In this document: positions 1-64,000 of the stretch, one piece after another
Layout: each line of letters opens with the position of its first letter
Position numbering within the stretch: position 1 is the first letter of the stretch
NCBI RefSeq assembly: GCF_006345805.1
Contig: NC_043001.1
Span: 15,810,001 to 15,874,000 of the forward strand
Length of the DNA: 64,000 bases
DNA from: Octopus sinensis
Lineage: Eukaryota
Direction: 5' to 3'
The notes under the pieces: generated by a model
Told to the model about the DNA's origin: nothing
The model's database searches: none
The model's input: only the letters and a program-made list of their open reading frames with translations
Made by a program: the position numbers and the translations under genes

Positions 1-204
1 ACAAAACCTGTTACTCTGAGTTTCCCGTTCCCGTTCGTCGGACAGTTTTTTCTAGCAAAAACCGCCCGACGAACGGGAACGGGAAACTCAGAGTAACAGG
101 TTTTGTTGAATTTTCTGCTGCTTTGAAATAAAGCATATTACTCTACCACTGGTATTTGAGTACTCTTTTTTCCACCTTGTTTCACATTTATGTGTTTACT
201 CCAG

Positions 205-205
<1 letters not shown>
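1..205. mobile_element. Penelope-like terminal fragment with perfect 41-bp inverted arms (1-41 / 66-106) and hammerhead-like motif, ending in (TA)n
   Basis: 1-41 is the exact reverse complement of 66-106. The motif reads ctgt-CCGACGA-acgggaacgg-GAAA-ctcaga-GTA-acag on the minus strand of the left arm. Related copy at about 21820-21925. The element is followed directly by (TA)n. Confidence 0.55.
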
Positions 206-244
<39 letters not shown>

Positions 245-310
245 CACACGTATGTATGTATGTATGTATGTATGTATGTATGTATGTATGTATGTATGTA
301 TGTATGTATG
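206..310. repeat. (TA)n + (TATG)n microsatellites
   Basis: Direct reading of the sequence. Confidence 0.95.
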
Positions 311-983
311 CATGCATATATGCTATATACAGACAGACAGAAATACACGCAGATACATGTGTATAAAGTTTGTATTGTATACACAAGGGTGAGCTTACTG
401 AACAGAGAAAACTGCAAGAGAAAGCAAGGCGTACAAAGACCTACATTCTTTTTATAAATTTTATGAATGTAAATGTTTTTATGAATGAAAACTGCCAAGC
501 AAATAAAACTATTTCATTTTAACATACTTTCTCTCGTCTTTCACAGAAAGAAACTCTCGACGCTTTTTACATGTTTGACTAGTAAACCGCCTGATCTGAA
601 AGTGGACTACGTACGTTTGTATACGTGTGTATATGTGTGTATGTATTTACATATTTGTCTATGGACTTGGTAGTTGCATGAATGTGTATGAATAAATGTA
701 AATGAATGAATAATGTTGTGTCTTTGTCTGAATGTACGACCGTGTACAAACGCATACAGACACACACACAGACGAATGTTGGGACAAATACACACACACA
801 CACACCCATTCATTCATTTATTGAGACATACGTAGCCATGTACATTTATGCGATGTTTTTTTTTAGTTTTTGCCTTTCATCTTTTACTTGATTCAGTTAT
901 TACACTGTGGCCATGCTGCAGCGCTGCCTTGAAGATTTTTAGTCAATCGAATCAACCCCAGGAGCTAACGATTCAACATGGCG

Positions 984-1034
<51 letters not shown>

Positions 1035-1038
<4 letters not shown>

Positions 1039-1236
1039 TAATCCAAACGGGAAAACAGAAAAAACAACAACACGTGGAACAATTACAGTATTATTATTAT
1101 TAGGCGCTCAGGAAAATGGAAGAAGGAGAGTATGACGTTTCGAGCGGAGCTCTTCGTCGGAAACATAAGAGAAAGAAAGAAAGATCCCGAGATGGGAGGA
1201 CAGAGGAAAAAAAATTGCAGGTCGTCTTCACGAGGT

Positions 1237-1240
<4 letters not shown>
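1035..1240 (-). mobile_element. ~200-bp non-autonomous Penelope-like element (family P1) with hammerhead-like motif, flanked by (TA)n on both sides
   Basis: Minus strand reads ccgacga-a-gagc-tcc-gctc-gaaac-gtc (1134-1160). Homologous to 8036-8213 and 21572-21773. Confidence 0.6.
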
Positions 1241-1271
<31 letters not shown>

Positions 1272-1274
1272 CGC

Positions 1275-1656
1275 ACATAAGAAAAACACCGAAAACACCA
1301 TATCCGAGCGTGGCCGTCTGCCAGCCTCGTCTGGCACCTGTGTCGGTGGCACATAAAAAAAACACCATCCGAGCGTGGACGTCTGCCAGCCTCGTCTGGC
1401 ACCTGTGTCGGTGGCACATAAAAAAACCATCCGAGCGTGGCCGTCTGCCAGCCTCGTCTGGCACCTGTGTCGGTGGCACATAAAATCACCCACTACAATC
1501 ACAGGGTGGTTGGTGTTAGGAAGGGCATCCAGCTGTAGAAACACTGCCAGATCTGACTGGCCTGGTGTAGCCTTCGGGCTTGCCAGACCCCAGTTGAACC
1601 GTCCAACCCATGCTAGCATGGAAAGCGGACGTTAAACGATGATGATGATGATGATG
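1275..1656 (+). mobile_element. SINE-like element (family D) with (GAT)n tail and an internal ~57-bp unit repeated 3 times
   Basis: Conserved 3' part (gttaggaagggcatccagctgtagaaac...ccaacccatgctagcatggaaagcggacgttaaacgatgatg) recurs at 4415, 5885, 9770, 10920 and 13955. The unit ccatccgagcgtggccgtctgccagcctcgtctggcacctgtgtcggtggcacataaaa occurs x3 at about 1298-1485. Confidence 0.75.
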
Positions 1657-1855
1657 AACGCCATGTTGAATCGTTAGCTCCTGCACGCATTTTTCTCTCT
1701 CCTTGTTTCTTTTCTGTGTATCTTTCTGTTGAAGAGCGTAGGCTCGAAACGTAAAAGACTTGTTCTATTTCTATTCCTGAGCGCCATACTAATACAATTG
1801 TTTGTTTGTACTCCACCAGCCTTCGTTTTTGTTTATTTTCGTAAACCTTCCCGTT
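1657..1855 (+). mobile_element. Family P1 Penelope-like mini-element with hammerhead-like motif, ending in (TA)n
   Basis: 1721-1758 reads tcttt-CTGTTGA-a-gagc-gtag-gctc-GAAAC-GTA-aaaga, with paired stems I and II. Shares the cctgagcg...taatac tail with other P1 copies. Confidence 0.6.
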
Positions 1856-1872
1856 ATATATATATGTGCTGT

Positions 1873-2136
1873 TGTTGTATTTAGGAATGGTCATGTTGTC
1901 AGTTTAGCCAATAACAGCACATGCACTATATATTTGGAGTTAATTTGCTTCAGCTTGATTTATTTATTACATTAATCTTAATCTTATTTCGGCCAGAGTT
2001 CTTTCGTCACACTTCTGTGACCTCATCAGTGGTCTTTTGATTTCTTCTTTCTTATTTGCGTGTCTCTCCTTACTAACGGTCAGCCATTTTGTTTTTATTG
2101 GCTAAACTGGCAACACGACCATTCCTAAATACAACA
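1873..2136 (-). mobile_element. Penelope-like pLTR fragment with 42-bp inverted repeat enclosing a hammerhead ribozyme
   Basis: 1873-1914 and 2095-2136 are inverted copies with 2 mismatches. A canonical hammerhead core lies between them. Confidence 0.6.
1991..2034 (-). ncRNA. Type-I minimal hammerhead ribozyme motif
   Basis: Minus strand: gacca-CUGAUGA-G-GUCACA-gaag-UGUGAC-GAAA-G-aa-C-UC|uggcc. Intact core, perfect 6-bp stem II, 2-bp stem III, stem I 4/5 bp, CUC cleavage triplet. Confidence 0.7.
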
Positions 2137-2673
2137 TCTGTTTCAACACACGATTTCACATCAAGAATCTTGCAAAACAAATATATAAACGTATATACAC
2201 ACACACAAATATTTTATATAAGCACTGTTACTTTTTCTTCCAGGCTTCTACTGCCGAACCGCTAAGTTACAGAGACCATAAACACGCCAACACCGGTTGG
2301 CAAGCGGTAGTGGAGGACAAACACACACACACATACACATATATTGTGTGTGTGTGTGTGTGTGTGTGTGTATTTTCAAGCTTTTCTTTTATTTGTTTCA
2401 GTCATTAGACTGCGGCCATGCTAGAGCACTGCTATTTCTGCCGAGCAAATCCACTCCAGTACTTCATTTTTGTAAAACCTGGTACTTATTCTATCGATAT
2501 CGTTTGCCGAACCGATATAACCCTGCGCTAAAGTAGAAAACGTACAAAGTACCACGCATTGAGACTGAACCCGAAACCATGTGGCTGGAAAGCAAATTTC
2601 TTACCACACAGCCACATTTACGTGCATGAATGTATGCTTGTGTGTATGAATGTTTGTATGCATATTCTGTATC

Positions 2674-2811
2674 CGCTAGCGTAGCTAGAGTGTGTGTCGC
2701 CCAGGACGGCCCTTCCGTTTGTTACCCCGGACCCTAAAAAAAAATCACATACTACCTAAGCAGACCCAAAAGTGCCGCCCCTACTGCCCCACCACCCTAG
2801 CTACGCCAGTG
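2674..2811. mobile_element. hAT-like MITE (138 bp) with 8-bp TSD
   Basis: Terminal inverted repeats (TIRs) cgctagcgtagctag / ctagctacgccagtg match at 13/15. TSD tctgtatc at 2666-2673 and 2812-2819. Confidence 0.75.
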
Positions 2812-2886
2812 TCTGTATCTATAGAAATATTAAACCTTATAATTTAAATATATATGCATGTGTGTGTATATGTCTGCGTATTTGTA

Positions 2887-3144
2887 AAGGGTAAAAGTAA
2901 AGGCCCTACTCTCGGTCACGAATGACCATAGGGTCGCACCTAGAAAGTTACCCACCGAGGCACAAGTCCGAGTAAGGTTGTTCATGGAAGACCAGCAGTC
3001 ACCCATGCGTATCAGTCTCCCCCTCTGCACGGGACCGATGTTATCCAAGAGAAAGGCAAAGGGACCGATACAGCTTGGCATCAGTGACTCCTTGCAACAT
3101 ATTTCTACGGCTGAGTGAACTGGAGCAACGTGAAATAAAGTGTC
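2887..3144 (-). mobile_element. SINE family E (core + tail), truncated at the MITE
   Basis: Homologous to 21278-21550. The core gctgagtgaactggagcaacgtgaaataaagtg is also seen at about 50048. Confidence 0.7.
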
Positions 3145-3552
3145 GGATCTTTTCGGTCTGAACGGCAGTTTTTTCTAGCGGTGTCATATGAAATTTTCAC
3201 CCATAATTATGATCCCAGTATCGATCTATTGCATTTCAATCTGTTTTAGGGTTAGGGGTGGGTGAAAGGGTATCTTTTTTTTCTTCAGAAATGTAAATAA
3301 ACCCAATCTGTTTCTTAAACGAGGGACATATTCATACGGCACAGAATGTTTTCACCTCAATAGACGTCATTGATTGGTTGAAATTGCAGAAATTGAAGAA
3401 AAAACAACAAATATCTTACAAACTATAGAATTTTCTCAATAAAGCCAAGAGAAAAAGATGTTTTATAAACACATTCTACCAGTATACGAAGTTTAAAAGT
3501 TTTTAGTCACGTGGAAATTATTTTAAAAAACTGCCGTTCAAACCGAAAAGAT
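3145..3552. mobile_element. MITE family M (TIR ggatcttttcggtttgaacggcagtttt), ~410 bp
   Basis: Both TIRs present. Interior matches 11944-12357 in the opposite orientation. No clear TSD in this copy. Confidence 0.85.
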
Positions 3553-3838
3553 GTCTGTGTTGTAATTGCATTGCCTTTTATTTCTCTAATTTCACTTAAA
3601 TCTGATATGCTTTATAGAAATATTAAACCGACTGTTGTTTCTAGCAGGCGGGGAGAGACGCTTGCATTTGTCTGTTAGTGTGTGTGTTAAAGCGACACAT
3701 TTCTCTGATAACTACAAACGGCTGAAATATTTGAAAATAGAACGTGCGTATATGTGTGTGTGTGGCGTGTATAATAAACATATAATAATCTCATTCAACA
3801 CTAGCATCATTTTATGTATATGTCAATATATATATATA

Positions 3839-3880
<42 letters not shown>

Positions 3881-4285
3881 TAGAGAGATAGATACCTAGA
3901 TACGCACATGTATGTGTGTATGGTTCAACAAATATCTTTGTGTATGTATGGATACATATATATAGATGTACGTATGTAATAGCAAAATCTGAATGGGTAT
4001 ATATATATTTATTATATACAGGGAGAATATAAAACCCTCTTCAACGGGTTTTTATAGAAAACATGCACATACCCACACATTCTCTCTCTCGCTCGTACAC
4101 AGACACAAATGTGTGTGTGTGTGTGTGTGTCTGTGTGTAGATGTGAAAACAATGAATGAGAATCGCCGGCCAGGCAGAAAGAGTTCGTTGGAACTGGAAA
4201 TATATACAGGAGCCAAGCAACGAGCCAGAAAGATAAAGGTAATATGTACGTGCGTATATATTTCATTTCACACACAGAGAGAAAA

Positions 4286-4326
<41 letters not shown>

Positions 4327-4414
4327 TATTTACCTAAACACACTCCTATATTGTTATTGCCTTCAGCCAGAGGCAATGGGCATGCTGGGACACCATTATA
4401 TATATATATATATC

Positions 4415-4710
4415 ATCATCATTTAACGTCCGCTTTCCACACTAGCATGGGTTGGACGAATGACTGAGGGCTGGCGAACCAGATGGCTGCACCAGGCTTC
4501 AATCTTGATTATAGTAGAGTTTCTACAGCTGGATGCCTTTCCTATCGCCAACCACTCCAAGAGTGTAGCGGGTGCTTTTACGTGCCACCGGTACGGGGCC
4601 AGTCAGGCGGTACTGGCAACGACCTCGCTAGAATCTTTTACACATGCCACCGGCACGGAGGCCAGATAGCCACTCTGGCAACGATCACGCTCGGATGGTG
4701 CTGGTAACGC
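4415..4710 (-). mobile_element. SINE-like family D copy
   Basis: catcatcatttaacgtccgctttcc...ctacagctggatgcc; homologous to 1490-1656. Confidence 0.75.
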
Positions 4711-4722
4711 TATATATATATA

Positions 4723-4763
<41 letters not shown>

Positions 4764-4765
<2 letters not shown>

Positions 4766-5150
4766 GGCACAGGCGTGGCTGTGTGGTAAGAAGCTTGCTT
4801 CCCAACCACACGGTTTCGGGTTAAGTCGACTGCATGGTACCTTGAGGCAGGTGTCTTCTACTTGTGAGTGGACTTCGTAGACGGAAACTGAAAGAAGCCT
4901 GTCATGCACATATATATATATATATATCACAAAGACTCACATACGTTTGTTTTTATGCAAGTGTGTCTTTGTCTGTCCCCTACCCCATCGCTTGCCAACC
5001 AATATCGATGTGCTTACGTCCCCATAACTTAGCAGTTCGGCAAAAGAGGCCGACGGAATAAGTACTAAGTCGATTTCTTCACCTAAAACCCTTTAAGGTG
5101 GTACTCCAGTATGGCCACAGTCAAATGATTCAAACAAGTAAAAGAACATA
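4764..5150 (+). mobile_element. tRNA-derived SINE family A (degenerate)
   Basis: Head gtggctgtgtggtaag...gggtt and tail ...cagtcaaatgattcaaacaagtaaaag. Confidence 0.75.
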
Positions 5151-5179
5151 TATATGTATACATATATATACATACACAT

Positions 5180-5372
5180 ACATAAATCCCAAAAAGAACA
5201 TACACAAAACAAAAATGACAACGCAATGTGAAGTATTAGCAGATGCTCAGGGAAGGAAAGAAAGATGGTTTAATGTTTCGAGCAAACGCTCTTCTTCGGA
5301 AACAGAGGGAAGTCAAATAGAAAGAAAAACAGAGGAAGAAAATCGCCAACGATTCACATGTGGTTACATTTT
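5180..5372 (-). mobile_element. Family P1 Penelope-like mini-element
   Basis: Minus strand reads gttt-ccgaaga-a-gagc-gttt-gctc-gaaac-att-aaac. Confidence 0.55.
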
Positions 5373-5884
5373 GTACATGTATATAATGCACATATGAAAA
5401 TATCACATGAAATGCAACTGTATTTGAATATATAGTGAAACTTTCGTTATTGGAGGCCGTTCCCAAAAGCCAATTGTCACTCAAAATGTTCATAAACCCA
5501 AACTATTCCCCCCCCCCGTTTGAGATTCAAGGGAAATCATGGCAAATCAAGCTGAGGTGTGCATCAAATTAATGCTAGACAGCAACTGATGCTCTTCCCT
5601 GGTCTTTCCAAGAGAATTTTGTCTTTCATTGCAAAGGAATTTGAAAGCACTGACCCACTGGGTACATTTGTTCATAGGAAATGTATGCACACACACACAA
5701 CATGTAAATTTATATAACCTTTTAGTGCTCAGATTTATTCTGTTAACTGTATTCCTTACTTATTCACATAGTTTTGAATGAATCATGCATTATCTTCTAG
5801 CTTCAAGATTTTGATGATGAGGTGGTTTATGTTTAGAATGACATTGTAGGGTAGATGTGAAAGGCCAGATCCGACTTGCTTGAT

Positions 5885-6200
5885 CATCATCATCATCATT
5901 TAACGCCCACTTTCCATGCTAGCATGGGTTGGACGATTTGACTGAGGTCTAGCAAACCAGACTCCAATCTGATCTGGCTGAGTTTCTACAGCTGGATGCC
6001 CTTCCTAACACCAACCACTCCGAGAGTGTAGTGGGTGCTTTTACGTGCCACCGGCATGAGGGCCAGTTTGGTTGTATTGGCAATGGCCATGCCCAAATGG
6101 TGCTTTTTATGTGCCACCTGCACAGGAGCCAGTTCAGCAGTACTGGCGACGACCTCGCTCGAATGTTTCACGTGCCACCAGCACAAGTGCTAGTAAGGCG
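5885..6200 (-). mobile_element. SINE-like family D copy
   Basis: (cat)n tail plus the conserved family-D 3' region. Confidence 0.75.
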
Positions 6201-6662
6201 ATGCGGTAAACATAAAAACAGGTAAAATATTTTGGCTGGTTATGGCTGGTTTAAATGCTAAGGGGTGAAACCGCGATAATCCAGAATTCACTAATTTGGC
6301 AGCGATGATCATTGGAGACAAGTGACATGAACCTGGCAAACATGATTTGCATAACACCTGCCTGATTAGTTACCTTGGCCCATAGTATATAGGTCAGTCA
6401 TAGCTGATTTTCAGTGGTAAGATGCTGTTATACTGCTTTTAACCATTTTGATACCATCCAGTCTGAGACTGCCTGTTTGAAAGTAATCTAAATTAAACCC
6501 ATTCATTAAAATGTCACGTTAATTTATTTACCAAGCAAAGGTGGTATATTCCAACAGCTATATGATAATAATAATAGAGTTAAAGTGATAAAAATTAAAA
6601 CCACCTATCAATAATTTATGCTTCAAACACCAGATTAAAAGTGATAATAATATTTTACCCTT

Positions 6663-6872
6663 GGAGGTGCAATGGCCTAGTGGTTAGGGCAGCGGACTCA
6701 CGGTCGGAGTATCGTAGTTTCGATTCCTAGACTGGGCGTTGTGTGTGTTTATTGAGCGAAAATACCTAAAGTTCCACAAGGCTCCAGCAGAGGGTGGTGG
6801 GCACCCCTGTTATACTCTTTCGCCCCAACTTTCTCTCACTCTTTCTTCCTGTTTCTTGAGTAACACTGTGAT
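6663..6872 (+). mobile_element. tRNA-derived SINE family B (5' part)
   Basis: ggaggtgcaatggcctagtggttagggcagcggactc...gtttcgattcc (A-box and B-box), followed by the family B core. Confidence 0.75.
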
Positions 6873-7415
6873 GGGCTGCCCAAGGTGCCATGCAGTGGGA
6901 CTGAACCTGGAACCATGTGCTTGGTAAGCAAGCTACTTACCACACAGCCACTCCTGTACCTATAGTTAATAAATAAATTATAAGTATTTAAAAATAGGGG
7001 GTTATTTTTCAATCACCCTGTATACATCTGTGTGTTTATGAAACAAATTTATGATGCATGGTACAGAGAACAAGTTATGACTGCAGGAGATGGCAGTGTG
7101 GGTGGGGACAGGGTTGGTGGAGATAAGAAATGGAGGGAGGGGGAGAGGAGGGGGAGAAAGAGAAAAGAAAAGCGAGAGAGAAAGAAGTTTGAATGATAAA
7201 GATAGGAAGGAGATATCAAGGAGCTTAGGACCCACTGGAGGGGATGTGTGCATGCGTGAGTGTGTGTGTGTGTACATTAATGTACACACAGATACAAGCA
7301 TACATATATATATATACACACACACATACATGTAAATACACAAAAATATATATATATACACACTCACATATACACATATTCGTATGTGTGTGTATATAAT
7401 GTATATATATATATA

Positions 7416-7799
7416 CTCTTTTACTTGTTTCAGTCATTTGACTGCGGCCATGCTGGAGCACCGCCTTTAGTCGAGAAAATCGACCCCAGAACTTATTCTT
7501 TGTAAGCCCAGTACTTATTCTATCGGTCTCTTATGCCGAACCGCTAAGTTACGGGGACGTACACACACCAGCATCAGTTGCCAAGCAATATTGGGGGGAC
7601 AAACACAGGCACACACACACATATATATATATATACGACGGGCTTCTTTCAGTTTCCGTCTACCAAATCCACTCACAAGGCATTGGTCGGCCCGGGGCTA
7701 TAGTAGAAGACACTTGCCCAAGGTGCCACGCAGTGGGACTGAACCCGCAACCATGTGGTTAGTTAGCAAACTACTTACCACATAGCCACTCCTGCGCCT
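7416..7799 (-). mobile_element. Full-length tRNA-derived SINE family A
   Basis: Complete match to 44295-44704 and 61969-62390. Pol III A-box tggctatgtggt and B-box ggttcagtcc; internal (TA)/(TG) tract; gtaaaagag tail. Confidence 0.9.
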
Positions 7800-8035
7800 A
7801 TATATACATATATATATGTATTACACGCACACATATATAGACATATCCAAACAGTCATACACATACACAATTTATTTGCCACAAGTGTGATGAATGAGGC
7901 AACATTACAAGGATGTATCACAAAGATGGCTGATGGTAGGTGGCGGCAGTAGGGAAGATGGTCTGTATAGTTTTAGAACTGGGGATGAGGGTGGCATGTA
8001 CCATCTTCTAACTCAACCTCATATATACATATATA

Positions 8036-8213
8036 TGTGACTGCATGTGTACCGTTGGCGATTTTGTTTTTCCCTCTGTCTTCCATTCTCTGGATCTTTC
8101 CGACGAAGAGCTCCGCTCGAAACATTAAACCCTCCTTCTTTCCTGAGCATCCAATAATACTATATTTGTTCCATGTCCTCACATTGTTGTGTTTTCATGT
8201 TTGGATTAACTTT
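8036..8213 (+). mobile_element. Family P1 Penelope-like mini-element
   Basis: ttt-ccgacga-a-gagc-tcc-gctc-gaaac-att-aaa (8097-8130). Ends in tttggattaac + TA. Confidence 0.6.
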
Positions 8214-8323
8214 ATATAATTATAAATGAGAAAACCGCGCGGTGGCAGAGGATTTTGAAAATTTAGAGCATATAGGCTTGAGGCTTCCTTGCTGTAACCT
8301 CGTGGACATATTCTCGTCCTAGG

Positions 8324-8420
8324 CTTCTCTGATGATAAGACATGCCAGTTGTAAGCAAATTTAATATAATTTAATTAATTTGTTTACCAAAGTTTGTCGA
8401 AACTATGCATAGTCCAGAGA
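8324..8420 (+). ncRNA. Hammerhead-like motif with long stem II and palindromic stem III
   Basis: cttct-CTGATGA-taa-gaca...gtaagcaaatt/aatttgtttac...tgtc-GAAA-ctatgcatag-TC-cagaga. Confidence 0.4.
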
Positions 8421-8545
8421 TGAAAAGGGTAATTGTTTTTATTTCTCTTCCAATTTCAGAATTACAACTATTTAGTGGTTTGAGTTTGGCTGCTCTTTCT
8501 AGTGAGTCAAATGGCCTATCAGGGCCATTCCTTATATTGTTGATA

Positions 8546-8581
<36 letters not shown>

Positions 8582-8853
8582 CAAAATGGGACGAGACCGC
8601 TAAACATTCAAAAAGGCGATACAAAAAACACAGACGGGTCATTCGAAGCCTCTAATCTTCAGTCAAGAACCGGATCATCCTCGCTAGTCCCTTAATATTT
8701 GATATTCAACATTTCATCTATTCAATAAGACAATCAATACTTCATTTCATTTTACTATATATATATTATAAAGAATATAAATAAAGCATAAAAAACAGAG
8801 TTGGAATTTCTTTGAATAATATATATCCCTCTATACACAATCATACAAACCCC

Positions 8854-8927
<74 letters not shown>

Positions 8928-9369
8928 AGGGAGAGAGGGAGGGCTGGAGTAGAACAATTTCCTCCTAGTTGGGAATCTACTTCAAGAAGCTATCTTGTCC
9001 TCTTCCTCCTCCTTAACCCTTCCCATCATCTCCTGTGTTTTGATGTTTTATTCTTTAATGTGAGATAAGGGGATGCAAGAGGAAGAGGACTCAGGCACAG
9101 GAGGAGACAGCCGGCAGACGGAGAGGGGTGGGGGGCGGTTTCTTCCCTTAATTCTTTCCATCGTTCTGCGTACCCCAGCAAAAAAAGGGGAATCAAAACA
9201 CACACACACAATTAAACATACATACACATAATTATATACACACACACACAATTATACATACATATAATTATATACACACACACACACACATACGAGGAAG
9301 AGTCAGAAAGTAATGCAATTAAAAACCACATTACTTCTTGAACCACTTTTGTGTGCGTGTGTGTGTGTG

Positions 9370-9408
<39 letters not shown>

Positions 9409-9709
9409 GTGGGTGTATGTGTGTGTGTGTATGTATATAATATATATATATGTGTGTGTATGTGTGTGTTCTTTTACTGGTTTCAGTCGTTTGACTGTGG
9501 CCATGCTGGAGCACCAACTCGAAGGGTTTTAGTCGAACAAAGTGACCCCAGGACTTATTTTTAAGCCTAATACTTATTCTATTGGACGCAAAGACACACA
9601 CATTGATATATACATATACATATATATATATTTTCAACAATAAAGGGTAAAATTAATTAATTAATTAATTAATAATCAATAATTTTACCAAGTAGTTTCT
9701 TTCCTCTAA

Positions 9710-9741
9710 AAATCGGCATGAACTTTCTGGACAACCCAATA
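9710..9741. mobile_element. Solo mariner TIR
   Basis: aaatcggcatgaactttctggacaacccaata matches the TIR of the 57605-58164 element. Confidence 0.75.
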
Positions 9742-10510
9742 CATAAAAAGCACCCAGTATACTGTTTAGGGGGTGGTGTTAGGAAGGGCATCAAGCTGTA
9801 AAATATATTGCCAAAGCAGACAATAGAATCTGGTATGGCCCTCTGGCTTGTCTGTTCTTACTGACCCATCCAACCCATGCCAGCAGGGGAAAAGGGGACA
9901 TTAAATGATGATTTATATATATATATATAAAAGTGTATCCTTCACTTCTTTCAGTCATTAGACTACAGCCATGCTGGAGCATTGCGTTGAAGAATTTCTT
10001 GGTCAGATGAATGAATCCCAGTATATACTTTTCTTTTTAAACATTGGTACTTATTCTATTGAACTCTTTTTGCCAAACTGCTAGGTGACAGGGACATAAG
10101 CAAACTAACTATGGTTGTCAAGCAATGGTGGGACACAAACATGTACACACATATCATTAACATCATTTTGTGTCTGCTTTCCGTGCTGGCATGGGTTAGA
10201 CAATTTGACTGAAACTGATAAGCTGTTTTGGTGTCTACAGCTGGATGCCCTTCCTAATGTGCCAACCACTCCAAGAGTGTAATATATAAAAATATATGTA
10301 TGTATATACATGACAAGCTTCTTTCAGTTTCCGTCTACCAAATACACTCCCAAGGCTTTGATCACGCCAAGGTCATTGATGATACTTGTCCAAGATGCCA
10401 CACAGTGGAACTGAACCTAGAACCATGTGGATGGGAAGCAAACTTTTACCCACATGGCCATGCATATAAAACTTGTCTTAAAATAAGACCCTACCAGTAT
10501 AAAAATAATG

Positions 10511-10545
<35 letters not shown>

Positions 10546-11040
10546 ATGACTTGTACATAATGCCTGAAAATAGTAAAAACAATTACTGGCAGTCATGTCT
10601 AGAAGATCTGATCATAGCTTTACTTTTTAGGGAAGACCTAGGGCCAAACAGCAATAAAAACTACTTTAGTTTTCAATTGAAGGGTTGAGAAAGGATCTTT
10701 GGATGCTGGGCCTCAGTGAGGAAATGACAAGGGACCGGGAGATGTGACAATTTGCTGTACTTGATAAGACTCGTAAAGCTAAGTAAAACCACTGATTTGC
10801 ACACATAAAGGTTTGTCCCTCCAGTAGCCAGTGCCACGTAAAAAGCACCTGTGCTGGTGCTACGTAAATGCACCCGTGCTGGTGGCACATAAAAAGCAGC
10901 CAGTACACACTGTTAAGTGGTTGGTGTTAGGAAAGGCATCCAGCCATAGAAACCATGCCAAAACAGGCAATCAGAGTTTGGACAGCTCCCTGCTAGAAGG
11001 CTCCACATCAAGCTGTCTAATCCATGCCAGCATGGAAAGC

Positions 11041-11392
11041 ACTCTTTTACTTGTTTCGGTCATTTGACATCGGCCATGCTGGAAATCGACCCCAGGACTT
11101 TTTCTTTGTAAGCCTAGTACATATTCTATTTGTCTCTTTTGCCAAACCGATAAGTTACAGGGACGTAAACACACCAGCATTAGTTGTCAACCGATGTTGG
11201 GGGAACAAACACAGACACACAAATATATACACACACACATACATACATATATATAAACATATATACGACGGGCTTCTTTCAGTTTCCATCTACCAAATCC
11301 ACTCACAAGGCTTTGGTTGGCCTGAGACTATTGTAGAAGACACTTGCCCTAGGTGCCACACAGTGGGATTGAACCCGCCACTCCTGCGCCTA
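11041..11392 (-). mobile_element. SINE family A (internally deleted)
   Basis: Matches 7416-7799 with deletions. Confidence 0.85.
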
Positions 11393-11768
11393 TATATATA
11401 TACATATATATATATATATAGGCGATAATAAATGATGATGATAATGATGTAAATGTGGTTTGCATAAGGTGTTGTCATCATCATCATCATCAACAATTCT
11501 GTTAATATATCCTATAAGTCTATATTTATTACAGGAAAGAGAAAGTTGCCTTCTCTATCCAAGGAGGAAGAAAAGTGTCAGACAACAGAGATACTCAACC
11601 TTAAATTTAACCCTTTTTTTTTTTACAATATTTCTGCTGAAATATCCTGCTTTCGTTTCAATTAATTTCGAAAATAATATTTAGTGAAGTAACTGTTGTT
11701 AATAAGCTGGTATTTGGAACAAATTGACATGAATTTTTCATGGAAGATTTTAACGTAGGTCAATTTAA

Positions 11769-12406
11769 CCCTTTTGTTACCAAATTCCAGTTGAAATACC
11801 ATGCTTTCCTTTCAATTAATTTCGAAAATAATAAAGAATTTAGTAAAATAACTTATTAAAAAAGCTGATATTTGGGACAAAAATGAACACGAAATTTTGG
11901 TGGAAAGGTTTTAATTCACATCTCACCTAAAATTGTTAAATTGGGATCTTTTCGGTTTGAACGGCAGTTTTTTAAGATAATTTCCACGTAACTAAACACT
12001 TTTAAACTTCGTATACAGGTAGAATGTGTTTATAAAACATCTTTTTCTCTTGGCTTTATTGAGAAAATTCTATAGTTTGTAAGATAATTTGTTGTTTTTT
12101 TTTCTTCAATTTCTGCAATTTCAACCAATCAATGACATCTATTGAGGTGAAAACATTCTGTGCCGTATGAATATGTCCCTCGTTTAAGAAACAGATTGGG
12201 TTTATTTAACATTTCTGAAGAAAAAAAGATACCCTTCCCCCCACCCCTAACCCTAAAACAGATTGAAATGCAATAGATTGATACTAAGGTCATAATTATG
12301 AGAGACAATTTCATGTGACACTGCTAAAAAAAACTGCCGGTCAAACCGAAAAGATCCTTAAATTGTTATAAAACTAGATATTTTGAGCAGGTTGGTACCA
12401 ACAGGG
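11769..12406. mobile_element. piggyBac-like non-autonomous element (TTAA-CCC...GGG-TTAA) hosting a nested MITE
   Basis: Ends ttaa|cccttttgttaccaa and ttggtaccaacaggg|ttaa. A degenerate partial copy precedes it at about 11608-11764. Confidence 0.55.
11944..12357. mobile_element. MITE family M with 8-bp TSD
   Basis: TIRs ggatcttttcggtttgaacggcagttttt / aaaaactgccggtcaaaccgaaaagatcc. TSD ttaaattg at 11936-11943 and 12358-12365. Confidence 0.9.
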
Positions 12407-13127
12407 TTAAAAGTCTCTATAAAGACGGTATCGTTTATGCTCCTTGGTTAGTCTTGACTGAACAAGACTTATGATTGAGGTCATTCTGGTTATGACTATT
12501 CGGGACTACTGAAAAATCCTTCTTTCAACATGGTTGCATGCATATGGATATGAGGTTGATTTAGATACCATTCTTAGCAGGCTGATTGTCCGCCGTTCAA
12601 GAATTTGAACCTGGAGATCTCCATTTCCAGCGACTTCGAGGGTCACCTCCCAGTGGTGTTGGGCGTCAACGAAGAGCCCTCAACTACAAGACGACCAAAG
12701 TTTTTTTTTTTAAGGTCTGGGGGTCTTTCGCCCCTAAGCCCTAGACAATCACCTAATCTCCCTTACCCATCTTGTTGCTTAACAACTGATTGTCCAATGT
12801 TTTAACATCAAGGACTTTTGTTGTTGCCATGGTGTTGGTTTAGTTGTCAGTTAATCCTAATCAAGCAAACTTATAATTAGAGACATTCTAGCTATGGCCA
12901 CCCTTCACGATCACATCATCCAATGTAGCGTTCATTTTGAAGAAGGTGAGGTGTGATTTGGAGATTTGTCTACTATTTCTAGCAAGCTCAGCAACCCCTT
13001 TAATGCAGCCCAACTGGCTCACTGATGTGCTTCATGAGGGTAGGGTGTGAACCTATGTCTTCTGAACAAAAGACGAAGACAGATGAAGGAACAACAAGCA
13101 GGTGTATTAGCTTAACGCTCAGGAAGA

Positions 13128-13427
13128 ATTTTGTTCCTTCTTGAGCCACACCTGGCTCATAGGGCATTTCCCAGTTTCCTTGGCGTATAGGTTCCCCACC
13201 TGGATGGGACGCCGGTCCATCGCAGGTGAGCTGCAAGATGCAGGAGGAAAGAGTGAGAGAAAGTTGTGACAAAAGATTCAGCAGAATTTCACCATTACCT
13301 TCTGCCAGAGCCACGTGGAGCTTAGGTGTTTTGCTCATAAACACACACATCGCCCGGTCTGAGATTCGAACCCGCGATCCCTTGACCACATGTCCGCTGC
13401 TCTAACCACCAGGCCATGTGCCTCCAC
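13128..13427 (-). mobile_element. SINE family B inserted into a decayed P1 element
   Basis: tRNA head at about 13355-13427. Flanking direct repeat ctcaggaaga on both sides. Confidence 0.8.
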
Positions 13428-14521
13428 ACTCAGGAAGACTGGTAAAGTCTTGGATATTTTGAGACTAGGTTTTTTTGATAGAAAGGGACGAGCGGGGAGA
13501 TAATGGAGATAGAAAAAATGTGTAGGGATTAACAGTTCAACATGATGTGTGTGCTTTCATGCCTGTCCACCCACCCCAACACTTGATAACAGGTGTTGGT
13601 TTGTTTACATCCCTGGAACTTTTTGATTCAGTAAAAGAGATTTGTTTGACTGAAACCTTCAAGTTAGTACCCCAGCATGGCCACAGTCCAATTACTGAAA
13701 CACGTTAAGCCTAAAATATTGTTGTAAGTCATCATTTGATGTCCATCATCTGATGAGCTGTGAAAAGTGGGTTGGGCAGAGTTAAATTAAATGACCCATG
13801 GTATATCGCTGGTATTGACTTCAGTTAATCCCAATGGCATCAAAGACAAAGTGAAACAATGAAATTAGAGAGAATTAGCAATGGTGGCCACAACTGAAAG
13901 CTAACGAAAATGATTATGTTAATTCTTGTTCTTTTGGCATTTATTAAGTGATATCATCATCATTTGATGTCCATTTTCCATGCTGACATGGGCCGGATGG
14001 TTTGATAGGAGTCGACCAGCTGGAGAGCTGCACCATGCTTCAATTTTCCGTTTTGGCATGGTTTCTATGGCTGGATGCCCTTTCAAATGCCAACCGTTTT
14101 ACAGAGTGCATTGGGTGCATTACACGTGGCACCAACACCATCATAGGATATATATATAATCTTTACTCTTTTACTTGTTTCAGCCATTTGACTGTGGCCA
14201 TGCTGGAGCACTGCCTTTAGTCAAGCAATGTTGGGGGGAACAAACACTGACACACAAACATATACATATATACGATGGGCTTCTTTCAGTTTCCGTCTAC
14301 CAAATCCACTCACAAGGTTTTGGTGTTCCCGAGGCTATAGTAGAAGGTGCAACACAGTTGGACTGAACCCAGAACCATGTAGTTGGGAAGTAAGCTTCTT
14401 ACCACACAGCCACAGTAAAAATTGAGTCATCACTAATGGTAACTGAGGGTGCTGAGGGAAATAAGTGATGATCAAATTTTACCTATATGGTTTCATATAT
14501 TGCACCTAGCCTTTATCAATT

Positions 14522-14556
<35 letters not shown>

Positions 14557-14747
14557 ATGCGTGTGGTTTGTTGTATTGGGAAAGACAACCAGTTGAAAAC
14601 CATTGTCAGCCCGAGGCTATAGTAGAAGACACTTGCCCAAGGTTCCACGCAGTGGGACTGAACCTGGAACCATGTGGCTTGTAAGCAAGCTACTTACCAT
14701 ACAGCCACTCCTCTGCCTATGTGTGTGTATATATATATATAATATCT

Positions 14748-14965
14748 TTAGTCCAAATTTACAGAAAACAAAAAGTGAAGAAAGGTGCAGGAACAACAAA
14801 CAGGTGTATTAGTTTTTAACACTTGGGAAGAATGGAAAAGTGTTTTACATTTCGAGCCTATGCTCTTCACCAGAAAGGATTAAGAAGAAAAAAAGGAGAG
14901 AGAATAAAAAAAAAAACGGAGAAAAAATGTGTTGGGAATAACGGTTCAATACGATGAACATGTGT
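14748..14965 (-). mobile_element. Family P1 Penelope-like mini-element
   Basis: Minus strand reads ttt-ctggtga-a-gagc-atag-gctc-gaaat-gta-aaa. Confidence 0.55.
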
Positions 14966-16520
14966 GTGTGTGTTTACACACTTAGTCTGTCATTGGGTAA
15001 TGATTGTAAGTGAGAATCACCTCCATACAAGCAGTTCTGTTCATTTCCAGTCTTTCGTGGAAAGCATGTTTGGACATGGGAAAATATTACCTTGCCTGGA
15101 AGCGAGTGTGGGTTGGCGACAAGAAAGGCATCTGGCCATAGGAAAAATTCTGTCTGACCCATGCAAGCACGGAAAAATGGACGTTAAATGGATGGTGATG
15201 AATAACTGTGCTACGTCACATACAAAACACAACAGACGGGAGATGAAACTGTATTAACGGTAAATACCGCAACAATGGCATGGATACCCTGGGGTATCAC
15301 TTCCCCAAAACATAAGGCCTTGCTTTACTATGCAACGGCCCAAGAATTGCTCACTTCTTTCACTTGGCTGTACGCCATTATACGTACACACACCGAAAGA
15401 TCGCAAGAAAATGTAATCTTCGATATGCTATTTATAATTAAATAGAAAATGGAATGGTCACGGCTGGAACGCCTTTGATTACCTAGTTGTTGTTCCGTAT
15501 CTGAACAACATTATTACCACAATCCGCTCGCGCCTCCACACCATAATCCCAACATTATCATGAAATACTATCAGACGCTCACATTAAATAAACAACATTA
15601 TAAGAAACAAACCAGCGAGGGCATTTTGACGTAGTCGCTCAATATGCTAGAAATAGCAGCCAGAGTGTTAAAAAACACGGGTGATTGTGTTTCTAGAGAG
15701 AATGTATTTACTTATTTCTATTCCTTGTTTTAGTCATTGGACTGCGGCCATGCTGGGGCACCGCCTTGACTGTCCTTTTATTATTATTATTAGTCTGATA
15801 CTTATTTTGGTATTCTATCGGAATTTTTTGCCGAACCGCTAAGTTCCGGGGACGTAAACAAATCAACACCGGTTGTCAAGCTACAGGGCCACACATACAT
15901 ACACACACACACACCAGGGCCTTCCATAGGTGGCAATCCTTGGAAACAACCGAGGTCTTGTTATTGTTTTGTCGAGTTAAACCGAAGGATTGCCCCACAG
16001 GTTTCTGTCAAAAAAAAAAAAAAATCAGTAAATCTATTCGCAAGACATTGGTCGACCCGGGGTTTTTTGTAGAAAAAAGCCGAGCAGTAGGACCGAACCT
16101 GGAACCTCGTGGTTACAAAGCGAACTTATCAACCACGCACTCATATCAGCGTCTACGGAAAGAAACTGATGCGTCGACCGAGAGTCGAACCCGAATCGGC
16201 AGCTTGGAAAATGACAATGCTGTCTGGAAAAAAAACGCACAGATAAAAAGGCAGTTGAATGTCTATGATCGTTGGTCTACTCGATCAAGACCAGCCTAGG
16301 GCTAAACAGCAATAACACGATCAACAGATAAGAGAAGTGTTGTGGAGGCAATATTCCTCTAATGCTATGGAGATAATGACATGACCAGCCTGTTACTGTA
16401 CAACACGTTAAGTAGGCGATAATACATCAACCTCATTCCATACACACATATACATAAATATATATATATATATAAATATACATACATACACACACATTAA
16501 TATATACATATATGGACAAA

Positions 16521-16580
<60 letters not shown>

Positions 16581-16681
16581 CAAATGACGTGCGCCTATAC
16601 ATACTTGTTACTTTAAATATATATTCATATATATTATATATATATATATACACGTACAACCATGCAAAAGGCATGTGCGTG

Positions 16682-16716
<35 letters not shown>

Positions 16717-17354
16717 CACGTACAACCATGCAAAAGGCATGTACGTATATATATATATATACATACATACATACATGCATATTTGTTATAAGTTATTTTA
16801 AACAGAGATATATAAATTCAGTGTGTGTGTATATATATATATACATTTTCTATATATTCATACATTTATATACGTACAATAACGCAAAATACATGTGCGT
16901 ATATACATGCATAACTATTTTACACACACACGCATACATGTGTGTGTATGTGCGAGTATTTAATTTGTGTATACATGCATGCATATATATTAGCTATTTT
17001 ACATGCACACACACACACATATGTACAACACCCACGCAATACATAGACATTTATAAATATATCCATGTGGATATACAATGTGTATACATACATATATTCA
17101 TCTATACATACACGTACAACACCCACGCAATGTAAACATATACACACGTATGTAAATATGTATATACATATTTAAATATGTATAGTTATTTAAATACATG
17201 TCTTCCTTGAGTTATACAAACACAGGCTATATACACAGATTATACGCACACACTAAACATTAGAAATACATGTACATGCATAGAATACTTGGGTAATGTG
17301 GACATATATTTTAAAGTCATATTACGAGTATATATACATATATACACACATACA

Positions 17355-17504
17355 CAGTGAAAGCCGCTTATTATTATAATAGATAATGATAGTTGTTATT
17401 TTGATCAAAATTTGTGTCCCGAAACTGTTTTCATAATGATCAACCGGTTATTGTTATCTTACAAGGTTTCGTTCCCCAGTGGTGATAATAAGCGGACTCC
17501 GTTG
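17355..17504. mobile_element. Tc1/pogo-like MITE (degenerate)
   Basis: Imperfect TIRs cagtgaaagccgcttattat / ataataagcggactccgttg. Confidence 0.5.
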
Positions 17505-18972
17505 TGTGTACGTGTGTATATAGGTACTACATATATATATTAAAACATAAACATAGGCGTATATATTTTGTTATAGGGGTAATTAAAAACACACCTCACC
17601 TTTTTTACGTATGATTTTTTCCCGCTATATATGTATGATGTATATTAAAAAATATATGTATATAGACACACGCAAAGATCGATATGAAAGTCTATATAGT
17701 TTTTTAAAGTTTCTTGCTGGTGTAACTTTTGGTTTTGATAATAATATATACACTTTCTTTTGTGGTTTAATTAATAATTATTATTTTCGACAAAGTCTCT
17801 CGTATTTTCCTTGGTGTTTGCAGTTTAAAATAAACCACTTGTGACAAAAAAACAGCGGAGACGTGAAACTAAACAATATATATATTTGTATTTTTCTGTC
17901 TACATCTATAGAGATTTCTGACTTGTTTTAATCAAGGCAAAACAATTGCTAAAATATATTTTCCCGTTTCTTCCACGTTTGCTTGTCTGTCTGTCTTCTT
18001 GGTAAAGCGTATAACAAATAAATTGTCTTCAGAATTCTCGTTAAGCGTTGTACAGTAAGTACCTAAACCTTTGAAAAAAAAATAGTTTTAAGGAGCTGTT
18101 TTTGCAGTGAGAGGGATAATATATATATATGTTATGTATGATAATGGGGCAGATGAAGAAATGGGAGCGAGAAACTTAAGGGCAGAAAGGGAGAACGGAG
18201 GGGGACACACACAAAAAGAGCTGTTTAGGCTAAGATGAGAGTCAACAAGTCCTGTCAACTAGTTTGAAAGTTAAATAGCTTAGCTGTGTTAGACTGCAGA
18301 GGTAAAATTTGAACTAGATAATGCTACCTTCAATTGTGTAGAAAAATGATTAAAACAGCCTATCTTTTTCTGTAGAGTATATATATATCACATACATATA
18401 TATATATATATAGCTATCTTTTATATTGTGTGTATATTTATAAAGTAAAGTATCCTACACGCGTGTGTGTATACATGTATATATATGACGTAAAGTATAT
18501 ATATTTTATTTGAAATATGAATGGTACACGTTTGTGTGTGTGTGTAAATATATATATATATTAGTCCCCGAGTACCCTCAGGCGAAACTCTGAGTAGCAA
18601 GAGACTAACTCACCTAAATTTAAATATTATTTCTAGGGTGGCACCGAATACTTTTTTTTTTTCCAACAGTCAACACGAAACGGATATATATGCTCATAAA
18701 CCTGCGTAAGTGTTGTATACGAGGTCAGTTCAGAGATATTTTTATATATATATTTATATTAACAAGGAAAATAATAAGGTTAAGCTAGATTTAATAAACT
18801 ATTAAAATATTAATGTCAAATAGCATAAAAAAAATTATTATAATTATTCAGCTTGGTTATAAAACAATTTTTGTAAGGCAAGTGTGTTTGCCAAATAATT
18901 ATAAATGTGATATTTTGTTTGAAAAAAAAAACACCTTATTAATAGAGGTGTATATATATATAATTAATGCGG

Positions 18973-19004
<32 letters not shown>

Positions 19005-19954
19005 CTCTATGGGTGAATGAATGAGGAGAGGGTGAGTTTGTGAGGAAACTTGAGGAACTAGAAAAGAAAAAGATATTTGAGGAGAGAATATTATGGAGAG
19101 AGAAGCGGAGTTGGAGGGGATTTTGCTACCGTCTTGCAGAGCAAGTTGCAGACTTGAGCCGAAGAGAGTTTGGTAAATTCACACATAGATGTTAAACAGA
19201 TAGACACACACATTTATATACGTATATATATTTTATAATATAATATATATATATATTATATATATATATATATATATGTTTGTGTTTGTGTCACTATATA
19301 AGGGAGAGAGAATGCATTTACGTAGACGAAAGAAAATTATTTGTGTGTGAGTGAGAGAGGGAGAAAGGAAGGAAGGAAAATGTTTGGTGTATGTAGATGG
19401 ATATAAATGTATGTAAATGTATGTATGTATGTGCGCGTAATATTTCTCTTGTTGTTGTTATTAAAGTTCTCCTTGCTCAATCTTACTGTTTTCTTCTCTT
19501 CCTTTTTCCTCAGTTCCTTTTTTAGATGATCCAAAAAATACAAAGTTTAAAGAAATTAACCAGTTTCCGCCGCCGCCTTCTTAAAAACACGCAACTTTTT
19601 TCAAGCCTTATCCAAAAAGTAATTTATGAATCCGAACTTCAAGCGTAACCGAAACACGAATACAAGCTTCGCTCTAATTGGTCATCTTTGTTTACAAACA
19701 CCAGTCGGGCGGAGCCAGCACCTAACAGCTATTGTTAAAGGCCCGCTGATTAGTCGATTGTTATTTTTAATTAAGTAATAGGTGGGTCTTGCCAGCAACG
19801 GTCTCCGTATGAATATACATACATATATAGAATAAATGTATTTACTGTGTACACGCGTGTATACATGCGTACATACATACATACATACATGCAGGTATAC
19901 AGAGCAAATCTATATAATCATATATAATTTCTATTGCATAATATAATTATATAT

Positions 19955-20408
19955 CGGGCCGACCAATGCCTTGTGAGTTGATATGGTAGAGGGAAACTGA
20001 AAGAAGTCTGTCGTATGTGTGTGTGTGTTTGTGTGTCTGTGTTTGTTCCCCTAGCATTGCTTGACAACCGATGCTGATGTGTTTACGTCCCCGTCATTTA
20101 GCAGTTCCGCAAAAGAGACCGATAGAATAAGTACTGGGCTCACAAAGAATAGGTCCCGGGGTCGATTTGCTCGACTAAAGGCAGTGCTCCAGCATGGCCG
20201 CAGTCAAATGACTGAAACAGGTAAAAGAGTATATGTGTATGTATATATGTATGTGTGCAGGAGTGGCTGTGTGGTAAGAAACTTGCTTCCCAACCACATG
20301 GTTCGGGTTTCAGTCCCACCGCGTGGCACCTTGGGTAAGTAGTCTTCTACTACAGCCTTGGGCCGACCAAAATCTTATGAGTGGACGGAAACTGAAAGAA
20401 GCCCGTCG

Positions 20409-20448
<40 letters not shown>

Positions 20449-20606
20449 ATAGGCGCAGGAATGGCTGTATGGTAAGTAGCTTGCCCACCAACCACGGGTT
20501 CAGTCCCACTGCGTGGCACCTTGGGCAAGTGTCTTCTACTATAGCCTCGGGCCGGCCAAAGCCTTGTGAGTGGATTTGGTAGATGGAAACTGAAAGAAGC
20601 CCGTCC

Positions 20607-20645
<39 letters not shown>

Positions 20646-20730
20646 TTGTCTCCACAACATCGCTTGACAACCGATACTGGTGTGTTTATGTCCCCGTAAC
20701 TTAGCGGTTCGGCAAAAGAGACCGATAGAT
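19955..20730 (+). mobile_element. Cluster of three SINE family A copies (partial/tandem)
   Basis: Family-A segments at about 19955-20230, 20258-20410 and 20451-20730. Confidence 0.85.
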
Positions 20731-21237
20731 TAAGCTCTGTATGTGTGTGTGTGTGTGTGTGCATGCGTGCATGTTCGTGCTTGCGTGTGTGCGTGCAAAT
20801 GTGCTTCTGTATGTGTGTGTGTGTGTGCATGCACGTGTGTGTGCATGCATGTGTGTGTGTGTTTAGTGCGCGTGCACTTGCGTTTATTCTCTCCAGCGCT
20901 CGATAACCGATATTGGTTTGTTTACGTCTTCAGAAACTGAGCAGTTCAACTAATCGAGACCGACACAATAATAAGATCACGCTTAAAACAAGTAATAGGT
21001 TTGTTTCCTTCGATTTAGTCATCTCAGGGCGGTGCCCCAGCATGTCCGCAGACAAATACCTGAAACAAGTAAAATGTTGCAATAATATATTTCCGCATGC
21101 GCATGCACACACGCATACAAAGATATATATTTATTTTTTTTAATCTACAGAAGCTACAAAGTGACTTAAGAGCTGAGAGTTTCGTTCAAGACTCTTATCA
21201 CGAAACTATCGGCTCTTGAGTCACTATATATATATAT

Positions 21238-21277
<40 letters not shown>

Positions 21278-21281
<4 letters not shown>

Positions 21282-21550
21282 GGTAAAGACCCCCTTCGGT
21301 CATGAATGACCATGGGATTGCACCTAGAAAGTTACCCTCCCAGGCACAAGTCCGGGCAAGGTAGTTTATGGAAGACCAGCAGTCGCCCATGCATACCAGC
21401 CTCCCCTCTCCACACCACTGATGTTATCCAAGGGAAAGACAAAGGTCGATACAGCTTGGCACCAGTGATGTCGCAACTCATTTCTACAGTTGAGTGAACT
21501 GGAGCAACGTGAAATAAAGTGCCTTGCTCAATAACACAACACGCAGCCCG
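21278..21550 (-). mobile_element. SINE family E
   Basis: Homologous to 2887-3144. Confidence 0.75.
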
Positions 21551-21571
21551 ATATATATAAGGTCTTTCAAA

Positions 21572-21773
21572 ATGTGACCTCGTGTGTACCGTTGGCGATT
21601 TTTTTTCCTCTGTCTTCCCTTCTTTCCTTCTCCTATGTTTCCGACGAAGAGCTCCGCTCGAAACGTTAAACCCTCCTTCTTTCCTTCTTTCCTGAGCGTC
21701 CAATAATACTATATTTGTTCCACGTCCTCGCGTTGTTGTGTTTTCTCTTTGTGTTTTCATGTTTGGATTAACT
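21572..21773 (+). mobile_element. Family P1 Penelope-like mini-element
   Basis: gttt-CCGACGA-a-gagc-tcc-gctc-GAAAC-GTT-aaac (21637-21671). Ends in tttggattaac(TA)n. Confidence 0.6.
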
Positions 21774-21819
21774 ATATATATATATACACACACACTTTTT
21801 AAAATTACATCTGCAAGAA

Positions 21820-21925
21820 CATCGCAAAAACTGCTACTAAGAGTTTCCCGTTCCCGTTCGTCGGGCATTCTTGATCACAACCCTCCAATGAACGGGAACA
21901 TGAAACTGAATGGCAGTTTTTTTTT
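21820..21925. mobile_element. Penelope-like fragment related to 1-106, again as an inverted pair
   Basis: gagtttcccgttcccgttcgtcgg is shared with 18-41. A degenerate opposite copy gaacgggaacatgaaact lies at about 21890. Confidence 0.5.
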
Positions 21926-23119
21926 ATGATGTTCTTGCAGGCACTCAGTATTTTTTATAAGGCACTTTTTACCGGAAACTAAAATTCCGTCACACACGCA
22001 TACACACACATGCAGGGAGAAAGAAAAAGTAAAAGAGAGAAAGAGATCGGTAGCTAGATATATGTGTGTATCTGTGCTTGCATTATGTCTCCCACCACCG
22101 CTTGACAACTGGTGTTGGTTTTTTACGTCCGACAGAATATGCACCAAGCTTAAAATATAAGTGCTGCGATCCATTTGTTCGCTTAAACGCTTCAAGGCGG
22201 TACTACAGCATGGCTGCAGTCGAATAACAAGCAAGATAATAGACATACGAACTACATACATGTATGTATTAAGTGCGTGTGTTTGTGTGTGCGTGTAATA
22301 TGTAAATTGAAATGCCAATTCTTCAGGTATGTTTCTTCAGAAATGCAATAAAAATGCAATAAAAGTTTTCAAGTATGTCCTCATTTTGGAAAAAAATAAC
22401 TGACCTTTGATTATGTGAAAAATCCTTAAGAGATACTGATCATATAGAAATGCAACAAAGTTTCACGAGCTATGCATAGCTCAGGATATTTCATACCCCC
22501 AGCTATCGTCCTAAAAGAACGAAAAAACCCCAGAAAGAACGAATCAGATCTTCTATCTAAATATCAGATCAGATAACTTCACTAAATGTCGCCACTTCGA
22601 CAAGTATCTCATTGATTCATTGGAAAAAATCATAGTAAAATCAGATTGAATAAATCAATACTTGAGTATTTACCCCAAACAATTACCCTTTGTCTCGGTT
22701 TCAATGCATTAACAGACACTCCTGACTTCATAATATGTTTGACTCAAGAGTCTTTGATGTTTTCAAGTCAGAATCATTCTAAATGTATTTCCGGATTATA
22801 CGATATCTCAATATCAACATTATTCACCCGAAATGTAATCACTATTTCTCTCTTAAGTTTTAGCACATAAAATAGACGCTCGTGATCTCTCTATAATCTA
22901 TAATAATACTTCATATTTGGCAGGTAAGGTTTTCAAACCATTATCGTTTCATACGCTCTCCTACATACTAGTCTCTCATTTATCCTCCTCTCTTCTTCTA
23001 CATATACACACGTGCGCACTCTCACACATCGCGTATATGCATGTATATATTAAAATATGTGTATATGTGTGCGTGCTTGCGCGGGTATAATGAAAGCAAT
23101 GAGCACAAAATGAAAGACA

Positions 23120-23290
23120 CTGCCCATTCTTTTAACTCCATTCATTTTTCTTTCACTCTCCTCATACTTTTCTTTTACAGTTTTCCTCTGTTGAAGAACT
23201 AGCGTCCGAAACGTCAACATTTTCCCGAGCGTCAAACTAATACACTTGCTTGTTGTTCATACACCTGTCTTCGTCTTTTGTTTTACATAT
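23120..23290 (+). mobile_element. Family P1 Penelope-like mini-element (degenerate)
   Basis: ctgttga-a-gaac-tagc-gtcc-gaaac-gtc, then cccgagcgtcaaactaatacac. Confidence 0.5.
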
Positions 23291-23389
23291 TCACGCGCAA
23301 GCGTGTGTCACACACATAGACATACATGAATATATGCACATACATACACATAAACGCATATGTGTGTTGTACATATATAATAATATATA

Positions 23390-23440
<51 letters not shown>

Positions 23441-23459
23441 TATATATATAATAATCATG

Positions 23460-23773
23460 TGGAGGCGCAATGACTCAGTGGTTAGGGCAGCGAACGCGGA
23501 CTCGCGGTAGTAGGATCGCGGTTCGATTCCCAGACCGGGCGTTGTGAGTGTTTATTGAGCAAAAACAACTAAAAGCTCCACGAAGCTCCGGTAGGGGGTG
23601 GTGGTGATCCCTGCTGTACTCTTTCGCCCCAACTTTCTTTCACTCTTTCTTCTGTTGGCCTGCTCGCTTAGCCAGCGGGGTGGCGTCATTTGAAGGCTAA
23701 AACAATGCGAAGCGCATTGTGACCAGCGATGTGCAGCAATATCTGATAGCCTGGTCGGTCGCGTGATCACGTG
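23460..23773 (+). mobile_element. tRNA-derived SINE family B (distinct tail)
   Basis: ggaggcgcaatgactcagtggttagggcagc...ggttcgattcc head plus family B core. Confidence 0.85.
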
Positions 23774-24203
23774 ATATATAATCATATTGATTTCAAATTT
23801 TGGCAAAGGTTTGGTAGAGGAGGGGCTAAATCGATTGACTGGTATTTATTTTATCGACTCCGAAAAGATGAAAGGCAAAGTAGACTTCGGCAGAATTTGA
23901 AATCAGAACGTAAAGACGAACGAAATGCCGCTAAGCATTTCGCCCGTCGTGCTAACGATTCTGCCAGCTCAACGCCTTGACACATATGTATTTGTATTAC
24001 AACGGGATATTTTGTATCGCACCGGGACATATCTGTGTTCCTGCAAACATGCTGCCTTCAGTGAAGAACAGCCTGAAGCGTTATCAACGAAGAAAATATT
24101 AGATATAATAAATACAATGAATCAAAGAGATATATGAACGGCCGTCAGAGTAAAATGGCGTCGTAAGAAAATATCAGAGGTCTTCTCGTAGAATTCAAAT
24201 TTC

Positions 24204-25261
24204 GGATCTTTTCGGTTTGAACGGCAGTTTTTAACATAATTTCTAGGTGACTAAAAAATTTTAAACTTCGTATACTGGTAGAATGTGCTTATAAAACATA
24301 TTTTTCTCTTGGCTTTTTTTGAGAAAATTCTGTAGTTTGTAACATATTTCGTCTTTAATTTCTTGCATTTCGGCAATTTTAACCAATCAATGACCGTCTA
24401 TTGAGGTAAAAAACATTCTGTGCCGTATGAATATGTCCCTCGTTTAAGAAACAGATTGGGTTTATTTACATTTCTGAAGAAAAAAAGTTACCTTTCCCCC
24501 ACCCCAAACCAACCCTAACCCTAAAACTGATTGAAATGCAATAGATGGATCTTCTAGGTAGCTAAAAAATTTTAATCTTCGTATTCTGGTAGAATGTGTT
24601 TATAAAACAACGTTTTCCCTTGGCTTTTTTGAGAAAATTCTGTAGTTTGTAACATATTTCGTCTTTTATTTCTTGCATTTCGGCAATTTTAACCAATCAA
24701 TGACCGTCTATTGAGGTAAAAAAACATTCTGTGCCGTATGAATATGTCCCTCGTTTAAGAAACAGATTGTGTTTATTTACATTTGTGAAGAAAAAAAGAT
24801 ACCCTTCCCCCACCCCTAACCCTAACCCTAAAACAGATTGAAATGCAATAGATGGATCTTCTAGGTAACTAAACACTTTTAAACTTCGTATTCTGGTAGA
24901 ATGTGCTTATAAAACATATTTTTCTCTTGGCTTTTTTTGAGAAAATTCTGTAGTTTGTAACATATTTCGTCTTTGATTTCTTGCGTTTCGGCAATTTTAA
25001 ACAATCAATGACCGTCTATTGAGGTAAAAAACATTCTGTGCCGTATGAATATGTCCCTCGTTTAAGAAACAGATTGTGTTTATTTACATTTGTGAAGAAA
25101 AAAATATACCCATCCCCCACCCCTAACCCTAACCCTAACCCTAACTAACCCTAAATCTAAAACAGATTGAAATGCAATAGATCGATACTAGGGTCATAAT
25201 TATGGGTGACAATTTCATATGACACCGCTAGAAAAAACTGCCGTTCAAACCGAAAAGGACC
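24204..25261. mobile_element. MITE family M with internal ~308-bp triplication and (CCCTAA)n tracts
   Basis: TIRs at both ends. TSD caaatttc at 24196-24203 and 25262-25269. Three internal units start at about 24241, 24552 and 24859. Confidence 0.9.
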
Positions 25262-27329
25262 CAAATTTCTCAGTTTTAATTTGGATATAAGCTCGCTACA
25301 AGAGTGCATTGTGATAAATAATTATATTAATTGCTCCAAACATAATTAAGGCTGTAATTACTTGATGCGTTTTGTTCGAATGACACCGGCCATGCTGTAT
25401 GGTTGTTGTACAAATTTCGCCATTTTGCTCTTCACACGTTATTTCTGGGATCGGTGATAATTGGGGGGGGGGGGGAACTATTATCACACACACACACACA
25501 CATACACAACACACACACACACACACACACTTACACTCACACACTCACACTCACACACACAATTATATACACTCACATACACATACACACATGCTTAAAT
25601 AGTCACACGCATACACACACATACACTCACACCCACTTACATGCACACACACATACATGCACACACACACACACACACTTATATACACTCATATATACAT
25701 ACACAAGCTTAAATAGTCACACGCACACACACACACACCATATGTCATAGACTATTTGTGAAGCCCAGACTTCGAAGTCACTCTCAACTATTTTCCAGTT
25801 AAAATTATCTGTGTATATATGTTCTGTGTGCGTGTGTGTGTCTGTATATATATATAATATATATACATACACACAGATATATGTATATATATATATGTAT
25901 GTATATAGACGCACACATACATACACACATGTATAAAATATACACATACATACACACTCACTCACTCACACACACATACATATGTACACATACCCGTGCA
26001 ATTATATATATATATATACAGGCAATTATATATACATATATACACATACATGCAATTATATATATATATATATATATATATACACTTATATAAGTGTATG
26101 TGCATTTGTGTGTGTATACATATGTATACATATAAACATATACACATGCACACACATACATATACTCATACAAACACACACACGCACGCACGCACACACA
26201 CGAACACACACACACACACACACGCACGCACACACATATGTGACTAACACAGCCAGAGTCGAGTGTCAAGTTTGTCGTAATTGGAGACAGCGACCCAGTT
26301 TTGTCGGCCGATAGCAGATACATGCTTGAGGACAATTTCGCTTTAAAGCCCTTACTCCCTCACATCATCCCACAACGCTAATACCCCGGGATTATATGCA
26401 TAAACGCCATAAGAGGCCCCCAATAATCCTTCACCCACCAACACCTACTGCATACATATATGCATACACATAGTATATATATATATATAATATATATATA
26501 TGTGTGTGGGTGTGTGTGTGTGTGGTGTATATATAAGTATATATATGTATTCATTTATACATACACACGAACAGACATATATATATATACATATATTATA
26601 TATATATACATATATATATCTATGCTTTTATACCTATATGTATACACACACACACATATATTATATATATGCATGTGTATATACCTATATGAATGTGTAT
26701 ATATATGTATGTATATATATAGATATTATATATATATATTATATATATATATATATATACATAAACATTATATATATATATACATACATATATATATGTA
26801 TAGATATATGATATATATATCTATACATATAAGATATAGATGTACATATGTATATATGTGTATACACACACACACACGCACACACACACATGTATACATA
26901 CATTATATGTCACACACACACACACACACACATACATACAAACACACACAATACATGTTCGTTTTTGGAGAAAGCTAAACAGAGGGGAAACTGTGAGTGC
27001 ATCGCTCGATGATTTATAGTAGAAGCGATTCATTGAAGCCGTTCATTCATTCTGTTCTTCCATTCATACAATTTATTCAATGGCAGCTAAGACTTTTCCA
27101 TTTTACGTCAGTTACTATTTGGTTATGTCGCAACGGTTATGGTTACGTTCTCGAAGTTGACTCGAAGAAGGAATACAGAAAGAAAAAAGAGGGGGCAAAG
27201 AAAAGGGTGGGTACAGGGTGGGTTTGACGGTGGGGTTTTGAGGGAATTCGATGTGGCTTTTGGAGTGAAGACCCTTAGCTCTGAATATGTAATGCGATGT
27301 GATGATGTTTGTGCGTATTATTGTGTATG

Positions 27330-27890
27330 TATGTATTATGTGTGTATGTATGTATGTATGTATGTATGTATGTATGTGTGTGTGTGTGGGTGTATGTGTG
27401 TGTGTGTGGGTGTATGTATGTATGTATGTATGTATATGTGTATGTATGCATGTATGTATGTACGTATGTATGTGTGTGTGTATGTATGTATGTATGTATG
27501 TATGTACGTACGTAGTATGTACGTATGTATGTATGTATGTATGTATGTATGTATGTATGTACGTATGTATGAATGTATGTATGTATGTATGTGTGTATGT
27601 ATGCATGTATATGTGTTATGGTATGTATGTATGTATGTATGTATGTGTGTATGTATGTATGTATGTGTGTCTATGTATGTATGTATTGTATGTATGTATG
27701 TATGTATGTATGTATGTATGTACGTATGTATGTATGTATGTATGTATGTATGTATGTATGTATGTATGTGTGTTTGTATGTATGTATGTATGTATGTATG
27801 TATGTATGTATGTGTGTATGTATGTATGTATGTATGTGTGTCTATGTATGTATGTATTGTATGCATGCATTTGTATGTATGTAAATATGT
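27330..27890. repeat. Long imperfect (TATG)n microsatellite
   Basis: Direct reading of the sequence. Confidence 0.95.
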
Positions 27891-28039
27891 ATGCTTGTAC
27901 ATATATATACATACATATATGTATATGTATCTATGTGTTTACACACACATAAAAATACATTTTTCTATCATGTTTATACATGTGTGCGTGTGTATATATA
28001 CATATATGTTTATATATATATGTACGCTGCACAACCACT

Positions 28040-28072
<33 letters not shown>

Positions 28073-28596
28073 GAGAGAGATAAATATATATCCAGTATGT
28101 ATACATATGTGTGGTGTGTGTGTGGTATATATATACACACACACAAACATAATATGTCTATAGTACATGGTGTATATGTAGATGGAGTGTGTAGTGTAGC
28201 TATCCACGTGGTGTGGGAGGAGAGGTGGAGCGGTGAGAACCTGATTGCTATCTTTCAAAACCCTTTTCTATGTCGTTCTGAGTTCTGCATTTATTTTTCC
28301 TTCATAATTTAATTTTAATCCATGCATACTCAGACACACACACGTGTGCGTATGTGTGTAGGCATTGTATGTATGTATGTATGTATGTATGTATGTATGT
28401 ATGTATGTATGTATGTATGTATGTATGTATGTATGTATGTATGTATGTATGTTGTATGTATGTGTGTATATATGTATATACATATATACACATACATGTT
28501 TGAATATATACGTATATCTATACGTACACACACACATACATATACATTAATAAACATACCATACATACATATCTTATATATATATATATATATATA

Positions 28597-28643
<47 letters not shown>

Positions 28644-28855
28644 CGCATGCATATATGTACATACATTAATTTACAAGTATGTATATATATATATATGCAC
28701 ATATGTAAACACAGTTATGTACATGAATATAATATATATATATACACCTATATATGTATGCGTATATATATACATACGTACATACATATATATGTATATA
28801 TACATACACAAACATATATACATACATATATATATATACAAACATACATACATAC

Positions 28856-28896
<41 letters not shown>

Positions 28897-29142
28897 GCAT
28901 GCATATATGTACATACATTAATTTACAAGTATGTATATATATATATATATGCACTCTGTAAACACAGTTATGTACATATATGTATAGGTATGTGTATGTT
29001 TACACCCATACACACACATACGTACGTACATATCTATTATACAGTCACACACCGACTGATGTCACACATTAACATGAATACATATATACACATTTGTATG
29101 TATGCATGTATGTATGTGTGTATGATTGTATTTATGTATGCG

Positions 29143-29184
<42 letters not shown>

Positions 29185-29548
29185 GTCCCGTCCCCGTATA
29201 TCGAGGGGTGGTTGGTGAGGAACAGTGTATACATGTCATGTGTGGGAGTGAGATAGCGCAAGTGAGAGATATGGTGGAGTAAAGATCATCTTATCTCTGC
29301 GAAGTCAGAATGTTATGTTAGTATCGCGGGGACTGGAGAGGTAGGTTACAAGGGAGGTCAGTCTGTATAAAATTCGGAGAGTAACATTTAGCATACGCCA
29401 TCACTTCTCCTCACGCTCTCACTCACTCACTCCCTCTCTCTTTCTGTCTCTGTCTCTCTCTATCTATATGTCTATCGGTCTATCTCTTTACCAAAGTGAC
29501 TTCTTTCCGTTCTCTCTTTCTCTCTCTGTCTATTTATCTGTCTGTCTA

Positions 29549-29607
<59 letters not shown>

Positions 29608-29847
29608 GTCTGTCTATCTATCTTTCTATCTATCTGTCTGTCTACATATCTCTCTCTCTCTCTCTCTTACACACACACACGTGCGCCCATGCACCCATAT
29701 ATACACATACACACGCACTCACACACGTGTTTATAGAAGGTGCTCCAGCTTGACCTTATTTGTGATCTAAAGAACATTCACATAAACAAAAACGCTTGCA
29801 CACATATATCCACGTATGCGCGCATGTGTATACATTCATATACATAC

Positions 29848-29859
<12 letters not shown>

Positions 29860-29936
<77 letters not shown>

Positions 29937-29943
29937 TATATAC

Positions 29944-30014
<71 letters not shown>
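29860..30014. repeat. ~155-bp (TA)n tract
   Basis: Direct reading of the sequence. Confidence 0.95.
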
Positions 30015-30019
<5 letters not shown>

Positions 30020-30604
30020 ATATATCATATATAACATTTATACACACACACACATATATATCTATTATATAACAGATATAGATATGTGTGTGTCTACGTT
30101 TACCGTGACCTTTGTCCATCTGGCTGTCTGTCTGTCTATCTGTCTATCTGTCTTTCTCTGTGTCTCCCTCTCTGTCCCTCTCATATTTCACATAACGCCC
30201 CTCCACCCTCTACACTCTCCCACCAATGCGCCGCTCCAATTCGTCTTCATTCCCACAACTTTCCCGCCACCCTCATTTCACTGTGTCCCTCCCCCTTCTC
30301 TCTCTCTCCCCCACCCCTCACCACAAAACTTAATGCCTCCCACTCACGTCACGTGTCACCACCCACCCCGCTGTCTTTGTTTCAGCTTCGTTGTTGATCC
30401 CTCGCCATCACAACAGAAGACAACCGCTCATTCAAAACATTTTTCTGTCGTAAATCAACGATGGCAGACCGCGCGTGGTACCTCGAAATAGCAGCCAAAT
30501 TTTACTTAGATCCCATTTCACTGTTCTAAAAATGGGATGACAGCCAATCACAAGATGTAATCATCTGATGCATGCTCCATCCAACAAAATGATAACAATT
30601 TCAA

Positions 30605-30983
30605 AATTTGGCACAAGGCCAGCAACTTTTTTTACGTCGATTACATCGATCTCCAATACTCAATTGGTACTTAACTTATAGACCCCGAAAGGATGAAAGG
30701 CAAAGTCAACCTCGGCGGAATTTGAACTCAGAACGTAAAGGCGGAGAAAATACCTATTTCTTTACTACCCACAAGGGGCTAAGTACAGAGAGGACAACAA
30801 GGACAGACAAACGGATTAAGTCGATTATATCGACCCCAGTGCGTAACTGGTTCTTAATTTATTGACCCCGAAAGGATGAAAGGCAAAGTCGACCTCGCGG
30901 AATTTGAAATCAGAACGTAGCGGCAGACGAAATACGGCTACGCATTTCGCCTGGCGTGCTAACGATTCTGCCAGCTCACTGCC

Positions 30984-30985
<2 letters not shown>
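30605..30985 (-). mobile_element. tRNA-derived SINE family C (duplicated core)
   Basis: Minus-strand head gagctggcagaatcgttagc...tcaaattc. Core gccgaggtcgactttgcctttcatcctttcggggtc resembles the Meta-type SINE domain. Other copies at 23790, 37210, 37445, 43710, 46695, 46915, 55530 and 55697. Confidence 0.8.
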
Positions 30986-31042
<57 letters not shown>

Positions 31043-31046
<4 letters not shown>

Positions 31047-31210
31047 GCCCTGACGTAGTACCAGGCAGTGGCTCTCATGGCTTCTGATCTTAACTGATTG
31101 GAAGTGTTATCATGTACATTGTTTTGTCTTGGGATAAAAGATGGGCTACAGCAAATATTCTGCTCAATACCACAGATTTGCTTGTCAGTTGTTTGACCGT
31201 AACCAGTTGA
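31043..31210 (+). mobile_element. Family F element, 5' part, following (TAA)n
   Basis: aaatgccctga...accaggcagtggctctc...gcaaatattctgctc; homologous to 32644-33245 and 33249-33775. Confidence 0.7.
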
Positions 31211-31845
31211 GGGTCAACCTCAGGAATGAGCAAGTGTCTCCGTTGTGCCGTATCTGCAATAGAGTGGATGAAACCATTACCTACATCATGAACAAATGTC
31301 CTAGACTAGTCCAAAACCACTACAAATTGTGGCGACACGATCAGTTTGCGAAAGTGAAAGTGCTACATGGGGAAACTGTGCGAAAAGTGGGGGGGCTAGA
31401 GAGATAGGCAAGACGTGGTATGAGCACAACTACAGAGAGTGACGGATTTGGAGACTAAGCAGAATCCTCTGGGATTTCCCAATCCGAACAGATCAGGTGC
31501 TAGAGCATAACGGACCGGACCTAGTGGTGGTGGACAAGGTGCGCCACATATTCTATATCGCTGATGTTGCGTACCTCTTTGATGCACGAATAGTCAAGAA
31601 GGAAGGCGAAAAGATAAATAGATACAACCCTCTTAAGTACGAAATTGCTCGGTTATGGAAAATGAAGAAGGTGAAGACGGTACCAGTAATTGCTGGGTCC
31701 TTGGGAAGAGTATCGGAAGGCATCAAGAGGAATACAAAGGAAATTGGAATAGAGTGTTGAAGCATGACCAGTAGACAAGTGCCACCTTAGTCTGCTGGCT
31801 GTGGACAACTGACACTTTCCGTCATACCCAGCAAAGTGAGTTTTC

Positions 31846-31890
<45 letters not shown>
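31211..31890 (+). pseudogene. 3' fragment of an RLE-endonuclease non-LTR retrotransposon (R4/Dong-like) with (TAA)n tail
   Basis: Zinc-knuckle remnant CRIC...ETITYIMNKC, then RHD, WDFPIRTD, HNGPDLVVVD, IADVA, EKINRY and VPVIAGSLG (PD-(D/E)xK nuclease). Frameshifts and stops present. Confidence 0.85.
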
Positions 31891-31892
<2 letters not shown>

Positions 31893-31893
31893 T

Positions 31894-32644
31894 AACACGA
31901 GCATTCAGAGAGCGAAAACCTCCACCAAGGCAACACCAACTTCCTCTCACGGATCAACCAGAGATGATTTTTAAAATGAGAATATCTGACATAAACTCCA
32001 CTGCTCTCACAAACGAGAATACTAAAAATGAACCTGAATTCTCTCAAAATTAAGTAAAAAACGAAAAATAATCCAGAATCCTTGTCTGGTACCAGATCGA
32101 TCCCAAAATCTAATCAGTTCGGGCCAGTAATACTCTTACTCTTTACTCTTTTACTCGTTTCAGTCATTTGACTGCGGCCATGCTGGAGCACCGCCTTTAG
32201 TCGAGCAAATCGACCCCGGGAATTATTCTTTGTAAGCCCAGTACTTATTCTATCGGTCTCTTTTGCCGAACCGCTAAGTGACGGGGACGTAAACACACCA
32301 GCATCGGTTGTCAAGCAATGCTAGGGGGACAAACACAGAAACACAAACACACACACACATACATATATATATATACATATATACGACAGGCTTCTTTTCA
32401 GTTTCCGTCTACCAAATCCACTCACAAGGCATTGGTCGGTCCGGGGCTATAGCAGAAGACACTTGCCCAAGATGCCACGCAGTGGGACTGAACCCGGAAC
32501 CATTTGGTTGGTTAGCAAGCTACTTACCACACAGCCACTCCAGTCCAATCATCGCTGAAATCCATCCAGCGGTTGAACAAACAAACAAACAAACAAACAA
32601 TGATTGAAAACAATACCTCCGTCTTCGCTAAGACGGAGGTATTA
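31894..32644 (-). mobile_element. Helentron-associated (DINE-1/HINE-like) element with nested SINE A
   Basis: Minus strand: 5' acctccgtcttagcgaagacggaggt inverted repeat, (TTTG)n tract, 3' subterminal ggtggaggt, then stem-loop cgctctctgaatgc. Confidence 0.7.
32133..32540 (-). mobile_element. Near full-length SINE family A
   Basis: Matches 44295-44704. Confidence 0.9.
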
Positions 32645-33775
32645 AATGCCCTGATGCAATACCAGGATATCCTGGTGCAGTACCAGGTAGTAGCTCTCAC
32701 GGCCTCTAATTGGAAATATTATCGTGTGCATGTTTTGGTTTGGTGTAAATCATGCGCCACAGCAAATATTCTGCTCAGTACCACAGATTTGCTTGTCAGT
32801 TGTTTGACCTTAACCATTTGAGCATGTCCCTTAGTGGCTGACGATATGTGCACCTCTGATCAAGAGCAGAAGTAGTGGGGGAGCATCATAGTCATGTGTT
32901 GAGAGGGATTTCTTTGGGGTTTGAATAATTCACCTCTGGAGACATGGGTGTTTCGTTCAACATCCTTAAACAACCTATATTCAAGGACATTTTAAGCAGT
33001 ATAGACTACTCGACCTGAAGAGAATTCTAACTAGGCCCCATTTGCAAGGTCATGCGCTGTTTATCTTGATAAACATGCGCTGTCTATCTTGATATGAGAT
33101 CACCATGTTGCGCACATATTGTTGTGATGCATGTGTTTGGTGTACCCTTATCAGACGGGTAGTCCTGATGGTTATATTTGGCTTCATATATTTGTAACCC
33201 AGTATCGCTTCGAGTGCATGCGCTGCTCTCTCACGCAATAATAATAATAAATGCCCTGATGCAATACCAGGACATCCAGTTGCAATACTAAAATATTCTG
33301 ATGTAATACCAGGCAGTGGCTCTCATGACTTCTGATCTTAACTGATCGGAAGTGTTATGATATACATATTTTGTCTTGGTATAAAAGATGGGCAACAGCA
33401 AACATTCTGCTCAATACCACAGATTTGCTTGTCAGTTGATTGACCTTAATTCAAACTTTGGGGTTTGAATAATTCATCTCTGGAAGCATGTGTGTTTCGT
33501 TCATCGACCTTAAGCAAGTCTTATTCGGGGACCTTTTGAGCAGGATGGGCTACTCAACCTGAGGAAAATTCTAACTGGTCCCCACCTGCAACCTCATGTA
33601 CGGTTTATCTTGATATGAAATCACTATGTCACACACATATGGTTGTGATGCATGTACCTGTGTATGTACCCTTATCAGACGGGTAGTCATGGTGCATATA
33701 TTGGGCTTCGTATATTTGTACCCCAGTGTCACTTTGATGGTGCATACCGCTCGCTCACTCAATAGTGATAATAAC
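32644..33775 (+). mobile_element. Two tandem family F elements separated by (TAA)n
   Basis: 32644-33245 and 33249-33775 share start, middle (cccttatcagacgggtagtc) and end (cccagt...ctcactcaata). Confidence 0.75.
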
Positions 33776-34033
33776 AATGATGACTTATTTATTGGTCTAA
33801 AGACCCCAAGACATGGGGTACAATATCGAAGGACAGGTTACAGCACACAAAACAAGGCGAGTGTTTTCTACTATAGTTTTATTAGTGGATTTGGCTGACG
33901 GAAACTGAAAGAAGCCCGTCGTGTCGTTCTATATGTTACTTGTCCTGTTTTCCATCTGTTTCTTTCGTTGTTTGCGTATTCAACTTATTTGTTTTCGTAT
34001 TTCATGTTGTTTACTGTTGGTGACGTCCTGTAC

Positions 34034-34088
<55 letters not shown>

Positions 34089-34268
34089 CACACACACACA
34101 CACACGACGTGGCTGTGTGATAAGAAACTTGCTTCCAACTACATGGTTCCGGGTTCAGTCCTGCTGCGTGACTCCTTGGCCAAGTGTATTCTGCTTATAG
34201 CCTCGAGCCGACCAAAACCTTGTGAGTTGCTTTGGTGGATTGATAGTTAGAAACTGGAAGAAGCCTTC

Positions 34269-34332
<64 letters not shown>

Positions 34333-34334
34333 AT

Positions 34335-34600
34335 ATTAGAAGGTTTGGAGATGGTGTACAGGTATTATATTAGAAGAAATGAGGTACTCAGAAATTCGGA
34401 TGGTTTTATATTTACAGATATTTATTTGTATGTTACATGTTTTTATACATCATATATCATATATTAGCGCTTTCGTCCATTGTAGTGGAGTCTTCAATTT
34501 GAGCTAAGTTTTTGCAAGAATTTTGACTTTTTTTATAGTATTATTGAGTGTGTAGTGGTGGGGAGAGTTATATGCTAGTACAAGAGGGTGATGAATGGGG
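34335..34600 (-). mobile_element. Penelope-like terminal fragment next to (TA)n with hammerhead-like motif at 34461-34500
   Basis: Minus strand reads ttgaaga-c-tcca-ctacaa-tgga-c-GAAA-gcgc-TA, with palindromic stem III agcgct. Confidence 0.5.
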
Positions 34601-35074
34601 AGAAAGTGAGAGAGCATGTGTGTGTGTGTGTGTGTGTGTGTACGTGAATGTAGTTTATGCACGTCACAAATTAGAACGCATATCGCTCCAATTTTAGGAG
34701 GACATTCGTCATCATCCTACCTGTGTTTTGTCAACTTATTTTTCCCGAGGCACCCGCGGATAGCGGTAAAAATCCATTTTCAACCATATCTTTTATCAGC
34801 TTTGAAGGTTACAAACATGAGTTAAGTCCCTTCTTGCTATAGCCAAGTGAAAGTGTGTGTGTGTGTGTGAGGGAGAGAGAGAGATGTTGTGTGTTGATGT
34901 ATGTGTGTGTGTGAGGAAGTGAGTCGTCGTTGTCATCGTTGTCGTTGTCATCATCGTCGCCACAGTCATCATCATCATGAAAAGTACCAGCACCGAATTA
35001 ATCTACCACCCGGTTAAGCTCCACCATCAGACACCCCGAGTACCTTTAAACGGTGTCTTTTGCAAGCATTCGTT

Positions 35075-35460
35075 GTCATCACCATCGTCATCGTCATCAT
35101 CATTGCCATTACCCACCACTGTTATAACTGCCAGTCTCCACCACCACTACCACCACCACCACCACCATCACGACTACCACCACCACCACCACCACCACAT
35201 TCGCCACTACTACCACTACCACCAGTACTACCAACAGCAGCAGCGCCACTATTACCAGTACCACCACCACCACCACAACAAGCACCTCATCACCACCAAC
35301 ACCAGCATCAGCGCCACCACCACCATCACCAGAACCACTACTACATTCAACACCACCACTACTACCACCCGAAACACCACCTCCATCCTCCCCCACCACC
35401 TTCTGTACCACCGCCGTCACCACCTTTTTACAGCAGTTGCCACCACCAGCCTCCACGTCA
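35075..35460. repeat. Imperfect (CAC/CAT)n low-complexity tract
   Basis: Direct reading. Produces poly-His/Pro/Thr pseudo-ORFs. Confidence 0.9.
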
Positions 35461-36342
35461 CTTCGCCACCCGTCCTTTGTCTTTTGTCTTCACGCTACTC
35501 ACATGTACCCTTTACTCACCCGTTTTGTTTAACGACGAACTTTTAAGGCCGGGAAGAAGACTTTTAATCAACGTCGTTGATGAGGCGAAAGTGGGTGAAT
35601 GTCGGGTGGGTGGTGGGAAGGGTGGATGAGGTGTGGGTGGGAGGTTTGGTGGTCGGGTAGTGATAGAGGGGGTTGGTGGCGGGTACAGATGTCGTGAACT
35701 AGAAGAGAACTAATTATTTTAACATGATTGTGTGTGTGTGTATGTGTATGTGTGTCGCTATCTGCATGTGAAAAGTAAATGTAGTAGCAGCAGCAGTAGT
35801 AGTAGTAGTAGTATTAGCAGTAGTGGTGGTGGTGGTAGTAGTAGTAGTAGATGAGGAAGATGAAGAAAGGGGTGGGTGGTTCAGGGGAAGGGAGCTGGTC
35901 CTTAATAGATACCCCTTTGTTTTGTTTGTTGGTTTCTCTACATTTTGCTTGATAGTGTAAACATTTCTTCTTCAACCCCCACCCCACCCCACCCCCACTC
36001 CACCCCCACTCCACCCCTACTCCACCCCACCCCACTCCACCCCTTTCTTGTCTTCTGTCTTCTCCTGAATCTTCTGCTCTTTCGTCTTCTCAATGATTCT
36101 ATTTCCTTTTTCCCTATTTTTTTTTCTTCTCTTTCTCTTTCTCTTCTATTTCGTTTCTTGTTCTTCTTCTTGGTCTCTGGACAACCTTTATCTGTCCCCT
36201 ACACGTTATTCTTTTGATATAAACCTGCCTGAAAATCGCCCCTGGTTCTATGATACAAACTTTCTCTTTTTTTTTTTTTAAAGAGATCTCTACACGAATC
36301 CCTTTCAACAGAGTTTACGAACCAAACCCTCAATTCAAAACG

Positions 36343-36428
36343 AATTGATAATTATAAATTGATAATTATAAATTGATAATTATAAATTGATAATTATAAA
36401 TTGATAATTATAAATTGATAATTATAAA
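36343..36428. repeat. 14-bp minisatellite (aattgataattata) x6
   Basis: Six perfect copies. Confidence 0.95.
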
Positions 36429-38188
36429 GTTATTTTTGATAAAATAATTATTATTTTCAAAAACTGATTGAAACAATGACTGCGTTTTTAAACAGCGATA
36501 TCGTAACAAATGGCTTAAATTGTCTTAGTAATTTTCACCGAACTTTCTGAATACAACCATATTAATAGTTATGCTTAGACCATCACAACGGTAAAATTTA
36601 AACAAAATGGTTTACGCTGACGCGGGACCGTCGTAATTAGATCGTCTCAACGGCACCATTTTATTTGTATCATCTCTGAGTCTGATTAACAAACAACCTT
36701 CACTGTCGCTGGACTTTTCATCACCGGATGCATAAATTTATTTTACTATTTAAATGAAAATAAAGTTAATATAAATAGGCCCCTCTCATTTTTTTTTAAA
36801 ACACGCATTTTATTTTAATGGAAAAAAAAAATGTGTTGGAAAAAAATTGTAGAAGCAACCAGGCGACGAAAAACACGTCGACATAAAGTCCACCGTGACA
36901 CCTCCATCTGTCAACACTCTACAAGTCAATGAATGCGGATAAGACCTCGCTGATAGGCTGTGTTCTTGAACATTCCCTTCAATTTCTCTCTGCTAAATTT
37001 CCCGATTTTTCTGAACTAACAAGCTAGTTTTATATACCGCTCGATACGTTAAATTCTATTTTCCTCGTAAAACGAAACATAAATTGCAGCACCACATGCT
37101 GATGGTAATATTATATTAAAATACTGAAGACAGAAAACACCTGAGGACAAGCTACAAATAAACAGCGAATTTTATATAATCATAAACCAAAGCTAGAGAC
37201 AAACATATTCTTTTCTGCTCTAGGTTCAAGGCCTGAAATTTTGGGGGAAGGCCCAGTTGATTAGATCGACCCCGGTACGCAACTGCTACTTAATTTATCG
37301 ACCCCGAAAGGATGAAAGGCAAAGTCGACCTCGGCACAATTCGAACTCGGATCATAAGCATTTTGCCCGCTGTGCTAACGGTTCTGTTCGTTCACTGTCT
37401 TATCATTTACATTGATATTAAGGGGGAATTATGATATCAGTTTCAAATTTTGGTACAAGGCCAGCAATTTTGGGAGAGGAGATAAATCAATTATATCGAC
37501 TCCGGTGCTCAGCTGGTACTTATTTTATCGACCCTCGAAAGGATGAAAGGCAAAAATCGACCTCGGCGGAATTTAAACACTGAACACAAAGTTCGATGAA
37601 ATGCCGCCAAAAATTTTGCCCGGCTTGCTACTGATTTGTGCCAGCTCGCCGCTTTATTCATTACACTGAGATTTAAGGGGGAAATATATCAACTAATGAC
37701 GACATAAGCCTAAACACAGTGACAGGCCCCGATGAGGACCCAGCAATTCCCTTGTAAACATTTAGAAGGCCTCAACGAAAACCATGTCCGATACTCTCCA
37801 AGACCTTTTTCTATTTCATACTCTGGCGAATGTTTCTATTCCAGATTAAAGTAAGTAATGTCTCGAGTCCTAGAACTCAAGGGTTCATGTCCTTTTTAGA
37901 GTTTCTTTGGCCCTTAAGTGACCGAGATGACAACATCTGAACGCGACGCCAGACAGTCGCAGGGTTAGCCGTTTACAGCCGAGTGGAATATGTTGATTAA
38001 TTAGTGAATTAATTTGTAGCCATTAGACCTCTTTGTTTTCTAAGTCAATAATAACGTTTGGTATCTTACGATATCTTATATAATATATTCGTTGAAGTAA
38101 TATCGCTTCAAAATATAATACATTAAACCAGTGTATTTTGGATAAAAATATCCCTATAAGGGATTTAAATATCCTCATTCTGACTATA

Positions 38189-38256
<68 letters not shown>

Positions 38257-39300
38257 CATGTGTATACATATATATATATATATATATATAGGTATACACA
38301 TGTATATATATACATACATACATACATACCTACATACATACATACATGCATACATACATACATGCATACCTACCTACCTACATGCATACATACATACATA
38401 CATACATACATACATACATACATGCATACATACATACACGAGTATGTTGTGTGTTTGTTCGCATGCAAATGGTTTACAGATACAAAAATAAAGTACTCAA
38501 TACCTGGGGAAATTCAAATACATTATATATTTATATTTATTAAGTTGTTCCCAGAGTTATTCCCGTTTCGATTCGCGCTGATTCGGATTACCGCCATCAA
38601 GCTACTGAAGTGTGTGCTAGCTTCACATATATAGTCTTACCCTCGAGGCCTGGGGCCGGGTGGTGTAGAGACGGAAGGGGGTATGCAGTTCAAAGAAGCT
38701 TCTGAAGCTAAGGAAGGGTGTATAGTGTGACAACTGTTTGGGGATTTTGTGTGTATATTTTTGCCTTGACCAACCGGTTATCCGATCCCTTTGACCCACT
38801 TCTACATCGCCAACTCATTTATGCGGGTCTCCATTTACACCCCGCGTATCAAGTCTGTATATTTATACAGACACAGCAATCTAAGCATATATACGTCTAC
38901 ATATGTATACATATAAACTATATATATACGAATTAGTGCCACCATGTACGCACATACTTAGATAAAGAGGACCGGATTTTCCAATACGCAGGCAACCTCA
39001 TTCGTGAATACATTTATACAGATGTATATCCGTAATAAACGCATATAAGCATATACAGCCTCAAGTCTAAAAAGTTTTATGTATATAGTTTCATATAACC
39101 ACACACACAAATTCATATACATATATTTATGTGTGTATATACTGTTGTGTCTGGGGAGAGTCATTTTCTTTTTGTGCCTTATAATGTAACACACTCACCG
39201 GTAAAATTTCCACTTATTTCTTATTTTCATTTTCCTAAAATTTTCGTTGCGTCTTGCAACCTTTTCAGTAGTCTTTGCAAACCAAATCCCAAAACGAAAT

Positions 39301-39577
39301 GTATGTATATAATTTAGAGAAAAACCACTATTAAACAATTCAATAAAGAAATATGTTATTCACACCATATAGAAAACTTATACTATAAAGAGAACCTTAT
39401 TTTAAAAATCAACAAAGTACAATAAATAAAGTACAACAAATAATATACTTATTGTACTTTATTGATTTTTAAAATAAGGTTGTTTTTATATATATATATA
39501 TGTTTTCTATATGGTGTGAATAACATCTTTCTTTATCGAATTATTTAATAGTGTTTTTTTTCTAAATTATATACATA
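39301..39577. repeat. Long AT-rich foldback with ~125-bp imperfect inverted arms
   Basis: For example atgttattcacaccatatagaaaac vs gttttctatatggtgtgaataacat, and aaccttattttaaaaatcaa vs ttgatttttaaaataaggtt. Confidence 0.85.
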
Positions 39578-39691
39578 TATTATGTATTGTGAAATTTGAT
39601 TTAAAATTGTTAGATTGAATTTTTCCCTGTAAGTTTTGTAATTATATTCCCTACTATTAATATTATAATATATATTTATATATATTATATA

Positions 39692-40022
39692 TAGGCGTAG
39701 GAGTGGCTGTGTAGTAGTAGCTTGCTTATGAACCACATGGTTCAGGGTTCATTCCCACTGTGTGGCACCTTGGGTGTCTTCTACTATAGCCTCGGAAACT
39801 GAAAGAAGCCCGTCGTACATATGTATATGTATATATGTGTGTGTGTGTGTCTGTGTGCCTGTGTTTGTCCCCCCCCAACATCACTTGAGAACCGATGCTG
39901 GTGCGTTTACGTCCCCGTAACTTAGCGGTTCGGCAAGAGTCCAATAGAATAAGTACTAGGCTTACAAAGAATAAGTCCTGAAGGCAGTACTGACTGAAAA
40001 TGACTGAAACAAGTATAAAAGA
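39692..40022 (+). mobile_element. SINE family A (with deletions)
   Basis: Head and tail match family A. Confidence 0.85.
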
Positions 40023-40999
40023 ATATATATACATATATAAATACATAAATCTCCCTCTGCCTGTTTGTCGCTTTCTCTCTCTCTTTGTCTCTCTCTCTAT
40101 ATATATTATAATGGGGCCGGTTTATGGGGTTACCCTGGGTTTCACGCTTATAAGGGGTTTAGCCAGATCTGGTCTTTCTCATTCGCAGAATGAACCCCAC
40201 TTAATCTTGCTCAGATTGCTTTCAATGTTGGTGTATCGGGGCAACTCTGAATTTTGATCACAATCACCCAATTACTTTATCTCGTAAATTAAAGAACCTG
40301 ATGTTAATTGGAATTAAAATTGGGAAATTTGGGTAATTTTAGCCAATCAGCAGACAGCGTGGCATTATCAGCTTGTTACCATGACAACCAAACGCTGCGT
40401 TGTGGTTCAGTTGTTCCATGTTGATTTTTCACACTTGGTTCTTCACACCACGAGATTCTCTTCACCCGCGCGTTTTTGTTTTAGTTTTTCTGTGTGTTAG
40501 TATATTACATATTTTTCCGTGCTTCTGTGTCTTAGTATTTTTCTCTACTTTTTCTGTGTTTGTATTTTTACATATTTTTCACTTCATATATTTTGGGGAC
40601 ACATTGACTTAGACAACTGGATTTATTAGTTCACTTGGTTAATTCTATTCATAAACATTTAAATTAGGAGTATTTCTTAAATCGTTAGCTTCACATTTCA
40701 ACAGCTTAACTGAAATTTAGCCCGCGTAACAGGAACTGAGAGGGATATCGTGGAACAGAGAAACTGTGGGTGATACAGATAATTTGACATTATTTTTGAA
40801 TTCTGTATGCAAAAACATATAAGACAAAAATATTCTTTTTCCTTGGGACAAATTCTTTGTTGACCAGTGTTCTTCTTATCGTAGTTTACAAATCCAAGCA
40901 TGAAAACGCTACTCAACTTCGGAGTTTTGAAGACAGATGCCACCTTCACACATACACACACACATACACACACGAATACATGAATGTATATTCTTTACC

Positions 41000-41407
41000 C
41001 TCTTTTACTCCTTTACTTGTTTCACTCATTTGACTGCAGCCATGCTGGAGCACCGCCTTTAGTCGAGCAAATCGACCCCAGGACTTATTCTTTGGAAACC
41101 TAGTACTTATTCTATCGGTCTCTTTTGCCAAACCTCTAGATTACGGGGGCGTAAACACACCAGCATCGGTTTTCTAGCGATGTTGGGGGGGGGACAAACA
41201 CAGACAAACATATATACACACACATACATATATATATATACATATATATGACGGGCTTCTTTCAGTTTCCGTCTCGCAAATCCACTCACAATGCTTTGGT
41301 CGGCCCGAGGCTACAGTAGAAGACACTTGCCCAAGGTGCCACGCAGTGGGACTGAACCCGGAACCATGTGGTTCTAAGCTGCTTACCACACAGCCACTCT
41401 GGCGCCT
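41000..41407 (-). mobile_element. Full-length SINE family A
   Basis: Matches 7416-7799. Confidence 0.9.
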
Positions 41408-42199
41408 ATATATAAATTTATATATGAAATAAAAGTATATATGAATACATACATCCACATGCAGTTATATATTAATGATGTACATAAATACATGGCAGGT
41501 ATACATAATACTGAAATACGCATAGAGTAAACACGTGCAGACAAATATATTAATATAACAAATTTAAAAAATAATAATAAAACCATAAATAAATGAAGAG
41601 ACAAAGTATTTCTGTTTATTTAGAAACCTACAATGAACAGGTAAGACGCTAAACTCTAAATTTCACAGGGTACAACCTCAAAGTTGACACCGCTCCGCTA
41701 AACGCAGAAAATTTCTGTCTCGCTATTGGCTCGCTATTTAAACCTCTGTAACTTTTTCTCCAATTTTTTTTTTCTCCACAACATTATACCTTCAAAGCAA
41801 TGAGTCTGGAATGCTACATTATTATAGTAGATTTTTAGAATTTTTACTGTCTTTTAAAAAAATGCATAATTTGTGAATGAAAAAAAAAAAAAAAGATTCG
41901 TTTAGCCTTATGTCGTATCTTCAGACCTCGAACACAGCTGGCTCAGACCCCTTCAAAATATATACAAACGGTATATATATGTATATATGTCCAGAAGGTT
42001 GTTTGTTATGGCCTGTCATTGACCGACCATTGGTTCGCACGTGTCATTTGCGATTCGGCCGAAGCAAATAGCCGGTGACACACAACCGTTACACACCTGG
42101 AGGGAGGAAAACGTCATGGTCAGTTAATTCCGTAAATAAAAAATTTCAGAATTCAAGAACTACATGAGAGTGTGCGTGTGTATGTGTGTATACATATAT

Positions 42200-42222
42200 A
42201 TATATATAATATACATATATAT

Positions 42223-42269
<47 letters not shown>

Positions 42270-42600
42270 GTATATATACATATATATAAATATAATACAT
42301 ATACATACATATATAGGTATGTGTGTGTGTAGGTGTGTGTGTATGTGTGTGTCTGAGTGTGTGTGTTATGCTGTGTTTCTTTGTGTCTGTATTTGTCTCC
42401 CACCACCGCTAGACAACCGCTGTTGGTGTGTTTACGTCTCCTTAATTCGGTAAAAGAAACTTATAGAATTAATACCAGGTTTTAAAATTAAAAATACTGG
42501 GTTCAATTCGTTCGACTGAAATTTTTCAAGGCGTTGCCCCAGCATGGCCGCATCCTAACGGCTGAAACGATGTGAGAAGCAAGTTTTTTCTGCTTTACAG

Positions 42601-42673
<73 letters not shown>

Positions 42674-43005
42674 GTATATATAATATATATAAATATAATA
42701 CATATACATACATATATAGGTATGTGTGTGTGTGTAGGTGTGTGTGTATGTGTGTGTCTGAGTGTGTGTGTTATGCTGTGTTTCTTTGTGTCTGTATTTG
42801 TCTCCCACCACCGCTAGACAACCGCTGTTGGTGTGTTTACGTCTCCTTAATTCGGTAAAAGAAACTTATAGAATTAATACCAGGTTTTAAAATTAAAAAT
42901 ACTGGGTTCAATTCGTTCGACTGAAATTTTTCAAGGCGTTGCCCCAGCATGGCCGCATCCTAACGGCTGAAACGATGTGAGAAGCAAGTTTTTTCTGCTT
43001 TACAG

Positions 43006-43030
<25 letters not shown>
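42200..43030. repeat. Near-identical tandem duplication, period ~405 bp
   Basis: The non-microsatellite part is identical at an offset of 405 (e.g. ccagcatggccgcatcc at 42539 and 42944). Confidence 0.9.
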
Positions 43031-43091
<61 letters not shown>

Positions 43092-44294
43092 TGTATATAC
43101 ATACATACATACATTCATATAGTTGCTTACCAACTGCATGATTCCGGGCTCAGCCCCACTGCGTGGAACCTTGGGCAAGTATCTTCTACTATAGCCTCGG
43201 GCCGACCAAAGCCTTGTGAGTGGATTTGGTAGACAGAAACTGAAAGAAGCCTGTCGTGTATATGTGTGTGTGCGTGTATGTATGTGTGTGTTTGTCCCCC
43301 CCCCCACCATCGTTTGACAACCGTCTACGTCCCCGTAACTTAGTAGTTCGGCAAGAAAGTCTGATAGAGTAAGTACTAGGCTTACAAAGAATAAGTCCTG
43401 GAGTCGATTTGTTCGACTAAAGGCGGTGTTCCAGCATGGCCGCAGTCAAATGACAGAAATAAATAACGCAGAGTACATTTAAAAAAACCAAGTCTAGAGA
43501 TTAAATGTTTGTCTATTTGATACATTCTTATACGTATTTCATTAGCAATAATATCTATTGTATAAGGAATTACCTTACAAATGTTTGTCGATACCAGAGC
43601 GCTATCCATAGGTTTTATATAATCTAATGTCTTTTCTTTGTTTTGTTACGAAATCTCTGGTGATTTGATGCTGTAATCCATTTATAAGGGTATAATAGAT
43701 ATTCTTTTTTACTCTTGGCACATGGCCTGAAATTTTGGGGGAGGGGGGGCCAGTCGATGAGATCGACCCCAGTACGTAACTGGTACTTATTTTATCAATC
43801 CCGGAAGGATGAAAGACAGAGCCGACCTCGGCGGAATTTGAACTTAAAACGTAAAGACACTAAATACCGCTAAGCATCTCGACCGGCGTTCTAACGTTTC
43901 TGCCAGCTCGCCATCATAAGGATATAATAGATATTGTTAATGAAATACTTCTGACAAGGTAGGGAATAAACGTATATACAACGTATATACATCACCACAC
44001 TTTTCTCTCTCTCTCTCCTTACACACAAACGTACGCACATATGTATGTAGAAATGTGCGCACATATATATACCCATACGCGCACATACAGACACACACAG
44101 AAGCACATATGGAAAGGGCCACTCGACTGATCGGTATGAAATCATTCACGAACACTCTCTAGTTCTTCTGGCCATACGATTACAATACTATCCGACAACT
44201 TACTATGCACTGACAACAACGAGAAATTGCAATTAAACAACAATGAAACTACATCAAAACAACACAAGATATGAAAAATAACTTCTACAAAAAT

Positions 44295-44704
44295 AGGCGC
44301 AGGAGTGGCTGTGTGGTAAGTAGCTTGCTAACCAACCACATGGTTCCGGGTTCAGTCCCACTGCGTGGCATCTTGGGCAAGTGTCTTCTGCTATAGCCCC
44401 GGGCCGACCAATGCCTTGTGAGTGGATTTGGTAGACGGAAACTGAAAGAAGCCTGTCGTATATATGTATATATATATATATAAGTGTGTGTGTATATGTT
44501 TGTGTGTCTGTGTTTGTCCCCCTAGCATTGCTTGACAACCGATGCTGGTGTGTTTACGTCCCCGTCACTTAGCGGTTCGGCAAAAGAGACCGATAGAATA
44601 AGTACTGGGCTTACAAAGAATAAGTTCCGGTGCTGCAGCATGGCCGCAGTCAAATGACTGAAACAAGTAAAAGAGTAAAGAGTAAAAGAGTAAAGAGTAA
44701 AGAG
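44295..44704 (+). mobile_element. Full-length SINE family A
   Basis: aggcgcaggagtggctgtgtggtaag...ggttcagtcc...(gtaaaaga)n tail. Confidence 0.9.
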
Positions 44705-45876
44705 ATTAATGATGAGGGCAATAGTCACAACATAACACAACATCACAATGGCTCCATACAAGATATACATCTAACGGTCGAATTTAAAATTCTGACAGTT
44801 AAGTACACATCAAACATGTTGGCCCTGTTTGCCATGTTTATGCGAAGCATATTGGTCCCGTTTATTATAAAGAGGCAGCAACATGCGCCAGTGTTACTTC
44901 ATTCGGAAGGTGAGACTGTGAAGGTATAGAAATGTCGGTAATGGTTTTTAGGACCTTTAATGTACCATACAAAATATGTGAGGTGCCCATACAAAATTAT
45001 GAAAACAAAATCTCTTTGATTAAATCATAAGTAAAATTAGAACTTGGCCGAGTTTCCATGTGTATGTGTATGTACATTTATGTATGTATGTATGCATATA
45101 TACACACACCTGTAAATATATATATATATATATATACTTATATACATACATGTAAATATATATGCATGTACATTTATGCGTGTATGGCCGCAGCAAACGA
45201 AATATATGGTGTGTGTGGTGTGTGTGTGTGTGTGTGTATGTGTATCTCTCTTTCTCTCTCTCTCTTTCTCTCTGTCTGTCTCTCTTTCACATACACACAC
45301 ACACACATACATACATGCAGACGCACATACGTCTTTCTATCTTTGTCTCTCTCTCTCTCTCACACACACATACCGACACACACACACATACACACACACA
45401 TACACACACACATACACACACACTCTCTCTCTCTCTTTCTTTCACACACACACATGCACATACACATACATACATGCCGACGCACACATTTACTCATACA
45501 CACACAGACTCTATCTTTGTCTATCTGTCTATCTGTCTATCTGTTTGTCTGTCGTCTGTCTATCTGTTTCTCTCTCTCTCACACACAACATACCGACACA
45601 AACACACACACACACACAAAGTTTCTCTCTCTCTCTCACTCCTCTCTCACACACCACACACGTACCGACACCCCGCTCACACCTCGTCTTCATCCATTAC
45701 AGACGACATGTCATGTCCATTGAACATTCCCACGTCAACCAAACTAAACAATGAACAACATTTAATATGTGAACACAACTACAACACATACAACTACAAA
45801 CCATATTCCACTCTTTCTCTCTCTCCCTCTCCCTCACCCTCACCCTCTCTGCTTCTTTTATAGTCACGATCTCATT

Positions 45877-45916
<40 letters not shown>

Positions 45917-46263
45917 CGTTTCCCTCTATCTTTCCCTCTTCCCTGTTTCTATCTTTCTCTCTCTCTCTCTCTCTCGGTTTCTCTCTCACGCCCTCTCTCT
46001 ACTCAGGTTTTTTCTCTCCTTCTCTCCCCCTCTGTGCTTCTCTTACAGTCGAATCCCTTTTCTTTTTCCCTCTCTCTTTCTTTGCTTCAACTTGTCTGTC
46101 TGTCTTTCTCTCTCTTTCTCTTTCTCTCTCTCTCTCTGGGTTTCTATCTCTGGCTGGCCCTTACTATCATCTTCACTCTCCCTCTATTTTTCTCAGTCTG
46201 CTATTTTGTCTCTCTTTCTCTCTTTCACTTTTGCTCTCTCTCTCTCTCTCTCTCTCACTTCTG

Positions 46264-46299
<36 letters not shown>

Positions 46300-46694
46300 T
46301 TTTCTCTGCTTCTGCCTTTCTCACTTTCTCTCTCTCTCCCTCCCTCTCTCTTTCCCAATCTCATTATTTCTCTTATGTCTTCCCCTCTCTCTCACCAATT
46401 CTCTTATATCTCCCGCCCGTCTCTCTCTCTCTCTCTCTCTCTCTCGTTCTCTTTCATCCCTTCTCACGTTAATGACTTCGTAGGCGTCATGTGATTGTTA
46501 TTCCGATTTCAAATCACTCGACTTCGCCATTAACCGTTCCAGACTTGCAAAAATAAAATTCCAATCATATATTTTTTGACCATGCAGTCGACTTGATATT
46601 ATTCACGGCAGAATAATCGGCACAGCACATGAAGGCTTAATTATTCTACCAAAGCATGATGTCACCAGTACCCCCATCGACAGGATGCTAATAT

Positions 46695-47372
46695 TCTTTT
46701 CTATTCTAGGCACAAGGCCCGAAATTTGGGGGGAGGAGCCCAGTCGATTAGGTCGACTCCAGTACGCAACTGGTACTTAATTTGTGGACTCCGAAAGAAT
46801 GAAATGTAAAGTCGACCACGGCGGAATTTGAACTCAGAACGTAAAGACAGACGAAATATCGCTAAGCATTGAGCCCGGCGTGCTAACGATTCTGCCAGCT
46901 CGCCGCCTTGTTATTCGTCTCTACTCTAGGCACAAGGCCCGAAATTTTGGGGGAGGAGGCCAGTGAATTCGATCAACCCCAGTAGGCAACTGGTACTTAA
47001 TTTATCGATCCCGAAAGGATGAAAGGCAAAGTCGACCTCGGCGGAATTTGAACTCAGAACATAAAGACAGACGAAATACCTATTTCTTTATTACCCACAA
47101 GGGGCTAAGCATAGAGGAGACAAACAAAGACAGACAAACGGATTAAGTCGATTACATCGACCCTAGTGCGTAACCTGGTACTTAATTTATCGACCCCGAA
47201 AGGATGAAAGGCAAAGTCGACCTCGACGGAATTTGAACTCAGAACGAAACGGCAGACGAAATACGGCTACGCATTTCGCCCGGCGTGCTAACGTTTCTGC
47301 CAGCTCGCCGCCTTCATAGATAATATAAATATTCTTTTCTATTCTAGGTACAAGACTCGAAATTTTGGGGCT
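46695..47372 (-). mobile_element. Tandem cluster of SINE family C copies
   Basis: Copies at 46695-46908 and 46915-47312 (the latter with duplicated core), plus a tail fragment at 47330-47372. Confidence 0.85.
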
Positions 47373-47530
47373 GAATTTGTTGAGTATATAAACGAAGTAG
47401 GTTGATCAGAGGCTGTATACACACCTGATGAAACCTCAATAAGTTTCGAAAATCGGTTAAGGTTGTTTGTAAATTTTTGCTGTTAGTCTACGAAGAAATT
47501 GCCATGTAGGTTTACACACACACACACTCA

Positions 47531-47592
<62 letters not shown>

Positions 47593-47713
47593 CATTCATA
47601 CATGCATGTATGAATGTATGCATGTATGAATGTATATATGAATAAATGAATGCATGTATGCACACATACGCACACACATATACACGTAGCTTTTCTTTCC
47701 TGTCTCTATGTAA

Positions 47714-47989
47714 CTATGTCAGGTGTATTCTATTTGAACTGAGTGGACCTTTTGGCGGGAAGGTTCTGTAAGTTGAAATGCGTGAATTTGACGTCAAACT
47801 TATATCTATGTATTTATTTAAGGGCAATTCTTCTGTGGATGTCATTGTACATTGTTTTAGCAACAATGTCATGCTGTATATGAAGATAAAAAGCCTTGAT
47901 GACATTTTGGGGTGAATGCTGGTTATATAAGTCAATAAGGAGTAGAAAGACTCTAGGTGGCCGTGCGCCGAGCTAGAAATACCAGTCAA
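47714..47989 (-). pseudogene. Possible decayed Penelope-type reverse transcriptase fragment
   Basis: ...GHLESFYSLLTYITSIHPK...TMTSTEELP...IDI...STYR resembles the Penelope RT segment LNSxHPxIKFTxE...LPFLD...YRKPT. Recognised by eye only. Confidence 0.3.
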
Positions 47990-49954
47990 TTTTCTCTCAG
48001 ATCACTCATATCTCTTTAATAAAAGATGTATGAACATATTGGCTAATGTTGTTGATTATATTAGTTATCTGGAGACAAAGATTTCCTGTGGGGCTTGATC
48101 TGCTAGAATTAGCAGCCAAATATTTCCTCAATTCACTCATATCTCTTGCAAGAAAAAAAAAAAAGAAATGATGAACATATTGGCTAATACAGTCCTGCTT
48201 ATATTATGTCCATATATGTCTAAAAACATCAGATGAGGTGGTCATGGCCGGACCACACTACTTAGTCATATGCCTTCTCGATTAGGGTCGATATGGAGTT
48301 AAGCAACGACTACAATAACAGCAACAAAGAAGATATGCATTGTTTGGAAATCATGCAGAATGGTCATAACTGGATCACTTTTGCCTGATCGGAGTTGACC
48401 GGTGGTTAAATATATAAAAATAGCTTATTATATATATATATTTATTTATTTATTTATTTATCGTTTACTTGTTGGACTGCGGCCATGCTGGGGCACCGCA
48501 TTGAAGGGGTTTAGTCGAACATATCGTCCCCAGGACTTATTTCTTAAAGTCTGGTACTTTTGCTGAACTTTTAATTTACAGGGACGTAAACAAACAAACA
48601 CCAGCTATTACGCGGCGATGGGGAGGAAACAGAAATACAAAGATACGAACATATACATACACATAATATAAAAAAAACACACACACATAGATATGACAGG
48701 CTTCCACACAGTTTCCACCTTTGAATTCATTGACAGAGCATTTGTTGACCCTAGGCGGTTGTAGAAGACGTTTGTTCTAGATGCCACACACTGAGATTGA
48801 ACCCAGAACAACGTGGATACAAAGCAGATTTCTGAATCACACAGCCCTTTATTATTATTGTATATATAACATAATGCAAACGTGTAGCTTTTTTGTGCAT
48901 TTTGTTTGCAGAAAATAACGAAATAACCGTAATTAGGTTTAATAAATGTAGCTTATTGCAAGTTATGGCTGATTTAAGGTATTTTCGCGCCCGACATCAC
49001 AAAATGCGTTTGAATAAACATTGCCGGACAGCAAATAGAGACTCAGACATTGCTTAGAAAATAATCTTCATTTTAAACCTCGTATATAGTACGCACTAGG
49101 AATTTTGATCTTTAAATTTTGGAAAAAAAGTGCGGATTATTCTCGAGGATTTACTGTAATTTATCTGAGCCCAAACGTTGAAAGTGAAGCAACTGCACCG
49201 TGAAGCAACTATTTAATAACAAGCAAACCTGTTAAATTCAATATAAATTTAAGGCTTTTTTTTTTTTGTGCGGTGCCTAAATATTCGCCGCGTAGCTGCG
49301 ACCAGGTAACAGGTATATTTCCGCTGTAATTGAGTTGTAGCGGAAATATGAACACTTCACGAAATAAATTTTGAATTTAAATTGAATTTAACAGATTTTT
49401 TGCGATGTTAAATGGCTCCTCTACGATGTAGAATGTATGTTTTAGTTCTGAAATTTGTCACTCATAGTCGCAGACGTGACTGTGTGGTTAAGAAGTTCGT
49501 TTTGCAACCACGTGATTTCGAGTTCATTCCTGCTACGCGGCAATTTGGGCAAGGTTTTTTTACTACAACCACCGGACCGATAAGTGCCATATCAATGAAT
49601 TTGTAGACGGAAACTGTGGAACCCTTTGTAAAATAGTTAAGCATGAATGTATGTATGTATGTTATTATTCAGTTTTATTTCAACATTTCTTGCCAATAGA
49701 GAAAGAGCAGGTTTCTAACCTAGATCTAAGGCTCCTTCATTGGAATTTCAACATCAGCAAGGTATGTATGTATGTATGTATGTATGTATGTATGTATGTA
49801 TGTATGTATGTATGTATGTATGTATGTATGTATGTATGTATGTATGTATGTATGTATGTATGTATGTATTGTTTTATGTTTGTCTTCTCACGCATATACT
49901 TGCATATATAGACAAGCACATATATAAAAATAATAAAATAAATGGGCCCTTTTA

Positions 49955-50179
49955 AAGCTCATGGGTCCGGTTTCCCGGTTTCTATGGCGTATGTGTTCCC
50001 CAGCTGGACGGGACACCAGTCCATCGCAGCGTTACTCATTTTTGCCGGCTGAGTGGACTGGAGCAACGTGAAATGAAGTGTTTTGCTCAAGAACACAACG
50101 CGTCGCCCGATCCTGGAATCGAAACCACAATCTTACGATCATGGTGCCGACACCCTAACCACTAAGCCACGCGCCTCCA
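49955..50179 (-). mobile_element. tRNA-derived SINE, chimeric (B-like head, E core, 13128-type tail)
   Basis: Head ggaggcgcgtggcttagtggttaggg...gtttcgattcc; core cacgttgctccagtccactcag; tail gcgatggactggtgtcccgtccag. Confidence 0.75.
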
Positions 50180-50234
50180 CTAAGCACATATATACTTAAA
50201 TGATAAACAACTGGAGTATGTATGTCTCTATCTT

Positions 50235-51112
50235 ATAATTATTATAAATCTTCCACTGAGGAGTCACCTGGTTTCCAACAAATAGACAAAGCTCCATCTT
50301 TGGGATGTAGTTAACAAACAAATTCACATTTGGAACTTGAGAAAAATCTTGCATATTTTTACTGTTCCGCTCACAGACTTCACTTGTAATGTAGGAATTA
50401 GCCCGTCGAGTTCTCTTTCTGAAAATCCCAGTTTATCCAGATTCTCCTTTAAGCATTTACTAACAAAACCCAGTGCACCAAATATTATTGGTATGAATAT
50501 GAATTCATAGTCTGGATATAGAAGCTGGAGGCTTCGAAGCAGTTGTCCATAGATATCCATTTTTTCTTTGATTTTCAGAAAGATATTTATATCTGTAGGG
50601 CTTCTCACCTCTATGACGGTACATAGATTTGCCCCTCTGTCCCAAACGACAGTATTCGGCTTGTTATGTTTACATTTGACAGAAGTTTTGATAGGAATAA
50701 TCCACCATTATTTTTTGAATTGGTGTTTATAAATATATTCCATAACAGAGGGATTTTCTGAGTTTATTTCAGGACAGTCTTTCTTGAGGGTGGCATTGTA
50801 AAATGTTTTAGCATCGAGAGGTAGTACCGTGACGACATTTTAGGACAGCTGCTAATCACATGCGTGATGTCGTCTACATAAATATGACATAGCCTACACA
50901 TGCGGTCGCACCTTGGGATTTCAAGAGCGTCACTGTCTCTCTTGTTCACTAGGTCCTTTGTGGTAATCTCCTCTTCCTGGATTGCAAACGCGTAGCCTTT
51001 AAAGTGTGATGTGATGTAGTGATCTTGTGTCCAAGAGAGACTACGCTTCATGCCAACTCTACTGTCTTCTTCAAGCTTTCGGTCAACACCCGTGCATAGT
51101 CATTTTTGTGTG
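50235..51112 (-). pseudogene. 3' fragment of a second RLE-endonuclease non-LTR retrotransposon (R4-like)
   Basis: FAIQEEEI, CRLCH..DDITHVISSC (CCHC), WWIIPIKT..KHNKPNTVVWD..VIEV, KIKEKMDIY and IPIIFGALG. Frameshifted; ends near taa repeats. Confidence 0.85.
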
Positions 51113-51288
51113 TGTGTATGGTGAGTGGGGTAACTTAGCAGTTCGGCAAAAGAGACCGATAGAATAAGTACTGGACTTACGAAGAATAAGTCCTGGAATC
51201 GATTTGCTCGACTAAAGGCGGTGCTCCAGCATGGTCGCAGTCAGAATGACTGAAACAAATAAAAGAGTAAAAGAGTTATATATATATG

Positions 51289-51361
<73 letters not shown>

Positions 51362-51579
51362 TATACATGCATATATGGGTACAAGACGTCACCGACTGTT
51401 TAAACAACATGAAATACGTAGACAAATGAATTAAATACGTAAACGAGAGATAAAAAATGGAAAACAGGACAACTAAACACAGGGAAACGACCCTTCGTCA
51501 ATTGTCGGTTATCTAACCTTCACACACACACACACACACACACACGTTTATGAACGTGTGTGTGTGTGAGTGCGTGTGT

Positions 51580-51614
<35 letters not shown>

Positions 51615-52339
51615 TGTGTGCGCGTGTGTGTGTGCGTGCGTGAGTGTGTATACATTAACTCATACAAGTCGTAATATTGAACCTTTTATGGAATCTGCTA
51701 AAAATTGTCCTTTGAAACAGCTGTACGCACACATACACACGCACACACACTCACACACAAGCACACACATACACACATACACGCACATTGACAACACACA
51801 TACACACATTGATACATTCATACACGCACGCACTTGCGTACAACACAATGTAATTCTGAAGTAATGAACGAGATTTAACAATCGGGAAACGTAATGTCGT
51901 GGAAATACAGAGTTTCATACACCTAAACACACAAAAGCATGTAACACAATAACACATGTTCACACAAATGAGGAAACACACACACACACACACACAGACA
52001 CGTACTTATATGTGTGTGTGTGGGAATATATGTGTGTGTGTTTTACACACATGTACATATACATAATATCTCACGGTGGAATAGATATGGTTTAATAATA
52101 GAGGATGATAGCGGTAGTGGTGGTGGTGGTAATGTGGTAGTGTTTGGGTGGTATGTGGTGGTGTGTGGTGTAGTTTGGTGTTGTGTGTGTTGGTGGTGTT
52201 GTAGTGTGTGGGGTGGTGGTTTGGTGTTAGGTGGGTGGTGGTTGGTAGTGGTGTATGGTGTGGTGTTGTGGTGTTAGTGTTGGTGTGTGTGGTGGTGGTG
52301 GTGGTGTAGTGGTAGTGGTGGTGTTGTAGTGGTGGTGTG

Positions 52340-53065
52340 TTTGACGGTGGTGGTGGTGGTAGTGTTGGTGTTGTAGGTGGTGGTGGTGTTGACGGTGGTG
52401 GTGGTGGTAGTGTTGGTGTTGTAGGTGGTGGTGGTGTTGACGGTGTGGTGGTAGTGGTAGTGTGTTGGTGTGTGTAGGTGGGTGGTGTTGAGGTGTGGTG
52501 GTGGTGGTAGTGTTGGTGTTGTAGGTGGTGGTGGTGTTGACGGTGGTGGTGGTGGTAGTGTTGGTGTTGTAGGTGGTGGTGGTGTTGACGGTGGTGGTGG
52601 TGGTAGTGTTGGTGTTGTAGGTGGTGGTGGTGTTGTTGACGGTGGTGGTGGTGGTAGTGTTGGTGTTGTAGGTGGTGGTGGTGTTGACGGTGGTGGTGGT
52701 GGTAGTGTTGGTGTTGTAGGTGGTGGTGGTGTTGACGGTGGTGGTGGTGGTGGTGTGTTGGTGTGTGGTGGTGGTGGTGTTGACGGTGGGGTGTGGTAGG
52801 TTGGTGTTGTAGGTGGTGGTGGTGTTGACGGTGGTGGTGGTGGTAGTGTTGGTGTTGTAGGTGGTGGTGGTGTTGACGGTGGTGGTGGTGGTAGTGTTGG
52901 TGTTGTAGGTGGTGGTGGTGTTGACGGTGGTGGTGGTGGTAGTGTTGGTGTTGTAGGTGGTGGTGGTGTTGACGGTGGTGTGGTGTAGTGTTGGTGTTGT
53001 AGGTGGTGGTGGTGTTGACGGTGGTGGTGGTGGAGTGTGGTGTTGAGGTGGTGGTGGTGTTGACG
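52340..53065. repeat. GT-rich minisatellite, ~48-bp unit (gttgacggtggtggtggtggtagtgttggtgttgtaggtggtggtggt), ~14 copies
   Basis: Periodicity is visible in the DNA and as the 16-aa repeat HHHRQHHHHLQHQHYH in the minus-strand ORF. Confidence 0.9.
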
Positions 53066-54258
53066 GCGGTGGTGGGTGGTGTAGTGTTGGTGTTGTGTGG
53101 GTGGTGTTGACTGGTGGTGGTGTAGTGTTGTGTTGAGGTGTTACATATCACCACACGTGGCACACGGTTGTCAATATTTCACAAGCATTTGGTGTGCGAC
53201 ATGGATGTTGGGTTTTGTGCAGTGAATGTACACAGTATACCTATGAGTTTACATGACACACACAAACACACAGACGCACACGCACATTGCACATACGAAT
53301 ACATGCATACATGCATAATTACACACACACATACGCACACAAACACACACACACACACACATGCCTGCATATGCGTGTATGAAAAACTAGCTGAGCAGAC
53401 ATTCATAATTTCGTATATGCACACAGTTCTGAGTGTGTGTGTGTGTGTGATTGTGTGTGTGTGTGTGCGTGTGTATGTGTATAGTGTATATTATATATAT
53501 GTACTGTGTGCATGTATGTATATGTGTGCGTGTGTGAGTGTGTGTGTGAACGTTTCTGCTATCAGAATAAAGAGGTCCTTTGTGTTTTGTAATATATTAA
53601 AAAAAAAACTACAAAAATACTCTACACGAACAAAAAAAACATAAAGCAAAAGTAGGGCAATGAAAATCTTCACACACACACACACACACATACACACACG
53701 CACGGACACACACACACGCTCACACACACAACCACGAAGAAAAACATACACAAACACACTCATATTATATAATATATATATATATATATATGCATGTATG
53801 TATGTATGTATGTAATGTATATATATATATATGTATATTATATATATATATATATATCTATATATATATATATAAGTGTGTGTTGTGTGTGTGTGTGCGT
53901 TCGCGCATGTATATACACACGTGCGCTCGCACACAATGTTAGTGTCAATATACGGAGTGTGTATACACATACAACTGGTTACCCGCCAACGACAGAACCT
54001 TTGTGAGAGAAAACAGCTAAATCTGCCTCAAATCATCACATCCTTAATGTCTGTGACGTGGGAAGAACACGTTAGACGATGTAGTCCTAGGTAGACAAAT
54101 ACCTGGGTAAAAGAAAGATAAAGCCGAAACGAGCATGTATGTCTTGAACGGTTTTGTTTCTGGGCGCCTTAATCTGGTTTGACCTTGGGCTAAAGAAAAA
54201 CAACAACAACAGTAACAGCAGCAGCAGCAGCAGCAACAACAACAGCAACAATACCACT

Positions 54259-54643
54259 GATGGAAGCACTCCGTCGGCTACGACGACGAGGGTTCCGGTT
54301 GATCCGATCAACGGGACAGCTTGCTCGTGAAATTAACGTGTAAGTGGCTGAGCACTCCACAGACACGTGTACCCTTAACGTAGTTCTCGGGGATATTCAG
54401 CGTGACACAAGAGAGTGACAAGGCCGGCCCTTTGAAATAAGGTACAACAGAAACAGGAAGTAAGAGTGAGAGAAAGTTGTGGTGTAAGAGTACAGCAGGG
54501 ATCACCACCATCCCCTGCCGGAGCCTCGTGGAGCTTTAGGTGTTTTCGCTCAATAAACACACACAACGCCCGGTCTGGGAATCGAAACCGCGATCCTATG
54601 ACCGCGAGTCCGCTGCCCTAACCACTGGGCCATTGCGCCTCCA
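54259..54643 (-). mobile_element. Full-length SINE family B with 13-bp TSD
   Basis: TSD caacaataccact at 54246-54258 and 54644-54656. Intact tRNA-like head. Confidence 0.9.
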
Positions 54644-55407
54644 CAACAATACCACTTGTCGCTGGACAACTGATATTTGGTTACATTGTTATACGTATAT
54701 AATAACAGGTGTGGTTGTGTGGTGAGAAGTTTGTTTCCCAACCAGATGGTTCCGGGTTCAAATCCCACTGCGTGGAACCTTAGGCAAGTGTAATCTTCTA
54801 TATCCTCGGACCAACTAAAGCCTTGTGAGTGGATTCCGTTGTTTGATCCACTGAATTATCTGCTTCTAAATTAACATATTACAGGCCGAGTATTCCACAG
54901 ACACGAGTACCCTCAGCGTCATTCTGGAGCAGAATCAGTATGCTTCATCGTGTGACACAACTTTACTTATTGGATCAGAGTTACTATCTACTTGGTGGGC
55001 TTCTACATAGTTTCCCAGTTTTACTCATCAGATAAGAGTCAACCGGAAGCTATAGAAAATTACATTTCCTCGAGATACCATGCATTGAGATTGAACCCAG
55101 GACATCGAGCTTGCTAAGCGAAGTTCTTAATCAGTTGGACGTAATGCGCCTACTTTGCACATACTTGGACGAGCATACATACGAACATATATACATACAT
55201 ACGTACATACATATACATATATACGTTCATACATACATATACGTATATACGTTCATACATACATATTACGTATATACGTTCATACATACATACATATATG
55301 CATATATGAGATAGCTATATATATATATATATATTATATATATATCTATAATATTATATATATGTATATATATATATGTATATATATTATATACATACAT
55401 AAATATA

Positions 55408-55463
<56 letters not shown>

Positions 55464-55696
55464 ATATATATATTATAATATATATATATAGTGTATATGT
55501 ATATATATTATATATATATATATATAATCTACGTTCTGAGTTCAAATTCCGCCGAAGTCGACTTTGCCTTTCATCTTTTCGGGCTTGATAAAACAAGTAC
55601 CAGTTGCATACTGGGGTCGTTGGAATCGACTAGTCCCCTCTCCCCAAATGGCTACCCTTGTGGCAAAATTTGAAACCACTATTATTATTAGTATTA

Positions 55697-55905
55697 AGGC
55701 GGCGAGTTGGCAGAATCGTTAGCACGCCGGGAAAAATGCTTATCGGCATTTCGTCTTCTCTACGTTGAGAGTTCAAATTTCGCCGAGGTCGACTTTGCTC
55801 TTCATCCTTTCGGGCTCGATAAACTAAGTACGAGTTGAACACTGGGGTTGATGTAATGGACTAGTCCCTTCACCCAAATTCCAGGCCTCGTGCCTATAAT
55901 AGAAG
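55697..55905 (+). mobile_element. SINE family C
   Basis: aaggcggcgagttggcagaatcgttagc...gagttcaaat...ggcctcgtgcctataatagaaga. Confidence 0.85.
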
Positions 55906-56540
55906 AGATTATTATTATAATCAATCGGCAGAAGTAACAGATTGACTCAGGGGCGCGTGAATCACGTGCGTTGGAACTCAACAAATTAGTTTCAAATTAT
56001 GGGAATTGATTTATCTAGACCGGTCAAAATGAGGATTCTCTGGGTTGTTCGAGAATAAATTATAAAAGCGTGTATAAGGTCACGTGAATAATGCATATTA
56101 TTTCAAACGGTTTTCCCGTTAAGCACTTCAATAATGAATAAATAAACGCGATCAAAGTAAATTAAAAGGAGGGAAAGGATATAATATGCATACATACATA
56201 TACATATAAATAAATGTGCCGATATATATATATGCATGCGTATATGCAACTTCTGTGACTTCTGCCGATTAATAATTTTTTTTTTTATTGATGGTACAGG
56301 GCCTGAATTTGTTGGGGAGGGGGAAGCATATTACTTCGACCCCCGTGCTCCACTGGTACGACCCCGAAAAGATGAAAGGCAAAGTCAACCTCGACGGTTT
56401 TTAATTTTTTTCCTGTTTGTATCACCAAACCTATACATACATTACATACATAACATACAATATACATACATACATAACATACACACACACACACGCACAC
56501 ACACACACACACACACAACACACACCACACACACACACAC

Positions 56541-56574
<34 letters not shown>

Positions 56575-56575
<1 letters not shown>

Positions 56576-56707
56576 GGAAAGATGGCTCATTTGGAAAAGC
56601 GGTTTACACCCCGCAACATGTCTAAATTCAAGAAGTGAACTTTTAGGATCATGTCCACGTATGGCTAAATATTTGTTACGTTTTTGGTCTCTCTCTCTCT
56701 CTCCTCT

Positions 56708-56743
<36 letters not shown>

Positions 56744-57125
56744 CTTCTCTCTCTCACACCACACCAACACATATTACTGTATATAATCTGGAAAGATGGC
56801 TCAGTTGGAAAAAGCGGGCTTACACCCGCAACATGTCTAAATTCAAGAAGTGAACTTTAAGGATCATGTCCAAGTGTGGCTAAATATTTGTTACGTTTTT
56901 GGTCTCTCTTCTCTCTCTCAACCACCAACACACACACACACACAACACACACACACACATATATATATATATATCTGAAAGATGGCTCATTTGGAAAAGC
57001 GGCTTACACCCCGCAACATGTCTAAATTCAAGAAGTGAACTTTAAGGATCATGTCCACGTGTGGCTAAATATTTGTTACGTTTTTGGTCTCCTCTCTCTC
57101 TTCTCTCTCTCTCCCACACACACAC
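56575..57125. repeat. Tandem triplication of a ~115-bp unique unit plus microsatellites
   Basis: gaaagatggctca.ttggaaaagcgg...aattcaagaagtgaactt...ggctaaatatttgttacgtttttggtc at about 56575, 56789 and 56976. Confidence 0.9.
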
Positions 57126-57604
57126 ACACACCATATCGTTTCTTTACAATGTTGCTACCGAGCAAATATAACTGGCCGCTCTAAAGAAATTCTCAACTTA
57201 CAACCAAGAAACACATACATATATATCATAGTCCAAGTCTATAGTAGAAGACACTTGCCTAAGGTGCAACAGGAGGGGCTTGAACACCAAACTATGTGCT
57301 TGGGCACAAACTTCTTACCACATCGACGCGTGGAGCAACGCGAAAGGATGTGCGAACAACACGAAAGGAAGTGACTCAACACACCGCTCGGTCCTAGAAT
57401 CGTACTCACAGTCTTATGATCGCGAGCCCAAAATCTTAACCATTAGGGCCCGCGTTGTCACATCCACTTAATTTACGTTTTCGAAAAGCTGTGGGATTTC
57501 CGGCAATGCAAAGGCAACGTGTTCATTAAAGATGTTTCTGTGGGCACAAACTCAGCTATTTTTAGTCGTTTATCGATACCATCGATTTTGGTACTCGATT
57601 GATA

Positions 57605-58164
57605 TTTGGTTGTCCGGAAAGTTCGTGCCGATTTTTAAAGGAAAGAAAAAGGTCAATAAATACTTGCCATTACATTTTTAATCAACCAATATGAACCATT
57701 TTGTTGCACATGTCTCCATCTTTCCTTTAACTTGAAAATACCTCTTCCAAGAATTGTGGTGGTTTCATGGCAAAGAATTCAATCAAGGTATCTTTTTACG
57801 TCATCCAGGGAATTGAAATTTTTACCATTAAGACTATTCTGCAGAGACCTGAATAAGTGGAAATCCGAAGGAGCAATATCTGGGGAATATGGAGGGTGGA
57901 GTAACATCCCAGCCGAGCTGCAGCAATTTTTGTCTGGTTCCCAAAGCATCAAGTGCCGAAAATGAACTTTCTTATCTTCCATTTTAAAAGGTTACAGAAT
58001 TAACACAGCTTATAGGAACATAAACCTTCTTCCACGTAAAGATAGCTTAAACTGTGCTCTAAATGGAGGTGTAGTCAAATCCTATTTTATGGACTCAACC
58101 ATGTTCTAAAATAAGTCGAAAGGTAAGCGACTATAAATCGGTACGAACTTTCCGGACAACCCAA
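57605..58164 (-). mobile_element. Internally deleted mariner transposon with 30-bp TIRs and TA TSD
   Basis: TIRs tttggttgtccggaaagttcgtgccgattt / aaatcggtacgaactttccggacaacccaa, flanked by TA. ORF 57779-57982 fuses the N-terminus MEDKKVHFRHLMLWE to HPPYSPDIAPSDFHLFRSLQNSL. Confidence 0.95.
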
Positions 58165-58582
58165 TATTTTATTTTATTGCTCCTGGCGGTGTGATAAGCA
58201 AAAGTTTTCTTCAGCTGGGACTGAAATCGGGCTGCAAAAAGTCAGAAGTAACCCCTGAAAATTATGCAAGATTATTTTTAAGCTCTAATGACATGTGGTA
58301 ACTTTCCACCGTTGTTGTTACTTTCAGATTCCAGCTGAGGAGTTTTTTTTTGTGTTTTTCCTGGGTGGGAGCCAGTCATTTCTTTATATACGAAACAGGG
58401 AAAGAATTTAAAAAAAAGGGTATGAGTGGCTGTGCGGTAAGAAACTTGCTTCACGATCACATGGTTCCGGGTTCAGGCCCACTGCGTGGCACCTTGGGCA
58501 ACTGTCTTCTAATATATCCTTGAGCCGACCAAAGACTTATGAGTGGATTTGGTTGACGGAAACTGAAAGAAGCCCATTGTGT

Positions 58583-58657
<75 letters not shown>

Positions 58658-58888
58658 GTAATATAGGTGTATAAAGGTTGAACGTGGATTCGTTTTATAA
58701 TTGGAGGTTTCCAAACGAAGATTACTAATGATGATTCTTCATACTTTATTGGGAGCTTACAGGTGTAAATTTGCGAAGATATGAAAGTAGTACTTATATA
58801 TAATGTATGATGTATTGACGGAAAGAAGTTCCAAATATACCATCAATTGATGGGCTGTATGGAACTTCATTCCATAGATTCATCATAC

Positions 58889-58926
<38 letters not shown>

Positions 58927-59261
58927 TGTATGTATGTATGTATGTATGTATGTATGTATAAAAGATACAAAAATGGGACAAGAACGCAAAACATCCAGAG
59001 GATACAAAGAAAACAAGGACGGGTCATTCGGAGTTTTCTTTCCTCAGTCGAGTTCCAGATTATCTTTGCAATTTCGGCTAGTTATAGTCGATATTGCTCC
59101 AATCTGACCAGCCCCAAGGAAAAACTAAGCTAAGAGCACTAGATTCCTTGGAAGAAAGCAGCGAATGTATACGAAAAGAAGGACGGAAAAAACGGAGAAA
59201 GTTACACAAATACAAATAACAGGACATAACAACAGATGTCTTTCGACTAAGGACGAATTAG

Positions 59262-59361
59262 NNNNNNNNNNNNNNNNNNNNNNNNNNNNNNNNNNNNNNN
59301 NNNNNNNNNNNNNNNNNNNNNNNNNNNNNNNNNNNNNNNNNNNNNNNNNNNNNNNNNNNNN
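59262..59361. other. Assembly gap (100 N)
   Basis: Run of N. Confidence 1.
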
Positions 59362-59409
59362 GACGACCAAGTTGATGAAGGGGGAGTAATAACGGGTGGT
59401 GGCGGTTGT

Positions 59410-59875
59410 GACGGTGATGGTTATGATGATGATGATGAATGCGATGATGAGGATGGCGATGATGATGATGATGATGATGATGGTGATGATGGTGATGATG
59501 ATGGTGATGATGATGATGATGATGATGACGACGACGACGATGATGATGATGATGATGATGGTGATGATGACAATGATGATGATGATGGCGATGTTGATGA
59601 TGATGATGGTGATGATGACAATGATGATGATGATGGCGATGTTGATGATGATGGTTATGAGGATGATGATGATGATGATGATAATGGTGATGATGATTAT
59701 GAGGATGATGATAATGATAATGGTGATGATGATTATGAGGATGATGATAATGATGATGGTGATGATGATGATGATGATGATGATAATGGTGATGCTGATG
59801 ATGATGGTGATGACAATGATGATGATGATAATGATGATGATGATGATGATGATAATGGAGATGGTGATGATGAAG
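59410..59875. repeat. Imperfect (GAT)n tract
   Basis: Direct reading of the sequence. Confidence 0.95.
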
Positions 59876-60149
59876 GTTGAGATAAACAATGCCGATGAAA
59901 ATGGCGGTGTTGATGGTGGAGATGACAATGATGACAACGAAAGTGATAGCGGTGGATATTCGTCTATAAAATTGCTGTTGTGTCGGTGTTGTTGTTGATG
60001 TTGTAGTTGTTGTTGTTATTGGTGATCTTGTGACCTTTAATCCCTCCCCCCACACGCCATCCCACCGTCACTGACCTTGAGATAATATTGACATATAAGA
60101 GGTTCACACCATTCGCATTCTATTTAACTTCTATTCATTCACACAGTCT

Positions 60150-60199
<50 letters not shown>

Positions 60200-60984
60200 C
60201 GAAACACATGCACACATACACATACATATACATGTCTATACATATGTTTGTTTATATATATATTTGATACGTATGTGTGTGTGTGTATATTATATATAAT
60301 ATATATATATATATATATAATACACACACATATATATATACATATATATATGCACATATATATACGCATATACACATATATACACACGTATATACACATA
60401 TATACACACACATATATATACACATATATACATATACACATACATATACATATGATGTATACAAGTATACATATACATACACACATATACACACACACCA
60501 ATGTATATATATATACAACGCGTGCATACACAGACACCAAAATCGCATAGTTTTCCCAGGGAGACATTTTCCCCAAATCCTTAAATTTTCCCAGGACCCA
60601 GAACTAAAACAACCACAGTCTGGGCTCTCTCTGTTTGTTCCCACAAATTACCTCCGATAATTTATATTGAATATTTACCATCCATTTTCTCTCGACTAAT
60701 TTAGATTTCCAGTCAAAGACGGAAGCTTCTAAGTGGTCATGCAAACTGCTAGAAATCAACAGTGAAACCTCTCTCTACAGTTGTTTCTTGAAGGGAAACA
60801 TATTTGAGTCGTTCTTGCGTGTTGTACGTTAAGAGTCAGAGACACAAATTATGACATGTCGAATCTTAAACATTTACAAGAATCGTGTTGATTCGTTTTC
60901 CATTGTAAAATTTAAGTATCCAGGTGGGTATTAAACAAAAATCGTTTACCTGGAATGTATGTTGGGTTCTTTGAAGACGAAATT

Positions 60985-61605
60985 GTTGATTGCTTCACTT
61001 ATCACGCCAGTGAGGCTCATAGTAGCATTTGCTGCGAGGCTGCGAGTTTGAAGCCCTAAAAAGACTTGAACACGCTGGAGCAGTTGTGACTAATTGGACA
61101 AGGGTGTTTGGTGCAGCCGATGTCTGTGCAAGAAGAGAACGTTTCGGGTCCTTAGGTATCTGAACCTCCTTGTCCTGCGTTTTAGTTTTGAGGCTTAGAC
61201 ACTGTAGGGATTCTTAGGAGCCGCATGAACACCTTTGGAGCCAAGATGCATTGCAGGATCATGCTTACCATTGGTCGGATTTCGTATCCACCCACCGAAT
61301 CTACTTAGAAATAGGATGCATCCAGTTACTTGTATGATTCGGGTGCCCCAGTTCAGACTTTGGCTACGTTTCTCGATTTTCCGAGTTACCATGTTCACTT
61401 CACTGAAGAGGCGGATGGGTTGACGTCCCGTGTTGGTCAGCCACACGCCGTATGGTCACAACAGATGAAGAGGTATCTCGCAGAGATGGGGCCTGTCTGG
61501 GACTCCATTTGACGGGTTGCCTGGAAGAACCTTGGAATATACCATCAAATGCAGAAAGCAACAACGTGCTGTAACGCTGCATTGCCCCTACATCTAACCT
61601 GATCC
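60985..61605 (+). pseudogene. Decayed 3' end of an RTE-clade LINE
   Basis: VDCFTYHAS (FTYLGS), LDKGVWCSRCLCKKRTFRVLRYLNLLVLRFSFEA*TL (LVLPVLLYGCETWTL), WSDFVS, VTCMIR, VGQPHAVWSQQMKRYL (GRP..W). Many stops and frameshifts. Confidence 0.8.
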
Positions 61606-61968
61606 AAAACGTGTGACGTCAAACAAAATAGCGAGTGACATCACTTAAAATCTATTTCTTCACCTGAAAATGGTAACTGCTAATTCCAGAGCACCATAAA
61701 AAGTCACGTGATTTTTCTTTATATTGTCTGTCAAATTTACAAAAATGCCAATGATTTGTGCTTCCCAACCAATTTTCTGTGGTCAGAAAATGCTCATTTA
61801 ACTGTTGTGACGTACGTGACAACACATGGATGTGACATTTTCAAGAGAACTATTTCCTATATCTTTTAAATAATGTAAATTTGGAAAAAAAAAGTGTCTC
61901 AATATCGATAATTGGTCCAAAAGTAAGCATTTCAACACACCTTTGCAGGTATATAGTGAATTTTTTCT

Positions 61969-62390
61969 GCGCAGGAGTGGCAGTGTAGTAAGTAGTTTGC
62001 TTATCAACCACATGGTTCCGGGTTCAGTCCCACTGCGTGGCACCTTTGCCAAGTGTCTTCTACTATAGCCTCGGGCCGACCAAAGACTTGTGAGTGGATT
62101 TGGTAGACGGAAACTGAAAGAATCCCGTCGTATATATGTTTATGTATATCTGTGTGTGTGTGTGTGTTTGTGCGCCTGTGTTTGTCCCCGCGACATCGCT
62201 TGACAACCGATCCTGGTGTGTTTACGTCCCCGTAACTTAGCGGTTCGGCAAAAGAGACCGATAGAATAAGTACTAGACTTACAAAGAATAAGTCCTGGGG
62301 TCGATTTGCTCGACTAAAGGCGGTGCTCCAGCATGGCCGCAGTCAAATGACTGAAACAAGTAAAAGAGTAAGAGAGAGAGAGTAAAAGAG
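61969..62390 (+). mobile_element. Full-length SINE family A
   Basis: Matches 44295-44704. Confidence 0.9.
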
Positions 62391-62829
62391 TATTCTGAAA
62401 ATCGTTGAAAGCCCGTTTTCGCTTAATTTTCATGAGAATTACTCATTTGATAACAAAGTTCTAAATGCTTTCTGTATGAACATAACACATTATTCCTCAC
62501 TGATATACCTAATGAGTGCTATTTTTCTAGACCAGCCACACGAAGAGACGGTATGTCTCTACAAATGGTATATATATCCACAAACGGTATATATAAACAA
62601 ACGGTATATATCCAGAAGCTATAACTAGAAACCTAGCAACAGGTTTAAGTAGCAGAATTTCCATTTTATCATCGATAAGGAAATATTCATGAGGGACGCC
62701 TCTGTTATAAAAGAAAAACTTTAGCCAGGTTCGGTTGTAGTAAGTTGGAAGAAACCTCTGCTCATCCGAACTCGAAGAGAACTATGAGGCAGGCATTAGT
62801 CTAGTTACAATACTCCACTATTATTTAGA

Positions 62830-63436
62830 CAGAGCGGGAAATATTTAGAGGTTTCTATCTCTTCTGATGCAACACTCCGACTCCAAATATATACCAAAAC
62901 TATTCAATTAACATAATGTTAAGATAGGTCAATCTTGTCTAGATATAAGATCGCTTCCATTATTACACCCTACCACCAAGAGCATAAATTTCCCACAATA
63001 AGTGCTCTACAATCCTTGCATAATTTTTTAAATTAGGTACTTACCCATTGAGAGAATTTTCTCTTTAAAACTCGTGGAATATATTACTGCATTTACCCCA
63101 CCAGGTGAAATATACGGAAACTTACCGCTAACGACCTCAAGGGATAACGAACTTTTAAATTACTCTAGGTCTGGTACAGAGCGAACTCTGCTTTCTTTTC
63201 TAATTTCATTTAGAAGCTTTGAAACCAAGAGCATGAATACCCCACTTCATCTTGAAAGGTTGTCGATAAATCTCATCCACACACTAACAGAGCAAGTCAT
63301 TGCAGACTCTGTTTCTCTGAGAAACAGTATAACCTTAAGCAGTATCTCTAAACAAGAAATCGTAGATGAGTTCCAGATGCCATCATTGAAGAGTACTTCT
63401 CTTGGGTTACTTTCAGTCGTTTCGGCCAGAAAATAA
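62830..63436 (+). pseudogene. Very old CR1/L2-type LINE remnant
   Basis: KYLEVSISSDAT (about KYLGVxISSDL) at 62840, and VPDAIIEE (about WNxLPxxVVE) near 63370. Weak match, recognised by eye. Confidence 0.35.

Positions 63437-64000: not shown

Follow-up and report, generated by a model that had tools for sequence, protein, structure and literature searches.

The 64,000-nt stretch of the Octopus sinensis genome analysed here (NC_043001.1:15810001-15874000; hereafter the window) carries eight sites of a ~200-base repeat. All lie in its first 23.3 kb, compared with eight copies in 200 kb of arbitrary stretches, and a search of the remaining 40 kb of the window returned none (Table 1). These are the seven copies and the decayed one at 13063-13540 that the original prediction had listed from this sequence. 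Stem II of the hammerhead motif, which it described as GAGC/GCTC in six copies with varied loops, is kept in six of the seven scorable copies (loops TCC, GTAG, GTTT and ATAG), and the stem I pairings it placed at 1721-1758 and 21637-21671 read as claimed. The assumption of a single element family does not hold, since the window copies fall into A, B-type, C-like and mixed B/D groups. No tandem arrangement was found among the eight copies, and copy 13063 is split by a SINE-like insertion (~13121-13430).

Table 1. Repeat copies and hammerhead motifs in the window, numbered from its first nucleotide.
Feature	Position	Strand	Description
Copy 1035	1035..1239	-	Solo 3' pseudo-LTR (pLTR) remnant of the youngest subfamily type in family A; flanked on each side by (TA)n
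Copy 1035 motif	~1164-1130	-	Core CCGACGA (U4C) 1160-1154, loop TCC, U-U mismatch in stem I
Copy 1657	1660..1853	+	Solo 3' pLTR remnant, family B; short (TA)n comes next
Copy 1657 motif	1726-1732 (core)	+	Core CTGTTGA (A6U), loop GTAG
Copy 1657 stem I	1721-1725/1754-1758	+	Predicted cut site 3' of A1753
Copy 5180	5180..5372	-	Older pLTR remnant, closest to family C; meets mixed TA-rich repeat
Copy 5180 motif	5299-5293 (core)	-	Core CCGAAGA, loop GTTT; stem III ACAT (CpG decay)
Copy 8036	8036..8211	+	Solo 3' pLTR remnant, family A
Copy 8036 motif	8100-8106 (core)	+	Core CCGACGA, loop TCC; deletion immediately 5' of core; stem III ACAT
Copy 13063	13063..13540	-	Decayed B-type remnant without scorable core; does not abut (TA)n
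Copy 14748	14748..14945	-	Older B-type remnant; (TA)n adjoins 3' end
Copy 14748 motif	14873-14867 (core)	-	Core CTGGTGA, loop ATAG
Copy 21572	21560..21773	+	Solo 3' pLTR remnant, family A; (TA)n next
Copy 21572 motif	21641-21647 (core)	+	Core CCGACGA, loop TCC; stem I 21637-21640/21668-21671
Copy 23120	23140..23290	+	Old remnant, B-type tail; no (TA)n
Copy 23120 motif	23188-23194 (core)	+	Core CTGTTGA; stem II/loop GAAC/TAGC/GTCC, D-type stem II with one mismatch

Full-length copies elsewhere in the genome carry the repeat in direct orientation at either end of a ~1000-residue frame with a reverse transcriptase (RT) and a GIY-YIG nuclease; the originally proposed Penelope RT/GIY-YIG connection is thus present, as are full-length elements ending in the same sequence, for which a search had been suggested. 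In locus L031, two repeats lie 6,274 nt apart around RT and nuclease frames and are 95.6% alike over 272 columns, differing in gaps only. Direct pLTRs with a hammerhead motif likewise occur in L069, L070, L071, L072, L074, L077, L079, L081, L083 and L085, and short tandem runs are occasional (L085 has three units, L075 and L035 have two each). When loci were taken around RT matches, 19 of 20 had a downstream repeat with a variant core: ten A-type RTs were paired with a CCGACGA repeat, and all nine B-type RTs with CTGTTGA. Open frames at RT loci measure 1008, 1008 and 1009 aa, and the elements span about 4.3-6.3 kb from repeat to repeat, including a long CA-rich 3' region.

The Pfam RVT_1 domain was recovered in L077 (E 1.3e-7) and L069 (E 0.002), and GIY-YIG weakly, below its cut-off (E 0.008 and 0.02). 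Both loci contain the RT motifs GLRF, ADKG and YIDD, a nuclease motif IYC..C..C...YxGQT with EH and RHF histidines, i.e. GIY-YIG with CCHH, and a C-x4-C-x2-C linker 5' of the nuclease (CSRSRCNTC and CSRPRCRTC, fitting CX2-5CxxC). Protein relatives carry PF00078, PF26215, PF28514 and often PF01541, and the near ones come from shark, turtle, snails, corals and urchin; a PDB sequence search with the 1008-aa frame gave no match at E 1. By these domains and motifs the parent element is assigned to the Neptune/Nematis type, a canonical C-terminal EN+ Penelope-like element (PLE). The RT/nuclease link applies to families A and B; no RT-linked copy of the canonical A subfamily or of families C and D turned up, in a survey directed at other copies.

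The window copies align with the terminal repeats of these coding elements: copy 1035 with the 3' pLTR of L074 and L076 (84-85% over 188-209 nt) and the 5' pLTR of L031 (87% over 155 nt), copy 1657 with the 3' pLTR of L077, L079, L083 and L084 (85-88% over 193-206 nt), and copy 21572 with that of L087 (90% over 224 nt). Solo copies share one common 3' end and vary in 5' extent, from 2 to 1500+ nt. Here the element itself has TTATA or TTATATAT, and the majority of copies continue into (TA)n. TA targeting, as predicted, is evident genome-wide: 80 of 90 sampled copies are followed within 175 nt by (TA)4 or longer, mostly at 92-125 nt, versus a background of 19%. In the window, the description of most copies as abutting (TA)n clearly suits about five of the eight and fails for 23120 and 13063, with 5180 joining a mixed repeat. 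We conclude with high confidence that the window repeats are 3' pLTR remnants of 5'-truncated autonomous Penelope-like retrotransposons. They are not the non-autonomous retrozymes or mini-elements dependent on a partner that had been put forward; the caveat that the family might be a simple Penelope terminal repeat proved right in substance.

All genome-wide counts rest on exact-pattern matches. The family A core CCGACGA (U4C) has 6,115 exact copies, and the family B core CUGUnGA (A6U) has 19,457 matches against 5,951 for the canonical core with the same descriptor (3.3 to 1); reversed control patterns gave no matches, compared with thousands for the true patterns. A 203-nt copy used as a DNA query against its own genome returned nothing, in a search that skips common words. 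Per-family tallies cover the first 100 matches listed by position, nearly all on contig C1 and not a random sample. For family A, these comprise 65 CCGACGA, 27 CTGACGA, 4 CCAACGA and 4 other cores, with U4C present in 70. For family B, U6 occurs in 98 and A6 in none, C3 in 99, G8 in 98 and A9 in 99, and position 7 is free (T47/A21/C14/G13 among 95 CTGTN). The canonical core prevails in family C (83 of 100 listed, with 7 CCGAAGA) and in family D (39/60), where C4 (10/60) and U6 (6/60) exceed G6 (2) and, barring one T4-T5 case, other position-4 bases. Outside this genome, 80 loci yielded 27 motifs, 20 of them canonical, two CCGACGA and one UUGUCAA; in one copy of the outside element L197, U6 occurs together with a compensatory U3-A8 pair.

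Both repeats of the coding elements carry the variant cores, and there is little doubt that U4C in family A and A6U in family B are fixed at the master level in these two most abundant coding families. The view that core variants are more than decay is therefore upheld for U4C and A6U; it does not extend to the mostly canonical family C or to the CUGGUGA core of copy 14748, which is a single-copy decay product of CUGUUGA, given that G6 is absent from the 100 listed family B matches. The canonical core looks ancestral, with U4C and A6U derived, because the outside loci and families C and D are mostly canonical and canonical A copies are basal in an outgroup-rooted tree. This was a quick tree with a weakly supported base (SH-aLRT 80-94) and three divergent outgroup rows; 6 of the 60 rows, being short or broken, were omitted. 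A midpoint-rooted tree had hinted that the canonical A copies were reversions, which was not upheld once an outgroup was used. We also rejected their origin by mere CpG decay, given 27 CTGA against 4 CCAA cores and 27 of 30 copies in one supported group. Each core fixation could also reflect drift in a single master.

The hammerhead is of the type I minimal form, with stem III reduced to the ACGU palindrome as originally described. It keeps a G10.1-C11.1 stem II, an extra base after A9, palindromic 15.2-16.2 and a stem I of 4-5 bp, each of whose pairs 1-4 is paired in 22-30 of 30 copies per A or B set; its stem II variants, GAGC/GCTC and GGAC/GTCC, differ by two compensated pairs. The canonical core (C3 U4 G5 A6 N7 G8 A9 ... 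G12 A13 A14) is broken in the dominant A and B forms; it stays intact in the older subfamily of A and in the majority of matches for C and D. No G was found at position 17 in 102 copies, and position 7 of family B follows subfamilies (7 changes on the tree versus 15.7 when shuffled). In the downstream flank, 25 of 60 columns vary at 10% or more, and other short flank blocks are conserved too. In minimum-energy predictions, monomers and dimers alike mostly show a misfolded core and not the active dimer. The idea that both variants lock one inactive helix was rejected from the ranks of single core changes that stabilise the monomer: A6U is 5th-6th of 27 in family B, and U4C only 17th-19th of 27 in A backgrounds. 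No hammerhead family appeared among the best 150 of 348 Rfam rows, which were microsatellite matches to miRNA families and one weak viral row, and none of 69 pattern matches in viral contigs was confirmed.

Slowed cleavage is the likeliest reading of the variant cores: the fixed change likely slows or stops cutting, and the element went on spreading. Target-primed reverse transcription would start at a TA-rich stretch ~100 nt past the motif, where the element nuclease presumably nicks (TA)n and a short TA match may aid priming; an early halt would leave a solo, 5'-truncated 3' pLTR. Since priming would lie 3' of the predicted cut, rapid cleavage of the 3' repeat would detach the template from its priming site, and weaker cores could then be tolerated or favoured as the remaining fold stays constrained. 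We lean towards this account, in which early-stopped reverse transcription leaves 3' pLTR ends and the fixed core change yields a slow, dimer- or protein-dependent ribozyme, and we judge it somewhat better than an even chance that the variant motifs cleave slowly but are not dead. More tentatively, and on balance doubtfully, two sister PLE lineages may each have swapped the canonical U-turn for a variant and kept the other catalytic pattern through successive subfamilies, as throttled or protein-gated cleavage protects the priming site. In that case A6U would represent a natural variant that works despite altering a base held to be invariant, one that descriptor searches have overlooked, and the coexistence of canonical and variant families within a single genome would allow a direct test of the purpose of PLE hammerheads.

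The same pLTR origin could also accommodate motifs that are catalytically dead, their fold and sequence kept for another job such as binding an element protein, positioning an internal RT start or contributing to a pLTR promoter. We consider this unlikely. A6 and U4 sit in the U-turn, where single substitutions leave little activity (PMC9901934), A6C is slow (PMC3088659), and published work reports that hammerhead mutations leave in vitro insertion unaffected and that, in Anolis, no read terminates at the cut site (PMC11167929). In our data, the predicted family B monomer pairs U4-G16.2, G5-C15.2 and U6-A15.1 at probability 0.7-0.98, the youngest A subfamily has a stem I U-U mismatch in 8 of 30 copies, conservation reaches the other flank blocks, and none of 17 long copies, a small sample, has its 5' end at the predicted cut site, leaving no genomic cleavage trace. 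Against a dead motif, however, C3-G8 is held, position 7 stays free, G17 is absent and stem III remains palindromic, and L197 couples U6 with its compensatory pair. Less probable still is that a partner copy or element protein fully compensates A6U and U4C, so that they cleave like canonical PLE hammerheads and A6 is not invariant here. Both variants do recur in family D and U4C or U6 cores in the outside loci, and a PLE hammerhead is protein-assisted (PMC11167929), but no second-site change accompanies either variant in the motifs seen, and the pairwise mutagenesis of PMC9901934, on a different backbone, reports rescue within the motif only by a 3-8 swap.

Movement of some short copies as a non-autonomous, retrozyme-like ~200-nt unit using the PLE protein appears improbable. 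Animal retrozymes have been argued to stem from pLTRs (bioRxiv 10.64898/2026.07.22.740005), tandem runs exist as noted, and the 5' ends of 18/30 U4C and 27/30 canonical A copies fall in a cluster 60-103 nt upstream of the core (61-90 nt in the latter 27), although the reference sequences came from outside the canonical subfamily and alignments may therefore end prematurely. This canonical A cluster is also expected from a short non-autonomous unit. Yet the 5'-end cluster coincides with the element's ATGTG, a microhomology to (TA)n; 15 of the 90 sampled copies extend by 130 to 1500+ nt into the 3' region of the element; in family B the 5' ends are dispersed between 2 and 81 nt; and the window copies are not in tandem. 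Post-insertion decay of CUGAnGA as the source of every non-canonical core is very remote: it accounts for CUGGUGA at 14867-14873 and scattered single changes, but not for the missing A6 in the listed B matches, the thousands of identical U4C copies or variants in both repeats of coding elements, and CpG decay would turn CCGA into CTGA or CCAA rather than produce the opposite change.

The variant cores bear on a debated role: one paper proposes that PLE hammerheads cut tandem precursors, another reports that in vitro insertion does not require cutting, and Naiads flourish despite lacking hammerheads. The octopus genome provides matched natural motifs on a near-identical scaffold, the older families having the canonical form and the two most abundant coding families an altered one. 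Either cleavage outcome would be informative: a working A6U hammerhead, or a transposon that reached tens of thousands of copies even though its hammerhead is nearly dead. Counts based on the CUGAnGA descriptor can overlook the majority of a genome's hammerhead-like PLE motifs.

Minimal dimer-type hammerheads in PLE repeats, abundant solo copies and the (TA)n bias are already published. Like the C-terminal EN+ PLEs of Craig et al. 2021 (bioRxiv 10.1101/2021.04.23.441226), the octopus element has a single frame with GxRF, DKG, RT, C-x4-C-x2-C linker and GIY-YIG CCHH, direct pLTRs with a hammerhead, many 5'-truncated copies and a microsatellite bias; it differs from the Neptune/Nematis PLEs described there in its long CA-rich 3' region and the non-canonical cores of its dominant families. 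The minimal PLE hammerheads of Cervera and de la Peña 2014 (PMC4209133) share type I topology, a 4-5 bp stem I, the extra base between 9 and 10.1, G10.1-C11.1, palindromic C15.2-G16.2, a predicted dimer need and mostly solo copies, ascribed to truncated PLEs. The cores examined from their Fig. S3 are all CUGAnGA or UUGAnAA, with no CCGA, CUGU or cephalopod row among them, whereas A6U and U4C are majority forms here. Non-LTR retrozymes (Cervera and de la Peña 2020, PMC7229834; Li et al. 2026 preprint) are likewise short, hammerhead-bearing, pLTR-related and of high copy number, but they are described as tandemly arrayed units of 150-450 bp that have canonical type I ribozymes and lack a coding parent in cis, unlike these solo tails of coding elements with minimal motifs.

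In the published literature searched, we did not find A6U as a natural hammerhead variant, nor fixation of U4C or A6U in coding PLE families; Lünse 2017 and supplement file 1 of PMC4209133, outside that search, may list these variants. One PLE hammerhead is protein-assisted and dispensable for insertion in vitro (PMC11167929), and altering one base of the CUGA turn leaves little activity (PMC9901934). The mutational data cited for core variants were obtained on different hammerhead backbones. U4C has been described as a natural variant with low activity in vitro, which in a viroid still supports infectivity, and A6C is a known slow one (Perreault et al. 2011, PMC3088659). Natural core variants are described there as rare, in contrast to A6U, which is fixed in about 20,000 octopus exact-pattern copies.

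Seven scorable P1 copies, the ~200-bp repeats of the window, and a decayed eighth were recovered with the positions, cores, loops and stems of the original prediction, and a profile search of the window gave no additional P1 copy in its other 40 kb. Applied to arbitrary genome stretches totalling 200 kb, the profile search found 8 copies, which scales up to roughly 100,000 per 2.72 Gb with a wide error (about 50,000-200,000). The exact 28-nt pattern taken from the copy at 21572 has 6,115 genomic matches; copies at the 30 loci retrieved end at a constant 3' position, ~100 nt beyond the motif, with a variable 5' extent. At locus L031, two matches 6,274 nt apart form both ends of one element with reverse transcriptase (RT) and nuclease frames inside.

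A protein search with the L031 RT revealed two groups, A and B, among the best-scoring 150 of 8,496 candidates, from which 20 loci were fetched for long open frames and coverage of both groups. In 19 of the 20, the repeat downstream contains a scorable motif, with CCGACGA (U4C) behind the 10 A-type RTs and CTGTTGA (A6U) behind the 9 B-type RTs; the twentieth (L075) has a downstream repeat match lacking a scorable core. Three window copies (1035, 1657 and 21572) match the 3' repeats of these coding elements at 84-90% identity. The longest open frames measure 1008, 1008 and 1009 aa. The element proteins carry GLRF, ADKG and YIDD together with a C-x4-C-x2-C linker and a GIY-YIG region of CCHH type; Pfam gives an RT and a weak GIY-YIG match, and the 8,000 scored candidates include 1,143 relatives. 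By sequence, the coding elements bear the marks (RT, linker, CCHH GIY-YIG) that Craig et al. (bioRxiv 10.1101/2021.04.23.441226) describe for Neptune/Nematis-type Penelope-like elements (PLEs). RTs of the two families are 74-79% identical and form sister groups in a quick tree of 42 rows; the element class itself is ordinary. In L069 and L077 a CA/TA-rich low-complexity region of up to about 3 kb lies between the nuclease stop and the 3' pseudo-LTR (pLTR). This region is common to copies, and part of the genome's microsatellite-like DNA would thus be element-borne.

Coordinates of repeats and motifs in the window and at fetched loci
Location	Feature	Details
Window 1035, 1657, 5180, 8036, 14748, 21572, 23120	Scorable P1 copies	
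Window 13063-13540	Decayed P1 copy	Split at its TTCCTGAG block, seen on both sides of the SINE-like insertion 13121-13430
Window 13121-13430, 6662-6856, from about 23460	SINE-like elements	tRNA-like heads
Window 3145-3410 / 12092-12357	Inverted pair, 266 nt	91% complementary, 8.7 kb apart; probably a short DNA element present twice
Window 24241-25138	307-nt unit in tandem	Akin, by eye, to the 266-nt pair; CCCTAA-like repeats at its end (25121-25160)
Window 1292-1485	Three copies of a 62-nt unit	Within another repeat
Window 42215-43068	Tandem duplication, 405-nt	98% identity
L085:5960-6790; L075:690-1480; L035:about 700-1070	pLTR units in runs of two or three	About 275-nt period (L085); kind of array proposed as origin of retrozymes
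L197:2795-2825 (metagenome contig JAAUXV010067574.1)	Motif with U3-A8 and U6	Related RT element, downstream of frame; one copy
L197:126-170	Separate canonical motif	Within long hairpin, upstream of frame; one copy
L007 minus strand, starts 2852 and 2489 (G000:C1, near 6.21 Mb)	Distinct hammerhead-like motif	TTGAAAA core (U3-A8); stem II GGGG/CCCC; stem III palindrome CGCG; ~360-nt unit, duplicated, second copy with damaged GAAA; probably pLTR of another PLE family

The variant cores prevail in both families; tallies of listed copies are manual counts over the first matches in positional order. With positions 4-7 left free, the family A pattern has 10,344 matches, and the first 100 comprise 65 CCGACGA, 27 CTGACGA, 4 CCAACGA, 2 CTGATGA, 1 CCGATGA and 1 CTAAGGA. 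Canonical CTGACGA occurs in 2,364 exact A copies and forms a separate group in the tree (27/30); with three family C rows as outgroup, a weakly supported topology places these copies as basal and U4C as derived. Family B has 19,737 matches; its first 100 have U4 in 100, G5 in 97, U6 in 98 and A6 in none, with C3, G8 and A9 in 99, 98 and 99. Among the 95 of these reading CTGTN, position 7 is T in 47, A in 21, C in 14 and G in 13; it tracks subfamilies (7 changes on the tree vs 15.7 shuffled), and 25 of 60 columns of the downstream flank are variable. A single descriptor retrieved 19,457 A6U vs 5,951 canonical matches. The canonical core is found in 83 of 100 listed copies of family C (701 matches) and 39 of family D (60 matches, stem II GGAC/GTCC); 10 family D copies have C4 and 6 have U6. 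Outside this genome, 80 of 464 confirmed loci yielded 27 motifs vs 0 in 20 shuffles: 20 canonical, 2 CCGACGA, 1 UUGUCAA (U6 with a U3-A8 pair) and 4 with other single changes.

(TA)4 or longer lies within 175 nt downstream in 28/30, 25/30 and 27/30 copies of three sets vs 19% of random positions. At the same point in the 5' repeat of full-length elements, TTATA (A) or TTATATAT (B) precedes the element body, so the copy end falls on an element-encoded TA stretch. The copies probably arise by target-primed reverse transcription from a nicked (TA)n, initiated inside the RNA; internal initiation, with no need of target homology, is described for an Anolis PLE (PMC11167929). 5' extents range from 2 to 1500+ nt and exceed 130 nt in 15/90 copies. 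The bunching of A-type 5' ends at 60-103 nt (18/30 and 27/30 in two sets) is the main remaining support for a short non-autonomous unit having moved part of the copies, which we consider very improbable.

The motif has, as read from its sequence, the architecture of the minimal hammerhead, whose monomers are reported inactive and dimers of low activity, and whose mostly solo copies were attributed to truncated PLEs (Cervera and de la Peña, PMC4209133). CUGA-turn changes in a type III ribozyme gave low activity and no rescue (PMC9901934); U4C lowered activity yet allowed viroid infectivity, and A6C was slow (PMC3088659). The Anolis PLE ribozyme is described as requiring protein and as dispensable for insertion in vitro (PMC11167929). 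Every insertion starts some 100 nt beyond the predicted cut site, so the 3' repeat of the template was either left uncut or rejoined, which favours slowed cleavage over a dead fold or full compensation of the variant cores. Slowed cleavage is the reading we lean towards, at somewhat better than even chances. A catalytically dead fold, which we regard as unlikely, would agree with the lack of 5' ends at the predicted cut site in 17 long copies, which counts against activity. The predicted burial of the core in an alternative helix in family B monomers and a stem I mismatch in the youngest A subfamily also speak against activity. Conversely, the freedom of position 7, the retained C3-G8 pair, compensated stem II and a position 17 that is U, C or A but never G (0/102 copies) point to continued constraint. 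Full compensation appears quite improbable, and drift in single masters could have fixed the variants.

The well-supported unusual feature is the fixation of non-canonical hammerhead cores in the most abundant coding families. A6U, or U4C at the level of masters, was not found reported for PLEs in the literature searched, and Lünse et al. 2017, whose title names numerous PLE-linked variants (via review PMC6765202), may cover both. An octopus repeat annotation counts Penelope-like families, its main text mentioning no ribozymes (PMC13282606). Hammerheads in PLE pLTRs, their folding as dimers, the solo copies and the bias towards microsatellites are already in print. Retrozymes, as described in PMC7229834 and the preprint of Li et al., are tandem and non-coding, unlike the elements here.

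Follow-up and report, generated by a model that had tools for sequence, protein, structure and literature searches.

The hammerhead motif at this locus is enclosed by a 42-bp inverted repeat, which raises the question of whether the repeat is a frame built for the ribozyme or a by-product of insertion. The locus lies at positions 1873 to 2136 of a 64,000-nt stretch of Octopus sinensis DNA (NC_043001.1, positions 15,810,001 to 15,874,000), referred to here as the window; all positions are those of the window.

A minimal hammerhead motif on the minus strand

The core, the stems and C17 were read from the sequence, and the motif was annotated as follows:
1991..2035, minus strand: minimal type I hammerhead motif
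2034-2030 / 1995-1991, minus strand: stem I, 4 of 5 pairs, with an A2033-C1992 mismatch
2029-2023, minus strand: core CUGAUGA
2022, minus strand: unpaired extra G
2021-2016 / 2011-2006, minus strand: stem II, 6 Watson-Crick pairs and a 4-nt loop
2005-2002, minus strand: GAAA
A2002-U1997 and G2001-C1998, minus strand: stem III, 2 bp, with a 2-nt AA loop
1996, minus strand: C17, with the predicted cut between 1996 and 1995

The first-pass annotation had described an intact CUGAUGA/GAAA core, an extra G and a perfect 6-bp stem II, and all were found at the minus-strand coordinates that it gave. The 2-bp stem III with its 2-nt loop, the 4/5-bp stem I and the 1996/1995 cut site were likewise as it had drawn them. 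It had also called this the best-preserved ribozyme of the window, and of the seven hammerhead-like sites present it is indeed the sole one with an unaltered CUGANGA core. Its term 'canonical' was wrong: the motif has no Rfam hammerhead match, stem I has 4 pairs and stem III has 2. Pairing of stem I beyond 4-5 bp is absent from the locus. The covariance-model check that it proposed returned no hammerhead family, either at the gathering score over the full window or with E up to 10 over 1700-2300 and 1975-2055. Weak Rfam matches to non-hammerhead families were attributed to chance. An alternative fold, in which 2022-2018 pairs with 1995-1991 as stem II and a second GAAA is used, was rejected (probability at most 0.01, stem I partner missing).

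A type I descriptor requiring at least 6 pairs in stem II gave a single match in the window, and a match in just 1 of 1000 block-wise dinucleotide shuffles; relaxed to at least 4 pairs, the same descriptor matched in 15 of 1000. A chance motif would be consistent with the lack of an Rfam match and with the fold of the 56-nt ribozyme alone, which was unremarkable (z = -0.38, 66 of 200 shuffles equally good). However, the single match among 1000 shuffled windows, together with the position of the motif in a high-copy family where a ribozyme of a Penelope-like element (PLE) is expected, leaves that explanation a practically negligible probability.

We compared the motif with the minimal hammerheads of metazoan PLEs (Cervera and de la Pena 2014; PMC4209133). 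In the available part of that report, these have a long helix II, a helix I of 4-5 bp, an unpaired base between positions 9 and 10.1, a G10.1-C11.1 pair, and palindromic positions 15.2-16.2 and loop 3. The present motif shares the intact CUGANGA ... GAAA ... UH core, the unpaired base (G2022) followed by G2021-C2006 as G10.1-C11.1, a stem II of more than 4 bp (6 bp), a stem I of 4 pairs without loop 1, and an occurrence as dispersed single copies. It differs in that its loop III is not palindromic, its stem I contains a mismatch or bulge, and A9 varies within the family. The extra base also differs, being G here and A, C or U in the published consensus; G occurs in one row of the supplement of PMC4209133, outside that consensus.

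With non-LTR retrozymes, the motif shares the type I topology, the 2-bp helix III and a setting in a short non-coding repeat (PMC7229834; bioRxiv 10.64898/2026.07.22.740005). Unlike retrozymes as reported in PMC7229834, it is not arranged head to tail in tandem, being a single copy in the window, and it lacks the 6-bp helix I with loop 1-loop 2 contact of canonical type I and retrozyme motifs. According to parts of the same two sources, animal non-LTR retrozymes may descend from PLE pseudo-LTRs. By sequence and by the portions of the literature considered here, the ribozyme appears to be a variant of the PLE minimal hammerhead, neither canonical nor of retrozyme type (PMC7229834; bioRxiv 10.64898/2026.07.22.740005; PMC6765202).

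Other repeats in the window

About half of the window was masked as repeats and microsatellites. Its common repeats presumably resemble octopus SINEs. A relaxed hammerhead scan returned six motifs of one other family and two matches without such likeness. The six were annotated as altered-core hammerhead copies:
1726-1749, plus strand: altered-core copy
8100-8122, plus strand: altered-core copy
21641-21663, plus strand: altered-core copy
14873-14850, minus strand: altered-core copy
5299-5276, minus strand: altered-core copy
1160-1138, minus strand: altered-core copy
1690..1855, plus strand: unrelated high-copy repeat carrying the degenerate hammerhead at 1726-1749; a separate element that ends in the same (TA)n as the unit studied here

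These copies have an extra A before a stem II of 4-5 bp and T-rich flanks, and a depth peak at 1726-1747 indicates a very high copy number. The repeat that carries them is likely another PLE family. The first-pass annotation had assigned the ribozyme studied here to a different family from its P1; taking P1 as these six motifs, BLAST found no similarity between them and our motif.

Several other structures were observed. A perfect 27-bp inverted repeat (959-985 / 1657-1683) surrounds a SINE-like repeat together with one of the hammerhead-bearing copies; one of its arms abuts (TA)n and the other abuts the repeat at 1690. The first 106 positions form a palindrome of two 53-nt arms, 94% complementary and without a spacer, which has a 17-nt word in common with the unit at 3147-3552. 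That unit and another at 11944-12357 are MITE-like, about 400 bp long, and have the same terminal inverted repeats of 28-30 bp. A further unit, at 57602-58167, has terminal inverted repeats of 36 bp and a minus-strand frame (57782-57991) that was unmatched in Pfam and that we take, by motif, to resemble the end of a mariner transposase. A SINE-like repeat begins with three tandem copies of a 62-65-nt unit (1292-1483), and 52000-54000, with a GC skew of 0.59 and long low-complexity frames, is probably simple repeat.

Inverted arms and extent of the repeat unit

The layout around the ribozyme was annotated as follows:
1855..1865, no strand: (TA)n microsatellite at the left end, putative target site
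1873..1914, minus strand: arm 1, the 3' end of the direct copy
1873..2094, minus strand: direct, 5'-truncated copy of the element end, a putative pseudo-LTR, delimited by depth and by contigs of other copies
2094-2036, ribozyme, 1990-1915, arm 1, minus strand: order of parts in the direct copy, namely A-rich leader, ribozyme, spacer and arm 1
2095..2136, plus strand: arm 2, an inverted copy of the 42 bases of arm 1
2137..2181, plus strand: one-sided 45-bp extension, a putative PLE 'tail', beside arm 2 and absent at arm 1
2182..2210, no strand: (TA)/(CA) microsatellite at the right end, putative target site, with unique DNA beyond
1864-1877 with 1909-1922, no strand: second, short inverted repeat, 13/14 matching, which encloses most of arm 1

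The inverted arms reported earlier at 1873-1914 and 2095-2136 were confirmed, agreeing at 40 of 42 bases (mismatches 1893/2116 and 1899/2110). As an extent for the unit, 1873..2136 was correct for the arms but fell short at the right, where the repeat continues to about 2181. A 281-nt region spanning the locus folds at -84.6 kcal/mol (z = -10; none of 200 shuffles as good), a stability owed wholly to the arms. The two arms differ at 2 of 42 positions, as against 10-23 letters per 105-135 in other copies. They also have minority alleles in common, at 1895/2114 (70-78% of depth differs) and 1874/2135 (85-90% differs). Inverted repeats do not stand at both termini, as they would in a MITE; high-copy sequence continues for 45 bp past arm 2 only. 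No target duplication is visible beyond (TA)n, and the flanking (TA)n hides any duplication of TA.

The short inverted repeat at 1864-1922 is private or nearly private to this locus. Other copies differ at 1915 (98-99.9% of depth), 1917 (86-99%) and 1922 (73-97%). The departures of the present copy at these three positions all complement the flank, which suggests a local template switch.

The repeat family in public contigs

Twenty-four public runs were listed, of which 20 contain part of 1660-2330, and four were analysed: X1, X2 and X3 as contigs and X22 as raw reads. The pieces, joints and variants described below are from 24 of about 76,700 pieces, 15 of 70 joints and 40 of 70 variants. The unique flank at 2178-2310 was found in contigs with 0-1 differences, at a depth of 55 (X1), 48 (X2) and 4.7 (X3). 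By this near-identical flank, runs X1-X3 appear to come from the window's organism or a very close one, and one of the three may be the sample from which the window derives. Over the ribozyme, summed contig depth exceeds the depth of the unique flank contig by a factor of 14,000-82,000, or of 450-2,650 after division by 31, the worst-case contig overlap; this is a depth ratio and not a measured copy number. From summed depth, the family comprises at least hundreds to thousands of copies.

High depth begins at the left (TA)n and continues to about 2190; the contigs of X1-X3 show a high-copy repeat at about 1864-2181, a larger unit than the one first annotated. Summed depth is high in every bin of the direct copy (1873..2094) in 3 of 4 runs, and the extension bins (2144-2187) are among the deepest of the unit. 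At 1855-1865, 160 contigs of X2 and 87 of X3 exit the window into (TA)n. In contigs of other copies, the spacer continues into arm 1 (1873-2012, 1890-2004, 1904-2013 and 1909-2030), which indicates that ribozyme, spacer and arm 1 follow one another in this order in the family. In one other copy, arm 1 is joined to 2121 onward on the opposite strand (1890-2121), and therefore the 3' end of the family consists of the arm plus the extension; another copy ends at 2181. Single joints of varied position were also recorded among those listed, with inversion or truncation points at 1914-2039, 1961-2078, 1978-2143, 2066-2131 and 2072-2170.

The junction at arm 2 bears on whether the hairpin is a fixed feature of the family. 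Arms and ribozyme could be copied as one unit by a non-autonomous, PLE-derived fold-back family, MITE- or retrozyme-like, the joints being deletion derivatives. Consistent with this, joints of other copies cluster near the junction among those listed (1983-2094, 1986-2092, 1986-2093, 2004-2090, 2015-2099, 2089-2131 and 2092-2166), depth in the bin 2078-2099 remains at about 60-90% of that of neighbouring bins, and one copy has arm 1 continuing into the extension. However, none of the 24 listed pieces spans the junction: five lose their match to the window at 2090-2096 and carry on for 17-31 unmatched letters, and another two terminate at this point. The clustering at 2090-2099 is also partly forced, as a match to arm 2 cannot extend further, and for four of the clustered joints, labelled 'between: not known', the sides are shorter than 30 letters. 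Given also that the extension is confined to one end and that no target duplication other than (TA)n can be seen, we consider such a family unlikely.

The raw reads of X22, which has the same species label as X2, included none over the element; they fall on the microsatellite, with a few on the neighbouring repeat. X22 is probably another organism, although the zero element reads remain a point against a PLE insertion. In one X1 contig (depth 45), 1865 is connected to 2190 through 9 letters; this contig may represent an empty site lacking the element, or a different microsatellite locus. Searches for the ribozyme DNA pattern gave 0 matches in metagenome contigs, viral contigs and prokaryote genomes. 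The extension pattern matched one metagenome locus (L001), where the likeness was confined to those 21 bases and was set aside as chance.

A reading frame in the arm and extension

Arm 1 contains an ATG at 1894-1892, 101 nt past the cut site, whose first seven codons read MTIPKYN; an in-frame stop lies four codons ahead of it. Arm 2 has ACG at 2115-2117 in the corresponding place, and through arm 2 and the extension the frame is open until a stop at 2186. Of the five variants listed in 2115-2183, four are synonymous in the ATG frame, as against 0-1 in each of the other five frames (P about 0.007, or 0.04 after allowing for six frames; five variants only), and the indel listed there is of 3 nt. 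Read by hand, loose-end consensuses of related families (2131, 2142) have the same or similar residues from an ATG. Arm and extension thus read like the first codons of an ORF, and, counted from the ATG, the element ends lie at about +22 and +67.

Queries of 26-40 residues from the short frame, which are weak tests, returned no protein homologue, and an Atlas protein search gave a best score of 0.77 and no lead. No reverse transcriptase or GIY-YIG ORF is attached at this locus, and the tie of the element to a reverse transcriptase is one that we infer. A second ATG, inside the ribozyme core at 2026, opens 19 codons on the minus strand before a stop and was unmatched in Pfam.

The coding character of the arm bears on a further explanation, namely that a DNA-transposon MITE with 42-bp terminal repeats captured an unrelated hammerhead fragment. 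MITE-like units do occur in the window (3147-3552, 11944-12357 and 57602-58167). Against this origin, many copies have arm 1 in one piece with the ribozyme, arm 2 does not form a terminus, the extension is one-sided and the arm reads as coding sequence; we regard it as hardly probable at all.

The locus as a probable truncated PLE insertion

The layout corresponds to published descriptions of PLE insertions. Craig et al. (2021) report an inverted 5'-truncated copy, a tail of 30-40 bp at one end and (TA)n targets (PMC8557442, in part). For an anole PLE, Frangieh et al. (2024) describe reverse transcription starting at two sites within the ORF start, the tail being the stretch between the two starts, downstream of the ribozyme (PMC11167929, in part). 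The present locus resembles these insertions in its dispersed, high-copy, 5'-truncated copies, in an inverted partial copy (arm 2) adjoining the 5' end, and in a tail on one end only with (TA)n at both ends (PMC8557442). It also resembles them in having a ribozyme just before or at the ORF start and an element end inside the first codons (PMC11167929). It differs in the length of the extension (45 bp, as against 30-40 bp in PMC8557442) and in the placing of the ATG, which follows the cut site by 101 nt; the anole element is cut 26 nt after its ATG (PMC11167929). The ORF for a telomerase-like reverse transcriptase and GIY-YIG endonuclease of full-length PLEs was not seen at the locus, and so no clade name is given. 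Penelope-like families have been reported in Octopus vulgaris (PMC13282606, in part).

We consider it likely that motif and arms together are a short, 5'-truncated PLE insertion, in which the arms were made at insertion and the ribozyme is a near-inactive passenger. In the RNA of such an element, which has minus-strand sense, the hammerhead would precede the ORF start by about 100 nt. The protein of the element would have nicked the (TA)n site and initiated reverse transcription at two points within the start of the ORF, about +22 and +67. One cDNA would then have yielded the direct copy (2094-1873) without a tail and the other the inverted copy (2095-2181) with a tail. Where elements are full-length and in tandem, precursor RNA would be cut by the ribozyme as a dimer or with the help of protein.

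Against a PLE insertion stand the lack of an RT or GIY-YIG ORF and of a protein homologue of the short frame, the non-palindromic loop III, the extra G and the 45-bp extension. In addition, several joints near 2089-2099 could mean that the arm-2 junction is fixed in the family. No feature that we tested failed, and by comparison with published elements we most likely have a PLE-type insertion, its link to a reverse transcriptase being presumptive. The inverted repeat itself is best explained as having arisen in the course of retrotransposon insertion, and not as a frame built for the ribozyme.

Of seven papers listed in a literature search on octopus hammerhead ribozymes, none was dedicated to such motifs, judged by titles and the starts of abstracts, which is no proof that the family is undescribed. 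The word hammerhead is absent from the main text of the 2026 repeat annotation of Octopus vulgaris (PMC13282606).

Expected cleavage by this copy

The first-pass annotation had proposed that the ribozyme, if in a minus-strand intron, could cut the pre-mRNA. The corresponding explanation, of an active monomer that cuts a minus-strand host pre-mRNA with the arms aiding its fold, draws on the intact core bases, on a pairing probability of about 0.84 for stem II in the predicted fold of the locus, and on reports that canonical invertebrate type I ribozymes with a 2-bp helix III cleave as monomers (PMC7229834, in part). However, in the same fold the pairs of stem I have probabilities of 0.02-0.07, the extended helix I and loop 1 are absent, and this copy lacks the G at 2035 that is present in 95-99.5% of the contig depth of other copies. 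By inspection, that G would allow a 5-pair stem I with A2033 bulged. According to parts of two reports, single minimal motifs failed to cleave: a lone PLE hammerhead motif did not cleave in vitro, where dimers cleaved weakly (PMC4209133), and an anole PLE ribozyme cut only once the element's protein was added (PMC11167929). Nor is the core strictly kept in the family, A9 differing in 30-55% and C17 in 8-33% of contig depth.

The intron idea was also unsupported on the side of the host: none of 371 window frames (at least 35 codons, outside masked repeats) reached the Pfam cut-off, so that no host exon was found on either strand, a search in which short exons can be missed. Two matches fell below the cut-off, a zinc-finger fragment at 42009-42113 and a zf-RVT match at 31138-31404 (plus strand; E 0.003), the latter probably a LINE remnant. 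An active monomer acting on a host transcript seems very unlikely.

Cleavage as a dimer would also be disfavoured here. The loop III segment, 2002-1997, is not palindromic, and its self-duplex is predicted at +1.4 kcal/mol. The single changes that would restore the palindrome are T>A on the plus strand at 1999 or 2000, and neither was counted at 5% in X1, X2 or X3; both T>A places counted per contig run lie elsewhere (1730 and 2154). By these contigs, a non-palindromic loop III is apparently a family-wide trait. BLAST found no second ribozyme copy of this type within the window. As a solitary ribozyme that lacks a partner and has a weakened stem I, this copy is expected to cut poorly, and the predicted folds suggest that it is probably a near-inactive passenger that cuts little or not at all. 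In the anole PLE, ribozyme cutting was dispensable for insertion in vitro (PMC11167929, in part).

A more elaborate possibility is a non-autonomous, fold-back derivative of a PLE that spreads as a fixed hairpin and whose hammerhead, having lost the palindromic loop III, cuts either as a clamped monomer or together with a complementary partner RNA, and not as a homodimer. We hold this to be a long shot. If true, cleavage sites numbering hundreds to thousands would lie within RNA duplexes of 42 bp throughout a cephalopod-like genome.

Implications

Read as a truncated PLE insertion, the locus in itself matters little, as reports count such motifs in the thousands per invertebrate genome. Within 320 bp, it would nevertheless display the PLE insertion footprint that the two-start model predicts: a direct copy without a tail, an inverted copy with a tail, and ends inside the first codons. 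A family with a non-palindromic loop III and frequent change at A9 may also offer a natural test of whether these ribozymes must cut.
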